A stretch of 64,000 nt of DNA, taken from positions 64,001 to 128,000 of the IMG/VR virus record IMGVR_UViG_3300014059_000005; one strand, written 5' to 3'. How positions within the stretch are numbered: position 1 is the first letter of the stretch; each line of letters opens with the position of its first letter. This DNA comes from a virus (lineage: Duplodnaviria; Caudoviricetes). A model generated the notes under the pieces. It did not search any database. It was not told where the DNA came from and was given only the letters and a program-made list of their open reading frames with translations. The position numbers and the translations under genes are program-made. Below are positions 1 to 64,000 of the stretch, one piece after another.

Positions 1-1110
1 AGAGGAGAGCAATCGACTTCACCCGCCCCGGTGACTTCCTCGGAGACATCTTCCACAGAATCAGATACAGAAAAAACGCCCAATACCTCTCAGGAAGGTG
101 TCTCCATATCGGAGCCATTTGAGGACGAGGGAGACTTTACTGGAGAGGGTGGCGAATCTGAGGTAGCCCAACCAGAGACAACCAAACCCGAAGCACCTAA
201 ACAATCCACACCCCCTCCAGACAACTCGAATCTGCCCCTGCCAGATGAATTCCAACATCTGGAGGGTGAATCCTCTGGAGAGCAATCACAGACCCCCACG
301 AAGAAGCCCGTTAGCAAGGGCCAGCAGATTCGGGACATGCTCAAGGGAATGTCTACCGCAGAAGATGAGTTGTTGGACATCGATCTCATAAATTCCAGGG
401 AGATACAGATCCGGGATGCCATACCCAAGGGCAAGATCCCTCCCAAGGAGGTGCTCGCCGAACTGACGTCTCTGGAACAGGACAGAAAACTGGCCCTACG
501 GGCAATGGTCGAAAAGAACAAGAGGGCACATCAAACTCTGTTCGAGTCCCTGAAAGGGGACTCGAAGATGTCCCTGGAGGCCAGCACGGGGAGCAAGAGA
601 GTAGACGTGTCTATAAATTCCGGTTTGGATTTTGTGAACAAGGTGTTTACCGGAGCACCGACATCTCCGAAATACAAAGTCAACAAGGGGTATGATTCAC
701 GTCCAGGTTATTCCAACGGCAAGATTTTCATGCCGCACATGACTAATCCCGAGAATTCGGTTCACGAGATCGGCCATTTCTTGGAGGATAATGTACCGGG
801 GGTTTTGGACGCCACCCGGGAGTTCGCATCCAGAAGGTTCGGAGACGAAAAGCCTCAGCGTCTGGTAGACGTATACCCAGACGCGGGCTACGACGCCATA
901 GAAATGGGTCGCAAGGACAATTTCGACAAACTGCTGCCAACGACGGCTTATTACTTGGGCAAAGAGTACCCGGATGGTACGGAGATCCTGTCCATTGGTC
1001 TGGAATATCTGTACAGGGATCCGGTGTATTTCGCCCAGAAGGACCCCGATTATTTCGACTTCATCGTCGGAATCCTGGACGGCAGCGGGCGCAAGAAGAA
1101 GTCTACCTAA
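1..1110 (+). CDS. Partial head-associated (MuF-region-like) protein with C-terminal zincin metallopeptidase domain
   Basis: Frame is open from base 1. HEIGH (HExxH) motif with a downstream 'TEILSIGLE' third-ligand motif. Lies just upstream of the protease/capsid genes. Confidence 0.55.
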   Translation, partial: RGEQSTSPAPVTSSETSSTESDTEKTPNTSQEGVSISEPFEDEGDFTGEGGESEVAQPETTKPEAPKQSTPPPDNSNLPLPDEFQHLEGESSGEQSQTPTKKPVSKGQQIRDMLKGMSTAEDELLDIDLINSREIQIRDAIPKGKIPPKEVLAELTSLEQDRKLALRAMVEKNKRAHQTLFESLKGDSKMSLEASTGSKRVDVSINSGLDFVNKVFTGAPTSPKYKVNKGYDSRPGYSNGKIFMPHMTNPENSVHEIGHFLEDNVPGVLDATREFASRRFGDEKPQRLVDVYPDAGYDAIEMGRKDNFDKLLPTTAYYLGKEYPDGTEILSIGLEYLYRDPVYFAQKDPDYFDFIVGILDGSGRKKKST

Positions 1111-1120
1111 TTGGTGCAAA

Positions 1121-1363
1121 ATGATTGGACGCATCATACTCGATGGCGGGGACATCGTTCTGGAAGACGATATGACCATTAGCTGTCAGATTCCGGAAGC
1201 CCAGCGACTGTACCAGATGAAGTTCGACAACTACATGGAGTACGCTTACTCCCCCTCTCGTGGTGCCCCCGGCTACGAATTCATGCACCTGCTCAGTCGG
1301 CAACTGGGGGGCCGGTTGGAGATGAGACCGCCACCCCCTCTGAAGCCCGGGGTGGTATACTAG
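1121..1363 (+). CDS. Small hypothetical protein (possible partner of the upstream peptidase)
   Basis: ATG at 1121, 10 nt after the upstream stop; MIGRIILDGG... Confidence 0.5.
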   Translation: MIGRIILDGGDIVLEDDMTISCQIPEAQRLYQMKFDNYMEYAYSPSRGAPGYEFMHLLSRQLGGRLEMRPPPPLKPGVVY

Positions 1364-1450
1364 TCCCCTAGCGGCTCACCCATCCACGACAACCCAAGTT
1401 GCCGTAAATTCCTACGTTGGCAATAATTCGAGAGAGGTCTAGGATTCCTC

Positions 1451-1654
1451 ATGGCTGATAACAAGCCTACCCAAGCTGAGATCGAGGAACAGTTCCGCGA
1501 GCAGCTTGAAGACCTGGTCCAGATCGGTACGAAGCTGGCAGCGGTTTGCTCCTCGGTAACGGAACTCGTGGAGCTAATGGAACTGGCCAGGACCAATGAC
1601 GGTCAACTTCGTTTGATCCTCAGTCAAGTTCTGCCACAGGCAACAAAAAAATGA
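1451..1654 (+). CDS. Small coiled-coil hypothetical protein
   Basis: AGGA upstream; ATGA overlap with the next gene. Confidence 0.6.
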   Translation: MADNKPTQAEIEEQFREQLEDLVQIGTKLAAVCSSVTELVELMELARTNDGQLRLILSQVLPQATKK

Positions 1655-4563
1655 CTGCTCGTTCGGACATCTTCAGGACTCTCGATGGTCGGGGCAAGAG
1701 CCTCGATTCCACCCGGTGGTCCTACAAGCTGGCCGAAAACAGCTATGGCATGGACGTAGCCTATGCCGATAATCTCCAGATCAACGAGAAGGAGATGTCG
1801 GCCTGGATTCCGATCGCTGATGGGAATCGACGAGATGGTCAGGGTGATGTGCTCCTGGTCACTGGGATCGACACATCCAGGCACGCGGCCAATCCTCTGG
1901 TCTTGTTGGATCATGGAAAACACATCGCGTTGCCCATTGGTCTCATGGAGACCCGGGACACCAAGCAGTACACTTTTGCCATTGATCCTCTGACCAAGAC
2001 TGCTGGTGGTCGCTGCTACTTCTACCAGGGCGGCAACTCAGACTATCTGCCAACGAGTTCCGATTCATCCGGTAAGGCATTCCTGCCTAATAAATCCCAG
2101 CAGTTCGAGCATGCGGTCCTCTGCGAACAGCTGTTCGACATGATGGCCAAGCGTCTCCTGCGATCGGGGTCCATTGGTTATCAGGTCCAGGAAGCAGAAA
2201 GAATCCCCGCTGACTACGCTACAGGAATCCCCCAGGGATTGTTCCTCAAGCGTGTGCTCATGCTCGAAGGCTCTCTGGTGGTCCTGCCTGCCAACCAGGA
2301 CACTGTGCGCAAGGCCCTGGCCATGCCCAGGATCTGTGGCCGTCCCCCTTGTGAGATGCTGGTCAAATCTCTGTCTCCCTACGCCAGCAAACCCAACCCC
2401 GTGGTAATTTCGGGTTTTTCTCCAAAAATCGACAAAACCCTGAGCAATACCCCAACCAGCGAGGTCAGAAAGGTGGCTACCAAAGCACTGGATGGTATCC
2501 GCATGAAATACCGTCAGACCAAGCGGTTGAAGCGCAAATTGAAGTCGTCCAGCAAGGGGGCGGCAGTCGTCCACATCGAGCGCAAGGACATGGACCGTGC
2601 CCGTGAGGAGTCCGGCAAACTGGGCCTCAAGTTCTCCCACATGGGGACACACTCCAGTGGTCGCGAGAAGGTCAAACTGATTGGTGACGACGACAACATC
2701 GATCACGTCGCCAAGATGTTTGGCAAGCCCATGAGTTTCGGGAAGTCGGCGAAGCCTCTGACCAAAAAGAAATCACTCCCTGGGGGGAATATGAAGCAAG
2801 TCAATCACAAGACCAAGGCTCTGCCCCCGGAGGATCCCATGATGGACGATCCGATGGGTGCCCCGATGGATGACCTGGGCGGTATGGAAGAGCCGATGGA
2901 GGACGAGGTCTACTCAGCACAGGTTCTACGGATGATCCACAAGGATCACCAGATCCTGATGGAAGAGTACGACAAGGCCCTCAAGATGCTCGAACACGAG
3001 CACATCCGGGGCTTCATGGAAAAACTCATGACGTCGATCGACTCCCTCCTTACCGAGGTGGAGTCTCTGTTCCAGAAGTTCCATCCCGATCTCCCGGCCC
3101 TGGACGGGGCGATGGACAAGTCTCTCGATGAAGATCAGCCCCTCGACGACGAGGCCCTCGATCAGGAAATCGACGACGAGATGCTCGACGAGGCGGCAGA
3201 CGAGGAAGTAGTGGATGACCTCATGGACGAGGATGTCATGGAGGAAGGTGACCTCGACTCTGCCGACGACTCCGGGACCGAGGAAGTCTCCGAGGATGCC
3301 CCTGAGACAGACGATGTGGAGGCCATCGAGGAGGCCGAGCCCGATTCCACGGACGATCGGGACGGTGAGGAGCCCACCTCCGAGGACGTGGTCCAGGGCA
3401 TGAAGAAGGATCGCGGGATCGGTGCCAAGGGCAAGAAGTCCTTGCCCCAGAAGTCTCTGCCTCGCAAGTGCTCCAAGTGTGGGCCTGGGTGCAAGTGTGC
3501 CGAGTGCCAGAAGAAGTACAAGGGCGACAAGTGCATGAAGGAGCCGAATGCCCGCAAGCCAGGACCATGTCCCGGTGAGCATGACAAGAAGCCTGGTGGC
3601 GGTGCAGCGATTCCTGGTCGGGATGGGGCCAAGCCCCCGCGTGTTGCTGCTTCCAGGCCCGTGGACGGCTCCATCGATATCCCCGAGGCTGACCTGCCCA
3701 AGCCCCGACGCCGTCCCGGCAACGCGGGAACCGTCAATCCCAGGATGGGTGGTCAGCAACTGGAAGCCGACGACGTGACCACTGCTGATGGAGAAATGGC
3801 CGAGACCACGGACCACGAGAACCCCCAGGGCATGCTCTCGCATGACCTCAGTGACGATGAGCGACATGTCGTCCACCGAGCCGGCAAGTTCCTCAATCAC
3901 ACCTCGACCAATCAGGATTGGACCGAGGAGTCCCGGATGAAGGCGTACTACCACCACAAGTCGCTGGAGCCCATCTACGGAATGATCGAGCGGGATGAGG
4001 ATCACCAGCCCGTGGACGACAAGAAGACAGGCCAGAAATCCATTCCTGGCGATAGCCAGTGGGTCCAGGAGGAGGGTCAGGAAGCCGATCATGGTGGTCC
4101 CGACCATGCTCATGGGTCTCATGAGCATCAGGAAATGCACCCTGCTCGTATCAAGTGCATGGGTGCCGGCACCTTCCTGGGAGCCCTGTCCAAGGAGAAG
4201 GCCTTCGGCGAGGCCCACCGAGAGCAGGCCGGCATGCTCGCCAAGGAACTCGAATCTCTACACTCCGAGCACAACGAGGAACAGGAAACTCCTGACCACG
4301 ATGAGCAGGACAAGGAGACCGAGGAGATCCCAGGAGATACCTCAGATACCTCTGGGGATCCCACCACCCAGTATGGTGGGGACAACCCTGGCCCAGATGC
4401 CGCAGAGTCCGATTCCCTGGAGCAGGAGACCCCCGAGCCAGGTGAGATCGGCGAGAAGGGTAATCACAAGCAGAGCACCAAGGAACTGGCCCGCGTGCTC
4501 AGGGACCGCAGCAAGCGGCTCCAGGACATCCAGCGTCGGCTTACTTCCCTGAACTTCAACTGA
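1651..4563 (+). CDS. Prohead protease with long acidic/coiled-coil scaffold extension
   Basis: HK97/U35-like motifs 'RDGQGDVL', 'NPLVLLDH...LPIG', 'SIGY', 'LEGSLVVLPAN'; directly upstream of the capsid gene. Confidence 0.8.
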   Translation: MTARSDIFRTLDGRGKSLDSTRWSYKLAENSYGMDVAYADNLQINEKEMSAWIPIADGNRRDGQGDVLLVTGIDTSRHAANPLVLLDHGKHIALPIGLMETRDTKQYTFAIDPLTKTAGGRCYFYQGGNSDYLPTSSDSSGKAFLPNKSQQFEHAVLCEQLFDMMAKRLLRSGSIGYQVQEAERIPADYATGIPQGLFLKRVLMLEGSLVVLPANQDTVRKALAMPRICGRPPCEMLVKSLSPYASKPNPVVISGFSPKIDKTLSNTPTSEVRKVATKALDGIRMKYRQTKRLKRKLKSSSKGAAVVHIERKDMDRAREESGKLGLKFSHMGTHSSGREKVKLIGDDDNIDHVAKMFGKPMSFGKSAKPLTKKKSLPGGNMKQVNHKTKALPPEDPMMDDPMGAPMDDLGGMEEPMEDEVYSAQVLRMIHKDHQILMEEYDKALKMLEHEHIRGFMEKLMTSIDSLLTEVESLFQKFHPDLPALDGAMDKSLDEDQPLDDEALDQEIDDEMLDEAADEEVVDDLMDEDVMEEGDLDSADDSGTEEVSEDAPETDDVEAIEEAEPDSTDDRDGEEPTSEDVVQGMKKDRGIGAKGKKSLPQKSLPRKCSKCGPGCKCAECQKKYKGDKCMKEPNARKPGPCPGEHDKKPGGGAAIPGRDGAKPPRVAASRPVDGSIDIPEADLPKPRRRPGNAGTVNPRMGGQQLEADDVTTADGEMAETTDHENPQGMLSHDLSDDERHVVHRAGKFLNHTSTNQDWTEESRMKAYYHHKSLEPIYGMIERDEDHQPVDDKKTGQKSIPGDSQWVQEEGQEADHGGPDHAHGSHEHQEMHPARIKCMGAGTFLGALSKEKAFGEAHREQAGMLAKELESLHSEHNEEQETPDHDEQDKETEEIPGDTSDTSGDPTTQYGGDNPGPDAAESDSLEQETPEPGEIGEKGNHKQSTKELARVLRDRSKRLQDIQRRLTSLNFN

Positions 4564-4675
4564 TCCGTATCGAGCCTTGGTTATCTGCTTCTTGCTTCGA
4601 CCACCGTCCCGCCTCCGGATCAACGGCGATCCAGGGTGGGTTCCACTAAAACCGTAACCGTGAGGCGACATTCCA

Positions 4676-6133
4676 ATGGCAACAGCCCCCAACAAGGACC
4701 TTTCCTCGATCGTGGCCGAGCAGGGCAAGCAGATCGATGGTCTGGTCAAATCCCTGGACACCGTGGTGACGCGACTCAAGTCCACCCCGGCACATGGGAT
4801 GCCAACCCCCACCTCTGTCTTCGGAACTCCCAACGTCCGAAGCGGTGAGAACATCATGGGAAGCCGTGGGTTCTCCTTCATGAAAATGCTGGGCATGATC
4901 ACGGGTGCTGTGCCCCGCGAGCAGGCCAAGATCGAACTGGACGTTCACAACCGTCTGCACGATGTCTTCTGCAAGAACCTGGGCGATGCCGGTTACTCCT
5001 ATGGTGGCTCGGGCCACCCCGGTGTCAACAAGTTCATGGCCCCTTTGGCCAGCGGTTTCTTCCAGGAAGGTCTCGTCAACCGAGACTTCCGCAACGAGAT
5101 GAAGTCCCTGGTCGCCGCAGGTGGTGACGGGGCCGATCTCGACCACATGAAATGGATCCGCACCAAGCAGTTCGAGTCGATGGGGTATAGCTCCAAGGCC
5201 CTGTCCTGGCTCAACGAGTTGACGGGTGGTGCCCTGGTGGCTCCCCCCGAGATGGGCGAACTCATCGAACTGCTCCGTAACAAGGAAGCCCTGGTCAACG
5301 CCGGTGCCCGAGTCGTTCCCCTACCTCCGCAGGGACGCCTCAAGTACCCACGGCAGACGTCTGCTTCCCTCACCTACTGGGTGGGTGAAAACACGGCGAT
5401 CACCGAGTCCTCGGTTGGGACTGGCGAGGTGACGCTCCAGGCCAAGAAGCTGGCGGTCCTCATCAAGGCCCCCAACGAACTCATCCGCTTTGCGTCCCCT
5501 GCCGCAGAGGCCCTCCTCCGTGACGACATGACCAAGTCTTTGGCCCTGGGCCTGGACCTGGCCGGTCTCGAAGGTCTGGGTGGCGATACCCGGCCTCTGG
5601 GTATCATCAACCAGCCTGGCATCAACCGGATCACCTCTAGCTCTCCTGGGGCCAACGGTGACGCCCTGGTTGGCCAGGATGTCTACCGTATGATCGCGTC
5701 CATCGAGGAATCGAACGCCGAGATGGAAGGCTGGATCATGCGGCCGAAAACTCTGTACCGCTACTTCCAGCTTCGCTCGGACGCGGTGGCCCAGGGTGAT
5801 TCGGCCGGCATGTTCCTGTTCAATCTGGTCCGCGAGGCTGGGGACTCCATGAGCGCTCCGTCTCTGGGAGGTTTCCCGGTCACGAAGTCCACCCAGGTCA
5901 GCCAGGTCCAATCGAAGGGGACTTCCAGCAATCTGACCTACATCACCTTTGGTATGTGGTCGGACCTCCTGATCGGGATGTTCGGTGCGATCGAGTTTGC
6001 CGCGACCAGCCTGGGTGATACCAGCTTCGTGGCGGATCAGACCTGGATCCGGGCTTTGGTGTCTGCGGACATCGCTCCCCGGCACCCCAGCGCCTTCGGC
6101 GTAATGTCGAATCTGATCGTCGTTCCGAGCTAA
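4676..6133 (+). CDS. Major capsid protein (HK97 fold)
   Basis: 'GGALVAPPEM..LIELLR', 'YWVGEN', 'VTLQAKKLAVLIKAPNELI', 'P.GI' motifs. Confidence 0.92.
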   Translation: MATAPNKDLSSIVAEQGKQIDGLVKSLDTVVTRLKSTPAHGMPTPTSVFGTPNVRSGENIMGSRGFSFMKMLGMITGAVPREQAKIELDVHNRLHDVFCKNLGDAGYSYGGSGHPGVNKFMAPLASGFFQEGLVNRDFRNEMKSLVAAGGDGADLDHMKWIRTKQFESMGYSSKALSWLNELTGGALVAPPEMGELIELLRNKEALVNAGARVVPLPPQGRLKYPRQTSASLTYWVGENTAITESSVGTGEVTLQAKKLAVLIKAPNELIRFASPAAEALLRDDMTKSLALGLDLAGLEGLGGDTRPLGIINQPGINRITSSSPGANGDALVGQDVYRMIASIEESNAEMEGWIMRPKTLYRYFQLRSDAVAQGDSAGMFLFNLVREAGDSMSAPSLGGFPVTKSTQVSQVQSKGTSSNLTYITFGMWSDLLIGMFGAIEFAATSLGDTSFVADQTWIRALVSADIAPRHPSAFGVMSNLIVVPS

Positions 6134-6238
6134 CCAAGAGTCCCAAACGGTCTTCCTTTCGGTGGGGGGTGCGGGTTGCAAACCAATCCCCCCACTGTTT
6201 AACCGAAAGCGAAGACCAGACAGAAAGGAAGACGTAAG

Positions 6239-7279
6239 ATGCCGAAAGGCCGATGGAGCCAATCCGAGATGCGTTACCTGCGAGAGCACTGGTCTACAGA
6301 CGGATCCAAGGCGGTTGCCACCGCTCTTGGGCTCGACTGGCAGAACGTGCAACGCAAGGCGAAGCGGATGGGATTGGTTGCCAACAAAGAATCCCGCTAC
6401 AAGCGAAGTGGTGCCACCCTGGCGTCCCACAACTGCTCTAGTGACACCAACTACTTCACCAGGGACTGGTCCCCAAATCTGGCGTATATCGTCGGATACA
6501 TCTTTGCCGATGGCTGCATCTCCAAGAACTGGTACAGTCTGTGTTTCTTGTGCCACAGCAAGGACGAGGAGATCCTTGTAGCGATCCATAGGGAATTGAA
6601 CGTCGCCACGAAGATCCACAGGGATCCAGCAAGGGAATACGGAGGCCGGAAAAACGGACCCAGGACATACTTCAGCGTTAGCAATAAACGGTTGGTGTTG
6701 TCCCTGCAAGACCGCTTCGGGCTAGTCCCCCAGAAGTCCGATCTCGATCTGCCCATGCCGGAGATCCCGGACGCCTACGTCGGACATTTCGTCCGTGGCT
6801 ATTTCGACGGCGATGGACATATTGCCATGTCGAAAAAACACAACGGGGGTAATTTCAGTTTCGTTGGGACCGAGAAGTTTGTTCGGCAGATGTCTTCCGT
6901 TATTTGTCGTTTGATTGGCACCAATAGAGTTTGTGTGAGTTGTCAAAAAGGACTGTGGTCGGCCGCATGGACCCTACGGGACTCTTTGAAGAAGATCCAC
7001 AAGCTGATCTACCCAGAGGGAGACTACATCTACCTCTCTAGGAAGCGGCAGGTGTTCGATTCTCTGCTCCAGAGGGAAGTCAAACCCGTAGCGGTGCCCT
7101 GGACCCAGAAAGAGGAGGAATTCCTCCGTAAGTACTACAACGATGTTCCCTTTGGTAAGATTGCAAAGGCTCTGGGACGTTCCCAGTCCTCAGTATGCTA
7201 CAAGGTGGGGATCCTGGGTCTCGTAGCTGCTCAGAACAAGCCCAGGAAGAACCATGTGACAATGGAACCAATTACCTAA
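6239..7279 (+). CDS. Free-standing double-motif LAGLIDADG homing endonuclease with terminal HTH repeats
   Basis: 'AYIVGYIFADGCI' and 'FVRGYFDGDGHI'; W-x-x-x-E-x-x-(Y/F)-L-R HTH repeats at both termini. Confidence 0.85.
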   Translation: MPKGRWSQSEMRYLREHWSTDGSKAVATALGLDWQNVQRKAKRMGLVANKESRYKRSGATLASHNCSSDTNYFTRDWSPNLAYIVGYIFADGCISKNWYSLCFLCHSKDEEILVAIHRELNVATKIHRDPAREYGGRKNGPRTYFSVSNKRLVLSLQDRFGLVPQKSDLDLPMPEIPDAYVGHFVRGYFDGDGHIAMSKKHNGGNFSFVGTEKFVRQMSSVICRLIGTNRVCVSCQKGLWSAAWTLRDSLKKIHKLIYPEGDYIYLSRKRQVFDSLLQREVKPVAVPWTQKEEEFLRKYYNDVPFGKIAKALGRSQSSVCYKVGILGLVAAQNKPRKNHVTMEPIT

Positions 7280-7292
7280 TAACGGAGAGAAA

Positions 7293-7829
7293 ATGTCCGC
7301 AAATCTCCTCGTCGATTTATCCAGTACAGGGGACTATGCGATCTCCATCGCATCCGCTACTGGCGTCGGTTCGACTCCTGCCTCCGGCGTCATCATCGGT
7401 GCCATCACCGATATGATCAACGCCAATACCTTCTGCAACATCTTCGTCGCGGGCGGGGCCACCAGCGGCCCTCTGGGCGTCCAGGTCCAGTGCTCCGACA
7501 CCACCACGTCGGGGTCGTTCACTGATCCGACGTCCGGCCTGCTCCAGATGCCGACCAACTTCTCGTCGGGCGGTATCCTCTGGGTCAACTCCGGTTTGTG
7601 GTCCAGTGGTAATCAGCCCCTGAGCCCTCCAGTGGACAGCGCTCCGATCTTCTGCTCGGGCGGCATCATGTTCGGGGCCTTCCAGCGACCACAGCGGTAT
7701 GCCCGACTGATCGCCCTGTCGGGGACCTTCACCGCCAACGTCATGGCGGGGTTCATCTCGAACCTCAAGATGACGGGGTCTGGCGCCGGCTACAGTCTTT
7801 CGCCCTCGTCCGGCGTGGTAAACGTCTAG
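7293..7829 (+). CDS. Putative capsid decoration/minor head protein
   Basis: Beta-rich Gly/Ser protein following the capsid gene; assigned by position. Confidence 0.5.
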   Translation: MSANLLVDLSSTGDYAISIASATGVGSTPASGVIIGAITDMINANTFCNIFVAGGATSGPLGVQVQCSDTTTSGSFTDPTSGLLQMPTNFSSGGILWVNSGLWSSGNQPLSPPVDSAPIFCSGGIMFGAFQRPQRYARLIALSGTFTANVMAGFISNLKMTGSGAGYSLSPSSGVVNV

Positions 7830-7857
7830 TAAGACATTCAATGTCTCAAATAGGAGG

Positions 7858-7890
7858 AGGACCGGGAGCACTTCTCGGTCCTTTTCCTTT
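7858..7890 (+). terminator. Intrinsic terminator after capsid operon
   Basis: GGACCGGGAG-cac-TTCTCGGTCC stem followed by TTTTCCTTT. Confidence 0.7.
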
Positions 7891-7972
7891 GGATAGATCC
7901 AAAGCATCTCCCTCCCACTGGTCGGAAAATCGCCCCGGTGGGACAATGTGGTAGGACACCGGGAGCAACTCC

Positions 7973-8647
7973 ATGATTCTCAGCGACCTCCAAGAGTGTA
8001 AGAAGCTCCTCGACATCGACCCGGAGAACACCTCCGAGGATGTCAAGCTCTCCATCTACCTGGAGTGTGCTACCAACTGGGTCGAGACGTTCCTCAACCG
8101 CAAGCTAACTCGCAAGGAACGCACGGAATACTACAAGGGCACCGGCACCCAGAAGTTGCTCCTGCGAGTACGGCCCGTGTTCTTGCCCTTATCGGTGTAT
8201 GTGGATACCCAGAACGGTAACTGGGGCCAGTCCTCGGATTCCTTTGCCTCCACGACACTTCTGACTTATGGCTCGGACTACGTTCTCCAGGTGGACGACG
8301 AGAACGGCGATCGCTCCCAGTGTGGTATCCTGATCCGCCTCAAGGGGTACTGGCCCAAGCCCTATGCCCGTGTCACGGGGCTACTATCTCCCTTCATCAA
8401 TTTCGATCCAGGATCGGTCAAGGTCGTCTACACGGCAGGCTATACTATCGACACCCTACCAGCCGCCATCCGACTGGCCTGTGACTCCCTGGTAGCCGCC
8501 TACAGGTATGTCTTTCCCCTAGGCATGGTTCTCGACAATGAATCTTACGAGGAGCGGTCGATCCGCACTCACATCGAGAAGGCCAGGGACTACTGCTTCA
8601 TGGTAGCCAAGCCGCTGCTGCTACCTTATCGGAACTGGAACTTCTAA
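7973..8647 (+). CDS. Head-tail connector/adaptor (gp6/gp15-like)
   Basis: 'ECKKLLDI...ED..L..YL..A...VE.FLNR', 'V.V.YTAGY....P..I..A', 'LL.PYR'. Confidence 0.8.
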   Translation: MILSDLQECKKLLDIDPENTSEDVKLSIYLECATNWVETFLNRKLTRKERTEYYKGTGTQKLLLRVRPVFLPLSVYVDTQNGNWGQSSDSFASTTLLTYGSDYVLQVDDENGDRSQCGILIRLKGYWPKPYARVTGLLSPFINFDPGSVKVVYTAGYTIDTLPAAIRLACDSLVAAYRYVFPLGMVLDNESYEERSIRTHIEKARDYCFMVAKPLLLPYRNWNF

Positions 8648-8703
8648 AGGGCATTCCAGGAAACTCAAATCCCAACACCCGATTCGAGGACTCCAGGTGC
8701 AAT

Positions 8704-8940
8704 ATGTTCGTTGTCTGGACCACCTCACCGCTCGATTCCTCCTGGGAGGAACGAGATCGTCAGATGGACTCCGCTGCGGGCAGGCCCAGCGACTCCTCCC
8801 AGGCATCCTTCACCACGGGGATGTCAGGTCCAGGACTACGCGAGCGGGGTTGGGTGATCGCTAACTTTGTCGAAGCAATCAGGATCAAGAATAAACTCAA
8901 TCACATCGACAAGGTACGAGCTATGGTACGGGAGGCTTAG
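8704..8940 (+). CDS. Hypothetical protein
   Basis: ORF fills the gap in the operon. Confidence 0.4.
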   Translation: MFVVWTTSPLDSSWEERDRQMDSAAGRPSDSSQASFTTGMSGPGLRERGWVIANFVEAIRIKNKLNHIDKVRAMVREA

Positions 8941-8944
8941 ACAC

Positions 8945-9235
8945 ATGATGGACCCCAAGAACCTGGAAGGTATTCGGGTGCTCACAACCGATGGGGAGGG
9001 CAATACTGTCTGTCGCTCCGAGATCATCTTGCGAAACCTCGATCCGAATGCCTACCCTGATCAGTCTGTGTACTACGACAAGATCCGGGACTTCCTGGAG
9101 GACTACCAGGGCATCCCCGAAGGCTTTGTGGCCAACAGCAGGCTGATCACCATCAACGAGGCAGGAACCGAGGTAAGGCAGGAGGTCCACAGCACCGAGG
9201 CGTACCCGGGGGCCTTTCTGAAAACTCAGGGATAG
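8945..9235 (+). CDS. Hypothetical protein
   Basis: GGGAGG upstream of ATG 8945. Confidence 0.5.
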   Translation: MMDPKNLEGIRVLTTDGEGNTVCRSEIILRNLDPNAYPDQSVYYDKIRDFLEDYQGIPEGFVANSRLITINEAGTEVRQEVHSTEAYPGAFLKTQG

Positions 9236-9241
9236 GATTGC

Positions 9242-9529
9242 ATGATCCCAAAGGGGAAGAGTCTGGGGAACTGTCTCACAGGGGCTCTGTGGCTCCGGTG
9301 GAAGTTCGGGGGCCGTCTACGGGGACTCTTGTTGCAGCCTCATACCCCCAGGCACTGGGTTTGTGTGTTCCCAGATGGTCAGGTATGGCACTTTGGTCGG
9401 GTGCGGAACGTATTCCCCTGGCCTTTTAGTATTCTCCTGTTCGTGGGAAAGTACCAGAGGCTAGATGAAAATAGACCTAATTTTGGTCTGGATCATCTGT
9501 CGGACGCCGTGGTGGAGGAGAGAATATGA
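9242..9529 (+). CDS. Hypothetical protein
   Basis: AGGA upstream; ATGA overlap downstream. Confidence 0.5.
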   Translation: MIPKGKSLGNCLTGALWLRWKFGGRLRGLLLQPHTPRHWVCVFPDGQVWHFGRVRNVFPWPFSILLFVGKYQRLDENRPNFGLDHLSDAVVEERI

Positions 9530-10092
9530 CCGTAACGAGTGCCGAGAAACTGACCTCGCAGTCCCTGAAAGGCATGATCCCTGGTAAGGACTTCGACGCT
9601 TTGTTGTTCCGGGAGTTGGGGAGGTGGGCCGGCAAGTTCTACATCCCCAGGGCGGTGTCTACCTGTCGAGATGACGTTCTATGGCTCGTAGATGAGGTCT
9701 ACAGGCACTGTAGAGGGGTGCTGCCCCCTGGATCCGCCGAGAGGTTCCTGGAGTATGTGGAGGGCCTCTACGACCCACGAACGCTGTCTCGTGTGGTCCT
9801 GGAGTTCATCCTGCTGGATGGGAAGGTATCAGGCAGGTGTGAGGAGTCCGAAAAACTCATCGCAGCCCGCGATCAGTCGGCACGGGAGTGCCTCCGTCTG
9901 GCCGGGGAACTGGAGATGTGGTCTCTTAGCCTCCAGGGATATATCAAGGTGCTCAAAGGAGAGGCCACGGATCTCACGGGTATGGGTCTGGAGAGGATGG
10001 TCTTCGGTCATCTGGAGCGGATCCTGGGCAAGAAACTCGTGGACATCGAACCGTCTGACGCAGGAGGACCAGATGCCGCTCAACCCCAATAA
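9526..10092 (+). CDS. Hypothetical protein
   Basis: GGAGGAG RBS; coupled ORF. Confidence 0.55.
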   Translation: MTVTSAEKLTSQSLKGMIPGKDFDALLFRELGRWAGKFYIPRAVSTCRDDVLWLVDEVYRHCRGVLPPGSAERFLEYVEGLYDPRTLSRVVLEFILLDGKVSGRCEESEKLIAARDQSARECLRLAGELEMWSLSLQGYIKVLKGEATDLTGMGLERMVFGHLERILGKKLVDIEPSDAGGPDAAQPQ

Positions 10093-10465
10093 TGTGCGAT
10101 CGTTCCATAGAACTTTGTATAGTGGCATCTTAGAAACCGTCACCTTGCTCCAGCGTGACGACGGTATGAACGCCAGTCAAATTCGGACAGTCAAGCTCTT
10201 TAATGTAAGATGGAGTCGTGCCAGGAAGCGTGGTCAGCAACTCGATGGAGATGTATCCAGCGACCACAGACGGGAACTACACATCCCCCAGAGTGAGATG
10301 GACCGGGTAGGTGTCAAACACATCAACCCACTGTATCGGTTCATCGACAAGGATGGTAGATACTGGATGCCGGAATCCGATGATACGATCACCCAGCAAC
10401 TGATGATGCAGCACTGGTGCGTGCCCTGCCAGAGAACTGATCCCATCCCCACATCAGGAGTCTGA
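10073..10465 (+). CDS. Putative head-closure/head-tail joining protein
   Basis: AGGAGGA RBS; ~130 aa beta-rich; located between connector and tail tube genes. Confidence 0.5.
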   Translation: MPLNPNNVRSFHRTLYSGILETVTLLQRDDGMNASQIRTVKLFNVRWSRARKRGQQLDGDVSSDHRRELHIPQSEMDRVGVKHINPLYRFIDKDGRYWMPESDDTITQQLMMQHWCVPCQRTDPIPTSGV

Positions 10466-10466
10466 C

Positions 10467-11057
10467 ATGGCGTTCCAGCGGGAGTACCAGGTCTTCGGGG
10501 AGTTCATGGTCTACGTCTTCGGTGGGGGCGGACTCTACGATGATCTGACCGAACTGGGACTAACGTCGGAGTCGATTGTCGTCCGGCCACGATACTTCCA
10601 CCAGCCCGTCCTGGCTTCCGATTTCGGCAGGGACACCCCGGCCGACGTCCTGTTCATGGGTGGTTATGTCGATCTGTACATGACCCTGGTCCACTTCGAT
10701 TTCGAGGTGTTGCAGGAGTGTATGGGCCTGGTCCTGGGCAACGGTGGGACGGCGGACGGAACATTCGGGCCTATGGGGCAACCACTTGGTGGGGGCGGAT
10801 CTCCCGGGTCTACGGTCAACAACTTCGTGTCGGTCAACCTCATGCCTCTAGGTGGGGCCGGGACCATCGCCCAGCCCTGGAGGTTCCGCCAATGCTACAT
10901 CAACGGCGATCCCCTGGAGATCCCGATGGGGACCGAGAAGTCGATGGTCCGTATCAACTGGCGGTGCATCCCACTGGTAGTCCCCAGCAGCAGCGGTGAC
11001 TGGGATGTATCCTCGGATGGAGCAGTGATTTTCGATCATGAGTTGGATGGACCTTGA
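10467..11057 (+). CDS. Tail tube-like protein, paralog 1
   Basis: Shares 'LGL.SESI', 'MTLVHFD..VL..C' and 'E.P.GTEKS.V...W..IP' with 11184-11762; upstream of chaperone/TMP. Confidence 0.6.
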   Translation: MAFQREYQVFGEFMVYVFGGGGLYDDLTELGLTSESIVVRPRYFHQPVLASDFGRDTPADVLFMGGYVDLYMTLVHFDFEVLQECMGLVLGNGGTADGTFGPMGQPLGGGGSPGSTVNNFVSVNLMPLGGAGTIAQPWRFRQCYINGDPLEIPMGTEKSMVRINWRCIPLVVPSSSGDWDVSSDGAVIFDHELDGP

Positions 11058-11183
11058 TTGGATCCTGGACTGGATCCTGGATCTACCTCGATATTCCACA
11101 AAGGGTTAAAATCACAATTGTGTGGCGGAAGGGATCAACGGCGATCTCTCCCATCACTCACTGACAACACGGGCTAGGAGAGT

Positions 11184-11762
11184 TTGGATATGGCCAGACA
11201 GTACTTTGTGATGGGTGAAAGCATGGTTCTCGTCAAGGGGCGTTCCGATTCCGCCATCGGAACTCTCACTCAGCTTGGACTGTGCTCTGAGTCCATCCGA
11301 ATCACCATCGAGCAGGAACGCAAACCGATCATCGTCGATGCCTACGGTTCCAAACCTCCGGAGTCCCAGTTCTTCGGGGCAATGGCCAGGATCCAGATGA
11401 CCCTGGTCCATTTCGATCCGGCGGTCCTGGAAGTCTGTCTCCAGGAGTCCTGGGGTAGCTCCCCGGCCGCAGGGCAGCTGGGCCATGCTGGATCGCTCAT
11501 GGGCAATGGGCTGGCACTGTTCGCCGCAGGTGGGGTCAATGGCAACCACTTCATCTCTCTCAATATCCAGTCGGCGGTCGGTCAGACCTCATGGAATTTC
11601 CCTTGCTCCTACCTGGCCGACAACCCGATGGAATGGCCTTTGGGGACCGAGAAGTCTCTGGTCTCTCTGACGTGGGAATCGATTCCCTACTCCGTCGATC
11701 CGTGGAACAGCGGTAACGGAAGCTACGGCGTCCCGATCTACACGCACACGTTGAGTACCTAG
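11184..11762 (+). CDS. Tail tube-like protein, paralog 2
   Basis: Paralog of the previous gene; immediately precedes the frameshifting chaperone. Confidence 0.65.
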   Translation: MDMARQYFVMGESMVLVKGRSDSAIGTLTQLGLCSESIRITIEQERKPIIVDAYGSKPPESQFFGAMARIQMTLVHFDPAVLEVCLQESWGSSPAAGQLGHAGSLMGNGLALFAAGGVNGNHFISLNIQSAVGQTSWNFPCSYLADNPMEWPLGTEKSLVSLTWESIPYSVDPWNSGNGSYGVPIYTHTLST

Positions 11763-11822
11763 TCTACCTCCAATATCTCAAATACAGCGTTTACCGCTAC
11801 CCAGTCACCAGGTCACTACAAC

Positions 11823-12484
11823 ATGCTCCGAAAGTTTGTCAACTGGCTTCACAAGCGGATGAACCGCCTGCCCTACATGGAGTACGACTTCTACTCCCCT
11901 ATGGAGAGGGTGATCTATTCCTATTTCGATGGGCAGACGGTGGTCCAGGCCGACCCCATGATGCTGTTCCGAAAGCTGGCTGTTCGGCAGCAGGATATGG
12001 CTTTGTGGGCCAGGGTTGCCGACTCCCAGTCCAAGGACGCCGTGATGGCAGAGGACAAGTTCTTGGAGCACGTCCGGGCGATCTTCGGGGTCAAGCCGTT
12101 CGAGGGAGGAGGTCTGACGGTCCAGGAGACCAAGGACCTCCTGGACCACTTCTACGGGTATTGTGTGCTGCTAAAAAAAAATTCGAGCGGGTCTTCGACA
12201 ACTGCGGGGGCAACATCGGTGCCTACTGGGCAACCTACGTCGGTGTCGTCCGCAGAGTCCTCGCCTCCCCCTCCTACGAGGAACACTTCGCCTTCTGGGT
12301 CCTCCAGCGAAGAACCCTCTACCGACAGTCCTCTGCCGTCGCCTTCGGATGTCGTGTCGCCCTAGGCTTCATCATTCCTGGAAGCGAGTATTACGAATCG
12401 ATCGCCACGGACGAAGAAGAAGCAAATCTACTACGCCGCCAGGACGACGCCTTGAGGAGGATCTTCGATGTCCAAAATCATTGA
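11823..12484 (+). CDS. Tail assembly chaperone G (11823-12365) and -1 frameshift product GT (to 12484)
   Basis: A9 run at 12173-12181 (L-K-K-N); the -1 frame is open to 12484; position between tail tube and TMP. Confidence 0.8.
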
Positions 12485-13934
12485 CTCCCTGGTGTGGGCG
12501 GCGTCCCAGCTCGCTCGCGCGACCAAGGCGATCTATTCTCTTCCTCATGATCTGACCACTGGTCTAACTAGAATTGTTTCGGACTTTGCCTCACAGTCCC
12601 AGCAGGATTGGTCGAATTTCAAAAAATGGGCTCAGTCACAGTTCTCCAAGCAGTCTGCTACAGGTGGCCCAGGACCGATTACCAATGTTGCCCAGTGGTT
12701 CAAGGATCTGGGTAATTGGGATGTTGGTGCCTGGGCTACCAAGGCCTGGCAATCGGTTGTTGCCAAGTCAGTCCCGGTGTGGACGAAATGGACAGCAGCT
12801 GGGACCACTCTCAACAACGTCGCAAAGACCTTCCAGGGACTTCTTAGATGGGCTGCTACCTTACTGTTCAAGATCCCGTTCCACCTTGCCAAGATGGGCT
12901 ATCAGAGTGCCCGGGGGACCGTAGCTAACCTGTACCGTGAGGGCGTAGGCAAGGAGGACGCCCGCACCGAGACCGCCAAGGCTTATCAGGGAGTCAAGGA
13001 CGCCGAAAGAGCACAACTCCTGGCGCCCTATGACCTGGCCTGGGCAAAGAGAAAAGAGGCGAAAGCTCTACGAAAATACCAAATAGCGCAGGCGAGCGTC
13101 AGTCTGAATCCGACGAATGCATCCCTGAAAAGAAAAGCGGTCGAGGCCCAGGCTAATTATCTGAACGCCCAGGCCAGGACATCGGAGGCCGAGGAGGCCC
13201 AGGCAGCCGCCCCCGAGAACATGGACAAGGCCCTGGCGAGGCTCAAAGCCGCCCAGAAGGCCCTGGGACAGACCAAGGGGGTCAGCGGTAAGGTTCTGGG
13301 CATCGGCAACGTCCTGGGTACGGCCGGGTCCACGGTGTCCAACGTCATTGGGGGGATCGCGGCCGGCGGGGCCTCGGGGGGAATCGGCGGAGCCCTGGGT
13401 GCTGCTGGGGGCATGATCTCCCGTCTCGGTGGTCCCTGGGGCATGGCCATTGGTGGTGTCATTACGATGGGTGCCACTGCCTTCAAGGTCACAGATACTC
13501 TAAGACGCTGGGGAGATGAACTCCACCGAAGCAATATGAGCCTCGCCGAATTCTCTGGCCTGATGGCGGGCGTGCAGGCCAGGAGGACGGTCCAGGAAGT
13601 CATCCTCTCCCGGCAGAAGGGCGACTACCTGTCGAAGTCCGCCGGTAGACTATCCGACGCCCAGATGGCCTCCGAGAGGGCGTGGGCTCCGGCCAAGGTC
13701 AAGTGGGACGAAGCCTGGAACGATGGACTGGCCGGAGTTTACAAGGGCTTGGAGTACCTGGCGGCTATCCACAACTGGCTGTTCAACATCGATCCGAATT
13801 TGCTCAATGGCAACAACAACGCCAATCCCGGCATGTCGTGGCTCGGGAACAACACTTTTGTGGATCAGGCCATTGCCCGCTGGGAGCAAGAGTATGGGCG
13901 TCCCGATCGGTTCATGAGCAATTACGGCCCGTGA
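12468..13934 (+). CDS. Putative (short) tape measure protein
   Basis: Ala/Gly-rich helical protein with periodic Trp and a GG-rich hydrophobic segment; follows the chaperone. Confidence 0.6.
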   Translation: MSKIIDSLVWAASQLARATKAIYSLPHDLTTGLTRIVSDFASQSQQDWSNFKKWAQSQFSKQSATGGPGPITNVAQWFKDLGNWDVGAWATKAWQSVVAKSVPVWTKWTAAGTTLNNVAKTFQGLLRWAATLLFKIPFHLAKMGYQSARGTVANLYREGVGKEDARTETAKAYQGVKDAERAQLLAPYDLAWAKRKEAKALRKYQIAQASVSLNPTNASLKRKAVEAQANYLNAQARTSEAEEAQAAAPENMDKALARLKAAQKALGQTKGVSGKVLGIGNVLGTAGSTVSNVIGGIAAGGASGGIGGALGAAGGMISRLGGPWGMAIGGVITMGATAFKVTDTLRRWGDELHRSNMSLAEFSGLMAGVQARRTVQEVILSRQKGDYLSKSAGRLSDAQMASERAWAPAKVKWDEAWNDGLAGVYKGLEYLAAIHNWLFNIDPNLLNGNNNANPGMSWLGNNTFVDQAIARWEQEYGRPDRFMSNYGP

Positions 13935-13943
13935 GAACTATCC

Positions 13944-15272
13944 ATGTCCATCCTCAAGTACAACGACATCACCCTGCCCTACTCGAACGTGACCCGTTTC
14001 TCCCAAGACGCGGTCTACGACGAGCAGGGCAATACCGACTGGTACTGCACGCGGTTCGACATCCAGGTGACGTGCTACATCAACCTGCAATATATCGAGA
14101 TGCTGAACCCCAGGTTCGCAACGGTCAACGCAGTATCCGGAGCGGCGGCGGTCATGAAGGCGATCCGCCAGGATCTCCTCCAGCCCAGAAAGCGTCTGTC
14201 CTTCGTCAGCAACGGGGTGGACTTGATCCCATCTCCGCAGGAGAACCCCAACGGCTCCCCCGTGGTCCGGGGGGTCATCGATGCCAAGAACGGTCCGCAG
14301 CCCCAATACTGCACCATCGATCCCGTCACCGACCACACCTTTATCCTCCAATTCGGGATCATCGCTCACTACTGGGAGACCAACACCAACACCATCACCT
14401 CTTCCGGGGTAAGCACGGTCAACCTGCGGGGCTGTCCAGTGCTCTACAACAGATGGTCCGAGACGGTGGAGATCGACAACTGTCAGTATTCCAAGAGAAC
14501 CCGCGAGGGGAAGTACATCATCCGATCGGACAACTACGAGGGCAAGACGGTAGACCAGTACCGGGCACAATTGGCCGTGCTCATGGTGCCCAAGGGGTTC
14601 CTGCGAGAGTCCGCCCGGTACACCGTATCCCCAGACGGCCTGGCACTCCAGTACACCATCGTGGACAAAGAGCACTATAAGCTGCCCCCGGAGTTCGCCT
14701 ACGAGGCCCACGGGGAATATACGGGCACGTCGGCCAACGGCGGTGGAAGCCTTACGGGAGAGGTTCGACTGCGACTCAGGGGTGGCCGCAACCCGAGATT
14801 CGGGAATCAGGACGACCTGGTGACCATTGCGGTGGTATTGTGTACCGCCAAACTGATGACGACCGCCAACGGGCCGGTACAGATCCGAACATTCCGAATC
14901 AAAACGGATATGTTCGACAATGCTGTGGATTTGTATATGTGCGCCATGATGAACGTGATCAACTCCCAGGTAAACGGGGTCGCCAATCTGACCAGCACCT
15001 ATAACGACAATTTTTTGAACAACATTACCTTCACTCCGTTGGTGGACGACAGCCCGGTCGGGGAGGACCCACCGACGTACACCGCACGCGGATCAGCACG
15101 TCTACTCCTCCAGGCGGCAGCGTATTACGATCCCAATCTAGCCAACGTGCCTGATCTCAAACCCGGCAAGGTTAGCGTGTCCTACGACGAGGACGTGCCT
15201 ACCATAGGGTCTCAGCAGAACACGGGTAAGAGGGTTCCCGGCGAAGCCGGGAGATATGGAGAGGATAGCTAA
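13944..15272 (+). CDS. Putative tail/baseplate protein
   Basis: 442-aa ORF after TMP. Confidence 0.5.
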   Translation: MSILKYNDITLPYSNVTRFSQDAVYDEQGNTDWYCTRFDIQVTCYINLQYIEMLNPRFATVNAVSGAAAVMKAIRQDLLQPRKRLSFVSNGVDLIPSPQENPNGSPVVRGVIDAKNGPQPQYCTIDPVTDHTFILQFGIIAHYWETNTNTITSSGVSTVNLRGCPVLYNRWSETVEIDNCQYSKRTREGKYIIRSDNYEGKTVDQYRAQLAVLMVPKGFLRESARYTVSPDGLALQYTIVDKEHYKLPPEFAYEAHGEYTGTSANGGGSLTGEVRLRLRGGRNPRFGNQDDLVTIAVVLCTAKLMTTANGPVQIRTFRIKTDMFDNAVDLYMCAMMNVINSQVNGVANLTSTYNDNFLNNITFTPLVDDSPVGEDPPTYTARGSARLLLQAAAYYDPNLANVPDLKPGKVSVSYDEDVPTIGSQQNTGKRVPGEAGRYGEDS

Positions 15273-15956
15273 ATGGCTGCACCCCCTCAAAATAACAACG
15301 CTACCCAGGCAAACGCCGCCTCGTACTTCAGTGTGGGTACGGGGCCGGTGACCCCCAACGGGGATAGCGGGAAGTATGACACCAGCAAGACCCGAAACCC
15401 CGGTATCTGGACCGACTGTCAGATCATCAACCGCTACGAATCCGATCGTCGGATCTACATGATGTCTCTGTGCTTTCCCAGGCCTGGCGGTGAGCGGATT
15501 CTCAGTACCGCAGGGGCGGGTGTGTCCCAGCACAGTACAGCCACCATTTCCAACACCTCTTCCTCCAAGCCATCTGTAGCGTTCGTTCAGTTGGGATCAC
15601 CGACCCTGTTGTGGATTTGTGACTGGACGGTCTGCCGCACCAGCGCAAAGCCCATCGCTCCCGATCCTGATCCTGGGGACTCCAACTGGGTTCTTCTCGA
15701 CGAGTGGATCGAGCCAGTCAAGATCGTGGTTCTGGACGACGCCCAGACGCCCGTGTACCGCTTGAGCGGGACCTACTTCTACGGGCACACCAACCCAAGC
15801 GCGAACCCCATCGACAACATGAACTTCCCACGACCTCCCTGGCTCCAGAACGCCTTCAGCCGAAATATCACCAAGGACATGTTCGATTCTGGGTTATCGA
15901 ACGACTCAGGAATTGCAGGTGGTGGGGGACATCCTGCACAACCAATCACTCAGTAA
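15273..15956 (+). CDS. Putative tail protein
   Basis: GAGG RBS; assigned by position. Confidence 0.45.
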   Translation: MAAPPQNNNATQANAASYFSVGTGPVTPNGDSGKYDTSKTRNPGIWTDCQIINRYESDRRIYMMSLCFPRPGGERILSTAGAGVSQHSTATISNTSSSKPSVAFVQLGSPTLLWICDWTVCRTSAKPIAPDPDPGDSNWVLLDEWIEPVKIVVLDDAQTPVYRLSGTYFYGHTNPSANPIDNMNFPRPPWLQNAFSRNITKDMFDSGLSNDSGIAGGGGHPAQPITQ

Positions 15957-15991
15957 GGTATCCACAAACCACGGAGCAGGGGACATAAGAG

Positions 15992-17395
15992 ATGGCTATC
16001 AGTTTTAATAGCGCAACAGGAAACTTGTTTAACCGTCTGGGCTCCGTTGGTGCCCTGATCGCCAACGCCCGAACCCACCAGTTGATCCAGTTGACCGCCA
16101 TGACGAACACCACTACGGGCGTGGTGGCCGAGTACAACTCGGAATCCGACATCCAGGCCATCATGGGGTCGAGCTACATCAGCATCCTCCAGTCCATCGG
16201 TTCGACGGTCAGTTCCACCTGTCAGCAGATAGCCGAACAGACGGTCAATCGCATGGTGTTCCGGGATTTCGCCCGGCTCAACCAGAACCTGACCCAGACC
16301 AACACCTTGGGTTCTCTGGTGGAGATCATCCGTCAGATGCAAGCTGCTGGAGCCACGGTTCTGGCCATGACCATTGGAGCATCTTCCACAGCCTTCACCG
16401 GAGATGGTAATGGTGTCGTCAACGTCTCCACCAAGAGGCCCTACGATGGCCTGGTCCTGGAGAATGCCTTTGCCGAGACCATCACCTATACCTGTAGCGC
16501 GGACTCCTACTCAGGTGGTGCTACCGAGGGTGCGGAGGTCTTCTCGGTAAACGGTCAGGGATCCCAGTCCGATCTATTTGCCTTCGACTGGCCTCTGGGA
16601 TCCAATGCCCAGACCACGCTCACCGCGATCGATGGAGATTCGGATAACACCAACGGTAATCTTCTGACCAACTCGGGGTTCGCTTCCTGGACGGGCAATA
16701 CTCCAGATTACTTCACCATCGAGGTGGGCACAGCTGGGACCAATGTGGTCAAGGAAGCTAGCATCGTCTACTCCGGTAGTTATTCGATGGCCCTCCCTGG
16801 GGATGGAACCACGCAGGTAGACATCCAGCAGGTGTTCGACGATAGCACTGGAACCCTGGGAACACTGTCCCCGCAGACCCAGTATTCGTTCAACATCTTC
16901 CTGCGACGGGGTGGGACGGAGATCGGTAGCGGTGTCCTCCAGGTGGCCCTGGTAGACGCCGATGGAGACATCCTCCAGGATGTGGCTGGGGTCAACAATT
17001 CCTTCAATATCGATCTGACCAATCTCAACACGGTGTTCACTGCCTACACGGGGGTGTTCCGTACCGGACAGATCCTGCCAGATACCGTCTACTTGCGATT
17101 GCTCCAGACCACTCCCATCCAGTCGAGTCGGACGGTCTACGCTGGCAAGATGAGTCTGGGTATCATGTCCCAGTTCTACACCTGTGGTCCATTCCTGGCG
17201 ATCCACTCGGGGTCAGATCCGTTCCTATTTGGAGATTATGCCTACACCACCATCACCAACAGTAGAGGATCTGGAGGGACGCTGAACACCTGGCAAACTT
17301 GCATGGCGCGTTTGTTCAGTAGTTATGTGTACAGTAATGAACTCTTGTTCCCCTCATCGGCCAGTCCTACTATCAGCGATTCGCTGATTGCTTAA
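15992..17395 (+). CDS. Virion protein with carbohydrate-binding-like beta domain
   Basis: 'NLLTNSGF..W' CBM-like start motif; Thr/Gly/Ser-rich. Confidence 0.5.
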   Translation: MAISFNSATGNLFNRLGSVGALIANARTHQLIQLTAMTNTTTGVVAEYNSESDIQAIMGSSYISILQSIGSTVSSTCQQIAEQTVNRMVFRDFARLNQNLTQTNTLGSLVEIIRQMQAAGATVLAMTIGASSTAFTGDGNGVVNVSTKRPYDGLVLENAFAETITYTCSADSYSGGATEGAEVFSVNGQGSQSDLFAFDWPLGSNAQTTLTAIDGDSDNTNGNLLTNSGFASWTGNTPDYFTIEVGTAGTNVVKEASIVYSGSYSMALPGDGTTQVDIQQVFDDSTGTLGTLSPQTQYSFNIFLRRGGTEIGSGVLQVALVDADGDILQDVAGVNNSFNIDLTNLNTVFTAYTGVFRTGQILPDTVYLRLLQTTPIQSSRTVYAGKMSLGIMSQFYTCGPFLAIHSGSDPFLFGDYAYTTITNSRGSGGTLNTWQTCMARLFSSYVYSNELLFPSSASPTISDSLIA

Positions 17396-17477
17396 AGATA
17401 TCAATTGTCCGGTATTATCTGCTTGTCGCTGTCTATCCGAGAGACTATCCTAATGGATCCATCGGATACAGGACATC

Positions 17478-18329
17478 ATGACGCAAATCGATATCACCAT
17501 CGTCTATCTGACCCATCGACCCGGTGGGATCGATATGCTGGCAGAATCTCTGCGGCACCAGATCCCAACTTACGAACTGGTGGTCATCGACGGTTATCCT
17601 GGCAGAGTCGAGCGGGGTGTGGCCAGACAGTATCTGCTGGATGCCGGGGTACGACTGGCCCACTATGGCAAGCCCAAACCCCGATCCTATCCTGGATCTG
17701 CAACTGGGTTCGCCAACGCCATGAACACGGGGGCTCTGTGGGTACGTTCTCCCTACGTCGTATTCCTGCACGATTTCACCTACATGCTCCCAGGAGCCAT
17801 TAGTCAGTGGATGGTGTGCCGTAGGTTCCATCCCGCCAGGAGTCTGATCTCTGGCATTGCTTCGATGCGTGATGTCCAGCCCCCAGAGAATACCACCGAT
17901 CTGTCCTTGTGGGGCGACCCCGGCACCTGTCTGCGCAATCTCTACAACGAGACCGAGCGATGGGTGCCCCGGAAGTTCGAGTTGTTCTACGCAGGATTTC
18001 CCATCGATTTCATAACGGCTATCAATGGCTTCGACGAGCGAGCCGATACTGGGCACATCAACTGGACCTATGCTTCGGTGATCCATCAAGCTGAAGCCCA
18101 CGAATACTCCCTCCGAGTCGATCCCCGATTGGAGGTCATCATGGGCAATCACCGCAAATGGGGCGAATCCGAATCGGACTCCCCAGATTCGGGAAACTCG
18201 AAATTGTGGTATCCTGCCAGAGAGCCCGAAGCCAAAGTGAAAAGGCCGGAATGGCTCCCGGCCTCGCCCAATCCCTACACGTTCAGAAATTTGCGTAAGA
18301 TGTACAGCGAACTGGAGCGATTGCTCTAA
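17478..18329 (+). CDS. Glycosyltransferase family 2-like protein
   Basis: 'ELVVIDG', 'A.N.G', 'YVVFLHDF', 'INGFDE' GT-A motifs. Confidence 0.75.
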   Translation: MTQIDITIVYLTHRPGGIDMLAESLRHQIPTYELVVIDGYPGRVERGVARQYLLDAGVRLAHYGKPKPRSYPGSATGFANAMNTGALWVRSPYVVFLHDFTYMLPGAISQWMVCRRFHPARSLISGIASMRDVQPPENTTDLSLWGDPGTCLRNLYNETERWVPRKFELFYAGFPIDFITAINGFDERADTGHINWTYASVIHQAEAHEYSLRVDPRLEVIMGNHRKWGESESDSPDSGNSKLWYPAREPEAKVKRPEWLPASPNPYTFRNLRKMYSELERLL

Positions 18330-18370
18330 TAGATCGGTTGTTCTGACAGGCTGCCCCGACAGGAATTCCT

Positions 18371-21232
18371 ATGGCTTTCTCCTACCAGATGACATTCGGC
18401 GAGGTTCCGTTTTGCGGAGATACCGCGACGGTCTACCGTATGCCCATGAAGGTCCCCGAGGGTGAGGAATCGACCAAGGAGGGGATGGCACCCTTCAAGC
18501 ACCAACCCATGACGGAGTTGCTGGAGGAACTGGATAGGCTCATCCCTTTCCGGAATATCCACGATCTGCCTGGTATGGGCTATCTCAGCAAGAACCTGTG
18601 CTCGATCGCCCACAAGAACCCTCCCAATGTCGATCCCAGCCACAACGTCCATATCAATGATTTCTACTACCCCAACTGCATTACTCGTTGGGGGGTATTC
18701 CGGGGCCTGGTGACATCCACCAACGTCAAGGAGATGCTGAAATTGACCAGAGGAACCGATCCTCTGGAATTCGTGATGAAGTGCATGCCCAGCAGTGCCA
18801 GTAACGGCAGCAGCACCGCTGACTACACGATCACCACGGAAATGTACATGCTCCCTCCCCACAATCTGGTGGAGCATGGAGGCAGATTCGATGGGCTCTA
18901 TCTCGTCACCCTGGTGGATGATCGCTACTATCTCCAGGACTATGTAGCAACTTTGCACTATGCTCAGGACGCCGTCTGGGCAGACCTGCTCGATGATCTA
19001 GCAGCGGTCCTCGGTATCACCCTGACCTACGACGATGTGGAGGAGGTCTACTCCCGTCCCGATGGAGACAGCCAACTCTGGACCACCAATGAGTCGGCCA
19101 CGGTACTCCTGGATGCAGTAGCATTCAACATCGGCAGGGTCGTGGTACGGAAACTGGACGGGACCTACGAATTGCAATCGGTCGATGACGCCTACTCCAC
19201 GGTGCTCCTCAACCGTGGCAGCGTCAATAGCGTGGTCCGAGTGGCAGGCGGTAGCTTCTTCGAGAACCCCAACCCCTTTCCCGTGGGGTCCCTGGAGGAA
19301 GCCAAGAACTCCGCTGTGCCCTCTCAGGTGCAGGTGAATTTCCCCTACTACGTCACCCAGGATCCCCAGGGGAACATCCCCCATCTGCTCAACGCCCGCA
19401 CTACCAACCAGAGACCCTCTACCTGGACCGAGGACGCTCATGGTGGTCTGTTCTCGGTGTTCGTGCCCATCCGTAGTGGTGGCATCTATGTCTCCGGGAA
19501 GGCGGGCACGGGGACAGCACAAATCTACGACACAGCCAAGGCCCTGATCTCGGGAGAAATCCATGCGGTCAGCGGTCTCGATCCTTACAACGCCTCGGGC
19601 CTGACCGCACTGGCCATGAAACTGGCACAGGACAGGTACGGTTTCCTGGCGGCAGCATCCCTGGATGAGGTCTATCCCGGTGTCTACAACTGGGAGCCCG
19701 ATGGTATCCACGACATCGTCTGGACCATCTCCGAGAAACGTCACGGGGCCTTTACCCGGGTCCTGCGATCGCCCTGGTCGCAATCAATCGACTATTTCCA
19801 GCATGCCATGCCAGAGTTGTCTGGGGTCTATACCACGGTCGCGTTCGGGGTAGGGGGCAAATCAGTCCCTCAGACCGTTCGGGACTCCTACGGGGCCTCT
19901 GGGACGTTCGTGGGCATGTCTGGAGCGTCCAGAACGATTCGGGCCAAACTGACGACGAAGTTATTCTCGGGGGATGCCTACGCCATACTCAATGGTGTGG
20001 ACTTCTTGCCTACCCAGAACCGCTGGCGGGCACAGATCGTGTCCTCGGGATTCAACCTGTCGGGATTACCCTACATCGCCCGCGAGGTGGTCCTGTTCGA
20101 GGGTACATCGGGAGGCATGTACTTCATCTCCGTGGGAGGAGCCCCGGTCCTGGTATCCCCTGGATACAGTCCTGGGATCGAGGAGCCACTACCCCGACAG
20201 CTAGCAGTCCAGATCGTCCAGCGGGGTGTCGATGGCACATTCATCCCCGAGCAACACAATGTCAGTGGCGAGGTCTGGGAAGTTCTTCCCGACACGGTGT
20301 ACGGGGCCAATGTGGTGTCCCACGAGAAGGGACAGTTCAACTTCCACAAGGCGTGGACCTCGGGAGGAGTACAGGAAGTCAGCATCGTCCCTCAGACCCA
20401 GAGCGTGTTCGTCCTCGATGGCTCTGGGGCGATCATCAATCACCGGCTCATGCAGTCGGGAGTGCTCAATACCTTCGATCCCACAAGAGTGTCCGGACAA
20501 TGGGTGCTCAACGAGTACGTCTGGGTTACAGAGCGGAATACCAATATCTTCGCCAACTCTGGACTACTCCACTCTGGGAATCTGTCGGGGGGAAGTATCT
20601 CGGGACAGGTGTCCTACTCGGGTATGTACTTCTCAGGACTCAATCAGAGCGGGCACAACTTCGGCCCACTCCTGTCTGGATGCCGATTCGACGGCCAGCT
20701 AGTTGGGTTCAGTATTCGGGAGTCGGGTAAGGTGTCGGCCCCGGTCTACGCCGTGGACATGGGAGGAGGTGCCGATGGCACCTTCCTGGCCCAGTTGGTG
20801 GAAAAGAACTACTCAGGTAACACCATTCGCTACTACTGGTGGCCAGTCCAGGACGTCATCGCCACCACGGAGATCACCGGGGAGCCCTATCTCGACTACG
20901 AGATCATCAACGAGAACGACTACTGGAACAACTACCTCGTCAAGCCTCCCTGCTTCCATGAGCAGAATATCGACCTGCCCGTCTTCCCCCTGCTCCCATT
21001 CGAGGTGGGTGGTACGACCTATAGCGGTGGTGGTATCCAACCTTTGAGTATCGTGCGACTACGTCAGGGAGCCGGAAACTTCTATCTATGCAATCAGAAG
21101 CCCTGGGAGGATCTATTCCGCAGGACGTCGGATTCGGATGCTCAGGGGGTCGTAGCCTACCACTACTTCTACAACCAGAACACGAGCGCCTTCCAGGACG
21201 GGCAGGAAGTGCGTCTGATCGTACCATCTTGA
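18371..21232 (+). CDS. Large tail (hub/tip-like) protein
   Basis: 953-aa ORF; 'L.DDRYY...W..LL..LA..LG' hub-like segment. Confidence 0.5.
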   Translation: MAFSYQMTFGEVPFCGDTATVYRMPMKVPEGEESTKEGMAPFKHQPMTELLEELDRLIPFRNIHDLPGMGYLSKNLCSIAHKNPPNVDPSHNVHINDFYYPNCITRWGVFRGLVTSTNVKEMLKLTRGTDPLEFVMKCMPSSASNGSSTADYTITTEMYMLPPHNLVEHGGRFDGLYLVTLVDDRYYLQDYVATLHYAQDAVWADLLDDLAAVLGITLTYDDVEEVYSRPDGDSQLWTTNESATVLLDAVAFNIGRVVVRKLDGTYELQSVDDAYSTVLLNRGSVNSVVRVAGGSFFENPNPFPVGSLEEAKNSAVPSQVQVNFPYYVTQDPQGNIPHLLNARTTNQRPSTWTEDAHGGLFSVFVPIRSGGIYVSGKAGTGTAQIYDTAKALISGEIHAVSGLDPYNASGLTALAMKLAQDRYGFLAAASLDEVYPGVYNWEPDGIHDIVWTISEKRHGAFTRVLRSPWSQSIDYFQHAMPELSGVYTTVAFGVGGKSVPQTVRDSYGASGTFVGMSGASRTIRAKLTTKLFSGDAYAILNGVDFLPTQNRWRAQIVSSGFNLSGLPYIAREVVLFEGTSGGMYFISVGGAPVLVSPGYSPGIEEPLPRQLAVQIVQRGVDGTFIPEQHNVSGEVWEVLPDTVYGANVVSHEKGQFNFHKAWTSGGVQEVSIVPQTQSVFVLDGSGAIINHRLMQSGVLNTFDPTRVSGQWVLNEYVWVTERNTNIFANSGLLHSGNLSGGSISGQVSYSGMYFSGLNQSGHNFGPLLSGCRFDGQLVGFSIRESGKVSAPVYAVDMGGGADGTFLAQLVEKNYSGNTIRYYWWPVQDVIATTEITGEPYLDYEIINENDYWNNYLVKPPCFHEQNIDLPVFPLLPFEVGGTTYSGGGIQPLSIVRLRQGAGNFYLCNQKPWEDLFRRTSDSDAQGVVAYHYFYNQNTSAFQDGQEVRLIVPS

Positions 21233-21283
21233 TTCTCAATGTCTTGATTCCAATGTCCTGATTGTGGTCCACGGGAGAGATCC

Positions 21284-22576
21284 ATGCCTTCGGTGTTCTG
21301 GGGCAGACACATTGGCTACACCGAAGTGGAGGTCGATGGTGAGCTTACCGTCGTCCCCCAGGTGGAGGAATTACCGTTTGGTAACTGTGGCCTGGACAAG
21401 AGTTTGATCGGTGGTAGGCATGTCTCCTACACCCCTTATGATCCCGCCTTTATCGTCCCGATGGGTGTGCCCATTGTCGCTACACCCCTGGACTGTTGCG
21501 AGTCGATCTCCAAGGAGGATCCGCAGACCGAATGCTTCCTGGGCCTGGGCACCGCCTACGACAAGATGGTGGCGATGACCCTGAACGTGGAGAATTGCTA
21601 CGAGGCTCAGAGGCAGAGGGTGTCATTCATCTTCAACGGCGGGACATGGCCTCCCTTCGTCATCAACCCGGCATGTACCCCGCTCAACTATCCAGGAGCG
21701 GGGTACTGGGTGGGTGGTATGACGTTACGCGGTGGCGATGTGACATTCATCATCTCCTGCGAGCCAGGAGTAGGACCTGAATTCATACCCAACTTCCGTC
21801 TGTCCTGGACGGGATGCGATGAGGGTTGTGCAGAGGCCATCCCTGATTGTCTGGACCCACTACTCATCAACTTTGGCAACATAACACTCAGCAACTGCTG
21901 TGGCTGTCCTGATAGCACTGCCTCGGGGACGATCAACGCCTACATCTCCAGTGGTTGCAAGCAGACGGTGTTCGCCCGACACGTCAGTTACAACCGCCAG
22001 GGAGTTCCGATCGTTGCCAAGACCAGTAGTTGTCTATACAACGCCGAGCCCGTCGAGAGTTGTACGCTGGCCCAGTGTGGTCTGATCGCCACCATCGACT
22101 CGTCGGATGAATGTGCCTGCATGAGTGGTATCCATGTCCTGGAGTGGCTGCTCATCCGCTGGGAATCCCTTACCACCATGTGCGGTAACTCAGCTACCAT
22201 CCACCTGGACTGTACCGATCTGGGGATAATCGATCATGTTTCCTATGTGCAACTGGACCTGTCGATCGTCTGCGGTGCCGACACCACAGGGGGTGCATCG
22301 ATGGTGATTCCGGCCCTCGACCTGGTGAACCTGGACGTGACGTTCGAGGATGTTCCCATTTCGGGTCCGGGGTCTGGGTGCGCAGGGAACTGTCAGTGGC
22401 AGTGGGCTGAGATGCCCATGACCTGGTCGCAGATCACCTTTTGCTCTGGTGGCTGCTCCTGTGCCGAGCCCAGCTTCCCAGGAACGGTGGACGGGCAAAT
22501 CGCCTACACCAACTGCACAGGTGCTAGCACCGCCTGTTGCAATGGCTATATCGATGTGAGGATCACAAGAGAATGA
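21284..22576 (+). CDS. Cysteine-rich virion-associated protein
   Basis: Many CC/CxC pairs; internal repeat 'VF..RH..Y....VPIVA....C'. Confidence 0.55.
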   Translation: MPSVFWGRHIGYTEVEVDGELTVVPQVEELPFGNCGLDKSLIGGRHVSYTPYDPAFIVPMGVPIVATPLDCCESISKEDPQTECFLGLGTAYDKMVAMTLNVENCYEAQRQRVSFIFNGGTWPPFVINPACTPLNYPGAGYWVGGMTLRGGDVTFIISCEPGVGPEFIPNFRLSWTGCDEGCAEAIPDCLDPLLINFGNITLSNCCGCPDSTASGTINAYISSGCKQTVFARHVSYNRQGVPIVAKTSSCLYNAEPVESCTLAQCGLIATIDSSDECACMSGIHVLEWLLIRWESLTTMCGNSATIHLDCTDLGIIDHVSYVQLDLSIVCGADTTGGASMVIPALDLVNLDVTFEDVPISGPGSGCAGNCQWQWAEMPMTWSQITFCSGGCSCAEPSFPGTVDGQIAYTNCTGASTACCNGYIDVRITRE

Positions 22577-23199
22577 GCACCAGTAAACAACATGAGGGCC
22601 TGGCCAGTCAGCCGAATCACGACTTTCGGCCTGAGCCTCCTTGCGAGTGCCCCGGACCTGGATTCTGCCAGCGATATCAGATCAAGCAGTTCGACCACCA
22701 CTGGCGACTGTGCTCGGGTAACTGTCTGCCGGAGCGCCCCTGCACCGAGGCGGTCTCCCAGGCCATGCGGCGGCAATGGCGAAAGAAACTGGAGGCCAAA
22801 CTCAAGGGCACCCCTGGACCCAACATTCTTACCAAGATCGCCAACCTTACCAGGGCTGTCACCCGGGGCGTGGCCAAGAACGGAGCCAGGGTCTTCCAGA
22901 AGGTCCCCCTGGAGGTCTATGAGGAGCGTAGACGGATCTGCGACTCTTGCGATGCCCGGAACCCAGAGAAAGATATTTGTACTCATCCCAAATGTGGTTG
23001 TGGTCTCAAGAGAAGGTTGGTGGCTGGAACATTATCCATGCTCGGCAAGCTAGAGGTATCGACGGAAAAGTGCCCCATGTTAAAATGGACGGAGTATACG
23101 GGACCCACGGAAACGGAGACCTTGCCAGGATCCCTGCCTGTGATCCCAGCCCCACCCAATACCCCGACCGAAACTCCACCGGAGACAGGACGTGCCTAG
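22573..23199 (+). CDS. Cys-rich (Zn-binding) hypothetical protein
   Basis: CECPGPGFC, 'RR.IC..C.....C..CGC......K.....CP...W'. Confidence 0.55.
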   Translation: MSTSKQHEGLASQPNHDFRPEPPCECPGPGFCQRYQIKQFDHHWRLCSGNCLPERPCTEAVSQAMRRQWRKKLEAKLKGTPGPNILTKIANLTRAVTRGVAKNGARVFQKVPLEVYEERRRICDSCDARNPEKDICTHPKCGCGLKRRLVAGTLSMLGKLEVSTEKCPMLKWTEYTGPTETETLPGSLPVIPAPPNTPTETPPETGRA

Positions 23200-23524
23200 C
23201 TACAGCGATTTCAGCATGGGGTACGTCGATGGCTCGCTCACCGTGGGCCTGTCTCCCCCGGACAATATCCAGGGGTGGTCGATCCGCTTCTCCATGATGA
23301 AGCGCAATGGCGGGACACCGTTTCTCTACGCCTATGCCGCTAGTGGCTACAACAACGTCTCCGGTATCCAGATCACGAATTTCACAATCGGTACGATGGT
23401 GGTCTCTCTACCTCAATCCTCGGTCTCGGGGCAAGATCCCGGGGCCTACTACTATGTCCTGGAACGAACCGACTCGGGTAGCGCAGGCCCATTGGTCCAG
23501 GGCTATCGGGTGATGTGGCCATGA
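23192..23524 (+). CDS. Small beta-sandwich protein (BppU-N-like)
   Basis: 'I.ITN...G...V.L........PG.YYY' pattern. Confidence 0.4.
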   Translation: MPSYSDFSMGYVDGSLTVGLSPPDNIQGWSIRFSMMKRNGGTPFLYAYAASGYNNVSGIQITNFTIGTMVVSLPQSSVSGQDPGAYYYVLERTDSGSAGPLVQGYRVMWP

Positions 23525-23838
23525 CCAGCGATGAATGGATCAGGTCTGGTGACTGGCAGGAGGTCAAGAGCACCAACGTCAAGGCGTACCGCTACCTTCG
23601 CAGGGAACGGATGCTCCAGGTTCAGTTCCTGGGGACCGCCAAGAAGATCCGGGAGCCGGTCTACAAGGTTCACGATGTCACCGACATGGTAGCCAGGACG
23701 TTCTTCCTGGTGGATAGCAAGGGGAAGTTCTATGCTCGGTACATCAAGGATTCCTACCACGTCACCGGGCCATTCCACTCACTACTACGAACCCTGGCGA
23801 TCGATACCCATAAGTTGTTCGAGCAGGAAGATTTCTAG
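23521..23838 (+). CDS. KTSC domain protein
   Basis: 'V.STNVKAYRY.....L.V.F.....Y....V........DSKGKFY...IK..Y'. Confidence 0.8.
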   Translation: MTSDEWIRSGDWQEVKSTNVKAYRYLRRERMLQVQFLGTAKKIREPVYKVHDVTDMVARTFFLVDSKGKFYARYIKDSYHVTGPFHSLLRTLAIDTHKLFEQEDF

Positions 23839-23867
23839 GAAGGAGAAAGGATCACGGATAGGACTTT

Positions 23868-24122
23868 TCATGGTGATGTGGGCGTGCTAGATTGTGAGGG
23901 GTTGAAAGGGGATAAGGGGCTGGGATCTTCGGGTCCTGGCCCCTTATTATTTGTCTTTCTGAGGACAAGACGAAATCCGTAGTAGTCGGAGAGTGCCCTT
24001 GACACATTGTAGTTGCGATAGCAAGAGTAGGCGTTCGATGGTTGATAGGATAACGCACCGCCTCGGAGCAACCGGAACGGTCTCTGAGTGAGAATCGGTT
24101 TGGGTCTTGCGATAAGGATCAT
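23868..24122 (-). CDS. CLec/FGE C-terminal mini-cassette C1 (diverged, extended tail)
   Basis: MILIARPKPI...RLLRGG...YGFRLVLRK. Confidence 0.75.
   Translation of the reverse strand: MILIARPKPILTQRPFRLLRGGALSYQPSNAYSCYRNYNVSRALSDYYGFRLVLRKTNNKGPGPEDPSPLSPFNPSQSSTPTSP
23912..23955 (+). terminator. Terminator at the convergence of the late (+) and replication (-) arms
   Basis: ATAAGGGGCTGGGATC-TTCG-GGTCCTGGCCCCTTAT (cUUCGg loop) followed by a T-rich tail. Confidence 0.8.
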
Positions 24123-24295
24123 GGTATTCTCTTGCGGAGAATTATCCGGAAGCCCAAGAAGTCGATCCGGTCCGTAGGCCCGGCCCAGTCACGGTTCGCC
24201 GACCGACAAGATAGACTGCGGTAGTACCAGCCACCGCCCTGTAGCACCCGGTAGGAGCCATCGATGATCGGTCTAGATCTAGCAATCAGGATCAT
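24119..24295 (-). CDS. Mini-cassette C2
   Basis: Hand translation MILIARSRPIIDGSYRVLQGGGWYYRSLSCRSANRDWAGPTDRIDFLGFRIILRKRIP; ATGA overlaps at both ends. Confidence 0.85.
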   Translation of the reverse strand: MILIARSRPIIDGSYRVLQGGGWYYRSLSCRSANRDWAGPTDRIDFLGFRIILRKRIP

Positions 24296-24483
24296 TTATC
24301 CCTCTTTCTGAGGATTACTCGAAAGCCCAGACCACCACAGCGAAAACTTTCCGGGTTCCAGATTCTATGCCACGAACTGGATCGCCAGACCATGCTCTGG
24401 AAGCCGCCACCTCGGATGGTATGGGAAACACACTGGGAAGCGATCAGGGACACCAGGGTCCCTGATCGCTTCACCAGAATCAC
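24292..24483 (-). CDS. Mini-cassette C3 (directly after FGE core; contains hairpin)
   Basis: GTG start overlaps the core stop; ...IRGGGF...LGFRVILRKRDK. Confidence 0.75.
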   Translation of the reverse strand: MILVKRSGTLVSLIASQCVSHTIRGGGFQSMVWRSSSWHRIWNPESFRCGGLGFRVILRKRDK

Positions 24484-25298
24484 TGGGAGCCTCCGGACTC
24501 TCCAGACTCCCGAAGGGCCTTTTCTGCCGCCTCGACTTCCTTTTTGTACCTCTGGGCATCATAGAGGCAGGCACACCACTCCCAGACGTTGCCGTGCATG
24601 TCGTAGAGGCCAAAGGCATTACAGGGATAGGATCCCACCGGGGTGGTCCGGTTGATCTTCTCATCGAAGTTGGCCATGTCGTGGGTCAGAGTGCTGCCAA
24701 AGGTGTAGGCGCTCCGGGTGCCGCCTCGACAGGAATACTCCCACTCGTACTCGGTGGGTAGTTCGTAGTAGTATCCCTTGGCGATCTCCTCGGGCAGTTC
24801 GGAGAGTTTCTTGCAATACTCCTGGGCGTCGTGCCAGGACACATTTTCCACGGGGTGGCCGGGGTGCTTGAAGGACGTGGATGGATTGGTGCTCATCACC
24901 TTCTCCCACTCCCTCTGGGTAACGGGAAAGGTCCCCATGTACAGACCTTCCATCTGCACCAGGTGCTGGGGACCTTCATCGGAATGACGATGGGGCTCAC
25001 TGTCCGGAGAGCCCATGACATTGATGCCGGGAGGAGTGACCTTGAATTCCATGCCGATCGAGTTGACGATCCTTGGCATGACCACCGGGACCTTTTCCAG
25101 GAGCATGGCCTGGATCTGCTTCTCCACCTCGGGATCGTAGGAATCCGGATCGAGTTGGTTCAGGGTCATCCGTAGGAGTCGTGCGGATTGCTCCCGACCT
25201 TCTTCGATCAGGGCATCGGTGAGGGCAAACCACCCCGTGGTGTCATTGGGGTCGATGGTGAGAGCGTGCAGGATCGAATCGGTGTCGGTGAAGGCCAT
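24480..25298 (-). CDS. TIGR02996-like domain + C-terminally truncated FGE-sulfatase/CLec 'core' protein
   Basis: '..PND...W..L.DAL.E.G'; FGE motifs 'NSIGMEF', 'MGSP..E', 'EGPQH', 'PVTQ..W', 'PVENVSW.DA..YC..L', 'LPTEYEWEY.CRGG', 'N.FGLYDMHGNVWEWC'; lacks RGGSW...GFR; AAGGAAAG RBS. Confidence 0.88.
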   Translation of the reverse strand: MAFTDTDSILHALTIDPNDTTGWFALTDALIEEGREQSARLLRMTLNQLDPDSYDPEVEKQIQAMLLEKVPVVMPRIVNSIGMEFKVTPPGINVMGSPDSEPHRHSDEGPQHLVQMEGLYMGTFPVTQREWEKVMSTNPSTSFKHPGHPVENVSWHDAQEYCKKLSELPEEIAKGYYYELPTEYEWEYSCRGGTRSAYTFGSTLTHDMANFDEKINRTTPVGSYPCNAFGLYDMHGNVWEWCACLYDAQRYKKEVEAAEKALRESGESGGSQ

Positions 25299-25487
25299 AG
25301 TGGACTTTCCTTGTGTAAGGGACTTACGGAGAACACGAAAACCAAAGAAGTTGTACCAGTTTGCTGGTTCACAGGCGTTTCGGTACGTCAACCGGCAATA
25401 CATCGCAAGAGATAGCCAGCAACCACCTCGAAATATCCGATATGGGGAATCGGGGTATGTTGTTCGCAAGGTAGTGGTGAGAATCAT
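25299..25487 (-). CDS. Mini-cassette C4, with no stop codon, reading in frame into the FGE core
   Basis: MILTTTLRTTYPDSPYRIFRGGCWLSLAMYCRLTYRNACEPANWYNFFGFRVLRKSLTQGKST-MAFTD. Confidence 0.7.
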
Positions 25488-25663
25488 TTCTCTTTTTTCT
25501 TTCTGAGAGCAACCCGGAAGCCCATGTCGTTGTATCGTAATGTTGGTCTGTACCCGATGCGGTACGACGACCTGTAGTTCCGGCCGACGCAGCCCCAGCA
25601 ACCACCCCGGCTCATCCAGAGGGAACCCTGAATGATCGGCCCAGGTTTAGCAATGAGGATCAT
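25484..25663 (-). CDS. Mini-cassette C5
   Basis: MILIAKPGPIIQGSLWMSRGGCWGCVGRNYRSSYRIGYRPTLRYNDMGFRVALRKKKEK. Confidence 0.85.
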   Translation of the reverse strand: MILIAKPGPIIQGSLWMSRGGCWGCVGRNYRSSYRIGYRPTLRYNDMGFRVALRKKKEK

Positions 25664-25836
25664 CAGCCCCTCTTTCTGAGGATTGCCCGGAAGCCCAGGA
25701 GGTTGTCCCGGAGCATCGGCACGAGCCTGAGGCAGCGTGCCGACCGGCAGTTCTGGCCGGGGCTGTACCAGCAGCCGCCCCGGATCACCTGGAAGGAGCC
25801 CTGGAGGATCGGTCCAGGTCTAGCGATCAGGATCAT
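25663..25836 (-). CDS. Mini-cassette C6
   Basis: MILIARPGPILQGSFQVIRGGCWYSPGQNCRSARCLRLVPMLRDNLLGFRAILRKRG. Confidence 0.85.
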   Translation of the reverse strand: MILIARPGPILQGSFQVIRGGCWYSPGQNCRSARCLRLVPMLRDNLLGFRAILRKRG

Positions 25837-26009
25837 CTCGACCTCTTTCTCAGGATCACCCGGAAGCCCAGATCGTGGTCCCGTTTCGGCGGCACGACCC
25901 TGCGGCGGTCCGCCGACCGGCAGTACAGGCCGTGACCGTTCCAGCAGCCGCCCCGGAACACCCGGTAGGAGCCCTGAATAATTGATTTAGGTTTAGCAAT
26001 CAGGATCAT
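25833..26009 (-). CDS. Mini-cassette C7
   Basis: MILIAKPKSIIQGSYRVFRGGCWNGHGLYCRSADRRRVVPPKRDHDLGFRVILRKRSR. Confidence 0.85.
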   Translation of the reverse strand: MILIAKPKSIIQGSYRVFRGGCWNGHGLYCRSADRRRVVPPKRDHDLGFRVILRKRSR

Positions 26010-26191
26010 TTCGATCTCTTTCTGAGGATTGCTCGGAATCCCAGGCCGTTTTCCCGATACGTTGGTGTATACCTGTGGCGGTACACCGACCGGCAGAACT
26101 GGCCGATGTTGACCCAGCAACCACCCCGGATCGTCTGGAACACCCGGTAGGAGCCCAGGGTGATTGATCCAGGTTTAGCAATCCGGATCAT
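26006..26191 (-). CDS. Mini-cassette C8
   Basis: MIRIAKPGSITLGSYRVFQTIRGGCWVNIGQFCRSVYR...LGFRAILRKRSK. Confidence 0.85.
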   Translation of the reverse strand: MIRIAKPGSITLGSYRVFQTIRGGCWVNIGQFCRSVYRHRYTPTYRENGLGFRAILRKRSK

Positions 26192-26373
26192 TAGCCTCTC
26201 TTTCTGAGGATTACCCGGAAGCCCAGATCGTCGTACCGGAACGCTGGTCTGTATCCGATGCGGTACGACGACCTATAGTTCTCGCCGACGCAGGCCCAAC
26301 TACCGCCCCGGATCGCCCAGATCACCCAGTGGGAGCCCAGGGTGATAGGTCTAGGTCTAGCAATCAGGATCAT
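26191..26373 (-). CDS. Mini-cassette C9 (first gene after promoter P1)
   Basis: MILIARPRPITLGSHWVIWAIRGGSWACVGENYRSSYRIGYRPAFRYDDLGFRVILRKRG; GAGGAG RBS. Confidence 0.85.
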   Translation of the reverse strand: MILIARPRPITLGSHWVIWAIRGGSWACVGENYRSSYRIGYRPAFRYDDLGFRVILRKRG

Positions 26374-26403
26374 TTGTCTCTCCTCTTTCCTTGCTGTGTC
26401 ACA

Positions 26404-26431
26404 ACTATGCACCAGGAATTCGGAAAGTCAA
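26404..26431 (-). promoter_or_regulatory. Conserved sigma70-like promoter P1 driving the cassette/FGE-core operon
   Basis: TTGACT-N16-CATAGT; the same architecture occurs at five other sites. Confidence 0.7.
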
Positions 26432-26450
26432 ATGAAAATGAAGAGTTCGG

Positions 26451-26780
26451 CTACAGCTTCCTGCGGTTGCGAAGTTCCGCATCCCCACCACAGAAGCGGC
26501 ACAGCTTGTGCTTCGTGGCGCAATTGGTACAGAGCACATCCACACAGGTGTTGCCATAGTGCATCTCCGTCTTGCACATTCCACACAGGGCTACGGTACA
26601 CATGGCACCACCGATACGGCCCCGCATGTAGTGGCAAACCCGGCACATGCATTTCTTCTTGCGGATCTCCAGATCGGGATCTTCGTAGCACTTTTTGACA
26701 GAATCGTAATATGCCTGTGAATAATTCGTCGCTCTCAAAACGGCACAGAGATCCCAGGGTTTGTAGATTGGCTCTCGCAT
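26451..26780 (-). CDS. Cys-rich Zn-finger hypothetical protein
   Basis: Several CxxC pairs (CRVC, CGMC, CTNC, CRFC). Confidence 0.6.
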   Translation of the reverse strand: MREPIYKPWDLCAVLRATNYSQAYYDSVKKCYEDPDLEIRKKKCMCRVCHYMRGRIGGAMCTVALCGMCKTEMHYGNTCVDVLCTNCATKHKLCRFCGGDAELRNRRKL

Positions 26781-27382
26781 GATAATAAACTCTTGCGAAT
26801 CTTGTTCAGGGCGTTGACATGGGACTGACTCACTGCTGATCGGGACACTCCCAGGCCATCGGCAATGTCGCACAGCCGTCTACCCTTGAGGTAGTGTTCT
26901 TCCAGTACGAATCGCTGATAGGGCTTCAGGACGGACAGGAGGGACTCACAAAGATCGGCATCGTCCAGGGTTCGCTTCCAGGAGCAATCGATGACAGGGA
27001 GGGCCTTGGGGTCATAGGGGACTCGGGTGGGCAATGGATAGACGACCTTGGCCTCGAAACTGCTCTTGCTCATGGGATGGTGTAGACTGCGAATATATCG
27101 CTGTATCTGGTTGCGGACACTCCTCCAGGCGTAAGTGCCGAAGCGGACCCCATGCCTGGAGTCATAGTTCCTGGCACATCTCCAGAGTGCCACATCCGCT
27201 ACCTGGACCAGTTCCTCGTAATCGAAGCACATCCCCAGGAATCTACCGTATTGGAGTGCCTTCTTGGCCAGGATTCTGGAGACTCCACGGTTCTCGGACC
27301 AGAGTAGTTCGATCCGGAGTCTCTCTTCTTCGGCGGACTTGCTCGTGGATTCTTTCGTGGACTTGCTCGTGGATTTGCTCAT
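26735..27382 (-). CDS. Sigma-70 family RNA polymerase sigma factor 1
   Basis: 'EELVQ.A..ALW.....YD...G..F.TYA' region 2; 'L...QR.V....Y..G.....IA..LGVS...VSQ....AL.KIR' region 4. Confidence 0.85.
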   Translation of the reverse strand: MSKSTSKSTKESTSKSAEEERLRIELLWSENRGVSRILAKKALQYGRFLGMCFDYEELVQVADVALWRCARNYDSRHGVRFGTYAWRSVRNQIQRYIRSLHHPMSKSSFEAKVVYPLPTRVPYDPKALPVIDCSWKRTLDDADLCESLLSVLKPYQRFVLEEHYLKGRRLCDIADGLGVSRSAVSQSHVNALNKIRKSLLSCESQSTNPGISVPF

Positions 27383-27401
27383 GACCGTGTACCCGAATCC
27401 C

Positions 27402-27434
27402 AAAGAGAGGGGGACACAACCGCCCCCTCTCTTT
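27402..27434 (-). terminator. Hairpin terminator
   Basis: AAAGAGAGGGGG...CCCCCTCTCTTT 12-bp inverted repeat. Confidence 0.6.
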
Positions 27435-27442
27435 CGCGAAGG

Positions 27443-27625
27443 TCACTTCTTGCTGGGTTTGGGTGCCAGTAACTTGGCGAGCAATTCCAGGGCCTTGTGT
27501 GTGGGCAATTCGGACAGGATCTTCCAGGATACGGCGTGGACTCGGGACACGTCCGCCACACCGATCTTGGTCTTCTCGGTGTCCACCTCGCTGGCCACGG
27601 CATTCTTGAACTCGGTCGGGGTCAT
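27443..27625 (-). CDS. Small basic protein
   Basis: 60 aa; ATGA-coupled; followed by the terminator. Confidence 0.55.
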   Translation of the reverse strand: MTPTEFKNAVASEVDTEKTKIGVADVSRVHAVSWKILSELPTHKALELLAKLLAPKPSKK

Positions 27626-28272
27626 CGGTCTATCTCGTGAGATTCAGAAGATATCTCCGGGGTCACATATTCGGTCCCGGAGTCCACAGGTCGGGTACGG
27701 ACCACGCTGCCCGTTACCAGCCTACGATTGTGGGTCACGAACAGGATCTGGAGTCCTAATTCTCTGGAGAGAGTCTCCAGGAGGAACCTCACTCGATCCT
27801 GGTATTCCTCGGAGACGAAGCGAAAGGGCTCGTCCAGGGCCAGGAATGTTCGTCTCCTGGTTCTGGATAATAACAGACAGGCCAGCCTCAGGGCAAAGGC
27901 ACTGACATCGATTACACCACCTCCACAGGACCCCAAGGGGTCCTCGACCTCTCTACCATGATCGAGAAGGGTGAGTGTAGCCTCGGTGCGGCCACGCTTG
28001 TCCTCGAAATCGATTCGCAGGGAATAGGTATCCTTGCCGAATACTGCTTCCAGGCATCTGGAGGCTATCTCGGAGACTCTACCGTGGCAGGCCTCCTGAA
28101 CCTGAACCGCAACTTCCTGGGCGATGGAGAGAGACTTTTTCAGGTGTTCCTGCTCCTGGATCAATTCCTGGGATCTGGAGGACTCACTGGAAGTATTCTT
28201 GATGGCAACCTGGTATTCCATCAGGAGAGGTCGCAATTGATTCCGATAACGATCCAGGGCGGTAGGCGTCAT
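27622..28272 (-). CDS. SbcC/Rad50-like ATPase, C-terminal half
   Basis: Signature 'CGGG', 'FALRL', Walker B 'LALDEPF', H-loop 'FVTH'. Confidence 0.85.
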   Translation of the reverse strand: MTPTALDRYRNQLRPLLMEYQVAIKNTSSESSRSQELIQEQEHLKKSLSIAQEVAVQVQEACHGRVSEIASRCLEAVFGKDTYSLRIDFEDKRGRTEATLTLLDHGREVEDPLGSCGGGVIDVSAFALRLACLLLSRTRRRTFLALDEPFRFVSEEYQDRVRFLLETLSRELGLQILFVTHNRRLVTGSVVRTRPVDSGTEYVTPEISSESHEIDR

Positions 28273-28445
28273 GAGGTTTTCTTTCTGAGGATTACCCGGA
28301 AGTCCAGATCGCTGAACCGGAACGTCGGCTCGAGCCTGCCACGGTACGCCGACCGGCAGTTCCGGCCGCTGCTGCTCCAGCCGCCGCCCTGGATCACCCG
28401 GCCAGAGCCCTGTAGGATCGGCCTAGGTCTAGCGATGAGGATCAT
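28269..28445 (-). CDS. Mini-cassette C10
   Basis: MILIARPRPILQGSGRVIQGGGWSSSGRNCRSAYRGRLEPTFRFSDLDFRVILRKKTS. Confidence 0.85.
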   Translation of the reverse strand: MILIARPRPILQGSGRVIQGGGWSSSGRNCRSAYRGRLEPTFRFSDLDFRVILRKKTS

Positions 28446-28618
28446 GGTGTTCTCTTTCTCAGGATTACCCGGAAGCCCAGGCCGTGGTTCCGAACCGCCG
28501 GCACGTACCTGTGGCAGCGTGCCGACCGGCAGTTCTGGCCGGGGCTGTACCAGCCACCGCCCCGGAACACTGAGAGGGAGCCCTGGATAATTGATCTAGG
28601 CCTAGCAATCAGGATCAT
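28442..28618 (-). CDS. Mini-cassette C11
   Basis: MILIARPRSIIQGSLSVFRGGGWYSPGQNCRSARCHRYVPAVRNHGLGFRVILRKRTP. Confidence 0.85.
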   Translation of the reverse strand: MILIARPRSIIQGSLSVFRGGGWYSPGQNCRSARCHRYVPAVRNHGLGFRVILRKRTP

Positions 28619-28791
28619 TTGTCTCTCTTTCTGAGGATTACTCGAAAGCCCCGGCTAAGATAGCGGAACGACGCAAAATATCTATAGCGGCGTGTCAATC
28701 CACAGGTCCCATAGCAGCTACGCCAACCACCACCCCGATACACTGGTTCATTTCCTTGAATGCCTGGTTTGGGTCTAACGATCTGGATCAT
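28615..28791 (-). CDS. Mini-cassette C12
   Basis: MIQIVRPKPGIQGNEPVYRGGGWRSCYGTCGLTRRYRYFASFRYLSRGFRVILRKRDK. Confidence 0.8.
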   Translation of the reverse strand: MIQIVRPKPGIQGNEPVYRGGGWRSCYGTCGLTRRYRYFASFRYLSRGFRVILRKRDK

Positions 28792-28862
28792 CTGTCTTTC
28801 TTTCTGAGGATTGCCCGGAAGGAGCCCCAGACAATCGGTCTGGGTTTGTTGATCCGGATCAT
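28788..28862 (-). CDS. 'Empty' mini-cassette C13 (variable region deleted in frame)
   Basis: MIRINKPRPIVWGSFRAILRKKDR; leader joined directly to tail. Confidence 0.75.
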   Translation of the reverse strand: MIRINKPRPIVWGSFRAILRKKDR

Positions 28863-29041
28863 TTCATATTCTTTTTCAGGATCAACCGCAATCCAAAGTT
28901 GTTGAACGTGGTTTGTGGAATGTACCCAACACGCCTGGCCGCTCGGCAGGGCCATTCATAGTTGAACCAGCCGGCCCCCCGAACCATGAGTTCTCGGCCC
29001 CGAAAGATCGGTCTAGGTCTAGCGATCAGGATCACGATCAT
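28859..29041 (-). CDS. Mini-cassette C14
   Basis: MIVILIARPRPIFRG...VRGAGWFNYEWPCRAARR...FGLRLILKK. Confidence 0.8.
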   Translation of the reverse strand: MIVILIARPRPIFRGRELMVRGAGWFNYEWPCRAARRVGYIPQTTFNNFGLRLILKKNMK

Positions 29042-29430
29042 TTCCCCCGAAGTCTGGGTCCATATTCTTCCTCGAACCTCTGATATTCATCATCGATCGA
29101 ATCTTGCTGATGTCGTAATTGCGCAGCAAGTCTCGTCAATTCCTCCCGGGCGTCCTCCAGGGAGTTACAACCGAACTGAGTTTTCAATCTACGAAGGACT
29201 TCCTGGAGGGCTCCCTGGACCCGATCTCTTTGTCGGGTTACGGTCTCTAGTTGCTCCTGGATAGCACGGTACTCCTCTACCGTGATCCGCTTCGTGGAGA
29301 CCCCCGGTCGATCGCCGTCAGGAGGATCTCCTCCACCCTGGGGTCTTCCGGTTGGATTCGCAGTCTTTGTCTCACGGCCTCCTGATACGACGGTGGTGCG
29401 TCGGGAGCCCTTTTCAGTGTTTCCAGACAT
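29038..29430 (-). CDS. Small coiled-coil protein (start uncertain, probably near 29290)
   Basis: Heptad-rich C-terminal part; within the sbcCD cluster. Confidence 0.5.
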   Translation of the reverse strand: MSGNTEKGSRRTTVVSGGRETKTANPTGRPQGGGDPPDGDRPGVSTKRITVEEYRAIQEQLETVTRQRDRVQGALQEVLRRLKTQFGCNSLEDAREELTRLAAQLRHQQDSIDDEYQRFEEEYGPRLRGK

Positions 29431-30245
29431 AGATCGATCTCACCCCCCAGAACCTTCTTTGGTTTTCTGTGATCCTCGGTCAGTACATCCCTGGAGCAAT
29501 CCAGGTAGTGCGGTTCTATGGAATCATCAGAATGATAGATCCACACCCTGGGCTCGTGATCCTTCTGGTCCACGGCCAGCCGCATGAGCGAGCCGCAGTT
29601 GACCACTGGGGGGACCTTCTTCCTGGCGGCAAAGGGTATATGATTGTCCCCCACGAACACCGCGTTGTAGCCCTGGACCATACTCCGCAAGGCATCGAGG
29701 GAGTGGGACTCTGGGGCATCCTTGTATCCCGTACTGTATCCAGCAGTCCTGGTCCAGGTGTAGCGATGTACCACTGCTACTTCCTGGAGCAAGGACACCC
29801 CGCCTGTCAGTGGTTCCGGGTCCTGCCTCCAGGGGAATCCCCAGAGCCTCAGAGGGTGTGCCCCGGGAATTTCCACTGGTTGTCCAAAATGCAGAGGGAT
29901 GACCCTACCAGACAGCACCAGAGTGTGAAACGACGATCTGTGGATTTGTGCGTAACTATGATTGGGTAGGTCGTGATTACCCGCCACGGAGTAGAGTGTC
30001 GGCAGGTACTCCAGGGCGAAGTTCACCAATTCCGGGGGCGAAATGGGAATATCGAATATATCCCCACAGCAGATTACTGGCACCCGGAGAGTGTCAGCAA
30101 GGTTGCGAACCTGGAGGAGAACTCTCTTCTGAGCCTCGTACCAGCTGGGCTCCGACTGTCTGCACACAGGAGGCGTATGCGACAGATGGATATCGGCCAG
30201 GAATATCGCCACCGGAACTACAGGGTAGACCGGCAGAGCGGACAT
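29277..30245 (-). CDS. SbcD/Mre11-like metallophosphoesterase nuclease
   Basis: 'ADIHL', 'CGDIFD', 'AGNHD', 'GDNH.P', 'NCGSL.R'. Confidence 0.88.
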   Translation of the reverse strand: MSALPVYPVVPVAIFLADIHLSHTPPVCRQSEPSWYEAQKRVLLQVRNLADTLRVPVICCGDIFDIPISPPELVNFALEYLPTLYSVAGNHDLPNHSYAQIHRSSFHTLVLSGRVIPLHFGQPVEIPGAHPLRLWGFPWRQDPEPLTGGVSLLQEVAVVHRYTWTRTAGYSTGYKDAPESHSLDALRSMVQGYNAVFVGDNHIPFAARKKVPPVVNCGSLMRLAVDQKDHEPRVWIYHSDDSIEPHYLDCSRDVLTEDHRKPKKVLGGEIDLCLETLKRAPDAPPSYQEAVRQRLRIQPEDPRVEEILLTAIDRGSPRSGSR

Positions 30246-31135
30246 ATCTTCACTGCTTGCAGGCGGGAGTTCAGGGAGTCGATTCTCTCCTGGAGGCTTT
30301 CCTGCTCCTGGAGTAGTCCTTCTCCTTGGCCACATAGACTCTCCAACTCGTTTTTGGTATGGATGTACTCCTGGACCAGGAGTACACGATCACGAAGATC
30401 GGTCAGGGGACCGGACACGGTATCGAGAAACCCCAGGAGGTTTCGGAACTGCTCTGCGTCCCGAACAGCGTCTTCCAGGAATCGATGATGCTCGGTCTGG
30501 GTGTCCAGGGCCTCCTGCCGAGCCTGCAAGGCATCCAGGACGTCACAGGCCCCCGACACCCAGGATAGGGATTCGGAAGCCTCCTGAGCCTCCTGGAGAC
30601 GATTGCTGGACTCCAGGAGCGAGGATTTGTTCTGGCGGATTTGCTGGTTGATGTCGGTCAGGGTCTCGTCGATGGACCCCAGATCGATGATCCGGTCCAG
30701 TTCCCTGGCCAGTTGCCCCGGTGTCAGGTGGAACCAGAAGGAGGGGTCATGCTGGAGAGCAAAATTATCCTCACATAGATTCAGAATCTTTGCTACGGGC
30801 TCGGGGGCCTCGTTGGTCTTGAGGGCGTCCAGTCGCTCGCCATCGATCTCGTAGTAGTTACCTGATTTTCCATTCCCTGACTTTCCGTTGCTGGTCTTTC
30901 CCCGGTGACGGATAACTGTGTGTCCGTCGATACGAAGGGTCCCACGAACGAAGTCCGTGCCCTTGGTCCTAAAGGCATCCCCACTGGGTTTGTTATGGGC
31001 GATCCAGCGCAGGAGGCGGATGAGGCTGCTCTTGCCGGAATTGGTAGGCCCCACGATACAGGTGACGTGGGGATCCAGGTCCAGGGTCCATAAGGTGTGG
31101 GCCTGAAAGTTCTCCAGGGTGATGCTTTCTAACAA
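30218..31135 (-). CDS. SbcC/Rad50-like ATPase, N-terminal half ending at the Zn hook
   Basis: 'I.L.NFQAH', Walker A 'GPTNSGKS', Q-loop 'QHD', terminal 'CPLC'. Confidence 0.85.
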   Translation of the reverse strand: MLESITLENFQAHTLWTLDLDPHVTCIVGPTNSGKSSLIRLLRWIAHNKPSGDAFRTKGTDFVRGTLRIDGHTVIRHRGKTSNGKSGNGKSGNYYEIDGERLDALKTNEAPEPVAKILNLCEDNFALQHDPSFWFHLTPGQLARELDRIIDLGSIDETLTDINQQIRQNKSSLLESSNRLQEAQEASESLSWVSGACDVLDALQARQEALDTQTEHHRFLEDAVRDAEQFRNLLGFLDTVSGPLTDLRDRVLLVQEYIHTKNELESLCGQGEGLLQEQESLQERIDSLNSRLQAVKICPLCRSTL

Positions 31136-31137
31136 TA

Positions 31138-31887
31138 CTAGGCCCCCCAGCGAGCACGACGAACCAGAGGCTGTGCCCCCACGCCCAGCATCTCCCAGTC
31201 CTTTTTGGAGGCCTGGGCCTGTTCTTCGGCCCACTTGCACAGATACTCTGCCTGCTTGCTCTGGTTGAGTCCGTGAGCCTGGTAGCACAGGGCTACCGTG
31301 GCCTGGAACAGTTCCAGAGATTCATCCCGATCGCCATAGTAGACCAGATCCTTGATACGGCCCTCGATGGTCTGGACGGTAGGCTGGGGCTGGATCCTCT
31401 CCTGGATATCTTCGAGGATCTCCTTGGGATCGAAGACGAAGTCATCTGGTTCGGCATAGCCATCTTTGGGAAAGGAATCGGGCCAGCGCTTGTGGGCATT
31501 GGCGGTATCGGCAATATCATTATTGCCGTAGGCTTCCCGGGTGTCGGTATTCCAGGGGTTGCCCCTGGTGGGGACATAGAGTCTGAGTTTCTTGCCGTCC
31601 CAGTAGATGATGAAGTAGACCGGATGCTCCCAGTCTCCCCCAGCACGACAGCCCAGGATCTGGAGTCCGTTGGGGAGGACGCGATAGCCCAGGAGATCCT
31701 TGGGAGGGGTGTGATTCTCCTGATGCTCGAAGTTCTCGAAGTCGAATCTTACCTTGAGGTCGAAACTCAATCGCTCGCGGATCAGGTTGGAGTCCAGGTA
31801 GGAGTGTTGTCCATCCTGGGAGTAGAGCCTTCCGACGATCTTCTTGCGGAACTCCTCGGGAGAGATGATCGCGAAGAACCGGGACAT
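31138..31887 (-). CDS. Hypothetical protein
   Basis: 249-aa ORF in operon; AGGAG RBS. Confidence 0.6.
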   Translation of the reverse strand: MSRFFAIISPEEFRKKIVGRLYSQDGQHSYLDSNLIRERLSFDLKVRFDFENFEHQENHTPPKDLLGYRVLPNGLQILGCRAGGDWEHPVYFIIYWDGKKLRLYVPTRGNPWNTDTREAYGNNDIADTANAHKRWPDSFPKDGYAEPDDFVFDPKEILEDIQERIQPQPTVQTIEGRIKDLVYYGDRDESLELFQATVALCYQAHGLNQSKQAEYLCKWAEEQAQASKKDWEMLGVGAQPLVRRARWGA

Positions 31888-31912
31888 GAGGGCTCCTGTG
31901 GGAGAGAGGGAT

Positions 31913-32506
31913 TCAAGATGCCTGGGGAATGTCTTGTTTGGTTATTGGCTTGCCCATCTTCCTGGCGATCTCGTAGATACTCCTGGGCTCGCACTTACCA
32001 AAGAATTCCGAGAGCGTGGTGATTCTGATACTGTGATTCTCGATGCGGATATCGGCGTAGGGACAGCAATTGGCAAAGGCCAGGGAGGTCTCGTACCAGG
32101 CCAACTCCGGCATTATGACGAAAGGGACTCTGCGGTCCCTGCGAACGACGAACAACCAGAATTTGGATCCAGCTGCCTTGACGGTCTCCTGAGCTTTTTC
32201 GATCCAGTCCCAGTAGAGTTTGCTGGTGGATTTGGGACCGCGATCGAGGATATCGAAGGGGGAAGATGTTCCATATCCGCGCTTGAGTTCAGGAGTGAAT
32301 ACCTTGATGAAAGGCAATCCTTCGGGATCGGTGGCGGTGATATCCCCATACTGCCCCACGGTGGTAAGGCTCTTGCGGGTACGAACAGTGGCTCTACCAC
32401 CCGACTGAGAAGTCCTCCAGAAGAGATCGGTCCTCTGCCCGTCGCTCCACCAAGCCGACAGGAGTTCCGAGAACTCCCGCTCCCAAGACGGACCCTTCTT
32501 GGACAT
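31913..32506 (-). CDS. Holliday junction resolvase (PD-(D/E)xK)
   Basis: 'KG..WERE....L', 'R...SGG', 'GDI', 'ELKRG'. Confidence 0.75.
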   Translation of the reverse strand: MSKKGPSWEREFSELLSAWWSDGQRTDLFWRTSQSGGRATVRTRKSLTTVGQYGDITATDPEGLPFIKVFTPELKRGYGTSSPFDILDRGPKSTSKLYWDWIEKAQETVKAAGSKFWLFVVRRDRRVPFVIMPELAWYETSLAFANCCPYADIRIENHSIRITTLSEFFGKCEPRSIYEIARKMGKPITKQDIPQAS

Positions 32507-32546
32507 CGATGTCTCCTGATTGGATCATTGGGTGGTTTGGTTTGGG

Positions 32547-33290
32547 CTAGTTCTTTCCTAGCAGGAGGTCCAGCACCCAACAACCCCGGTAGTGCGAACT
32601 GCATTTCATCCAGCCGTGAAAGCCCCAGTCATGCTTACGGTAGTCATAACCACCACATGCCTGCTCGCTGCCATGTGATCCTCCGAAACACCACCGACAG
32701 GGCTCCCACCCTCGAAGGTGCCGTAGGATGTATCCGTTGTTGCATCCTGCCTCTTCCAGCGCGTCGGCGAGGACGGCAAGGCGTGCAGGGTCAAGAGTAC
32801 CATCTGTTGTATTGGGACAGGGGCGGATACACTCTCCTGGCAGCCACCCATCATAGCATTGGTTGCACCCACGGCAGCGTATATTGTAAGCTGCCTGGGC
32901 CAGGGAGATCGCAGCAGGGGTGAGCCAGGGGCACTTGTATGAGTTAGTAGGCCAGTGGAACTGTTTTTTGCACTCTTGACACCAGCATACGTCTTCTTCG
33001 CCCGTGACCATTACCCATCGGGCCGCACCACAATAATGACAGCAAGGACTTATTTTTGGTAGCACCACCTTGCGGAACGGATTGCCCACGATATCTCGAA
33101 TTATGTCGCACGTCCCGGCCAGGGGCTCGTCCTGCATGACAAGACTATGCAGGTTGAACCCGAAGCGAGCGAACACTGCGTCCTCGATGAAGTCCAACTT
33201 GTGCTGGCTCGTGACCTTCCCACCTCCGGTGGTTATCCAATCAACCATCAACTCTGGATCGGTGCATTCCAACCATTCGGATTCGGTCAT
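32547..33290 (-). CDS. Planctomycete-type 'MTExEW...RDIVGNPF...HYRGCW' family protein
   Basis: MTESEWLEC.DP; RDIVGNPFR; LA.LADALEEAGC; HLR; HYRGCWVLDLLLGK. Confidence 0.75.
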   Translation of the reverse strand: MTESEWLECTDPELMVDWITTGGGKVTSQHKLDFIEDAVFARFGFNLHSLVMQDEPLAGTCDIIRDIVGNPFRKVVLPKISPCCHYCGAARWVMVTGEEDVCWCQECKKQFHWPTNSYKCPWLTPAAISLAQAAYNIRCRGCNQCYDGWLPGECIRPCPNTTDGTLDPARLAVLADALEEAGCNNGYILRHLRGWEPCRWCFGGSHGSEQACGGYDYRKHDWGFHGWMKCSSHYRGCWVLDLLLGKN

Positions 33291-33294
33291 CGGC

Positions 33295-34095
33295 TCATTC
33301 CTTTCCCAGAATCAAGTCAATCGCCCAGCATCCTCGATAGTGTGAATCAGGACTGCGGAGATGGGTGAGGATGGAGTGAGTAACCTTTCCAGTGCCGCCA
33401 CAACGACATTGCTTCTTGGCTTTACCCTACTCGATCACCTCCTCCACCATGTCCCTGTCGTAGGATCCATCCGAGTTGATCTTTGCCTTTCGTAACACTG
33501 GGCACTCACCGCATTCCTCTTGCTCACACCCGGCCTCCTCCAGTGCGTCGCTGAGTATTTTCAGACGTTGCGGATCGAGCATACCGTGTGGCAATTCTTC
33601 TACCTTTGCGAGTTCCTTTCGGAAACGATCCAGATTGGAAGAGTACACACGGTAGGCACTGTCCGAGTAGCACCTGGACATGATGAACCGCTGAGTGTCG
33701 ATCATCTTCTCGATCCTTTCCACTTCCTCAGCCTTGTCCCACAGTTCGTCGTGTGCGGCTTGGGCCAGGGAAAGGACGGTAGGGGTGAGCCAGGGCGGGC
33801 ACGAGCATATCGATTGCGGATGGCGAACTGCTCGGTTCGGACAGCCTGGGTTGTCGTAGATCGCTGGCCTGAAAGGGCGGAATGGATTGCCCACGATGTC
33901 TCGGATGATATCACACCCATCCACTGGAGGCTTGTCCTGCACGACGAGATCATCCAAATTCAATCCAAAGCGGTTGAATACTGCATCCTCGATGCACCGC
34001 AACTTGTACTGGCTTGCGACCGGCCCTCCCCCGGTAGTCACCCAGCCAACCATCGACTCCGGGTCCGAGCATTCCAACCATTCGCTCTCGGTCAT
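33295..34095 (-). pseudogene. Second GCW-family paralog interrupted by an in-frame TAG (33427-33429)
   Basis: After the TAG the same frame continues GKAKKQCRCGGTGKVTHSILTHLRSPDSHYRGCWAIDLILGKE*. Confidence 0.75.
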
Positions 34096-34361
34096 TTCCG
34101 AATCTCCCGCAACAACGCTGCGAGTTCACAATCGTCCTTGTGGTACTTCGTCTCGCCGCAGTCCGGACAGCCGGTGGTGTGGCACCCGGGACCGTCGTGC
34201 AGTGTGACGGTCCACTCCAGTTCTTCCAGGAGTTTGCGGCATCGGGTGAGTAGGGCTTTCGCATCCTCCAATTCCTCGCCAAGTCGCTTCGCGTCCGACA
34301 CTGCGCAGCACTCGCGGCAGTAGTCGCCGTTGTCGTACCCATGAATACAGGACATCGTCAC
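34092..34361 (-). CDS. Small Zn-finger hypothetical protein
   Basis: CREC, CPDC, H.DDC; coupled ORF. Confidence 0.55.
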   Translation of the reverse strand: MTMSCIHGYDNGDYCRECCAVSDAKRLGEELEDAKALLTRCRKLLEELEWTVTLHDGPGCHTTGCPDCGETKYHKDDCELAALLREIRK

Positions 34362-34603
34362 TCCTTCCGCTCTGGTGTGTCCTCGATCGTGCGATTCTCC
34401 AGATGGCAGAAATCACGGTCGCGGTTTGGGTTATCCTTGGCAACTCCACACTTGCAGCAGTAGGTCCGCGCTCCCCATACCCACCATTCGTGCATTCCGG
34501 ATTCAGCAGCGTCTTGCGAACCCATAGCGTTGCCCCTTCCCGAGTAGCAGATCAACCACGAATATCGATGTGCTTGTAGAAGTTTTCTGTCTCGTTGGGA
34601 GTA

Positions 34604-34783
34604 TTATTTCTTCTCGGATGATGTTCTGTATTCATCATTTCTCTTTCTCAGGACAACCCGGAAGCCCAGGTCGTCGTACCGGAATGTTGGCTCGTCCACG
34701 TAGCGGTACGCCAACCGGCAGTCGCCCCGGAGCACCCGCTCGGAGCCCTGAATGATCGGCTTAGGTCTAGCGATGAGGATCAT
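34604..34783 (-). CDS. Mini-cassette C15 (24-nt internal deletion)
   Basis: MILIARPKPIIQGSERVLRGDCRLAYRYVDEPTFRYDDLGFRVVLRKRNDEYRTSSEKK. Confidence 0.75.
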   Translation of the reverse strand: MILIARPKPIIQGSERVLRGDCRLAYRYVDEPTFRYDDLGFRVVLRKRNDEYRTSSEKK

Positions 34784-34968
34784 TAGCCCCTCTTTCTGAG
34801 GATTACCCGGAAGCCCAGGAGGTCAATCCGGTCCATCGGATTGAACCTGCCACGGAGTCCCGAACGGCGATGTCGTTCGGGACTCATCCAACTGCCGCCC
34901 CGGATCACCCGGTAGAGACCCTGAACGCTGGACCTGGGTCTGGGGATCAGTACCAGTGAACTAGCCAT
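34783..34968 (-). CDS. Mini-cassette C16
   Basis: MASSLVLIPRPRSSVQGLYRVIRGGSWMSPERHRRSGLRGRFNPMDRIDLLGFRVILRKRG. Confidence 0.8.
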   Translation of the reverse strand: MASSLVLIPRPRSSVQGLYRVIRGGSWMSPERHRRSGLRGRFNPMDRIDLLGFRVILRKRG

Positions 34969-36073
34969 ACCTGGGCTTCCTCTTGAGTTCGCTCTCGGCC
35001 TCGATCTCGTTCCAGACCCTACCCGTGACCCTCTGTAGTTCCGACTCCAAAGACTCGTTCTGGACCTTCTGGACCAGATCCTCATAGTCTCCGGTAAATC
35101 CGAACTCCGGGGCGGTCAGGACCCCTTTGGTCGATTTCCAGTGTCCCCAGTGGATCAGGAAGTCGATACATCCACCCACATCATCGATCCCCGAGGAGTG
35201 CAGAATGGGGAACTCCACCACCCGATCCTTGCCCGAGAGTCGATTCTTCTTGGTCCTGGCAGAGCAGTAGATTCCCTGCTCCACATCCCTGCCCTTGGCC
35301 TTGGTCTTGACGTGGCCCTTGACACTGGTCCATATCTCCATCGCGGCATAGAAAGTCAGGGCCTGCCCACCACCCCGGGTCTTGGGGTTGAACATGGCAC
35401 CGTAGCCGATATTCTGCCGGGTCTGGGATATTACGAGTAGGATCGATCTGCCCTCCTTACGGAGCCGGTTGAACAGGATTCGTAAGTGGGAGGAGTTGAC
35501 CCTGGCCTTGGAGGTCCCAAAGGACCCAGGGGCTTTCTTGTCCTTCTCCCTGGCTTTCTTCGATTCCTCGAAGTTCTCCTCCTCGTCCAGAGAGGACAGG
35601 GCATCCATGCTGTCGAGGATGTAGAGGAACGGGGTGCCCGACTCGAAGGCATCGTCCACGTTGTAGTAGAAATCCTCCACCGTCCTGGAGTATTCAGGTT
35701 TGGTAATGGTTCCTTTGGGAGGCTCCAGCTTCTCAGCCACCCGCTTGCCGAAGAACTTGCGAATGTTCATCAGAGCGCCGTTCTCGGCGTTGTCGAAGAT
35801 GAATCTGTAGTCCTGGAAGGTGGGGTGATTGGCGGCTTCGGCGAGACAGGTGAGGCTCAGGAAGCTTTTGCCACTACTGGAGTCTCCTACTAGATAATAG
35901 TAGTTGCCAGGGAGGAATCCCTCATCGGGCCTACCAGTGCAGGCCAGGTTCAGAAGTGTAGACCCGGTGGATAGACCAGGTAGGGCAACCCTGGACTTCC
36001 TGGGTCTGGGGGTGAGCTTCTTCTCGATGTCGCTGGCGGTTGGACTGCTCTGGGGCGAATTCGTGTCGGACAT
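34961..36073 (-). CDS. recA: RecA/UvsX-like recombinase
   Basis: 'STGS..LN', Walker A 'GDSSSGKS', 'D.E', 'LDSMDAL', 'ISQTR.NIG', 'GG.AL.FYA', 'KNR'. Confidence 0.9.
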   Translation of the reverse strand: MSDTNSPQSSPTASDIEKKLTPRPRKSRVALPGLSTGSTLLNLACTGRPDEGFLPGNYYYLVGDSSSGKSFLSLTCLAEAANHPTFQDYRFIFDNAENGALMNIRKFFGKRVAEKLEPPKGTITKPEYSRTVEDFYYNVDDAFESGTPFLYILDSMDALSSLDEEENFEESKKAREKDKKAPGSFGTSKARVNSSHLRILFNRLRKEGRSILLVISQTRQNIGYGAMFNPKTRGGGQALTFYAAMEIWTSVKGHVKTKAKGRDVEQGIYCSARTKKNRLSGKDRVVEFPILHSSGIDDVGGCIDFLIHWGHWKSTKGVLTAPEFGFTGDYEDLVQKVQNESLESELQRVTGRVWNEIEAESELKRKPRYG

Positions 36074-36318
36074 GCTGAACTCCTTGGAGAGGGATCAGGG
36101 AAGGGACACGACTATTGTCTTATAGCACTTCAGTCGTCCCTTTCCGGTGTACTCACGATGAGACACGCCAGCGTTCAAAAAGTGGGTGTTCGTCCCATCA
36201 TGTTTCTCTGGAGGGACAGAACACAAATCGTAACACGCACACTCGTCCCTCTCGAATAGAACATGGTGTGGACGAGTACAGATCTACTGATTGCGATGAT
36301 GTCCACACCATGTGTCTC

Positions 36319-37200
36319 CTAGCATTCCAGGATCCAGGCTTTGGTAGCCTTGCCCAGTTCTCGAATCGCCCAGCAACCCAGATAGTGATCCCTCGTGTCT
36401 CTCAGATGCCGCACGATCCTGGTATCGGTCCCCGACTCCTCACAGGCATCGGCCAGGATCCGGATGATCATGGAATCGAACAGAGAGGGTGCCAGATACT
36501 GTACCTGTTTGGTTCCCTTGCACATGACACAACGAAAGGCCATGAGTACCTCGGAGGCTGGCTTACGGAATTCCTGTGTGGTCTGCATTCTGTAACACAG
36601 ACCATTCTCGTCACAGCGATTGCAATGGACATCGGTGTCGCTGTGGGACTTCTTCATGGCCCCTAGCAACGCCACCACGTCCTTGGAGTGAGGGATGTGT
36701 AGTGGATCGTCGGTCAGATCCCTGGGGGCGTAAGGGTACAGGTCCCGGATCGCCACACACTTGGCTTTCTTGGTCCGGAGCGTCGTGGTCTTCCAGTCGC
36801 CGGTAGCGTCGAATAGCATCTGCTCCAGGGTTTCCCGAGCGCGGTTGTAGCGACCATAGCGAACACCCAGGATCCAGTCCTGAGTCCGTCGCAGGACATA
36901 ATTGTCGTGAACACCTTCAGAAACTGCCCGCAACAGCAACTTCCCCAACTCTCGACTGGTGGGATGTCGCCATTTCTCCACCTCGGGCAGACTCCCGTAG
37001 AAACCGTCCACGTTCACACCCAGGGGCGTACCGATCAGATGCCGTAGAAGATTGTGGGTGCTGAATGTCGATGCCCATTCCGACTCGGTCAGGACGTAGG
37101 GTCTACCAGGGTCGAAGTCTCCTGATTTCTTTGCAGACATTTGTGATCTTGCCATGTTAGTACCTGGCGGATCAGGACGCCTCAGAGGACAGAACTTCAT
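36319..37200 (-). CDS. Third GCW-family protein
   Basis: 'LTESEW', 'IRDL', 'ILADACEE.G', 'HLR....HYLGCWAI'. Confidence 0.65.
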   Translation of the reverse strand: MKFCPLRRPDPPGTNMARSQMSAKKSGDFDPGRPYVLTESEWASTFSTHNLLRHLIGTPLGVNVDGFYGSLPEVEKWRHPTSRELGKLLLRAVSEGVHDNYVLRRTQDWILGVRYGRYNRARETLEQMLFDATGDWKTTTLRTKKAKCVAIRDLYPYAPRDLTDDPLHIPHSKDVVALLGAMKKSHSDTDVHCNRCDENGLCYRMQTTQEFRKPASEVLMAFRCVMCKGTKQVQYLAPSLFDSMIIRILADACEESGTDTRIVRHLRDTRDHYLGCWAIRELGKATKAWILEC

Positions 37201-37525
37201 TCTTTACTCGCATTGTCGTCCTCTGGAGTAGATTCAAGGGGACATCACCGTCATTGTAAAGTTACCTACCGTCCCCATGTTCCTGATGGTGGGATATCCC
37301 GGCGTTCACAAAGAGATCTTTCGTCCCACCACCAAAGATTCTCAGGATCGGACACAGATCCACTCATAAGCGTCAGCCGATCGTCCGATCCTGAAATTAG
37401 AGAATCCCTGGGGACATCACCGCCATTGTAGAGTTTCCCTTCGTCCCCAGGGATGAGAGCAAAGGGAGAGGAGGGTCCGCTTTTGTTCGTATTTATCAAA
37501 CGGACGCCCCCTCCCTTTGGTTCGT

Positions 37526-38707
37526 TCATCGTCGGGCCGGACCCCGACGACGGATTGGTTCTTCGTCCACATCCTCGTCCACAGGCTGCTCCGTGGCTCT
37601 TTCAGTGGCCCTGGGGGTTCCCTGGGAGCCATTGCGACGGGCAGCGGGCTGGGAAGCAGGCTCGGAGGCCTCATCGACATCCGGTTCCTCCCTGCGACGA
37701 GTCGTGGTCGTCTGGGAGGCGGTCCTGGTCGGAGTGGGACGATCTTCGGTCAGATCGTATTCCTCTTCGCGAGGAGCCGACTGGGATGCTGGGGGACCCG
37801 AGCGAGTTCTCGGTAGAGTGCGCTCAGTCCGAGCAGGAGGAGCAGACTCTTCGGCATCGTCCACTTCCTCAGACCGCACCGTGGTCCTGGGGGCAGTGGT
37901 ACGAGGGGTGGTCCTTGGAGTGCTCGGGGGCAAGGACACAGGCACCGTGATCGCTGCCGCATCGGGAGCCAGGGGAGCCAGGAGATCGGCCACGGGGTCA
38001 TATCCAGGATCGACCACGCAATCGTCCAGGCAGATCATCTCGTCGAGCATGCTCTCGGGGTAGTCGTACTTTCGGGGCAAGAAGTCGATGCGGATGGGCT
38101 TGTTCCACTTGCCGCCAGGGAACACATCCTCGACCACCTGGATCTTGAGGGTCATACCTCCCTGGAGATCCGCGAACACCGAGTAGTCCTCGACGGCATT
38201 GAGTGCTGCCTGCATCATCTCGCCGAAACCAGTCCCTTTTGCCTTGTGCCCTGTGTCGAAGACCTTGATGGGGTTGTTGGCATTCCCCGGCTTGTCGTTG
38301 ACCAGCCACAGGTGCCTCGCGGGCGGATACAGAGACTTGATCAGCTTGGGGTCCCCGGTGCGGGCATAGGTTCGCACGAAATCACAAGCGGCACACCGCT
38401 GCCTGAACTCCGAGGTCCGGCAGGTGTAGAGGTAGGTGCCACTTCCGGTGGCGTTGGGAATCCGGTGCGCACAGTATTCCCTCTCGAAGTGGACCATGCC
38501 CTCTTCGGCATAGTGGTTGCCCTGGCCGACGACATAGCTCATGAAATCGAGGGAGTAAGTTCCCGGAGCCGGGAACTTGAACCAGTCCACGCCATCGGGG
38601 AGTTTGATGCATGTGGAGTCCATCTGCGAGGGTTGTCTCTTTGCCCAGCCCTTGGCATCGGCCCGACGAGCCTGCTGGGCTTCCTGAGCCTTGCGATTGA
38701 CGTTCAT
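37526..38707 (-). CDS. Single-stranded DNA-binding protein (gp32-like) with disordered acidic tail
   Basis: 'H.....Y.C......C..C' Zn motif, 'D...G..L'; acidic/Pro-rich C-terminus; next to recA and the UvsY-like gene. Confidence 0.7.
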   Translation of the reverse strand: MNVNRKAQEAQQARRADAKGWAKRQPSQMDSTCIKLPDGVDWFKFPAPGTYSLDFMSYVVGQGNHYAEEGMVHFEREYCAHRIPNATGSGTYLYTCRTSEFRQRCAACDFVRTYARTGDPKLIKSLYPPARHLWLVNDKPGNANNPIKVFDTGHKAKGTGFGEMMQAALNAVEDYSVFADLQGGMTLKIQVVEDVFPGGKWNKPIRIDFLPRKYDYPESMLDEMICLDDCVVDPGYDPVADLLAPLAPDAAAITVPVSLPPSTPRTTPRTTAPRTTVRSEEVDDAEESAPPARTERTLPRTRSGPPASQSAPREEEYDLTEDRPTPTRTASQTTTTRRREEPDVDEASEPASQPAARRNGSQGTPRATERATEQPVDEDVDEEPIRRRGPARR

Positions 38708-38760
38708 TCTGATGTACCTTTGTGAGAGATAACTCGTGGATCGTTCTGATTGTGGGAAAT

Positions 38761-39231
38761 TCAACGGGTGCGGTTGCGACGGAACGCCTGTTCCGTCTTC
38801 AGTCGCTCGATATGGTCTGCCGCCTGGCGATCCTTGGGGATCTTGGGATCGGCGTAGTAGCCCGCCAGGAATAGCTGGAGTATGCCTTCGATCGAGCCCT
38901 TGCGCTGGCGGTAGGATTCCACGGACCCCGCCAGGAGTTCTGCCTTGTACTCGGCCTCGACCACGGCTTGCTGGACTTCCTGGTACTTTACGGACATCTC
39001 CAGGGCATCGTCCACCGAGGACTCCGTCGCCTTGGTAATCCCAAAAGCCTCTGGGTTCTGTCGGATCGCCTTGCGGATCTTGGCCTTGGTCAGCTTGAGC
39101 AAGTTCTTGGCTTCGGCCACCTCCTTGCGAGCTTCCGCCAGGGATCCAGATTCCTTGCGATACAGCTTGGGCTGCTGGATGAGTTCGGTGTCGAGGTTGA
39201 ACGGGTCGATCTCGACGAAATCCTCGGTCAT
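38761..39231 (-). CDS. UvsY-like recombination mediator (coiled coil)
   Basis: 'ID..NLD.E...QP.LY', 'K.TE..V...L', 'RK..IE..L.L....YY'; AAGGAG RBS. Confidence 0.55.
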   Translation of the reverse strand: MTEDFVEIDPFNLDTELIQQPKLYRKESGSLAEARKEVAEAKNLLKLTKAKIRKAIRQNPEAFGITKATESSVDDALEMSVKYQEVQQAVVEAEYKAELLAGSVESYRQRKGSIEGILQLFLAGYYADPKIPKDRQAADHIERLKTEQAFRRNRTR

Positions 39232-39282
39232 GAGTTGCTCCTTCGCCGGGGGTTTGGATCATCGATCCGGGCCGGCATCAAG

Positions 39283-39310
39283 AGTATGCCACAAAAAAAC
39301 AAGAAGTCAA
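39283..39310 (-). promoter_or_regulatory. Conserved promoter P2
   Basis: TTGACT-N16-CATACT. Confidence 0.65.
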
Positions 39311-39352
39311 ACCGAGTAACGGAATTTTTTGGTGAATTTCTTTACAGGTAGT

Positions 39353-40309
39353 TTAGGTGTTCCTGGAGGTACAATTGAAGGCTGCCTTGGCCAGAGAGGC
39401 CAGACCCGCCTTGCCATCGGGGTAGGGTAGGCCCTCGAACTCGGAGATCACGTCGGCTGCCCGTGCCGCCAGACCTGGGGACTCCAGGAGCGCCTTACAG
39501 GCATTGGCCAGGACGATTCTTCGGACTTCTTCCCAGGAAGTGCTCTCCGAGAGCGACCGCAGGATCTCGGAGACCTTGGCCCACTTGAATCGCTGCCAGA
39601 CCAGGGCTCGGGCCACGTCCATCGACACACGCATGGTTTCTGGTTCTTCGATGGCGGCTAGTTGTTCGGAATCGGGCAGTCCCGAGACGCGCTCCAGTTC
39701 CTTGAGGGCGATCCTGGCAGAGCCATTGGCGATCTCGGAGAGTTTCTGGAGGACTTCCTGCTGGATGGGTTTATCCAGTTTGGAAGAAACTCTCTCCAGG
39801 ATCTTGAGCACACTGTGCTGGGTCAGGGTCTGTAGCTTGATCTCGGTGCAACGAGATCGGAGAGTGGCTAGCAATTTGTGGGGATCGGTCGTGGCCAAAA
39901 TGAAGAACACATGGGACGGAGGTTCTTCCGTGGTCTTGAGGAGTGATTGCTGGGCGTCTCGGGTCAGAGAAGCTACCTCGTCCAGGTAGTATATCTTGCA
40001 GGTGCCACCCCAGGGCTTGTGATCCAGGGTCTTCTGGATCGCCCGGATGGTATCGATTCCACGAGAGGAGGCGGCGTTGATCTCCTTGAAGTTCCGTCCC
40101 TGGCACCCCAGAGACTGGGCGACGATCCGAGCCATAGTGGTCTTGCCGACCCCCGAGGGTCCGATCAGCAGAGAGACCTGGGGGAAACGATTGGCTTCCA
40201 GCATCTCGGAGATGGATTTGACGGCAGCATCCTGTCCGATGATATTGGATAGTTTACGGGGGCGGAATGTAGTATGGAACTCGACGATCTGTCCTTGAGT
40301 GTCATCCAT
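39353..40309 (-). CDS. Clamp loader (DnaX/RFC-like AAA+ ATPase)
   Basis: 'RP.....IIGQ', 'GPSGVGKTT.AR', 'EINAAS.RGID', 'LDEV', 'LLK..EEPP', 'T.SRC'. Confidence 0.9.
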   Translation of the reverse strand: MDDTQGQIVEFHTTFRPRKLSNIIGQDAAVKSISEMLEANRFPQVSLLIGPSGVGKTTMARIVAQSLGCQGRNFKEINAASSRGIDTIRAIQKTLDHKPWGGTCKIYYLDEVASLTRDAQQSLLKTTEEPPSHVFFILATTDPHKLLATLRSRCTEIKLQTLTQHSVLKILERVSSKLDKPIQQEVLQKLSEIANGSARIALKELERVSGLPDSEQLAAIEEPETMRVSMDVARALVWQRFKWAKVSEILRSLSESTSWEEVRRIVLANACKALLESPGLAARAADVISEFEGLPYPDGKAGLASLAKAAFNCTSRNT

Positions 40310-40336
40310 TTGGCTATCTCCAGACGGGTCACAACG

Positions 40337-41011
40337 TCATACAGCAACTTTTGTGGGTTTGGATACACGCTGGCCGCAGCCCATTTCCTCTCTGAGCTTC
40401 TTGCGTGCATTGTCCAGCAATGTTCGCACGTTGTAGTATCCAAGACCCATCGCGAGTGCGGCCTCCTGGTAGGTCATCCCTTGTAAATAGCACAACTGAA
40501 CTGCTCTCAGTTGCTGTGCCGTCAGGCATCGTTTTGCGATGGAAAGAACCCAGGTGTACTCCTCATCCTGGTCCAGGTGTGGTGTCTCGGTGTAGTGTGG
40601 GTGCTGGGCGTCCGGAGGCATTGGCTCGATCTGGGTTCTCATGCGTGCCTGCCGCTTCTCCTCACCTTTTATGTTGTAGGGGAGGCGTATCACCCCCCTG
40701 ACCCGCACCAGTTCACGCCACACCTTCTGACGGATCCAGTCGCTGGCGTAACTTGCGAATGTTCCCAGCGAGGGATCCCACGACTCCGCAGCCCGGAGCA
40801 GTCCCAGAAATGCTGCTTGCCGTAGATCCTCGAATAGATCCTGGTCGTGGCGGACAGCATTCTTTGCGTACCTCGATACTCCCCATGCGGCCAGCCGCTG
40901 GTTCTCCTCGACGAGTTTGTTCCGCTCCTCAGTTGACCTCACGGACCTCCTCTCATGTGGGTCCTGGGCCACTTCTTCCAGGCGGGCCATCGCATCATGC
41001 AGTGCTGACAT
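40337..41011 (-). CDS. Sigma factor 2
   Basis: 'RNKLVEEN.RL', 'EDL.Q....GLLRA.E.WDP..G.F.SYA..WIR'; region-4 HTH. Confidence 0.88.
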   Translation of the reverse strand: MSALHDAMARLEEVAQDPHERRSVRSTEERNKLVEENQRLAAWGVSRYAKNAVRHDQDLFEDLRQAAFLGLLRAAESWDPSLGTFASYASDWIRQKVWRELVRVRGVIRLPYNIKGEEKRQARMRTQIEPMPPDAQHPHYTETPHLDQDEEYTWVLSIAKRCLTAQQLRAVQLCYLQGMTYQEAALAMGLGYYNVRTLLDNARKKLREEMGCGQRVSKPTKVAV

Positions 41012-41507
41012 CGGATGTCTCTTCCGACTTCGGTAGCCAGACCGATCCCCGGTTCACTCTGGGTATCCCCAATGGCCAGCTGTAGGACACCGTCTCCATG
41101 TAGTTCGGGGTCGCCTTGTTCCTGGCGATCAGGAGCCACAGCGACAGATGGATGATCGTTTCCTGAGTAGGTGCCATGAAGACTTCCAGCACCTGGATGT
41201 CCTCACATCCAGGGCCGAATCTGGTCATGCTGGCGTAGGAGATCCCGGCCTTCCCTCCATCCCAGGATTCGTGGAGGACCACGCGGATTGCTCGCTTCTG
41301 GGCTGGGCACCAGGCTGAGAAGATCGGATCGCCGTCTCGTAATGGCGTACCATCCACGGCGATGGTGTTGAGCCAGGGATAGACCCAGGTGTCTTCCTGG
41401 CAAACGGAAACCGACTCCACGTCCTTCCAGAGATCGACGAGTAGATTCTCGGCTTGCTGGTATTCATTTGCATCGGTCAGGAAATTCGGGAATAGCAAGG
41501 CATCCAT
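40995..41507 (-). CDS. Hypothetical protein
   Basis: ORF in operon; 'W..PWL...DG..DG.PIFSA' motif. Confidence 0.5.
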   Translation of the reverse strand: MDALLFPNFLTDANEYQQAENLLVDLWKDVESVSVCQEDTWVYPWLNTIAVDGTPLRDGDPIFSAWCPAQKRAIRVVLHESWDGGKAGISYASMTRFGPGCEDIQVLEVFMAPTQETIIHLSLWLLIARNKATPNYMETVSYSWPLGIPRVNRGSVWLPKSEETSDVSTA

Positions 41508-41513
41508 ATCTTT

Positions 41514-41762
41514 CTACTTCACCTCTTCGTAGACCTCGGTAAAGACACTCTGCCTGACTGCCGACAGACATTCTGGGCGGTAGATGTCCTTGGGATGGTA
41601 CAGGATCAGTGCCTCGTACTCATCAGGACAGATGGCGTATCCGTGAATCCGGACCACATCCAGGACACTCCCAGCCGGAATCCGCTTCCTCCATAGAGTG
41701 TTGGTATCGGGCCTGGGGACCGGATCGAACGCAGTCTCTCGCAGTGGGATATCGTTGCTCAT
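41514..41762 (-). CDS. Hypothetical protein
   Basis: ATGA-coupled ORF. Confidence 0.5.
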   Translation of the reverse strand: MSNDIPLRETAFDPVPRPDTNTLWRKRIPAGSVLDVVRIHGYAICPDEYEALILYHPKDIYRPECLSAVRQSVFTEVYEEVK

Positions 41763-42037
41763 TTCTTTCCTTTCTTGGGTTCTGGGGATTCCTCGAACAT
41801 CTCGAACTGTTCCAGGAACTCTTTCTGAGTGATAACCCAGCGCAGGGCGGAATCTGGACGGTTGAGCCAGCGAGTATGGAATACCACCAGGGGCTCCAGA
41901 TCGGACTCTCTCAGAGCAAGTTCACAGATGCGGTAGACCTTACTACAGACATTACCATCTCTGGATTTCTCCCTCCAGAGCCTACCTCTGGGAATCTGAT
42001 TCTGGAGATTCAGAAGTTCTTCTACGGTTTCTGGCAT
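41759..42037 (-). CDS. Hypothetical protein (DUF1653-like 'LE..VV......W.....F' pattern)
   Basis: AGGA RBS; weak motif resemblance. Confidence 0.4.
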   Translation of the reverse strand: MPETVEELLNLQNQIPRGRLWREKSRDGNVCSKVYRICELALRESDLEPLVVFHTRWLNRPDSALRWVITQKEFLEQFEMFEESPEPKKGKK

Positions 42038-42219
42038 GGATTCCTAGCCTGTTGTTTTCTCAGGATTACCCGGAAGCCCAAGTAGTTGAACCTGTACAAC
42101 GATACGACCCTATGGCGGTCCGCCGACCGGCAATATTGGCCGAAGTTGAACCAGCTGCCGCCTCGGAGCACCCGATCAGAGCCTTGAATAATCGGCTTCG
42201 GTCTAGCAATCAGGATCAT
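42022..42219 (-). CDS. Mini-cassette C17
   Basis: MILIARPKPIIQGSDRVLRGGSWFNFGQYCRSADRHRVVSLYRFNYLGFRVILRK. Confidence 0.85.
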   Translation of the reverse strand: MILIARPKPIIQGSDRVLRGGSWFNFGQYCRSADRHRVVSLYRFNYLGFRVILRKQQARNPCQKP

Positions 42220-42392
42220 GTCGTTCTCTTACGAAGGACAAGTCTCAATCCCACAAGGACAGATACTCCATCAGGCACAAACCAGCAACGGTACGCCGAA
42301 CGGGTCCAATCTTCGTTTGATGGGCGGCTACCGCCTCGGAGTATGGGCTCGACTCCCTGTAAGATCGGTTTGGGCTTTGTTATCAGGATCAT
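42216..42392 (-). CDS. Mini-cassette C18
   Basis: MILITKPKPILQGVEPILRGGSRPSNEDWTRSAYRCWFVPDGVSVLVGLRLVLRKRTT. Confidence 0.8.
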   Translation of the reverse strand: MILITKPKPILQGVEPILRGGSRPSNEDWTRSAYRCWFVPDGVSVLVGLRLVLRKRTT

Positions 42393-42565
42393 GATACTTT
42401 CTTTTTGAGGATTACTCGAAATCCCAGATCGCAGGACGAGGGCAGTGGCTCGTTCCCGTAGCGGAGCGATGACCGGTAACTCAGAACGAAGTCGTACCAA
42501 CTACTGCCCCGGATCACCCAGAGGGAGCCTGAGATGATCGGTCTAGGTCTGGCAATGAGGATCAT
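42389..42565 (-). CDS. Mini-cassette C19
   Basis: MILIARPRPIISGSLWVIRGSSWYDFVLSYRSSLRYGNEPLPSSCDLGFRVILKKKVS. Confidence 0.85.
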   Translation of the reverse strand: MILIARPRPIISGSLWVIRGSSWYDFVLSYRSSLRYGNEPLPSSCDLGFRVILKKKVS

Positions 42566-42744
42566 GGTGTTCTCTTGCGGAGAATGATGCGGAGGCCCAG
42601 GAAGAAGCCCGGGCCTGTCGGATCATACCCATAGCGGTCCGCCGATCGGCAGAACCGGCTGTACCCGTACCAGCTACCGCCCCGGAACACTCGGGACAGA
42701 TTTTCTGACCCGATCATCTTGTTGATATTGGATATCGTAATCAT
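42562..42744 (-). CDS. Mini-cassette C20
   Basis: ...SRVFRGGSWYGYSRFCRSADRYGYDPTGPGFFLGLRIILRKRTP (different leader). Confidence 0.8.
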   Translation of the reverse strand: MITISNINKMIGSENLSRVFRGGSWYGYSRFCRSADRYGYDPTGPGFFLGLRIILRKRTP

Positions 42745-42754
42745 GTCTATCTTC

Positions 42755-43291
42755 CTAGATATCGGCTGGGGTCAAGCCCAGAGAAGCAATCATTTGGGAT
42801 AATTTCTTGCTGGCTTTCCCTGAATAGTATTTGCTCTGGTGGGTGGTAGTTCCCAGAGCCACGGCGGTGTCCTCACAAGTCATTCCCGATTCATATCGCA
42901 ACTGGATTACTTCACGCTCGCGATCGGTCAGTGACCCCAGCAGAGTTCGGTAGATTTCCACTATCCAGCATTGCCTGAATGGATCGATGGCCGTATCGGG
43001 AATCAGTAGCAAAGGAGCAGGTCCATCGATTGCTGCCCGATCTCCTGGACGGATAGATCCCATAAGATTGGAAATCTTCCAGGCTTCCCTCTGGATTGCC
43101 CGTAATACCGATGGCCAGGCATAGTTGCGAAATTGCATACCCAGACCAGGGCGATAGGCCAGGGTGCATCTCCACAAGGACATCCTGCCGGCCTGCTGAA
43201 GGTCTTCCAGAGGGCATCGGCGAAAGTTGCGATGGACTCTGGAAGCGATCCGAATCGGGATCCAGGCGTGCTCACGATAGAGACTTTCCAA
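42755..43291 (-). CDS. Sigma factor 3 (start uncertain)
   Basis: 'EDLQQAG..SLW.C...Y.P..G..F.NYA'; 'LTDREREVI.LRY..G.T....A..LG'. Confidence 0.8.
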   Translation of the reverse strand: MESLYREHAWIPIRIASRVHRNFRRCPLEDLQQAGRMSLWRCTLAYRPGLGMQFRNYAWPSVLRAIQREAWKISNLMGSIRPGDRAAIDGPAPLLLIPDTAIDPFRQCWIVEIYRTLLGSLTDREREVIQLRYESGMTCEDTAVALGTTTHQSKYYSGKASKKLSQMIASLGLTPADI

Positions 43292-43317
43292 TTGATCTCT
43301 ATCTAGTAGACCATTAC

Positions 43318-43911
43318 CTAGCGGACCACCGCATGGGTCAGGCCGGTTTGATTCTGGTACTTGCCTGCTTTGTCCGCATAGCTCACCCGGCACATCGAAT
43401 CCCCTCGCAAGAACAGAGCCTGGAGGATTCCCTCGTTCGCATAGACCCGGACTGGCATGGGTCCGGAGTTGGAGATTTCCAGAGTGACCTTGCCACGCCA
43501 CTCCGGCTCCAGAGGCGTGACGTTGACGATGATCCCACACCGTGCGTAGGTGCTCTTCCCCAGGCAGATCGCGATGATGTCCCGGGGGATTTCCAGATAC
43601 TCCAGGGTCTCTCCCAGGACGAAGGAGTGGGGCCTGATGATCACGCTGTCCCCCTCGTATTCCTCCCAGAGTTCGGGATCGTGGACCTTGGGATCCAGTA
43701 TCTTGTTTCGGTGTTCTGGGGGCAAATCCTCGAAGTCCTTGAGAATCCTGAACTTGCGCCCCAGTCGCAGGTCATACCCGTAGCTCGACACACCGTAGGA
43801 GATAAGACCCTGACCACTAACCGGATGGGACCAGGGAGCGATACGAACCTCACGGGCAATCTGGTGATCAGCAAGGGCCATGTTACTCTCCAATCTTGGA
43901 AAAGAGATCAC
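43318..43911 (-). CDS. dcd: dCTP deaminase
   Basis: 'ISYG.SSYGYD.R', 'GKSTYARCGIIVNVTPLEPEW.G..TLE.SN', 'SY.DK.GKYQ.Q.G'. Confidence 0.95.
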   Translation of the reverse strand: MISFPRLESNMALADHQIAREVRIAPWSHPVSGQGLISYGVSSYGYDLRLGRKFRILKDFEDLPPEHRNKILDPKVHDPELWEEYEGDSVIIRPHSFVLGETLEYLEIPRDIIAICLGKSTYARCGIIVNVTPLEPEWRGKVTLEISNSGPMPVRVYANEGILQALFLRGDSMCRVSYADKAGKYQNQTGLTHAVVR

Positions 43912-44096
43912 TGAGGTTGAATTGGATGTTTCTTTCTGAGGGCAATCCGGAAGCCCAGGTTGTAGAACCGAACTGTCGGCTCGAACCTGTTGCGGTTCGC
44001 CGACCGACAGCGTCCACCATAGAAGATCCAGCCGCCGCCCCGGTACACCCGGTCGGTGCCCCGGTTGATAGGTCTAGGTCTAGCGATGAGGATCAT
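43908..44096 (-). CDS. Mini-cassette C21
   Basis: MILIARPRPINRGTDRVYRGGGWIFYGGRCRSANRNRFEPTVRFYNLGFRIALRKK. Confidence 0.85.
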   Translation of the reverse strand: MILIARPRPINRGTDRVYRGGGWIFYGGRCRSANRNRFEPTVRFYNLGFRIALRKKHPIQPQ

Positions 44097-44272
44097 TTCA
44101 ATCTCTTTCTTAGGGCAACCCGGAAGCCCAGATAGTTGTCCCGATTCGACGGCACGAGCCTATCGCGGTACGCCGACCGGCAGTACCAGTTGTCGTAGCT
44201 AGACCAACTGCTGCCCCGGAACATCCGGTAGGAGCCCAAGGTGATAGGTCTAGGTCTAGCGATCAGGATCAT
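44093..44272 (-). CDS. Mini-cassette C22
   Basis: MILIARPRPITLGSYRMFRGSSWSSYDNWYCRSAYRDRLVPSNRDNYLGFRVALRKRLK. Confidence 0.85.
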   Translation of the reverse strand: MILIARPRPITLGSYRMFRGSSWSSYDNWYCRSAYRDRLVPSNRDNYLGFRVALRKRLK

Positions 44273-44445
44273 TTATCTCTCTTTCTCAGGACAACACGGA
44301 AGCCCAGATCGCTGAACCGGAACATCGGACCATTTCTAACGCGGGGCGACAACCGGCAGTACAGGTCGCCGCTGACCCAGCCACCGCCCCGAAACACCCG
44401 GTAGGGGCTCTAAATGATCGGCTTAGGTTTAGCGATCAGGATCAT
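44269..44445 (-). pseudogene. Mini-cassette C23 with TAG at codon 12
   Basis: MILIAKPKPII*SPYRVFRGGGWVSGDLYCRLSPRVRNGPMFRFSDLGFRVVLRKRDK; paralogs often have CAG at this position. Confidence 0.8.
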
Positions 44446-44456
44446 GTGGATTCCTC

Positions 44457-45059
44457 TCAAGCTCCCAGACCGGCCCCGTCATGGTATCGGAACAACCCAC
44501 AGGCAAGCAGTTTGCCCCGTGACGCCTCGATGGTGGCACTGACGGCCTGCGGGGACACCCCCAGCACCTTCGCCGTCTCGATCATGGATCCGGTCCCCGT
44601 CGGGCCGTAGACGGACCACATGATCTGGTACTGGCGTGGGGTCAGGGTGGCCTCGATCCTTTCCCACAACTCTTCCAGTTCGATCTTCGATCCCGGCCTT
44701 TCGTTTGCCAGCAACCACCCCAAAGAGTCCCCCTCGATGCTCTGGCAGCTGAGTCTTCGTATCTGCTCCCGGAGTGACTCCTTGGTGTGCTGCTCCGGGA
44801 TGTGGATGATCGTTCGCAGTACACTCGCCTCCCTGCGGAGACCCCTTTCCATCCAGACGGTGGCATACGTCGAGAAGGCGATTCCCCGCAACGGGTCCCA
44901 CTTCTCGGCCGCACGGATCAGGAGTAGCGTGGCGATCTGCACCAGGTCGTCCATGTCGTTCTCGTCCTGGCAAGCCCACCGCCCGAACCTCTGGGCTGCC
45001 GCGTGGGCCAGTCCCAGGTTCCCCTCGATCAACCTGTTCCGATGCTCGACGTCGCTCAC
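44457..45059 (-). CDS. Sigma factor 4
   Basis: 'RN.LIEGNLGL', 'DDL.Q.....LIRAAEKWDP.RG..FSTYA..W'; region-4 HTH. Confidence 0.88.
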   Translation of the reverse strand: MSDVEHRNRLIEGNLGLAHAAAQRFGRWACQDENDMDDLVQIATLLLIRAAEKWDPLRGIAFSTYATVWMERGLRREASVLRTIIHIPEQHTKESLREQIRRLSCQSIEGDSLGWLLANERPGSKIELEELWERIEATLTPRQYQIMWSVYGPTGTGSMIETAKVLGVSPQAVSATIEASRGKLLACGLFRYHDGAGLGA

Positions 45060-45235
45060 CGCTCCAGCCTCCGCTTCAGAATCAACCGGAAGCCCCGACC
45101 ACTACTCAGATATATCGGGGCAACCAATAGACGACTCGCCGATCGAACATACCGGCTATTGTTGCTCCAGTAACCACCCCGGATCACCTGGTGGGAGCCC
45201 CTGAGAATCGGTTGGGGTCTAGGGATCAGGATCAT
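45056..45235 (-). CDS. Mini-cassette C24
   Basis: MILIPRPQPILRGSHQVIRGGYWSNNSRYVRSASR...GFRLILKRR. Confidence 0.8.
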   Translation of the reverse strand: MILIPRPQPILRGSHQVIRGGYWSNNSRYVRSASRLLVAPIYLSSGRGFRLILKRRLER

Positions 45236-45368
45236 GGTGTTCGCTTTCTCAGGGCCAGTACCCGTCGCGGTAGGCGGACCAGAGGATCCCACCGACCCAG
45301 CCACCCCGGAGCACCCGAGACGAGGCCCCTACAACGACGATGTTTTTCGGTTTAGATATCAGGATCAC
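45232..45368 (-). pseudogene. Truncated mini-cassette C25
   Basis: VILISKPKNIVVVGASSRVLRGGWVGGILWSAYRDGYWP*; the LRKRTP tail is present but out of frame (3' deletion). Confidence 0.65.
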
Positions 45369-45550
45369 GGGACCTTCTTTCTCAGAACCAGCCGGACCCC
45401 GTAGTCGCGGACCCGGAAGTCCGGCTCGATCCAGTTGTGGAAGGCGGACCGGCAATACCTTCCGTAGAGGCAGCTACCGCCCCGGAGCACGCGAGCCGAG
45501 GCCCCGACCAGGGTAACGGTTAGCGGTGATCTGACGATGGTAAACTTCAT
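45365..45550 (-). CDS. Mini-cassette C26
   Basis: ...GASARVLRGGSCLYGRYCRSAFHNWIEPDFRVRDYGVRLVLRKKVP. Confidence 0.8.
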   Translation of the reverse strand: MKFTIVRSPLTVTLVGASARVLRGGSCLYGRYCRSAFHNWIEPDFRVRDYGVRLVLRKKVP

Positions 45551-45864
45551 GGCAACCCCCCGCTATCCCGGCACAGTTCCTCCAGTTCCTCGGGCACGGG
45601 GATGCTGTGTTCGGTCAGCAATCGTAGCACGTCCTGGGGCCGGATCCGGTAGTGGGAGGCGTTGCCCACACGAGTGCCCTTGAGGATCCCACGCTCGATC
45701 CACCTGTGGACCGTGCCGATGGACATGGAGGTCAGGCGGGCCACGTCCCCGGTGGTCAGGTTGTTACCCAGGGGGCGGTTCTTGCCCTTGGGTTTGTACG
45801 TCTTGGGTTTGATCGCCTTGGGCGTGATTGCTTTGGGCGTGGCTGCCTTGGTGTTTTCGCTCAT
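45547..45864 (-). CDS. Excisionase/MerR-like HTH DNA-binding protein
   Basis: 'LTTGDVA.L..MS..TV.RWI..G.LKG.RV.....YRI...D...L'. Confidence 0.8.
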   Translation of the reverse strand: MSENTKAATPKAITPKAIKPKTYKPKGKNRPLGNNLTTGDVARLTSMSIGTVHRWIERGILKGTRVGNASHYRIRPQDVLRLLTEHSIPVPEELEELCRDSGGLP

Positions 45865-47369
45865 GCCGCTAACTTCACCTTCTTCTTGTGGTGCCAGGAC
45901 TGGTCGGGCTCACACAACTCGGCCTCGATCTCCAGGGGTACGATGATCCACTTCCAGTGTTCGGGCAGCTTCTGGGTGATGTAGTACCGGATCTGGTGGA
46001 TCACGTCCTGTACCTCGTCGGGATGACAGTCCAGGATCATGGAGTCGTGGATCTGCCCCACGATCCGGGATCGCATCTTCTTCCTCCGGAGCCAAGACTC
46101 GGTCCAGATCAGGGCCTGGAGCAGACAGTGGAAACTAGACGATTGTACAGGATAGTTCGTAGCGTCGTTGCGGGAGAGCAGTCCACCCTTGCCCCAGCGC
46201 ATGTAGAAGCCGGTGTAGTTATAGAAGCCCTTGTTCTCCAGATAGGCTTCCCACCACTTCTGCTTCCATCTCTTGTAGACCGAGAAGCGGTTCTCCCAGA
46301 AATCATTCTCCACTCTGCGGATATGGTGTTCATAGGTCCCAGGAATCGGTCTGCCCCTGGGATCACAGCGACCCAGTTCGGTGATTCCCAGAGATGCCAG
46401 GTGCTCCTGGAGCAGAGGCCCAGTGGCTTTCTTGCCATCATCTCCGGGCAGTTTGATCCGTAATTGCATCTGGCCCAGGGCTTCCCACAGATGGGGAGCA
46501 CACTGGAAGTAGACAGAGCCATAGAACTGGGGGAAGACGAACTTGTTCTTCGCACAGTAGCGAGACTGATCAGATACTTTTTCTATCGGAATTAGATAAC
46601 ATTCTGCCGCCATATCTCGGTGCATGTCGGACTTTGGGTTATGGAGGTACTCCCCCATCACCGGGTCCTTGTGGTAGCAGTAGGCTATCCGCACCTCGAT
46701 ACCAGAGAGGTCCATCTCCAGGAGTTGGTATCCCGGTCTGGGAACGAAGCAGGACCGCACGATCCCCGCCATCAGAGGATTGCGCACGGGTAAATTTTGG
46801 AAGTTAAGAGATCCTCCAAAGTCTCCTTGGGACTTGTCGCTACCCGAAGAAGATCGGTAGGTAGCCGCTGTATGCAGATTGAAGGTGGGGTGCAGATAGC
46901 CGTCCACCACCTCTCTGCGGATACCCTTCAGGAAGGTTCCCCTGGCCTTCTTCAGGGTGCGGATGTCGGCGTACTTACGGAGAAAGGGTAGGTCGATCTC
47001 CTGGAGTACAGCCTTGTCGGTAGACGCCAGACCTGTCTTCGTGGTTTTCTTGGATTCGTAGCCCAGGGCAGTGAACAGAATGTGTCGTAGTTGCTCTGGA
47101 GAGTCCAGGTTCGTGGACTCTCCATACACACTCTTCCACTGTTTGTAGGTGGTGTCCGATTCTAGATCGGTCATTCCTATCCGGATCTGGGCATCGATAT
47201 CCCCGTCCACCCGCGAGAGGTATTCCTCATCGATACGAATACCGGCATCTTCGACCCTCGACAGGGCCAGCACACCATCATGGAACAGTTGGTAGGCTTC
47301 GGGGAGGGCTGGCTGCAACGCTGCAACTCCTAACGTAACTCCTAACGCAACTACTCCTGACTTGCCCAC
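45861..47369 (-). CDS. Family A DNA polymerase, polymerase domain only
   Basis: 'N.QNLP', motif A 'D.SGIEVR', motif B 'R..AK...F...YG', 'N.PVQ', motif C 'QIHDS'. Confidence 0.92.
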   Translation of the reverse strand: MGKSGVVALGVTLGVAALQPALPEAYQLFHDGVLALSRVEDAGIRIDEEYLSRVDGDIDAQIRIGMTDLESDTTYKQWKSVYGESTNLDSPEQLRHILFTALGYESKKTTKTGLASTDKAVLQEIDLPFLRKYADIRTLKKARGTFLKGIRREVVDGYLHPTFNLHTAATYRSSSGSDKSQGDFGGSLNFQNLPVRNPLMAGIVRSCFVPRPGYQLLEMDLSGIEVRIAYCYHKDPVMGEYLHNPKSDMHRDMAAECYLIPIEKVSDQSRYCAKNKFVFPQFYGSVYFQCAPHLWEALGQMQLRIKLPGDDGKKATGPLLQEHLASLGITELGRCDPRGRPIPGTYEHHIRRVENDFWENRFSVYKRWKQKWWEAYLENKGFYNYTGFYMRWGKGGLLSRNDATNYPVQSSSFHCLLQALIWTESWLRRKKMRSRIVGQIHDSMILDCHPDEVQDVIHQIRYYITQKLPEHWKWIIVPLEIEAELCEPDQSWHHKKKVKLAA

Positions 47370-47386
47370 TCCTGGATCATCTGTTC

Positions 47387-47680
47387 CTAGTGGAGCAACT
47401 CTTCCCGGACCACGTCCATGCTCCTGGGGGCTCGGATCCCCAGTTTCATCCGCTTGGTGGTGTGATAGATCACATCGAGGCGGATCTCGCCATATTCGGT
47501 CTGTATGATAACCATGTCCCGATCATTACACAGGATATCGTGATACCTGGTATTCTTCTCCCTGGTATTCTGCTCCCTGGTGTCATCATCCGAACTCGGG
47601 CACGGCGGTTCCGTCTGGGTGGTAGATGGTGAAGCTCGATTGTCTCTTTGGCTGGTCAAATGCCTCGACTTGCTGCCCAT
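47387..47680 (-). CDS. CsrA/RsmA-like translational regulator (start uncertain)
   Basis: C-terminal 'MKLGIRAPRSMDVVREEL' resembles CsrA 'VRIGI.AP..V.V.REE'. Confidence 0.6.
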   Translation of the reverse strand: MGSKSRHLTSQRDNRASPSTTQTEPPCPSSDDDTREQNTREKNTRYHDILCNDRDMVIIQTEYGEIRLDVIYHTTKRMKLGIRAPRSMDVVREELLH

Positions 47681-47960
47681 GTGGTTCCTCGTCTTCCTGG
47701 GTTTGGTCGCTCTCGCGTTCGTAAGTACGATCGTTGTCTCGTAGGAGCCTGCCAGGGCCGTACAGACGCACCACGGCGTTCTTGCGCAAGAAGGTACGAA
47801 AGTAGTCGTAAGAGGCTCTGGCGTCTGTCTCGTTGACGGAAACGATGGGGATCCTGGTGCCCTTGCGGTAGTCGAAATCGATCTCCACCCGCCACATCGA
47901 ATCCCCGGTATTCTTGTCTGCTGTCGCATTCTTGTCTGCTGGTGTATTCTTTTCTGACAT
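47586..47960 (-). CDS. Hypothetical protein
   Basis: AAGGA RBS; ORF. Confidence 0.5.
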   Translation of the reverse strand: MSEKNTPADKNATADKNTGDSMWRVEIDFDYRKGTRIPIVSVNETDARASYDYFRTFLRKNAVVRLYGPGRLLRDNDRTYERESDQTQEDEEPHGQQVEAFDQPKRQSSFTIYHPDGTAVPEFG

Positions 47961-47973
47961 CGAATTCCTTCCC

Positions 47974-48867
47974 TTACACCTTGCGGTACTCCGTCAGTAA
48001 CTCGAAGGTCCCATCGGGCAGGGGGACCTTCTGATAGTCTCCAAACAGGTTGGGGGAGTCCTTCAGGAGCACCTCATAGACCCGGTTGAACAACTTGCGA
48101 ATCTCGGTCTCCGCGTCTCTGGAACACCGCAGTTCCAGAGCGTTGCGTGCCGCTCTGGCGTTCAGGGTAACGGAAATCTTGGTTTCCGTCGCGTTGGGAA
48201 GTACCGACCTTGCAGCCTGCCGGGCATGCTTGCGAACATCAGTGGGAAGAACTCTCACCGAACCGCAGACATCACAGAGGATCCTGTTACCATCGATCCG
48301 CCATTCGGTGGACTGGCATTGCTTGGGATTGCTAGCAGGGTTGACATTCCCAGGGCATGGTCCAACCAGGTTGTGGAGGATCCGATCCACCAGGGCCAGG
48401 TAGCAGTTGTGGGAGTGAGCAATAGCTGATTCCCAGATGTCGTGGAGTTCAGGATCGTTGGCGATGATGTCAGGCTCGACGTACTCGGCGATCGACTCAT
48501 CGACGTACCGCTGGGACAGCTGGGAGTAGGCCGCGTGGCGGTGACGGACCAGTTCGTGGGAGCAGGAGCGGGAGATGCCGGTGAAGAACAGGGTCCAAAC
48601 CGCATGCTCGGTGACAGACCCGTGCCCGGATTCCAGGATGTGCTGGAGGTATTCCCTGTTGGATTTCCTACCCCTCTGGTAGGAAAAATAACAAAGGCGT
48701 CCCGACATCTCCACCAGTTCCTCGCCGGGGGACCCCGCGTCCTCCTGGGGCCGGCGGAAGGAGTCGGGGTCCCTCCCCAGTTCCTCCGCACAGAAGTCCG
48801 TCCATCCCTGGGCGTCGAAGACCTGCTTGCCGATCAGATAGACCCTGGGCTCACGAATGACCTTCAT
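47974..48867 (-). CDS. thyX: Flavin-dependent thymidylate synthase
   Basis: 'GRLCY.S', 'GH.SV.EH', 'SR..SHELVRHR...YSQLSQRYV', 'AR.VLPNATET'. Confidence 0.95.
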   Translation of the reverse strand: MKVIREPRVYLIGKQVFDAQGWTDFCAEELGRDPDSFRRPQEDAGSPGEELVEMSGRLCYFSYQRGRKSNREYLQHILESGHGSVTEHAVWTLFFTGISRSCSHELVRHRHAAYSQLSQRYVDESIAEYVEPDIIANDPELHDIWESAIAHSHNCYLALVDRILHNLVGPCPGNVNPASNPKQCQSTEWRIDGNRILCDVCGSVRVLPTDVRKHARQAARSVLPNATETKISVTLNARAARNALELRCSRDAETEIRKLFNRVYEVLLKDSPNLFGDYQKVPLPDGTFELLTEYRKV

Positions 48868-48903
48868 GTGGACTCCGTTGTCTGAAATGGTATCTGGTGG
48901 CTT

Positions 48904-49665
48904 TCAGAGAACCTTGGCCGGGGCCTCATTGTTGTCAATTTCTGGTTTGGTACGCGGTGGGTAGACCTGGGACAGAAAGTAGCGTTGCATGCTACCGATC
49001 TCCAGGCATACACCAATGAGTTCCAATCCGACCTGAGACACCTCATGGCGAACAGGAATGACAGTAAGGTCCTTGGCCACGAGGGACTCATGGTGATAAT
49101 AGAACTTCATCGGAGTTACGCCACCAGTCATCCAGTGCCGCAATAGTTTCTCCCGGAAGTCCTTGACTCGAATCCTGTAGCGTTCGTGCCGACACTCGTA
49201 CTCCCATCTGTCTCGCGAGGTCTCCAGTCCCCGCACCTTGGCTTCCAGAGCTTCGATCTTGGCTGGATCTCCACCCTTACGGGACTTCTCGAATGCCTCG
49301 CGGAGACCATCCAGGGCCGTGACGAAACTGGAATCGAAATCCGAGGATGTGGAGAGTTCCTTCAGACCGCACTCGGGAACCGGCATCGGGGTCTGTTCGG
49401 TCTTCTCTCCTTGTTTCTCCAGGTGCTCCCAGAGCCTGGGCCAGTATTCCAGGTTCTCCTTACGACACAGGTAGCCGATGCTCTTGATATTGTCCGTGTT
49501 CATGGAGACATCGGTGTTGATGGTACTGGCCACGCCTCGGGGGCAGTTCTGGAGAAACTTACCGTCCCCGATCAGAACGATGAAGTCCCGCCCATCGATC
49601 CACCGCACCATGTAGAGCCCCGGACGCAAACGCCTTACCTTTTCGGAGTCCATAACGAAGTCCAT
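48904..49665 (-). CDS. Hypothetical protein
   Basis: GGAGG RBS; 253 aa. Confidence 0.55.
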   Translation of the reverse strand: MDFVMDSEKVRRLRPGLYMVRWIDGRDFIVLIGDGKFLQNCPRGVASTINTDVSMNTDNIKSIGYLCRKENLEYWPRLWEHLEKQGEKTEQTPMPVPECGLKELSTSSDFDSSFVTALDGLREAFEKSRKGGDPAKIEALEAKVRGLETSRDRWEYECRHERYRIRVKDFREKLLRHWMTGGVTPMKFYYHHESLVAKDLTVIPVRHEVSQVGLELIGVCLEIGSMQRYFLSQVYPPRTKPEIDNNEAPAKVL

Positions 49666-49935
49666 AGCGCCCTCCGACTACTGTTTACCACCAAGGGTAT
49701 ATGCCACCACCGCGTAGAGACACAAAACCAGGATCGCCGCCAGGACTGCGTGCAGTCCTTCTACCCACAAGGACTCCGCATGGGGTGTCCATTCCGGATC
49801 CCACTCAGCATCGATTCTTACCACCATGCGATCTCCCTCGTGGTGTTCCTCATGGTGTCCCTTTCGAGTGGACTCGACGTGATCCAGACACCTATCACCG
49901 CAACGCCCGTTCGTGTTGTCTTTGCACATGATGGG

Positions 49936-49963
49936 AGTATGCACTCTGAATCGGATTTGTCAA
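49936..49963 (-). promoter_or_regulatory. Conserved promoter P3
   Basis: TTGACA-N16-CATACT. Confidence 0.6.
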
Positions 49964-49986
49964 ACGGAAATCTTTGGAAAGTATGA

Positions 49987-51201
49987 CTAGACCAGGCCCA
50001 GTTGATGCATCTGATGACTGCAAATCTTGTGCTCCAGCAGAGAATCCAGACCACAGTAGAGCAACAGGGGCTCCCAGCCATGACGCCGAACGAAGTCCCG
50101 TAGTCTGTTGGCGGTGTTGCCGCCGCTGGCCTTCATGTAGGGCTTGACGGTATGGTCATAGGCGTCCATCCCCAGAAGGGCGAATGCCTGGAATTTGAGC
50201 CCCGTAACCCCCTGGCGATTATCCAGAATGTGGGCGGCGATCATACCATCGAGCCCGGCGTCCCAGTTGTTCACCTCTACCCCGTAGAGGGTACGAACCC
50301 AGGTGGTCTCGAACTTGATATTATAACCTAGTTTGGGAGTATTCGACTCCAGAAAGTCCAGAGTAGCCTCCTGGGTCTTCCTGGTCCAGGGGTAGGCTAT
50401 GGACTCCCTACCGTCACTGAGTGAACAACAGAGGATCTCGGCGTCCCTGGGGTAGGGTTTGAGCATGTTGGTTTCCAGATCCCACGCCACTGGACGGGAT
50501 CCGATCATACTATGGATGCACGAGACGGCCTCCCCATCATCCAGAATCGTCCGGACCCGCTTGCGGTAGTCGGGGACGGTCTGGTAGGGGGGAGATCCCA
50601 CCAGGGCGATGGCGTCGGCCAGGACATCCTGGAACACCGACAGATAGGGATCTGGCCCACCATTTCTGGGCTCGTTGCGAAGGACATGAGCGGGGTGAAA
50701 GTTGGGTACGATCCAGCAGTTGAGTTGTTGATGGGGGATAGTCCAGCCTACCCACTTGTTGATACCTCCTGGGTCCTCCTTCCAGACCCAGCCAAGGACG
50801 CTGCGGACGGCAGCACCGCCCAGGAGGATCATGACCTCGGGTTTCAGTTCCCGAACCTTCTGGACGACCAGGGGACGGCAGTAATCGACTGCTTTCTCGG
50901 GGAGTAGGTTACGTGGAGGGTGACAGGATAGAGCATTGGTGATCCAGCAATCCTGACGCATGTCGATACCGAGACGGAGAAGGGTCCTGGCCAGAAGGTC
51001 TCCGGATCGACCACAGAAGGGCCTGCCCTGGAGATCCTCGTTGTCGCCAGGTGCCTCACCAACGATGAGGATTTTCTTCTGGCCCTTGCCCGAGAGCGGC
51101 ATCTTGGGAGTGCGACATTGCTTGAGAAGACCACACTTGCCACAGTTGGGGAGCAGGGGGATTTCGATCCGTTTGTGATCGCTGACACCAAAGAATCCCA
51201 T
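49987..51201 (-). CDS. Family-4 uracil-DNA glycosylase-like domain fused to a DnaQ-like 3'-5' exonuclease (polymerase N-terminal subunit)
   Basis: 'C..C.L', 'VGEAPG..ED..G.PF.G.SG..L', 'N...C.PP.N', 'HPA'; Exo I 'DLET', Exo II 'N..FE', Exo III 'YCGLD'. Confidence 0.88.
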   Translation of the reverse strand: MGFFGVSDHKRIEIPLLPNCGKCGLLKQCRTPKMPLSGKGQKKILIVGEAPGDNEDLQGRPFCGRSGDLLARTLLRLGIDMRQDCWITNALSCHPPRNLLPEKAVDYCRPLVVQKVRELKPEVMILLGGAAVRSVLGWVWKEDPGGINKWVGWTIPHQQLNCWIVPNFHPAHVLRNEPRNGGPDPYLSVFQDVLADAIALVGSPPYQTVPDYRKRVRTILDDGEAVSCIHSMIGSRPVAWDLETNMLKPYPRDAEILCCSLSDGRESIAYPWTRKTQEATLDFLESNTPKLGYNIKFETTWVRTLYGVEVNNWDAGLDGMIAAHILDNRQGVTGLKFQAFALLGMDAYDHTVKPYMKASGGNTANRLRDFVRRHGWEPLLLYCGLDSLLEHKICSHQMHQLGLV

Positions 51202-51204
51202 ATG

Positions 51205-51396
51205 TCACCGTGCTGGGGAATTCATTGGAGATTTTCGCAGAGCGATACGGAAGCCCAGGAGGCTGTACCGGAACGACGGCCCGCTCTTGTCGCGGTACGC
51301 CGACCGGCAGTCCCGGCCGAGGCTGCGCCAGCCACCGTTCCGGACCACCCGGTCGGAGCCCCGAATAATCGGTCCAGGTTTAGCAATCAGGATCAT
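51205..51396 (-). CDS. Mini-cassette C27
   Basis: MILIAKPGPIIRGSDRVVRNGGWRSLGRDCRSAYRDKSGPSFRYSLLGFRIALRK. Confidence 0.85.
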   Translation of the reverse strand: MILIAKPGPIIRGSDRVVRNGGWRSLGRDCRSAYRDKSGPSFRYSLLGFRIALRKSPMNSPAR

Positions 51397-51566
51397 TTGT
51401 CTCTCTTTCTGAGGATTACCCGGAAGCCATCATAATACTCTCCACTCCTTGGCCTCTCCCCGTAGCGATTACTAGAGCGAGTGTTGCCACCACCACGCCA
51501 GCCCGTACTCCGAAGCACACGGGTGGTTCCCTGCAAGATCAGTCGAGGCCTGACTATCAGTATCAT
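51393..51566 (-). CDS. Mini-cassette C28
   Basis: MILIVRPRLILQGTTRVLRSTGWRGGGNTRSSNRYGERPRSGEYYDGFRVILRKRDK. Confidence 0.8.
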   Translation of the reverse strand: MILIVRPRLILQGTTRVLRSTGWRGGGNTRSSNRYGERPRSGEYYDGFRVILRKRDK

Positions 51567-51696
51567 GATGCACTCCTGGGAGATAATGCCCCGCTTCACC
51601 TACGGGGCGTGAGGAGGAGAACTGATAGATGGGTCGTTACTCCCTCGGTCCTCCAAGTCACAGGCCCTTGTCGATGACCCGTAATCTCACTATGGA

Positions 51697-52803
51697 TCAC
51701 TCCAGGCTCACGGGTTCCAGACAGCAGACGAATCGATATCGACCGGCGTCCACCCACAGGTGAGTCTCCGAGGCGGTACACTCCGAGTAGTTCTCGACCA
51801 GATCCTTGAGGATCTGAGGGTCGATCATGAACTCGATCTCGGGACCTTCGTAGCGGACCTTGACCGGCTCGACATAGGTCCCAGCGGGTCCCTCCCCGAT
51901 GATTCTGACCTTGTTGTCCGCCAGTCGGACTCGAATCAAGACGTTATCGTCTTCGTCTCCCTCCACGACCTCCTCTGCCCGTGTGATGACATCGGTCAGT
52001 CCCTTGGGCAGAGTGACGGTCTGTCCGTCCTTGTGGCTCAGGAAGGGCTCCAGATCGTCGTAGATACCATCATCCAGGTAACGGCAGGACATGATCAGTC
52101 CTACCCGGTTGCGCAAATGGATCCAGGACTCGGTGACGGAGAACTCGGTCATGCCCAGATGAACCGCTCCCCGGATCGCCTTGTTGCGAACCAGGATCGA
52201 CCTATCCAGTCCTGTCTTCAGTTCCCAGCGACACAATTGGATATCATCACAGGCCTCGATCCAATCGGGGCAGATATGAACCGAAGTCCTCCTGGGGTCC
52301 TCGTCGTCCTCCTTGGTACACTGGCCTGCAGTCTTGAGGGCATCCGCGAAGTCCTCGTGTAGCGGGGACCAGTCCCCTGTGGTGTCCACGGCATCCAGAG
52401 GTAGGGATATCTTGTTTTCGACATTGGCCAGGTATCGCATTCCCTTGCCCTTGAAAACGAGTACACCCTCTTTCGCCTCGACGGTGATCTCCTCGTCGTC
52501 GATCTTGCCCAGGATATTGCGCAGAGGGTCGGCCTTGACCGCCCCCACGAAGCCCTCTGGGAGCCCCTGGACGGGCATCCGGCAGCAGGTGTCCTGGTTG
52601 AACGTATAGACCCAGCCATCCTTGAAGACGTAGCAGTCGGTCTGTTCCAGGACATCGGTACGGGAGATTCCCGGGTGGACGGAGTCCAGGGTCTGGACGA
52701 AAGCGTCTCTCTGGAGACCGTGGACTCGGGATTTTGCAGATTTTGCTGGGCGTGACTTCGGGGATGTACTGGTGGATGTACTGGTGGATGTACTGGTAGA
52801 CAT
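51697..52803 (-). CDS. Sliding clamp (DnaN-like)
   Basis: Acidic ~350 aa; N-terminal 'L..V.PGI.....LE...YVF', 'ACD...L'; a clamp loader is also present. Confidence 0.65.
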   Translation of the reverse strand: MSTSTSTSTSTSTSPKSRPAKSAKSRVHGLQRDAFVQTLDSVHPGISRTDVLEQTDCYVFKDGWVYTFNQDTCCRMPVQGLPEGFVGAVKADPLRNILGKIDDEEITVEAKEGVLVFKGKGMRYLANVENKISLPLDAVDTTGDWSPLHEDFADALKTAGQCTKEDDEDPRRTSVHICPDWIEACDDIQLCRWELKTGLDRSILVRNKAIRGAVHLGMTEFSVTESWIHLRNRVGLIMSCRYLDDGIYDDLEPFLSHKDGQTVTLPKGLTDVITRAEEVVEGDEDDNVLIRVRLADNKVRIIGEGPAGTYVEPVKVRYEGPEIEFMIDPQILKDLVENYSECTASETHLWVDAGRYRFVCCLEPVSLE

Positions 52804-52931
52804 GGGTGTTCTCTCGCCTGGTCTGGGTCCATCGAGAATGAATCAGGGTACAAAAGATGAGAGGGGTATGCACGACACACCCCTCCCATCCCACACCACA
52901 GGCATCCGAGAACGCCTGTATCCTAGCAGGA

Positions 52932-54509
52932 TCAGAGCACCTCGGGAAGGGCCTTATCTGGTTTGTACTGATTGGTCTTGATCACCAGTTCCTTGTCGTT
53001 GTCGCGGTAGGCGTTCCATGCCTGGATACAGCGGTACATGACCTCGTTCTCGCTAACGCGGGATTTGCCCTCACGGGCACCGACCTTGTTCTCCCCCAAC
53101 CAGCGGAACAGTACCCGCACCGGGGAGTGCGTTGGGTCCTCGGAGTCGTTACAGACCTTGCCCCAGAAGGCGGTTGCCACCTCGGGATCCTTGGCCCATG
53201 TCCGGTGCATGGCGGCGATCACGGCCATACGCAGGACGTGCTTCTTGGGGTTGTCCTTGCTCGTCACCGTCAGCATGTTCTTGACCCAGGCGACGAAGCC
53301 GTGGGACTCCAGGAGCAGGGTGGCCTGGACCTGGGTGGGCACCCGGCGATACTTGGCACCCCACTTCTCGAAGGCCAGCCCCGCCGTGACCGTGGACAGC
53401 TGTCGGGGGGTCAGCGACGACGCTTCGGTATCGATGCCGGCATAGCCCCGGAGGACGTCACCCTTGGTTCTGGCGGCATCCTTGTTGTCCATGAGGCTGA
53501 ACAACCCGGCGGCGTCCTTCATGGTCTTGGTACGGAACTTGCGCACCGTGACCGTGATATCGGGGATGTTCTCACGGGCCTCCAGGAGTTCCGACAGGAC
53601 CAGCGAGGTGTGCTTGCCGTTGATCCGATAGGTCTTGCCGGTCTCCTCGACGTCACACAGGGACCACTCAGCGCCGTAGAACCGGCCCTCACGGATCTCG
53701 GTCCGTAGTTTCTCCTTGCGGGTCTCGGAGATATGACGGTCCTGGGGGAACCACTCGGCATCCCGGACCATCTTGGCCAGGGCCAGGGTTACTTTCAGGC
53801 ACTTGGGCTTCTCGGGCTCCTCGAAGGTGAAGTCCGGAGTCGGAGAGGGTTCTCGTTCCTTGCGGGGACGGCCACGAGTGGTTTCCTCTTCGGGAACATT
53901 ACCCTGGGCGTCGGGGACCCAGTCGGAGCCGTGGGCATGAGTACCATTGGTCCCATTCTGGGCACTGGTGTTCCCACCCCTGGCACCCTTCTTTGCCACG
54001 ATGACGATCTGATCGCCCTTCTCGTTGGCAATCAGGATCTCATCGAACAGTCTCTGGTCGTCGGTATCGGTCGGGGGTTGGATCTTGTCCTCCTCGACCC
54101 AGGTGGGCAGATCCCTGACGGCATCTTCGACCTGATTCAGGTTCCAGGAGTCGGCATCATCATAACCCAGGGCCTTGAAAAGTCCCTGGATCCTGTTCTT
54201 GTCTAGCTTGACGTGCATTGGTTTTTCCTTTTCGCGGTCCGCATGACCTTCATGCGGTTTGTTGCCCTCGGATTCTACGCTCGGAGGGCTTCCAGACAAC
54301 ACGGAGTCACCATTTTTTTCTACGAGTTTTCGGAAGAACTCCATGCAGGCAGTTCTACCGCCTCGGGCGATGGGGCTTCCATCCTTGAGGAGAGTGCAGG
54401 TCTCGTGCTCTTTCCCCCTTAGTCGATAAACACTACCTTTGTACTCCGCTACCAGATCGTCCTGGTGTTCCTGCCAGCTAACTCTGATTCCAGTTCCACT
54501 AACGGTCAT
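52932..54509 (-). CDS. ParB/DGQHR-like domain protein (alternative start 54218)
   Basis: 'QDR.IS......L...I..G.F', 'INGKHT' (DGQH-like), 'D....RT..D'. Confidence 0.55.
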   Translation of the reverse strand: MTVSGTGIRVSWQEHQDDLVAEYKGSVYRLRGKEHETCTLLKDGSPIARGGRTACMEFFRKLVEKNGDSVLSGSPPSVESEGNKPHEGHADREKEKPMHVKLDKNRIQGLFKALGYDDADSWNLNQVEDAVRDLPTWVEEDKIQPPTDTDDQRLFDEILIANEKGDQIVIVAKKGARGGNTSAQNGTNGTHAHGSDWVPDAQGNVPEEETTRGRPRKEREPSPTPDFTFEEPEKPKCLKVTLALAKMVRDAEWFPQDRHISETRKEKLRTEIREGRFYGAEWSLCDVEETGKTYRINGKHTSLVLSELLEARENIPDITVTVRKFRTKTMKDAAGLFSLMDNKDAARTKGDVLRGYAGIDTEASSLTPRQLSTVTAGLAFEKWGAKYRRVPTQVQATLLLESHGFVAWVKNMLTVTSKDNPKKHVLRMAVIAAMHRTWAKDPEVATAFWGKVCNDSEDPTHSPVRVLFRWLGENKVGAREGKSRVSENEVMYRCIQAWNAYRDNDKELVIKTNQYKPDKALPEVL

Positions 54510-54554
54510 ACCTGGTTTCTCGAATCCTGGGCAAGTGTAATAGCCAACGCAACA

Positions 54555-54582
54555 ACTATGCCACACTTTTTGGGGAAGTCAA
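54555..54582 (-). promoter_or_regulatory. Conserved promoter P4
   Basis: TTGACT-N16-CATAGT. Confidence 0.65.
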
Positions 54583-54611
54583 ATTCCTCGTTGTAAGTAT
54601 TTCTAGAATAC

Positions 54612-54875
54612 TTAGGTGTCCGTATCTCCACTATCTACATATCCGCTACCGCAAGTGGATTTACTTATTCTCATGTGGTTGTAGGATCTATGGCAAGTAT
54701 ATTGGGAGTCCTGGACGCTGGACTTCCAGGTAAAACTCCCTTCGACGCCAAGCGAGTAGGAGCACATGGTCCAATAATCGTCATCAGAGTAGCATATCGA
54801 ATCCGAATCCAGAGCATCCTTGTGTATATAGGTGCTCCTACCCATCGAACTCCTTGGATTGTGAAAGCGTTTCAT
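54612..54875 (-). CDS. 'MKRF' family mini-protein 7
   Basis: MKRFHNPR...; Ser/Asp/Cys/Tyr-rich. Confidence 0.65.
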   Translation of the reverse strand: MKRFHNPRSSMGRSTYIHKDALDSDSICYSDDDYWTMCSYSLGVEGSFTWKSSVQDSQYTCHRSYNHMRISKSTCGSGYVDSGDTDT

Positions 54876-54883
54876 GGGATCTC

Positions 54884-55315
54884 TCAGTTCTGGAGCATCC
54901 GCTGGTCGATCGCTCGCTGAACCTCTTCCAGGATCAGAGGAAAGAGCACTTCTCTGGGGGTTTCGTCCCAGAAGTTCAGAAGCCAGCGGACCCCAGCGGG
55001 TTCCCCGATCCTCTGATCGATCTCATAGCACTTCCTGGCGAAGAATTCCTCAGTTTCTCCCACGGTCTGGAGACCATCCCCTTGCCAGCCAGCATAGCCT
55101 ACCAGGCAGGCGCACTCGACAGGCCAGTCCTGGGTACACATGAGGGGTGGAGGAGTCGTCGTCGCCCCCTGAAGGAGCCTGGGGTCGTTCATGGTCAGGC
55201 CCATCTTCAGAGCGATCAGGTGATCGGTACTGAAGGACGGAACCAGACCATCTCGGAACACCTTGCGCCATGCCTGAATAGGCTCTTGGGTAGGGTTGGT
55301 GTTATTAGTGGTCAT
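54884..55315 (-). CDS. Gemmataceae-type conserved protein
   Basis: 'WR.V.RDG..P', 'DPRL.QG.TT.PPPLMC.QDWPVE.AC..G..GW', 'TVGE.EEFFAR', recalled from Gemmata proteins. Confidence 0.65.
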   Translation of the reverse strand: MTTNNTNPTQEPIQAWRKVFRDGLVPSFSTDHLIALKMGLTMNDPRLLQGATTTPPPLMCTQDWPVECACLVGYAGWQGDGLQTVGETEEFFARKCYEIDQRIGEPAGVRWLLNFWDETPREVLFPLILEEVQRAIDQRMLQN

Positions 55316-55351
55316 AGTAATCTCTGTGGTGTGTTGGTTTCGGAACACCCA

Positions 55352-55379
55352 ACTATTGCACAGATTTTCTGAAAGTCAA
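55352..55379 (-). promoter_or_regulatory. Conserved promoter P5
   Basis: TTGACT-N16-AATAGT. Confidence 0.6.
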
Positions 55380-55397
55380 ATCGGCCATGCTAATTTT

Positions 55398-55685
55398 CTA
55401 GTAGTAGCATGTGGAGCAATTAGTAACGCATTCGTCCATACTAGACAACAACGACGACGTACAGATTCCATATATGCCAATTCCGTTGTACCCAGAAAAC
55501 CCATCCGCCGTGTCAGGAGCAGTTCCCATCATGGACATGGTGTCCATGCAATGTCCCATTTCGGATACGATGTCTCCAGATCCAGACCTGGACAGGCACT
55601 CCGGGGTGCCGGCTTCGTCCATGAAGTCGCCATTGGAAGGCTCGTCGCTGCGGAGCCAGTAGTTCAGACGAAAGCGTTTCATCAC
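55398..55685 (-). CDS. 'MKRF' family mini-protein 6
   Basis: MMKRFRLNYW...; Ser/Gly/Cys-rich. Confidence 0.65.
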   Translation of the reverse strand: MMKRFRLNYWLRSDEPSNGDFMDEAGTPECLSRSGSGDIVSEMGHCMDTMSMMGTAPDTADGFSGYNGIGIYGICTSSLLSSMDECVTNCSTCYY

Positions 55686-56083
55686 CCGCCCCCGGTCTCA
55701 TGCTGCAAGGCATTGTCGTCCCCGGACCATTGACCGCTCAGGCAATCCATCCTGGAAATCATAATGGAGTGCTCCTGCCAGGATTGGGAACCAGAGAAGT
55801 AAATCCCCCGAACAGAGACAGAATTATCATCACCCGAGGCCGACCATGAGCTATTCACTGCAGGCCTTCCCATGTCGTCGTCCATACACGAAGCATAATA
55901 GCCCGTGCGGGTAAGGGTGAACCTTCTGGCTATCGTATGAAAGCGTTTCATGGCATTTTCCGATAATATTTCATAATTGGGTTCTGGCGTCGTTGTAATC
56001 GTCCCCTGACAAGGACTGTGATATCCGTACAGCTGGACTCCCAGGTTGGCTCTGTAGCCGTAGGGGACACGGAATCGTTTCAT
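55682..56083 (-). CDS. 'MKRF' family units 4+5 in one frame (second MKRF at 55951)
   Basis: MKRFRVPY... and internal MKRFHTIA... Confidence 0.65.
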   Translation of the reverse strand: MKRFRVPYGYRANLGVQLYGYHSPCQGTITTTPEPNYEILSENAMKRFHTIARRFTLTRTGYYASCMDDDMGRPAVNSSWSASGDDNSVSVRGIYFSGSQSWQEHSIMISRMDCLSGQWSGDDNALQHETGGG

Positions 56084-56325
56084 ATTTCTTCCCCTATACC
56101 ATAGTAAAACGACTCCCGGACATGGTCGATCGAGGACACCGTTCCCAGGGCCTCGTCCGTTCCACTGGCATTGACACTGCGACTTCCAGTACCCAGAGTA
56201 TCCGAGCAGGCTGATACCTTGGGGCGTTTCTCGCCATCGTTACTGCTGTAGCAGTAGACGGATCCGCTCTGAAAGGCACTTCCAGGACACTGCCTGCGTC
56301 CTGGAAAGATACGGAAGCGTTTCAT
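56080..56325 (-). CDS. 'MKRF' family mini-protein 3
   Basis: MKRFRIFP...; GAGG RBS. Confidence 0.65.
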   Translation of the reverse strand: MKRFRIFPGRRQCPGSAFQSGSVYCYSSNDGEKRPKVSACSDTLGTGSRSVNASGTDEALGTVSSIDHVRESFYYGIGEEI

Positions 56326-56333
56326 GAAACCCT

Positions 56334-56633
56334 CTAGTCGTAATCATCATCATCATCGCAGCAGTAGGAACTATTGGTAGTATCCCCCGGCCCCGATGCC
56401 AGATATGATGTTGCGGTCTGGGTAGCGTAATCTAGGGTCATTGGACCGGACTTCGTATGACTATAGTGATCGGAATCGTGCAACCCATACCCCAGATGGG
56501 ACATGACTCCATTGTAGAAATCATCAGAAGTCGAGGATCTTGCCCTTGGGTAGGCTTGACACCTTCGCCCACTTTCTAGGAAACTCTTCTGGAACTGCTG
56601 CTCCTTGGGAATGCTGGAATTGAATCGCTTCAT
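56334..56633 (-). CDS. 'MKRF' family mini-protein 2
   Basis: MKRFNSSI...CCDDDDDYD; GGAGG RBS. Confidence 0.65.
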   Translation of the reverse strand: MKRFNSSIPKEQQFQKSFLESGRRCQAYPRARSSTSDDFYNGVMSHLGYGLHDSDHYSHTKSGPMTLDYATQTATSYLASGPGDTTNSSYCCDDDDDYD

Positions 56634-56731
56634 GATCCCTCCATAGTGGAGATCGTGGTAGCGGTCAGAGATCCAGCATCCGTACCGGATGACGGCCTCG
56701 ATCTCGATATCTTCCTACTGAATCGTTTCAT
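56630..56731 (-). CDS. 'MKRF' family mini-protein 1 (probably leaderless)
   Basis: MKRFSRKISRSRPSSGTDAGSLTATTISTMEGS; ATG lies 7 nt below the -10 box. Confidence 0.55.
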   Translation of the reverse strand: MKRFSRKISRSRPSSGTDAGSLTATTISTMEGS

Positions 56732-56737
56732 CTTGCA

Positions 56738-56765
56738 ACTATGCCCCAGGAATCAGAAAAGTCAA
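56738..56765 (-). promoter_or_regulatory. Conserved promoter P6
   Basis: TTGACT-N16-CATAGT. Confidence 0.65.
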
Positions 56766-56863
56766 ATTTCCTGGGTGGTATCTCTCTTAGTGAACAGTTA
56801 TATACCTATATCTAGAATCGCACAGGATGCCCCTAGAAGGCTTCCAAATGGGTCGAGCCAGCC

Positions 56864-58375
56864 CTAACCCTTACTAAAGGGTCTGGAACGCCTCCTGGGG
56901 CCAATTCCGGCGTTCCTTTGGCCTTGTGGGGTGTTTCCTGGATCTCCTTCTGGCGGGTTGTCGGCCAATTTGTACTCCACGCCGCGATCGTCGTAGTAGG
57001 TAACGACCGCAGGATCGGCGATCGACAAGCAGGTGGCGCAGTGGAGTTGCTTGAACGGATTGGCCTCTTCCTCGCGGCAGACGATCCATCCCAACCGAAC
57101 GATGCCAAACTGTTTCTCCAGGGGCGAGGTGTTGATGGCGATCATGCCGTTGACGTGGGCCAGTTTCCGTTTGTCCTCGGACAGGTGCTCCATCGTGATG
57201 TTGGCCACGTTGTAACTGGCGCGGTTGGTCTGGGTGGCGGTGACGATCAGGCAGTGTCTGGCCATCGACAGGCCCCGGAGACGGGACCAGGTGTCGTCGA
57301 TCTGATCGCGCTTGTCGGATCTGGGATTTTTCGGAGCTAGAATATCTGCATAATCGATGATAACGATATCGGCGAGGAAGTCCTCCTCGCGTTCCAGACG
57401 GTCCAGGGAAGTGCGGATCCCGTCCACGGTGATGGACATGGCTGGATGGACTTCCAGGTAGAAGTGCGACTTCCTGGATTTGACCTTTCGGGTCATCAAC
57501 TCCTGGCACTTGGGCCATGCTTCGTGGAAGTCCAGGAAGTCATCGAAGCGGATCTCGTCGAACTTGACCGAGCCCGGACTGATCGAGAGTGGGTAGTGGA
57601 TGGTGCGGGGTCCCCAGGGTCGTCGAGAGACCCGAGCCATGAACCGCCTTTCGATCTGACGACGGGAGAGGTCTCCCACGCAGAAGTAGGCCACGCGCTT
57701 GTGCAGGAGGAGTGCCCGATAGGCCAGGTGCTGGAGCAAGTACGACTTGCCACGCTTCTCGGGAGCGGCAAAGGACAGGAAGGTATCCCGAGCCAGGGTG
57801 TCCTGGAAGAACTTGCCATCGTCTTCGGGAAGACGGAGGAGCAGTTCGGAGTCCCTGGAGGCAAACAGTTCGCGGATCTCGGCCTCGTCTGTGAACAGAT
57901 GTGTTCCTGGGGAGATCCCCTGGATGGAGGGATTGAACCCCGAGACCTTCTGGACGGCTTCCTGGAGTCGGCCACGAGCCCGGAGAGCCTGGGCTTCCTC
58001 CAGGAGTCGATCGAGTCGGGTCTGGAGGAAGACATCGTGGGCCAGGTCCGCCAGGTAGTCTGGGTTCTGCTCGGAGGCGATCCGGTCGTACTCCCCCGAG
58101 AGGGAGGATAGTAATTCCTCGCCGAGTTTCAGGGAATCGGGATCGAGTTGGTGCTCGGAGGCCCAGGAGCGGAACAGGGGCTCGATATCGGCTCCAGGGG
58201 CTCTGCCGTAACTGGAGGCATACTCGAAACAGAGCTTGGCGATGACATTGCTGGTCCGATCGGGAAAGCCATCACCGCCCCAGAGCCGATGGATCCGGTT
58301 CAGAGTATCGGTGCTGGTGATGGTAGCAATCAGAACTCTACGGGCATCGGATCCGTGGTACTCCGTTACCTTCAT
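56864..58375 (-). CDS. Replicative DnaB-like helicase
   Basis: Walker A 'APEKRGKS', 'IIDYADIL', 'TATQTNR', 'SED..K'. Confidence 0.88.
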   Translation of the reverse strand: MKVTEYHGSDARRVLIATITSTDTLNRIHRLWGGDGFPDRTSNVIAKLCFEYASSYGRAPGADIEPLFRSWASEHQLDPDSLKLGEELLSSLSGEYDRIASEQNPDYLADLAHDVFLQTRLDRLLEEAQALRARGRLQEAVQKVSGFNPSIQGISPGTHLFTDEAEIRELFASRDSELLLRLPEDDGKFFQDTLARDTFLSFAAPEKRGKSYLLQHLAYRALLLHKRVAYFCVGDLSRRQIERRFMARVSRRPWGPRTIHYPLSISPGSVKFDEIRFDDFLDFHEAWPKCQELMTRKVKSRKSHFYLEVHPAMSITVDGIRTSLDRLEREEDFLADIVIIDYADILAPKNPRSDKRDQIDDTWSRLRGLSMARHCLIVTATQTNRASYNVANITMEHLSEDKRKLAHVNGMIAINTSPLEKQFGIVRLGWIVCREEEANPFKQLHCATCLSIADPAVVTYYDDRGVEYKLADNPPEGDPGNTPQGQRNAGIGPRRRSRPFSKG

Positions 58376-58376
58376 G

Positions 58377-59108
58377 CTAGCCTCGGGGTGGTGTAGGTGT
58401 GTGGGGTGCCGTTTCGATCACGTCGAAGGAGACCGAGAGGATACGGCCCTCGCGGACGATGTGGACGTGCGGACTGGTTTCCACATAGGCGATATCTTCC
58501 ATCGCCAGAGATTCCACCCGGAGCAAGTTGGCAACGGTGAACTTCTCGGGGTGGTTGAGGATCGGTAGATCGAAATTGGCCAGGTTCTCGGAATACCAGG
58601 CCAGGAGAGATCGCATACGAGACCAGTCGCGGTTCAGAGATCGGCAGACTTCACGGATAGCGGCCTTCCAGAGTTTGCGGTTGCCGAAGACCTTGACCCT
58701 CTTATGAGAGATTAGAGACCTTTTTAGGGTAAAGACACACGTCTCCATATCTTTGCCCACTGAATTCCTTGGTATTCTATCTTTTTTGTCTTTTTTGGCG
58801 GGTAAGTTCTTTTTTAGTGGCAATTGCCCAGGCCCAGGTATGTCTTCTTTGTGTTGGTGATTATTTGTATAGTATTTTTTTGTATAGGGCGCCGGTATGC
58901 GCTGCGCGATGGACTCCTCCAGGCCCAGGGTATCCTTACTCCCCTCTTCGTCTTTTTCTAGGCCTTCGGATAGGCCCCTGTTGCGCGCGCCATGTGGTGG
59001 ACTCTCCGGGGTGTTCGCTGTGGTTCTCCGGTATGTCGGTTGCCGATCTCTCTCTAGGTCTTCCATGTGGTCTCCGGGTGGTTTTCTTGCGCAGCGCGCT
59101 GTCTTCAT
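58377..59108 (-). CDS. Putative replication protein (initiator C-part/helicase loader-like)
   Basis: Between iterons and helicase; basic linker followed by a 'W...I.......L.WY' helical domain; start uncertain. Confidence 0.45.
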   Translation of the reverse strand: MKTARCARKPPGDHMEDLERDRQPTYRRTTANTPESPPHGARNRGLSEGLEKDEEGSKDTLGLEESIAQRIPAPYTKKYYTNNHQHKEDIPGPGQLPLKKNLPAKKDKKDRIPRNSVGKDMETCVFTLKRSLISHKRVKVFGNRKLWKAAIREVCRSLNRDWSRMRSLLAWYSENLANFDLPILNHPEKFTVANLLRVESLAMEDIAYVETSPHVHIVREGRILSVSFDVIETAPHTPTPPRG

Positions 59109-59111
59109 ATT

Positions 59112-59302
59112 AGGTTGTTTTCCAGACTAGTCGGCGCACTTTCTTTCTTCTTCTTCTCATTTGATGTTATTACAGAGTAATAAGAGTCAGGTTGTTTTCC
59201 AGACTAGTCAGTCAGGTTGTTTTCCAGACTAGTCGAATGCCCAAAAAGGGCCTATCAGGTTGTTTTCCAGACTAGTCAGTCAGGTTGTTTTCCAGACTAG
59301 TC
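59112..59302. repeat. Five 21-bp direct repeats (putative origin iterons)
   Basis: AGGTTGTTTTCCAGACTAGTC at 59112, 59189, 59214, 59257, 59282; AT-rich spacer ~59140-59185. Confidence 0.85.
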
Positions 59303-60112
59303 GAACTCCGAATCGTCTCCTAGCAACCTTCCTAGTTCCAGCAGGTTTATTCTCAGATGACGGGTTGCTGGATCACCCTTTTTGGAGACTTCCAGGAGGC
59401 GGTGTGGGTCTCTGGAAAGGGACCGCAAAGCCCTTCGTTGCTCGGTTGGAGTCCATCCCATCGAGGCATTGGTATCCGAAAGAAAATAGGAAGAGCATTG
59501 GAAGGGAGTGATCCAGTCCCTGGGACCTTTGCGGTCCTTCTGGCAGCGGATGTTGCACAGATCGAGTAGGAATAGGATGTCCAGTTTTGGCATTGTGTCC
59601 CCCAGATCCAGGAGGCAAGAGAACCATCTCCCGAGGTCGGTCATGTCCTTCTGCGCATCGATTCGATGGACTTTTTTGATGGATTCCACGCAGATATTTG
59701 GTGGGGGAGGAGTCCAGTTATTTGTGGGTTGGATCAGGTTCCAGACCCTTCGCATATCAATGCAGATGTGCCTTTTGGAATGCTTCTTGGGATAGAAGGC
59801 ATCGATCAGTTGGAGAGGGGGCGAGGACAGCTTTTGTAGGTGTCGCATCTGCTCGTCCCTGGACCAACCCAGGGACTGTTTGGAAGACTTCAGGAGGGCG
59901 ACAGAACACTCGAAGAACACGCGATTGTCCAGGATGATCGCCTGCGTACCTGTCAGTCGTCGCAGGTGTAGCAGATTGCACAGGAATAGAGATTCCAGCT
60001 TGGACATGTGCCCAACCAGGGGGCGGAAGACGGGGAAGACACGCCCCCTGGCAGGGTGAACGATGTGCTCGTACATGTCCTGGAAGCCCAGGGGGAGGTG
60101 TTCTCTTGCCAT
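59297..60112 (-). CDS. Tandem wHTH-like putative replication initiator
   Basis: Two internal repeats 'M.KL..LFL..L.....F.CS...L......GW...EQ.R.L..L......L.......RH..I'. Confidence 0.55.
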   Translation of the reverse strand: MAREHLPLGFQDMYEHIVHPARGRVFPVFRPLVGHMSKLESLFLCNLLHLRRLTGTQAIILDNRVFFECSVALLKSSKQSLGWSRDEQMRHLQKLSSPPLQLIDAFYPKKHSKRHICIDMRRVWNLIQPTNNWTPPPPNICVESIKKVHRIDAQKDMTDLGRWFSCLLDLGDTMPKLDILFLLDLCNIRCQKDRKGPRDWITPFQCSSYFLSDTNASMGWTPTEQRRALRSLSRDPHRLLEVSKKGDPATRHLRINLLELGRLLGDDSEFD

Positions 60113-60155
60113 GTGGTGTTCCTTTCGCTGTAAAAGAGGATCTGGCGATCATGGA

Positions 60156-60554
60156 TCAGGACTTCTTGCTCATCCGTAGCAACTGCTCCAGGCGGTCCAT
60201 ATCGATGTGGATACACCGTTTGCCGGGTTTGCCGGCGCGGGCGAGGGTGAGGATGCCGATGTCCTTGTTGGTCAGGGCCTGGAAGTGTCTGGCCTGTTCG
60301 TCGTAGGTCCAGCCCAGGGAAAGAGGGGACTCCGAAAGGACCTCGACGGAACAGAAGTAGAACATCCGGCCATCGAGGTCGATTGCCTGGGTATTCTCAT
60401 GGCACAGGATGTCCAGGAGGTTGGACAGAAAGAGAGTGGTCGTTTTGGACATGTAGCAAGCCAGTGAGCCCAGGGATGGGAATGTGGCGTACTTGTGGAC
60501 GATTTGCGACATGCGGCACTTGTTCACGGTGCTGTCGAGCAACTTCTTGGCCAT
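60156..60554 (-). CDS. Single-domain paralog of the wHTH-like protein
   Basis: 'MSK...LFL.NLL....F.CSV..L....LGW..DEQ.RH...L....IL.......R.I.ID'. Confidence 0.55.
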   Translation of the reverse strand: MAKKLLDSTVNKCRMSQIVHKYATFPSLGSLACYMSKTTTLFLSNLLDILCHENTQAIDLDGRMFYFCSVEVLSESPLSLGWTYDEQARHFQALTNKDIGILTLARAGKPGKRCIHIDMDRLEQLLRMSKKS

Positions 60555-60588
60555 TTTAGCTCCAAGGTGTCTTGCGGTCTATTGAATA

Positions 60589-61113
60589 TTATTTACCCAG
60601 GGATTCCCCGGCCAGATCCAGATACTTCCTGGCCTCCAGGCCACAGAGAGCGTCACAGCGACAGTTCCAGGCTGATACAGGTCTGCCACCCTTACCGATC
60701 CCAGCAAGGAGTTGGGCCTGGGTGGGATGTCCCGAGAGTAGCACCACTTCGTAGTGTCTCGGTGTGCGGACATCGAGACACCGCTGGACTAACTCCTCGG
60801 GAACTCCGGCAAAGGACAGACTGGTGGTGATCCGCAGGAGCGTCACCTGGGAATCGGTGTAAAGTGTTCCACGCCAATCCCTTGGGACGGACTCCAGAGC
60901 ACGGACTGCTGCTTCCAGTTCCGCTACGTTGTTGCTGATCCTCTCCCCGTAACCGTCCTTGTTGGCGTGGAGTATGCCGGATTCCTCACGGAGGGAGTTA
61001 CCCTCCTCGTCCACCCAGATCCAGGCCCAGGTGCCTCCCTCGGGGGAGGGGTTGATCCGGATCACGCCACCATCGCAAAAGATCGATGTGGGTTCGTTCT
61101 CTCTAGGTCTCAT
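60589..61113 (-). CDS. RNase H
   Basis: 'IFCDGG...NP...G.WA', 'SNN.AEL.A...AL', 'YTDSQ', 'GH', 'N.RCD.L'. Confidence 0.85.
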   Translation of the reverse strand: MRPRENEPTSIFCDGGVIRINPSPEGGTWAWIWVDEEGNSLREESGILHANKDGYGERISNNVAELEAAVRALESVPRDWRGTLYTDSQVTLLRITTSLSFAGVPEELVQRCLDVRTPRHYEVVLLSGHPTQAQLLAGIGKGGRPVSAWNCRCDALCGLEARKYLDLAGESLGK

Positions 61114-61513
61114 TGGGACTCCTATTCAGGTGTTGGAGGATGGCCGTGACCAGTGTAGTCATGGCACTTTTCAAGTCACTGTGAGAAACCGAAGTCAGGG
61201 GTGGATTGCGGAACCACCGCATCAGTTGCGTGGGAAGCATGGCTCTGCGGATCTCGAATGGGATCTCCAGGGATTGGGAGGCGTAGACCGCCGATAAGCC
61301 CTGGCTATCGTAGAAGACATAGAATCCCTCCTCGGGTCCCTTTTTGTTCTCAGAGAAATATTGGTAGGGGTGGTATCCTGCCTTGGCGATCAACCTCCAG
61401 GCCTGGGACTCTTTCTCTCTTCCTTGATCCTCCAGCCAGTCGGCATAGGCCATGCGATCGAAAGCAGTCCCCTCACAGGCGATGGATAGCCATTGCTCGT
61501 CGGTTATGCTCAT
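61103..61513 (-). CDS. TIGR02996-like domain protein
   Basis: 'RMAYADWLEDQG'. Confidence 0.7.
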   Translation of the reverse strand: MSITDEQWLSIACEGTAFDRMAYADWLEDQGREKESQAWRLIAKAGYHPYQYFSENKKGPEEGFYVFYDSQGLSAVYASQSLEIPFEIRRAMLPTQLMRWFRNPPLTSVSHSDLKSAMTTLVTAILQHLNRSPNET

Positions 61514-61523
61514 AGCATCTCTC

Positions 61524-62393
61524 TCATAGCATCTCTCTCAGGAACTCCAGTTCTTCCTCGGTAGCCTCGCCAGGGTCCTTGCTGTCCAGTTCCACCACCC
61601 TGGTGATTCCTGGGTAGGCGGATAGTTCTCTGGCCAGTCTCCTGGCCTGGCTCTGGGCGTTATCTCCCTGATCGAAACAGATGACCCGGTTGGGGATCCG
61701 ACTCAGTTGCAGAACCTGGGCTCGGGTATAGGAAGTCCCCATTGTGGCCACGGCACCGGGTCCTATCTTCATGGCGTCCATTGGTCCCTCGACGATCACC
61801 GCTGAGGTCTTGACCAGATCGATGCCGAAGACACAACTCTTTATCGGAACCTCCTCCTGCTCGGGTTTGCTACTCCAGTATCTACTGCCACCGGGCAGGA
61901 TCGACCGTGTGGTCCAGGCTATCTCCCTACCGTTCAGGATCAGGGGCAGGTAGAGTCTCCACGCCAGTTCGCTCTGGTGGCCGATTCCCTGGACCCTCCA
62001 GAGGTGCTCGGCCTGGGTGGGATCGATCCCACGACCTCGGAGGTAGCGTCTGTGAGGCTCCTGGAGACTCTCCACGCCCACGGGACGTACCAGACGGCCC
62101 TTGCCTCTGAGTGCCGGCTCCGGGCTCCAGGAACGCACCAGGCCCGTGGAGAGGGCCTTGACCTTTTGGTAGGACAGTCCCGAGGCTTCTTGGAGGGCCT
62201 TGCCCAAGGGGTGGGCACCACAGTGCCAGCAGGAAGCGTAGTGCTTCTCGATGTGGATACCCAGGCGGAAGCGACCGCTCCCCGGGGAGCAGAAGGGACA
62301 GTCGATCGAGACGTGGTTGGGTGTCGTGTGGTGGTGGTCGCCGTAGCCCCGGTACTCGATCTGGAGTTCACAGAGCAGGTCGGTGATGTTCAT
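61524..62393 (-). CDS. DNA primase (Zn finger + TOPRIM)
   Basis: 'CPFC...CWHC', 'YLRGRGI', 'IVEGPMDA', 'A.MG', 'CFD.D'. Confidence 0.88.
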   Translation of the reverse strand: MNITDLLCELQIEYRGYGDHHHTTPNHVSIDCPFCSPGSGRFRLGIHIEKHYASCWHCGAHPLGKALQEASGLSYQKVKALSTGLVRSWSPEPALRGKGRLVRPVGVESLQEPHRRYLRGRGIDPTQAEHLWRVQGIGHQSELAWRLYLPLILNGREIAWTTRSILPGGSRYWSSKPEQEEVPIKSCVFGIDLVKTSAVIVEGPMDAMKIGPGAVATMGTSYTRAQVLQLSRIPNRVICFDQGDNAQSQARRLARELSAYPGITRVVELDSKDPGEATEEELEFLREML

Positions 62394-62416
62394 GGGTCTC
62401 CTCTTCTGGAGGGGTC

Positions 62417-63796
62417 TTATCTCAACTCCTGGAGTAGCGCATCGTAGACATTCAACTCTCCCTCCAGGAACTCCCCGTCGATCGCCGCCGAGATGGTCTC
62501 CTGTTTACTTTGTAATACCCTGGCCAGGGTCTCCTCGATCGTTCCTTTGGCTACCAGGTAATAGCAGGTGACGGGGTGCTTGGTGCCGATCCTGTGGGGA
62601 CGCTTCTCGGCCTGGAGGTGGATTCCAGGGCACCAGTCCATCTCCACGAAGGCTACGGTGTTGGCAGCGGTTAGGGTGATGCCAGCCGATGCTGCGCGGA
62701 TATTACCAATGAACATGCGGATACCAACATCGTTCTGGAATCTGTGGACGGCGTTCTTTCTGGCCTTCTCGGAAGAAGAACCGTCCAGGGTGACACAGAT
62801 GTCCTTGTAGTTCTCCTCCAGGGTGCGCAATATCTTTCTGTGGGCGGTGAAGAGGATGATCTTGCCGGTGTTGTCGATCCTTGGATCTTCAGCCAGAACC
62901 TCGTCGATCCAGTCCATCGCGTACTGGATCTTGAGTTGGGAGGCCAGGCGTTTCAGGTGTCCCAGTTGTACCAGGGCGTTGGCCCGGTCCAGGGACTCTC
63001 CACAGGCCCCCTGAGCCTTGAGCCAGGTGCGGAAGTCCCTGACGGCCAGGGTGTACTCTTTGGCTCTTTCGATCTCCAGTGGGACCACGACTCGTCTCTT
63101 GGGCGGGAGATCGTGGAGTACGTCCTGGGAGCGGATGCGGAGCATGCAGGTGGAGGTCAACTCCTGGTGCAGGTCGATCAGGTTGGTGGCACCCCGATCG
63201 TCCCAGCCGTAGGCTGTGCGCTTGAGTCCACAGTAGCGGTAGGCAAACGGGAAGTAGTGTTTGTACCTCTTGGGGTGGAGCATCTTCAGACTGGGGTAGA
63301 TGTCCGCAGGTCGATTGGTGATCGGCGTCCCTGACAGGAATAGCAGGTGCTCCACGTCGCGACACAGGTGCTGCATGGCCCTGGTCCGCCGGGAGTTTTG
63401 ACTTGCGGTGTAGTGGATCTCGTCACCGATGACCAGCTGGGGTTTCAGGTCCAGGAGTAGATCGACCCATGCGTGGAGGATGTCGTAGTTCACCACCAGG
63501 ATCTTGCCGGCACGGGCTCCTGCCTTCAGCTTGCATTTCTTGGGGGATACTCCTGATAGTACCGTGCAGCGGCCCCCGAAGTGCTGCCAGAGTTGCTCCT
63601 CCCAGACCTGTTTGATGGTGGCGGGGCAGACCACGATCACGGGACGGAGGTGGGAGTGCCTCTGGGCGTAGAGTAAGGAGACGAAGGTCTTGCCCAGGCC
63701 CATATCCATCGACACCAGGCACCTACCGTCGAAGTCCTGGATCCGTCGCAGGGCGTCCTCCTGGAAGGGGTAGGGTGTGGTGGTGGGTTTCCGCAT
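62417..63796 (-). CDS. SNF2/SMARCAL1-like helicase
   Basis: 'PFQ', 'DMGLGKT', 'VVCPA', 'DEIH', 'LSGTPITNRP', 'GITLTAA', 'QAEKR.HRIG'. Confidence 0.92.
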   Translation of the reverse strand: MRKPTTTPYPFQEDALRRIQDFDGRCLVSMDMGLGKTFVSLLYAQRHSHLRPVIVVCPATIKQVWEEQLWQHFGGRCTVLSGVSPKKCKLKAGARAGKILVVNYDILHAWVDLLLDLKPQLVIGDEIHYTASQNSRRTRAMQHLCRDVEHLLFLSGTPITNRPADIYPSLKMLHPKRYKHYFPFAYRYCGLKRTAYGWDDRGATNLIDLHQELTSTCMLRIRSQDVLHDLPPKRRVVVPLEIERAKEYTLAVRDFRTWLKAQGACGESLDRANALVQLGHLKRLASQLKIQYAMDWIDEVLAEDPRIDNTGKIILFTAHRKILRTLEENYKDICVTLDGSSSEKARKNAVHRFQNDVGIRMFIGNIRAASAGITLTAANTVAFVEMDWCPGIHLQAEKRPHRIGTKHPVTCYYLVAKGTIEETLARVLQSKQETISAAIDGEFLEGELNVYDALLQELR

Positions 63797-63823
63797 GTCG
63801 ATCTCCGGGTGATGCCAAGTGGC

Positions 63824-63861
63824 AAAAGAGAAGGAAGGGATCGATCCCTTCCTTCTCTTTT
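63824..63861. terminator. Perfect 38-bp palindrome (bidirectional terminator or cruciform)
   Basis: AAAAGAGAAGGAAGGGATC|GATCCCTTCCTTCTCTTTT. Confidence 0.65.
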
Positions 63862-64000
63862 TAGAACTGGATGTCCGAAAGGGGTTCTGGAAGGGATTCT
63901 GGGGCTGTGGGTATATCAGACATTGTGGGTAGAAGTGGTCCGTAAAGACCCTTGCGGATCCTGCGGATCTTGCCCTTTTTCAGTAGGTAGTCGAGTGCCT

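Follow-up and report, generated by a model that had tools for sequence, protein, structure and literature searches.

Results

The window analysed here comprises 64,000 nucleotides (positions 64,001 to 128,000) of the virus record IMGVR_UViG_3300014059_000005, which is 139,665 bp long and, according to CheckV, 100% complete. It contains 28 small cassette genes, mostly 57-63 codons long and chained via ATGA start/stop overlaps, all of which lie on the minus strand in the seven clusters where the first-pass annotation had placed them, so that its observation is confirmed. The family is, however, not confined to these 28, as 12 further copies (9 of them on the plus strand) bring the record to 40 cassettes in 11 clusters dispersed at gene junctions. 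Good copies reach HMM E-values of 1e-16 to 1e-32, far beyond chance, and the cassette set reproduced the earlier consensus MILIARPxPIxQGSxRVxRGGxW...CRSAxR...P...LGFRVILRKR. The surroundings are early operons, with sigma factors, RecA, SbcCD and PolA as neighbours.

Cluster 1 starts with a 60-aa cassette (26191..26373; HMM score 95.5) that differs from its ortholog in the relative L080 by three synonymous changes and one nonsynonymous change. It continues with cassettes of 61 aa (26006..26191; 88.8), whose L080 copy is a mosaic with a neighbouring cassette, 58 aa (25833..26009; 101.3), 57 aa (25663..25836; 98.5) and 59 aa (25484..25663; 93.9; one synonymous change relative to L080). The next copy is divergent and fused in frame to the core gene (25299..25487; 45.5; Pfam positions 206-255); it starts with MILTTT and keeps RGGCW...CRLTYR...GFRVLRK. 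On the other side of the core lie a degenerate 63-aa cassette (24292..24483; 27.9), whose GTG start overlaps the core stop (GTGA) and whose L080 counterpart is intact, a 58-aa cassette (24119..24295; 99.3; Pfam positions 211-254) and an 84-aa cassette with a Pro/Ser-rich C-terminal extension (23868..24122; 74.1, profile positions 1-55).

The second cluster consists of three 58-aa cassettes (28269..28445, 28442..28618 and 28615..28791; scores 101.1, 103.5 and 83.6), a 24-aa remnant (28788..28862; 13.8, profile positions 1-16) from which the variable middle is deleted so that the constant N- and C-terminal ends are joined, and a 60-aa cassette (28859..29041; 66.7). A 59-aa cassette without the GGxW loop (34604..34783; 79.0) is paired with one of 61 aa (34783..34968; 66.7; PF03781 positions 209-254) that overlaps the end of a RecA-like gene. 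Further along are cassettes of 65 aa (42022..42219; 107.4), twice 58 aa (42216..42392 and 42389..42565; 81.6 and 89.1) and 60 aa (42562..42744; 79.4), the last directly downstream of a sigma-70 gene. The fifth cluster holds cassettes of 62 aa (43908..44096; 95.3) and 59 aa (44093..44272; 97.8) together with a copy bearing an in-frame TAG at codon 12 (44269..44445), a probable pseudogene whose ortholog in the relative L082 is intact. The sixth comprises a 59-aa cassette that is ATGA-coupled to a downstream sigma-70 gene (45056..45235; 65.8), a truncated copy of 39 aa with a GTG start (45249..45368; 20.1) and a 61-aa copy with a divergent N-terminus (45365..45550; 45.5). Cassettes of 63 aa (51205..51396; 95.4), just upstream of a UDG/exonuclease gene, and 57 aa (51393..51566; 77.4) complete the set. 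The count of 28 hence stands as a number, yet it includes fused, remnant, truncated, TAG-containing and degenerate copies.

The core gene (24480..25298, minus strand) encodes 272 aa from an internal ATG, upstream of which lies the purine run AAGGAAAG, and matches the FGE-sulfatase profile PF03781 (E=3.5e-38) at positions 7-208 of 255. The domain ends after GNVWEWC and is followed by a helical tail of 30 residues, not the previously reported 22 or so. It is the sole FGE gene of the genome, no full-length FGE domain was found in the complete record, and the cassettes match the same profile only at positions 211-254; the core thus lacks exactly what each cassette encodes, as had been proposed. 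The cassettes outnumber the core 40:1 and are mostly located far away from it. By sequence as well as by structure the core matches TvpA (2Y3C), and Foldseek returned PvdO, TvpA and FGE.

No stop separates the cassette at 25299..25487 from the core, and the two are coupled by ATGA like the other cassettes. The resulting 335-aa ORF (24480..25487, minus strand) combines an N-terminal cassette, a helical TIGR02996-like domain and the C-truncated FGE/CLec core. Since the TIGR02996 match falls below the cut-off of that family, the assumed Planctomycete host is not established. The relative L080 possesses the same in-frame fusion, with a cassette identical at 189/189 nt and a core of the same truncated length of 272 aa, and a dN/dS of 0.08 at a dS of 0.63 indicates strong constraint on the core. 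As one cassette is fused N-terminally and this is conserved in a relative, the core is possibly self-completed: the long ORF may encode a circularly permuted domain that completes itself, and translation from the internal ATG may yield a shorter form. The earlier reading of a two-part receptor is therefore supported with respect to complementarity, but not with respect to a bare core.

At the conserved residues of the cassettes, variation is found nearly exclusively at third codon positions (H1 and H2 near 0 and H3 of 1.3-1.6 in the invariant R and L columns). Adjacent cassettes are joined by 23 ATGA and three one-base overlaps, and the purine-rich run CTCAGAAAGAGA is located upstream of 32 of 39 cassette starts. 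This run is composed of the LRKR codons, in which Arg is written as AGR, in contrast to CGN in the internal Arg columns. Judging from the sequences, the 3' end of each cassette doubles as the ribosome-binding site of the next. Third-position-only variation, start and stop codons that have been kept and the dual-coded run argue for selection for translation, and the codon patterns show purifying selection at the protein level.

In structure prediction, the core with the cassette 28442..28618 yielded a predicted complex with an ipSAE of 0.92, compared to 0.00 for the best of three controls; the mark that it passed is attained by 58 of 80 solved complexes and by 2 of 110 mismatched pairs. At least 97% of contacts are shared between runs, the partner pLDDT is at least 77, and in the model the GFR and RGG residues of the cassette touch the VWEW region. 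With an unrelated protein in place of the core, the pLDDT of the cassette dropped to 35. Folded alone, it reached no confident fold (pLDDT 55.7, pTM 0.18). The pass may nonetheless reflect likeness rather than binding, because the whole fold has been solved as single chains, and halves of a known fold can score in this way when the predictor has learned the intact FGE structures. The MILIARP leader, although highly conserved, lies outside the confident interface, so that the model accounts for only part of the peptide's role. For the long ORF, AF2 predicted the core with a pLDDT of 80-95, remained below 50 for residues 1-64 and gave the cis cassette no placement.

Outside this phage, at least seven unrelated phage-like contigs also combine one C-truncated core with cassettes, in line with the co-occurrence that had been anticipated. 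These include a permuted cassette-core gene followed by six mini-ORFs (L070), truncated cores with cassettes fused ahead of them (L010, L027 and L074) and cores of 152-162 aa that end just past the WEW motif beside cassette-array genes (L084, L085 and L086). In the four whole viral records checked (L070, L010, L027 and L074) we found exactly one core and 2-6 cassettes each, and no RT; the DGR control L068 does carry one. By sequence comparison, the two-part architecture arose or persisted in several unrelated phage lineages, and the cassettes recombine, as evidenced by mosaics and whole-unit indels among relatives. The literature searched contained no published description of a split scaffold with cassettes, which agrees with the initial impression of a novel system, although other phages share the architecture.

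Discussion

From our point of view, the locus would best be explained, with a confidence just above even, as a two-part, germline-encoded version of a variable C-type-lectin (FGE-type) binding domain. A single constant scaffold would be made, namely a helical domain at the N-terminus followed by an FGE core that is cut in a surface loop just before the NPxGP/RVxRGGSW segment. It would be accompanied by as many as about 40 peptides of 57-63 aa, each translated separately and each contributing the two strands that the core lacks, RVxRGGxW and LGFRV. The loops between these strands make up the ligand-binding face of TvpA-type proteins. If non-covalent docking of a peptide completes the fold, as the predicted complex suggests, one scaffold gene would give a panel of binding sites, and this panel would replace the RT mutagenesis by which phages normally vary this fold. 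Since the cassette genes lie in, and are translationally coupled to, early and replication operons, the panel would presumably act within the infected cell; that all cassettes are expressed simultaneously and that the sites bind a ligand is what we infer. The scaffold's own N-terminal cassette may fill the site in cis, in which case the free peptides could serve the short isoform or compete. Such cis filling, together with the 40:1 gene ratio, the distance of most cassettes from the core and the decayed copies, may point against trans-completion.

One could accordingly imagine that the phage works with the 335-aa circular permutant, whose own N-terminal cassette completes the core, and that the free cassettes are mainly recombination donors or by-products, with homologous recombination occasionally replacing or reshuffling the expressed one. 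The fusion retained in L080, the permutants and N-terminal cassette fusions elsewhere (L070, P0031, P0032), the whole-unit differences and chimeric cassettes among relatives, including a cassette-bounded 1.1-kb block missing from L082, and the joined constant ends of the 24-aa remnant are all in agreement with this. We nevertheless regard it as unlikely: silent donors need no ATG, stop, ribosome-binding run or protein-conserved MILIARP leader; the fused cassette is identical between the phage and L080 amid shuffled neighbours and is thus swapped rarely; the co-orientation of the window copies makes exchange by deletion one-way; and the cassette-only genes beside cassette-less short cores in L084-L086 indicate that cis fusion is not required. 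Rather unlikely, too, is that the peptides are stand-alone effectors independent of a phage core, for example decoys that insert into or titrate host FGE/CLec sensors, or short motifs that bind other targets. Forty peptide genes per core, spread over early operons beside replication and sigma factor genes, would fit such a role, as would the existence of tandem proteins made only of cassettes (P0030, P0037, P0057) and the FGS-domain effectors reported from planctomycete conflict systems (PMC7159879). However, a C-truncated core accompanied the cassette genes in every context examined (L084-L086, L070/L010/L027/L074 and L080), a lone cassette was predicted without a confident fold, and no longer proteins sharing the specific words of this cassette type were found.

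The columns that vary among the cassettes match the positions targeted by DGRs (Spearman 0.62, p=5e-5), their variable codons are NNC-enriched (51% C at position 3 compared to 31% in conserved columns), and the best solved match of the cassette profile is the variable region of the DGR protein TvpA (residues 251-292 of 294, E=2.5e-8). The complete record, however, yielded neither RT nor Avd, no template repeat was found in the phage and no copy among the 40 shows the adenine richness of a template; the phage system is therefore not a DGR. That a DGR outside the phage, such as one of the host, writes the cassettes as its remote variable regions seems very unlikely, as nucleotide-column conservation is broad and unimodal instead of invariant or hypervariable, many of the differences affect a C, G or T at a third codon position without changing the amino acid, and the L080 orthologs are nearly identical or replaced wholesale rather than altered at VR sites only. 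The NNC bias follows from a Y/N/D/F/S-rich composition and the C-over-T preference of the genome. A scan of 185,579 species genomes retrieved only ordinary full-length FGE proteins, which is limited evidence since the query was a single cassette. Highly improbable, finally, is a functionless selfish or decaying repeat, i.e. a duplicated 3' gene fragment spread by recombination. It would account for the dispersal at gene junctions in 11 clusters, the several truncated, degenerate or stop-containing copies and the differing copy numbers of close relatives, but not for the third-position-only variation, the kept starts and stops, the dual-coded run and the recurrence in unrelated phage lineages.

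The cassettes share with pilE/pilS gene conversion and shufflons, both cassette-based variation systems, the constant flanks, the variable middle, the many copies and the recombination between them. They differ in that each cassette has its own start, stop and ribosome-binding run, that the window copies are co-oriented, and that the one cassette resembling an expression site is unchanged between relatives. The proposed docking, in which a short peptide non-covalently supplies missing strands and so completes a fold, would further resemble RNase S (S-peptide plus S-protein) and engineered split proteins. The latter two, however, arise in the laboratory or by proteolysis and involve one peptide each, whereas the phage would carry a natural split at the gene level, with a choice of about 40 peptides.

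TvpA of Treponema denticola (PDB 2Y3C) and other FGE-type DGR variable proteins have the same fold as the phage core and the same variable positions as its cassettes. In the phage, by contrast, the variable region is a separate gene in 40 fixed versions, variation is not adenine-specific and the DGR components are missing. The arrangement resembles a library of exchangeable binding sites that is hard-wired in the genome and requires no mutator enzyme. Many variable CLec sites in tandem per genome are also known from multi-target DGR loci, among them the Thiohalocapsa PB-PSB1 targets with three tandem CLec domains (PMC10907252) and Stenotrophomonas with its eight tandem targets (PMC5758913), but there each site is a complete, RT-diversified CLec domain, whereas the phage combines many tips with a single truncated core. 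Germline-encoded diversity of this fold, with no visible template nearby, is likewise found in phages with tandem full-length FGE paralogs (nine in L036 and four in L028). Each of those paralogs spans a full domain of about 250 aa, whereas this phage multiplies just the final 45-55 residues, which cuts the coding space for each specificity about fourfold.

Results

A profile HMM built from the obvious copies of the cassette, a mini-gene encoding the last segment of the FGE-sulfatase domain, was run over the six-frame translation of the 139,665-bp IMG/VR source record (rated 100% complete by CheckV; the window is its bases 64001-128000) and recovered 40 cassettes, 28 of them within the window, with E-values of 1e-16 to 1e-32 for the good copies, which exclude chance. 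The 28 window copies fall at exactly those seven clusters in which the first-pass annotation had listed 28 mini-ORFs. A typical copy has 57–63 codons, starts with MILIA(R/K)P and ends with LGFRVILRKR, and adjacent copies are joined by ATGA overlaps (23 junctions) or one-base overlaps (three junctions). Five of the 28 are imperfect (all minus strand), namely a 24-codon remnant (28788-28862) in which the constant N-end MIRINKPRPI is joined to the constant C-end FRAILRKK, the variable middle being gone; a truncated cassette of 39 aa (45249-45368); a copy (44269-44445) with an in-frame TAG that is absent from its ortholog in a relative; a degenerate copy with a GTG start (24292-24483), which abuts the stop of the core gene; and a copy that runs in frame into the core (25299-25487). 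The remnant keeps its ATGA coupling at both sides. Twelve more cassettes lie outside the window, at genome positions 10692-13624 (plus strand), 134365-134726 (minus strand) and 137585-137767 (minus strand); nine of these twelve lie close to the left genome end on the opposite strand, and the family hence spans the whole phage.

When 29 good copies are aligned by codon, nearly all variation at conserved residues falls on the third codon position; for invariant Arg and Leu, the entropy is ~0 at positions 1 and 2 and 1.3–1.6 at position 3. Such third-position variation indicates that purifying selection acts on the cassettes at the level of their translated product, a selection whose absence had been named beforehand as an outcome speaking against a split receptor. 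The consensus upstream of the cassette starts is CTCAGAAAGAGA-N6-ATGATCCTG, and a purine run precedes 32 of 39 starts; it is formed by the codons for LRKR at the end of the cassette before. Since AGR is found in 18 of 26 and 19 of 19 codons at the two Arg positions of this tail, while five internal conserved Arg columns are CGN almost throughout (AGR in 0–3 among 17–29 codons), the constant tail is dual-coded as the ribosome-binding site for the next cassette.

The core, a C-terminally truncated gene of 272 aa (24480-25298, minus strand), matches Pfam family PF03781 (FGE-sulfatase) at positions 7-208 of 255 (E=3.5e-38; 132 bits, cut-off 23.3), and all cassettes tested match positions 211-254 with 12–23 bits, at or below that cut-off. 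The two parts are complementary, and the proposal that the core lacks exactly what the cassettes encode is thereby borne out. A whole-genome search found this single core and no full-length FGE domain: instead of the whole domain (~1-255) in normal order in one polypeptide, core and cassettes are separate. The cassette upstream of the core, however, has no stop and reads on from the usual ATGA coupling into the core, giving a 335-aa ORF (24480-25487, minus strand) in which the C-terminal segment stands ahead of the core, i.e. in permuted order. The bare truncated core of the first-pass annotation therefore holds as far as the C-truncation is concerned, but not with respect to its upstream end.

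Close relatives were found in the Logan contigs L080/L081 and L082/L083, whose flanks are 93–94% identical. In L080 the gene order matches (sigma factor, cassette array, 272-aa core, cassette), and the same in-frame arrangement of cassette and core is kept, DNA-identical. The two cores share the same end point, with a dS of 0.63 and a dN/dS of 0.08, and the core is functional as a truncated protein. The 335-aa product may represent a circular permutant that completes itself, and the internal ATG, which is preceded by AAGGAAAG, could allow the bare core to be made as well. An AF2 model of the 335-aa ORF gave a pLDDT <50 for the N-terminal cassette, a part covered by only two alignment rows, too few for this value to count for or against completion in cis. 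The cassettes recombine: L080 has one cassette unit fewer upstream of the core as well as chimeric cassettes, and L082 is without a 1.1-kb block whose edges are cassettes. That a frameshift might fuse the core to the cassette downstream was considered and rejected, as no slippery site is common to both phages: the two frames are open over ~78 nt, where the sole slippery-like run is C AAA AAG, and in L080 this run is missing and the -1 frame has a stop there. The GTG start of the downstream cassette also counts against such a fusion.

By sequence and predicted structure, the nearest relatives of the core are human FGE, PvdO and the DGR variable protein TvpA, with a Foldseek probability of 1.00 to PvdO 5HHA, TvpA 2Y3C and human FGE 1Y1H and target TM-scores of 0.43–0.52 for a core without its last segment. 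Among solved structures, the cassette profile best matches the final 42 residues of TvpA, i.e. its variable region (E=2.5e-8), whereas FGE enzymes reach ~1e-3, so that the non-catalytic TvpA is matched far better than true FGE enzymes. Catalytic FGE carries a closely spaced pair of catalytic cysteines in its C-terminal segment (Cys336/Cys341 in human FGE). Because the cassette consensus is without such a C-x4-C pair and conserves only one Cys (that of CRSA, in 19 of 29 copies), core and cassettes appear to be the binding type of the FGE fold and not an enzyme.

All window clusters lie within the minus-strand early/replication module, where their close neighbours are four sigma-70 genes, RecA, SbcCD parts, PolA and UDG/exonuclease, and the plus-strand virion module ends at ~23.8 kb of the window. 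This location apart from the virion module favours a putative intracellular role over one in virion receptor binding. The four sigma-70-family genes (26735-27403, 40337-41011, 42755-43540 and 44457-45059, all minus strand) are found inside one 20-kb stretch; three of them directly adjoin cassette clusters, and the last has cassettes at both sides. An SbcCD-like module, seemingly split (27622-31288, minus strand), consists in this order of an AAA_23/SMC_N head (30218-31288), a metallophosphoesterase (29277-30335), a 130-aa ORF and five cassettes, and a 216-aa piece with a weak match to the Rad50 C-terminal ATPase (27622-28272). Between the sigma factor and cluster 1 lies a Cys-rich ORF of 140 aa with several CxxC pairs (26451-26873, minus strand), which has no Pfam or NCBIfam match and is kept in L080 with a dN/dS of 0.13. 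The planctomycete host assumed in the first-pass annotation received little backing, as TIGR02996 (a repeat-companion domain of a Gemmata paralogous family) matches residues 69-109 of the 335-aa ORF with 18.1 bits, below its cut-off of 29.05, which gives no more than a hint of such a link.

Most viral contigs with core homologs are DGR loci of the ordinary kind, in which a full-length protein is accompanied by an out-of-frame template copy, but there are exceptions. In the IMG/VR record L070, a 264-aa protein comprises a cassette (residues ~13-50) that a linker of 16 residues joins to a core ending before RVLRGGSW, and six mini-ORFs of the same type as its fused cassette follow downstream; in L010, L027 and L074, two to four cassettes are fused in frame and followed by a truncated core. 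These four whole records hold one core each (PF03781 ~5-211) and 2–6 cassettes, and reverse transcriptase is absent from all four, the DGR control L068 being positive. When 1.84 billion representatives were searched with a profile, proteins made of tandem cassettes only were recovered as well, and their genomic contexts (L084, L085, L086) show adjoining cores of 152–162 aa that end just past the WEW motif; in L085 and L086 the cassette arrays and the short core adjoin SbcD/SbcC, as one window cluster does. The expected co-occurrence of cassettes with truncated cores was thus found, and among the contexts examined there were no cassettes without a truncated core, a finding that the first-pass annotation had named as one that would refute it. 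Among distant kin identified by DNA polymerase A, neither cassettes (683 kb around PolA, 52 loci) nor an FGE domain (five whole records) were found, both parts missing together, a result that is neutral for the model. A search for longer proteins with the cassette's words returned none. In the library protein P0019 (639 aa), an FGE-like core is followed by ~11 tandem cassette units, an order opposite to that of the N-terminal fusions P0031 and P0032.

When residues 140-335 of the long ORF, which make up the core's FGE part (29 alignment rows), were modelled together with the free cassette 28442-28615 (23 alignment rows), the complex reached an ipSAE of 0.92, compared to 0.00 for the best of three controls; because the intact fold has been solved many times, this pass speaks for two halves that are compatible with the canonical fold and not for binding. 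The core-peptide prediction proposed earlier thus succeeds against its controls, but with this narrower meaning. In the benchmark, 58 of 80 solved complexes and 2 of 110 mismatched pairs attained this ipSAE mark. Three runs share at least 97% of contacts with a partner pLDDT of at least 77, and the predicted interface comprises cassette residues 11-55, the GF of GFR packing on the VWEW strand. That the peptides might instead fold alone, as had been offered as an alternative, fits the models poorly: folded alone with its alignment, the cassette gave a pLDDT of 55.7 and a pTM of 0.18, and with an unrelated protein replacing the core its pLDDT was 35, values that speak against an autonomous fold.

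A DGR could likewise account for variable peptides of this kind, as the variable region lies at the C-terminal ligand-binding segment of a CLec fold, the variable columns coincide with DGR-template target positions (Spearman 0.62, p=5e-5) and the variable codons show a modest NNC lean. However, the complete record has no match to reverse transcriptase (PF00078; L068 was detected by the same search) or to Avd (PF05635), and no adenine-rich, template-like copy exists among the 40 cassettes, from which we conclude that the phage system is not a DGR. An adenine-mutagenesis signature was rejected, since composition and codon preference explain the NNC lean. Nucleotide-column conservation is broad and unimodal, many differences being synonymous changes at C, G or T, and orthologous cassettes in the relatives are either nearly identical or exchanged wholesale. 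With one cassette as query, no template repeat was found in 185,579 species genomes; five matches from this collection were dismissed as ordinary full-length FGE proteins that share YRFNYLGF by chance. An old DGR ancestry of the cassettes is possible, whereas their current rewriting by a DGR is not supported. As for a shufflon, invertible cassettes would be expected in inverted orientation, whereas the minus strand carries all 28 copies of the window and orientation is uniform inside every cluster.

Discussion

The observation of the first-pass annotation is confirmed, and its interpretation is borne out in part. From our point of view, the most likely reading, which we hold with some reserve, is that of a CLec binder encoded in the germline in two parts, with alternative peptides completing a single scaffold. 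It is a bolder and rather doubtful proposition that some phages, in place of DGR hypermutation, now use a natural split-protein display, a mode of generating binding diversity not known in any virus. In such a display, any of dozens of genome-encoded binding-site peptides would complete one scaffold in trans, and the infected cell would at once have a panel of binders at its disposal, comparable to antibodies and plausibly directed against variable defence or surface proteins of the host.

The CLec fold is known for its tolerance of massive sequence variation. If the peptides do complete the scaffold, this would represent a natural fragment-complementation system on that fold, of direct interest for binder engineering, with many tips on one body, the coding cost per specificity cut to about a quarter, and all variants available together. 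Tandem CLec domains, targets with multiple variable regions and remote targets have been described (PMC10907252, PMC5758913, PMC7159879), and in the literature searched we found no description of mini-genes that encode the variable region only and share a truncated core. The cassette class, though recurrent in unrelated phages, has probably been overlooked so far, since genes of ~180 nt are missed by many gene callers and a large DGR survey clustered only targets >300 nt (PMC8144416).

Completion of a scaffold by peptides would be a third phage route to binding-site diversity, besides the two known ones, DGR mutagenesis and whole-gene paralogy. An unrelated viral contig of 121 kb (L036) carries nine tandem full-length FGE-domain paralogs of ~250 aa each (4539-11425), with no template copy visible within the fetched stretch, and is a whole-domain counterpart of the cassette strategy.

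Follow-up and report, generated by a model that had tools for sequence, protein, structure and literature searches.

A phage family of separate variable-region mini-genes with a DGR-type signature beside a truncated FGE-sulfatase scaffold gene

Results

Organization of the cassette arrays and the body gene

The window (the whole 64,000-nucleotide stretch of DNA that was analysed) belongs to a complete phage genome of 139,665 bp (139.7 kb) and contains a family of short cassettes that spans positions 23868-51599. The family comprises 27 HMM matches in the window, one of which is fused to a larger scaffold gene, and 38 copies genome-wide, nine of them on the plus strand at genome positions 10.7-13.6 kb. 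The repeated units described in an earlier sequence-only reading are present, and the codon strings that it gave for two cassettes, C10 (28272-28445) and C27 (51208-51396), translate as found here. The features in the window are as follows.

23871-24483, minus strand: Array A, three mini-genes (23871-24122, 24122-24295 and 24295-24483; HMM matches) just downstream of the body gene; the first and last units are divergent, and unit 24122-24295 (minus strand) passes the Pfam FGE cut-off over profile positions 211-254
24483-25487, minus strand: scaffold ('body') gene, 335 aa, whose Pfam FGE-sulfatase match reaches no further than profile position 208 of 255
25487-26373, minus strand: Array B, five mini-genes (25487-25663, 25666-25836, 25836-26009, 26009-26191 and 26194-26373; HMM matches)
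25720-25794, minus strand: gene-conversion tract in cassette 25666-25836, common to the paralogue at 28508-28566
28272-29041, minus strand: Array C, four mini-genes (28272-28445, 28445-28618, 28618-28791 and 28862-29041) downstream of SbcCD-like genes
28791-28955, minus strand: remnant copy in Array C
34607-34968, minus strand: Array D, two mini-genes (34607-34783 and 34786-34968) downstream of a RecA-like gene; unit 34607-34783 (minus strand) carries an internal deletion
42025-42744, minus strand: Array E, four mini-genes downstream of a sigma-factor gene
43911-44409, minus strand: Array F, two mini-genes and one 5'-truncated copy (44272-44409) that lacks a start codon
45059-45550, minus strand: Array G, three divergent or decayed copies (45059-45235, 45252-45368, which is truncated, and 45368-45550)
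51208-51566, minus strand: Array H, two mini-genes (51208-51396, the C27 of the earlier reading, and 51396-51566)

The mini-gene ORFs in the window encode 57-63 residues on the minus strand, are joined through ATGA stop/start overlaps and are mostly spaced by 173 nt. Every unit in the window opens with an ATG, and the tail codons of the unit before it form an RBS-like AGAAAGAG stretch. Of the 38 copies, 36 have both a start codon and an RBS, with ATGA coupling between units. In the framework, change is lower at codon positions 1-2 (0.33) than at position 3 (0.53). Because of these translation signals and the slower change at positions 1-2, the cassettes look like translated mini-genes. The 3' ends of the cassettes are conserved, yet the same bases encode both the tail residues and the RBS of the next gene. 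The arrays sit amid replication genes rather than tail genes. Among known phages, all matches to the PolA of this phage fall below 28% identity.

An FGE-sulfatase domain divided between the body gene and the cassettes

The single body gene of the phage (24483-25487) consists of a degenerate cassette fused at the N-terminus (approximately residues 1-55), a helical linker and an FGE-sulfatase domain. Its Pfam match (PF03781) covers profile positions 7-207/208 only, and the cassettes match positions 211-254 only, which correspond to the C-terminal variable piece of the lectin-like fold. Thus, no single polypeptide covers the profile from 1 to 255; the body (7-208) and the cassettes (211-254) are separate ORFs. 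The body is truncated in the same manner in the relatives L002/L003 (77% identical), L213, L001 and L215.

The body and a cassette are predicted to form a complex with a score of 0.94, compared with 0.25 for the best control; among solved complexes, 58 of 80 attained the mark applied to this complex, as did 2 of 110 mismatched pairs. The runs share at least 98% of contacts, and the pLDDT of the partner is at least 87. Complementation in this form depends on a structure predictor that can be expected to accept two halves of a known fold, and the docking score may reflect likeness to solved full-length FGE folds. In an AlphaFold2 model of the 335-residue body with its fused cassette, the pLDDT is below 50 over residues 1-136, and the cassette in cis has no confident placement. 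A lone two-module protein was modelled with a pLDDT of 46.5 and a pTM of 0.23. A programmed frameshift from the body into the next cassette (overlapping frame 24295-24558) was also considered and was set aside because the copy there is degenerate and relatives keep the genes separate.

An adenine-mutagenesis signature in the cassettes

Thirteen codon columns of the cassettes are hypervariable at positions 1-2, with entropies of 1.5-1.97 bits. The third base in these columns is C in 310 of 488 cases, T in 125, G in 31 and A in 22 (89% C/T). C is the commonest third base, but the pattern is NNY and not the mostly NNC pattern of the earlier description. Against the template inferred in that reading, which nearly matches real templates such as those in L137, L130 and L088, the mismatch count that it had proposed gives 70% at inferred A sites in position 1 and 59% in position 2, compared with 22% and 19% at non-A sites. 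Two of its details do not hold: the flanking G/C/T bases are not fixed, since non-A positions 1-2 differ in approximately 20% of cells and third positions in 38%, and the columns read as cNg, gNg or Ncg (32, 41, 43 and 45) are variable at each codon position.

Real templates provided an independent comparison. A search of a genome collection with a single pattern yielded 104 templates among the matches listed, and the per-site variability of the cassettes at positions 1-2 correlates with adenine frequency in these independent templates (Spearman 0.81, or 0.80 once the columns fixed by the search pattern are excluded; Mann-Whitney p = 2.7e-7). The codon choice points in the same direction. Among the 182 codons for L, R, S, P, T, V, A and G at the 13 AAC-type columns, 154 have C or T as the last base, compared with 104 expected from the phage's own codon usage (z = 7.7, a value that is inflated because the copies are paralogues and not independent samples). 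K, E, Q, M and W account for 25 of 488 residues (5%) in these columns against a background of 17%. The closest cassette pairs differ by 0.58 at A-type sites, which is near saturation, and by only 0.16 at third positions. The hypervariable codons therefore lie on template Asn codons, take the NNC/NNY form and include few residues that need a purine at position 3, as in the CLec1-type variable regions (VRs) derived from diversity-generating retroelements (DGRs). DGR adenine mutagenesis very probably wrote the diversity of the cassettes, as the earlier reading had proposed; the test with 104 templates and the codon choice both speak for it. The cognate template for the phage was not found, so the attribution rests on this pattern and on relatives.

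One clear DGR (L072/L073) was found among 79 viral FGE loci by template/VR blastn with default scoring. In viral contigs, the strict form of the template pattern matches only L072/L073, and a looser form matches six more. The best DNA-level template matches, among those listed, are in planctomycete MAGs.

Relatives with separate variable-region genes

A distant relative with the same split layout, the phage contig L001, carries nine VR-only modules. Compared with a template at L228:5297-5428, these modules differ at 142 of 243 adenine cells and at 9 of 621 non-adenine cells. The L228 template is identical to the template rebuilt from the nine modules over a 96-nt core (69 of 69 non-A sites and 27 of 27 A sites), and it adjoins an RVT_1 RT, an HRDC protein and a kinase-FGE target. 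Both the template and the RT lie beyond the 20 kb surrounding the L001 modules. The L228 sequence covers 6 of 41.6 kb, and its cassette is of a cellular type by its parts (kinase-FGE target, HRDC protein and RT); this RT is otherwise met only on contigs of at most 3 kb. The same template agrees with the window cassettes at only 78-83% of non-A sites.

Since the L001 modules match a real template beside an RT, VR-only genes can be true DGR targets. The unusual stand-alone layout that the earlier reading had pointed out is real, and L001 links it to a true template and RT. A walk over approximately 50 kb around the VR modules of L215 revealed neither an RT nor a template. Relatives also have genes for two- and three-module proteins, each with a start of its own; no relative of the two-module protein P0027 was found in viral contigs. 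Judged from sequence, the stand-alone VR layout recurs in several phage lineages.

Absence of DGR machinery and erosion of the signature in the window phage

The earlier reading saw no RT and no AAC-rich copy in the window, and this result extends to the whole phage. The RT profile PF00078 gives 0 candidates in the complete 139,665-bp genome, and tblastn with the L072 DGR RT against the phage genome returns only matches of E >= 1.6; as a positive control, the same query finds a DGR RT near 82 of 126 template-bearing loci among those listed. No AAC-rich copy occurs in the complete genome, where the best blastn matches to the inferred template are the cassettes themselves (at most 81%). Among the matches listed for 104 + 19 external templates, the best non-A identity to any cassette is 87%, and most lie at or below 80-83%.

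Relative to the inferred template, the window cassettes carry mismatches at 19-22% of non-A first and second positions and 38% of third positions. VR copies that differ only at template adenines are thus found in L001 and not in the window. The earlier reading had named freely varying third positions as evidence against a DGR, and third and non-A sites do vary freely, together with the enrichment at A sites. Of the marks of an active DGR, the RT and the template repeat are missing from the phage, and heterogeneity at A sites is not seen between strains over 7 of its 27 window cassettes. Because the signature is eroded and the phage has no DGR, the library is frozen and the DGR mark is a fossil; an active mutator in the phage is not supported.

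Recent change in strains and a close relative

Two near-identical strains from other runs were compared with the window phage over 7 of its 27 cassettes: L210 shows 0 of 182 changes at A-type sites and L211 shows 0 of 104, despite a difference of 1.9% outside the cassettes in L211. Array E is identical in L210 and has one differing site in L211, and Array F is identical in L210.

The relative L213, which is 97-100% identical, lacks exactly one Array B unit (window 25849-26022) and has a single changed cassette, with a mosaic patch within unit 25666-25836. The window tract 25720-25794 shares 56 of 59 nt with the paralogue 28508-28566, including a 42-nt exact run across hypervariable columns, and the L213 orthologue differs there at A-type, non-A and third positions. 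The 3' hypervariable codons are intact, opposite to what 3'-anchored retrohoming produces. Short gene-conversion patches and gain or loss of whole units are demonstrably at work in this family.

Discussion

Origin of the library

The cassettes probably represent a DGR-generated library of VR mini-genes that is now frozen and that would complete one truncated FGE scaffold in trans; the function is suggested by the predicted complex. An ancestral or trans-acting DGR would have turned AAC codons into NNC and made the cassette diversity. This process would no longer run in the phage, and the copies would then have drifted at all sites, so that the family now evolves by gain and loss of 173-nt units and by short conversion patches between paralogues. 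The result would be a germline-encoded, frozen library of former VRs in which each mini-protein may complete the scaffold (24483-25487), and one body would yield dozens of alternative binders. Of the origins offered by the sequence-only reading, capture or fixation after diversification fits best, and a DGR acting on these copies does not agree with strains and close relatives that show no A-specific change. Its DGR interpretation is thus partly supported, for a fossil or captured library and not for an active DGR layout. More tentatively, and with some doubt on our part, the split lectin may be kept by a phage group whose library was written by a DGR outside the phage, probably the antigen-sensor DGR of the host, and was later frozen and reshuffled by gene conversion, as in the window; this would be a two-stage, partly parasitic route to a combinatorial repertoire of binders.

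In a rival reading, the phage exploits the mutator of its host or of a co-infecting element, whose RT and template still rewrite the cassettes during infection. The L001 modules, nearly pristine relative to a template beside a cellular-type DGR outside their 20 kb, would fit such activity, as would the RT-free surroundings (approximately 50 kb) of the L215 modules, the remote targets diversified in trans that have been described (PMC10907252) and the planctomycete MAGs that give the best DNA-level template matches among those listed. However, a single template would homogenise the non-A sites, and the closest copies differ at 14-16% of third positions and approximately 9% of other positions 1-2. 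The strains L210 and L211 have no A-type changes, the L213 patch touches non-A and third positions while sparing the 3' hypervariable codons, and the best template match among those listed does not exceed 87%; ongoing rewriting in trans is accordingly very improbable. A history without any DGR, in which duplication and point mutation were followed by diversifying selection on ligand-contact residues, is unlikely. In its favour, the CLec fold is expected to present the hypervariable residues to the ligand, other binders also have repertoires rich in Y, S, N, D and G, columns 32, 41, 43 and 45 vary at every codon position, and gene conversion and unit indels demonstrably operate. If the ancestor was rich in NNC, strong diversifying selection could produce a pattern that partly resembles the signature. 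Selection at the protein level nevertheless leaves unexplained the codon choice in degenerate amino acids (154 of 182 Y-ending against 104); moreover, residues requiring a purine at position 3 are almost absent, the cassette sites agree closely with template adenines, and in a relative built the same way the signature is pristine and a template matches it.

The mini-ORFs might instead be silent donors that are recombined onto the body gene for antigenic variation, as in pilS/pilE, vls and orphan toxin cassettes, and not stand-alone proteins. Conserved sequence flanks the units, segmental conversion between copies is seen, and the body gene has arrays immediately next to it on its upstream and downstream sides. 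Against this, no body with a resident C-terminal segment occurs in the window phage, L002/L003, L213, L001 or L215, and an expression locus with such a segment together with start-less donors was not found in these five lineages. Nearly all units keep their own ATG, RBS and stop, the arrays are spread over 28 kb and both genome strands, and the two- and three-module proteins of relatives have their own starts. A donor role is very improbable.

Significance and comparison with known systems

The usual description of a DGR target is a full-length protein that carries its variable region at one end, with the retroelement adjacent or remote. What is new here is that the VR takes the form of dozens of separate, apparently translated mini-genes, next to a scaffold from which exactly this piece is missing. 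For the L001 modules, a real template with an RT next to it is a match; in the window phage, the library is frozen and evolves by recombination. If the mini-proteins complete the scaffold, they would provide a new route from hypermutation to a heritable multi-allele repertoire and a naturally occurring series of exchangeable binding tips on a single fold. The findings also raise the testable question of whether phages use host DGRs.

The closest comparison is with CLec1 VR DGR proteins, which have an FGE-sulfatase-type lectin fold and belong to the Treponema denticola TvpA class (Wu et al. 2018, PMC5758913). The cassettes share with them the VR segment, the fold family and hypervariable codons on template Asn, in NNC/NNY form. 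In those proteins, one full-length domain ends in the VR at its C-terminus, and the template and RT are adjacent; in the phage, the VR is a separate gene of 57-63 aa that is present 38 times, with a truncated body, neither RT nor template, and diverged non-A sites. DGR fragments without an RT have been read as 'fossils or remotely diversified targets' (Paul et al. 2015, PMC4372165), and cellular clade-5 DGRs have remote or trans targets (PMC10907252). These share a history of adenine mutagenesis with no RT at the locus, but they are full target genes in a genome that also holds the DGR, whereas the complete phage genome has VR-only targets and no DGR part.

Neisseria pilS/pilE and Borrelia vls are segmental gene-conversion cassette systems. 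Orphan C-terminal toxin cassettes are described for polymorphic toxins (PMC3482391). These systems and the phage arrays are alike in their homologous variable arrays, conserved flanks and exchange of short patches. Unlike the pilS/vls type, the phage has no expression site with a resident copy, and its cassettes bear their own translation signals. A small C-terminal protein, RpnS, is translated apart from the long Rpn protein (PMC10327210). RpnS resembles the mini-proteins by analogy only, as a small and highly variable C-terminal piece that is made as a separate polypeptide and could dock on a larger protein; its fold is unrelated, and it is an intragenic product and an antitoxin.

Genomic setting and layout of the mini-gene arrays

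The virus record spans 139,665 bp, and the window covers its bases 64001-128000. The record is complete by CheckV and has two overlapping ends. Approximately 130 nt at its start are repeated at its end, outside the window. Although the record is labelled linear, this repeat points to a circular assembly or to terminal redundancy. Plus-strand structural genes occupy the window up to 23.8 kb, and the remainder forms a minus-strand replication and early module. Eight arrays of 57–63-aa ORFs (mini-genes or cassettes), each encoding only the variable-region (VR) piece of an FGE-sulfatase-type lectin-like fold, are interspersed among the genes of this module. The main features are as follows.

24483-25487, minus strand: body (scaffold) gene, 335 aa, truncated FGE-sulfatase domain
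26735-27403, minus strand: sigma-70-like gene
28791-28955: decayed mini-gene copy, remnant
40337-41011, minus strand: sigma-70-like gene
42755-43540, minus strand: sigma-70-like gene
44272-44409: decayed mini-gene copy, no start codon
44457-45059, minus strand: sigma-70-like gene
45252-45368: decayed mini-gene copy, truncated
45861-47369, minus strand: PolA gene
Other contents of the replication and early module, minus strand: RecA-like gene, clamp-loader ATPase, SbcCD-like genes, ThyX, dCTP deaminase, UDG

The mini-genes are mostly spaced by 173 nt, and consecutive units are linked by ATGA overlaps. With an HMM built from the units, 27 copies are detected in the window (span 23868-51599); genome-wide, the usable copies number 38. 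Outside the window, nine mini-genes are located on the plus strand at genome 10.7–13.6 kb and three near 134–138 kb; the mini-genes thus follow the local gene orientation. Translation signals belong to the individual mini-genes: 36 of 38 have a start codon and an upstream RBS-like purine stretch, the latter built from the tail codons of the preceding unit.

Several other features of the module were observed. A mini-gene array directly follows three of the four sigma-70-like genes (regions 2 and 4), the exception being 40337-41011, and this order is also present in the compared contigs L002, L210 and L213. Among 50,697 deposited phage records, none holds a relative of PolA above 28% identity, and the phage lineage itself is therefore undescribed. 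A 180-aa ORF (47387-47929, minus strand) matches the CsrA family exactly at the gathering score through its C-terminal 32 residues. A 219-nt direct repeat (33072-33290 and 33877-34095, 75% identity) joins the adjacent ORFs 32547-33290 and 33427-34095, which appear to be a paralogous pair, and two 40-nt stem-loop-like units (37238-37277 and 37410-37449; family D10) are 85% identical and closed by GGGGAC...GTCCCC.

An FGE-sulfatase domain split between a body gene and mini-genes

The match of each mini-gene to the Pfam FGE-sulfatase profile (255 positions) is confined to positions 211–254; in TvpA-class targets of diversity-generating retroelements (DGRs), the variable region lies in this segment (PMC5758913). 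The single FGE body gene of the genome matches positions 7–208 and then ends, and its N-terminus carries a degenerate unit as an in-frame fusion. The split is kept in every relative examined. In L002/L003, the body is 77% identical, with the same truncation and the same N-terminal fused unit, and 6–7 mini-genes lie directly downstream; L213 shares the arrangement of the window phage. In a distant lineage, L001, part of the 136-kb contig ERZ25069786 ctg50088, has a 152-aa body (profile positions 32–192) with six module genes ahead of it, five of them two-module and one single-module. The protein database contains 2,117 small relatives of 31–147 aa, each composed of one to three such modules. 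In L215, likewise distant, a 293-aa protein (10528-11409) has three VR modules fused ahead of a truncated FGE body, a circular-permutation-like domain order echoed by the degenerate N-terminal unit of the window body gene.

A fossil DGR signature in the cassettes

Thirteen codon columns of the cassettes are hypervariable at positions 1 and 2 (HMM columns 19, 22, 28–30, 33, 38, 40, 42, 46 and 48–50), and their third base is C in 310 cases, T in 125, G in 31 and A in 22. A sequence-only reading had claimed a DGR adenine-mutagenesis signature and reconstructed a template from the cassettes. Mismatches to that template are concentrated at inferred adenines (70% and 59% at codon positions 1 and 2, vs 22% and 19% at non-adenine sites, which are thus not fixed), a count that is circular, since the variable columns themselves gave rise to the template; three independent tests, of codon choice, real templates and rates, were therefore made.

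Codon choice was assessed using only amino acids that allow a pyrimidine or purine ending (L, R, S, P, T, V, A and G), with the expectation taken from the long ORFs of the phage. C- or T-ending codons account for 154 of 182 at the 13 columns vs 104 expected (z = 7.7, a score that overstates independence because the copies are paralogues). The purine-third residues K, E, Q, M and W make up 25 of 488 at these columns vs 17% in the background.

Real templates were collected by pattern scans of viral and bacterial contigs; genuine templates are among the matches listed, and a DGR reverse transcriptase (RT) lies within the examined stretch of 82 of 126 template-bearing loci among those matches. The adenine frequency per site in 104 in-register templates predicts per-site cassette variability (Spearman 0.81; 0.80 outside the columns fixed by the search pattern; Mann–Whitney p = 2.7e-7). 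The reconstructed template proved nearly equal to real ones, such as those in the loci L088, L130 and L137. In the closest cassette pairs, A-type sites (positions 1 and 2 of AAC-type, template-Asn columns) already differ at ∼0.58, vs 0.16 for third positions and 0.09–0.13 for other first and second positions. The window cassettes bear a fossil DGR signature.

Recombinational turnover and absence of current DGR activity

A DGR is not active on the window cassettes, as indicated by the lack of an RT and template, unfixed non-adenine sites, poor template fit, strain comparisons and the related contig L213. The complete genome contains neither an RT nor an AAC-rich copy, as the sequence-only reading had remarked for the window. 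Its description of the flanking G, C and T bases as fixed does not hold: non-adenine sites vary among the cassettes, which argues against an active DGR, since one template would homogenise them. Among the templates listed, no external template exceeds 87% at non-adenine sites and most reach at most 83%; the best fit, 87%, is that of L200 (a Gemmataceae MAG) to the decayed copy at 45368-45550.

L210 and L211 are contigs from other sequencing runs that represent this phage itself or a near-identical one. A-type sites are unchanged relative to the window in both L210 (0/182; 1 mismatch in 5,627 nt overall) and L211 (0/104), and only one of 44 differences in 3 kb of L211 falls inside a cassette. 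About 30 of the 44 are packed in 90 nt (43495-43585) near the dCTP-deaminase/sigma-factor junction, outside any cassette; this cluster looks like a recombination patch.

L213 is 97–100% identical to the window over most of 24507-28307 and reveals current recombinational turnover of the cassettes. One 173-nt unit (window 25849-26022) is exactly absent, and the cassette at 25666-25836 differs by a 75-nt mosaic patch. Non-adenine as well as third positions are altered in this patch, but the 3′ hypervariable codons are unchanged. In its window version, the patch matches a paralogue (28508-28566) at 56 of 59 nt, including an exact tract of 42 nt. This paralogue identity and the untouched 3′ codons point to gene conversion, rather than retrohoming, as the probable origin of the patch.

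VR-only mini-genes as DGR targets in a distant lineage

Among the nine L001 modules, nearly every non-adenine site, including synonymous ones, is invariant. Variation affects 33 of 96 columns, only 3 of which are third positions, and AAC-type codons end in C in 114 of 117 cases. A search with 27 nt of the L001-reconstructed template hits 19 metagenome loci. One of these, L228, part of the 41.6-kb contig JGI24915J38486_100161, holds at 5297-5428 a template that agrees with the reconstruction at 69/69 non-adenine and 27/27 adenine core sites. This template is placed shortly downstream of genes for an RVT_1 reverse transcriptase, an HRDC protein and a 1,129-aa kinase/zinc-ribbon/full-length-FGE target, an architecture that looks cellular. 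The L001 modules differ from this template in 142 of 243 adenine cells vs 9 of 621 other cells; therefore, VR-only mini-genes are genuine DGR targets in the L001 lineage. Template and RT are not found within 10 kb of the L001 modules, nor is either within ∼50 kb of the modules in the L215 lineage.

Proposed function of the mini-proteins

Each mini-protein would provide, in trans, the C-terminal segment that the scaffold lacks. For the predicted body–cassette complex the score is 0.94 (best control, 0.25), passing a mark attained by 58 of 80 solved complexes and by 2 of 110 mismatched pairs. At least 98% of contacts are shared between runs, and the partner pLDDT is at least 87. Full-length structures of this fold, of which body and cassette form the two halves, have been solved, so this modelling result shows structural complementarity by likeness to those structures, not binding. 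AlphaFold2 gives no placement to the cis-fused unit of the body gene and no confident fold to a two-module protein alone.

Early and replication genes surround both the mini-genes and the body gene. In multicellular bacteria, FGE-type DGR targets have been proposed as antigen sensors (PMC10907252, PMC7159879), so a counter-defence role is conceivable for the phage mini-proteins.

Comparison with described systems

No description of VR-only genes or a truncated FGE scaffold was found in the DGR surveys searched. Among published concepts, remote targets and RT-less 'fossil' fragments (PMC4372165) come closest. To the picture of a mini-gene library, the window adds an eroded, recombination-driven state.
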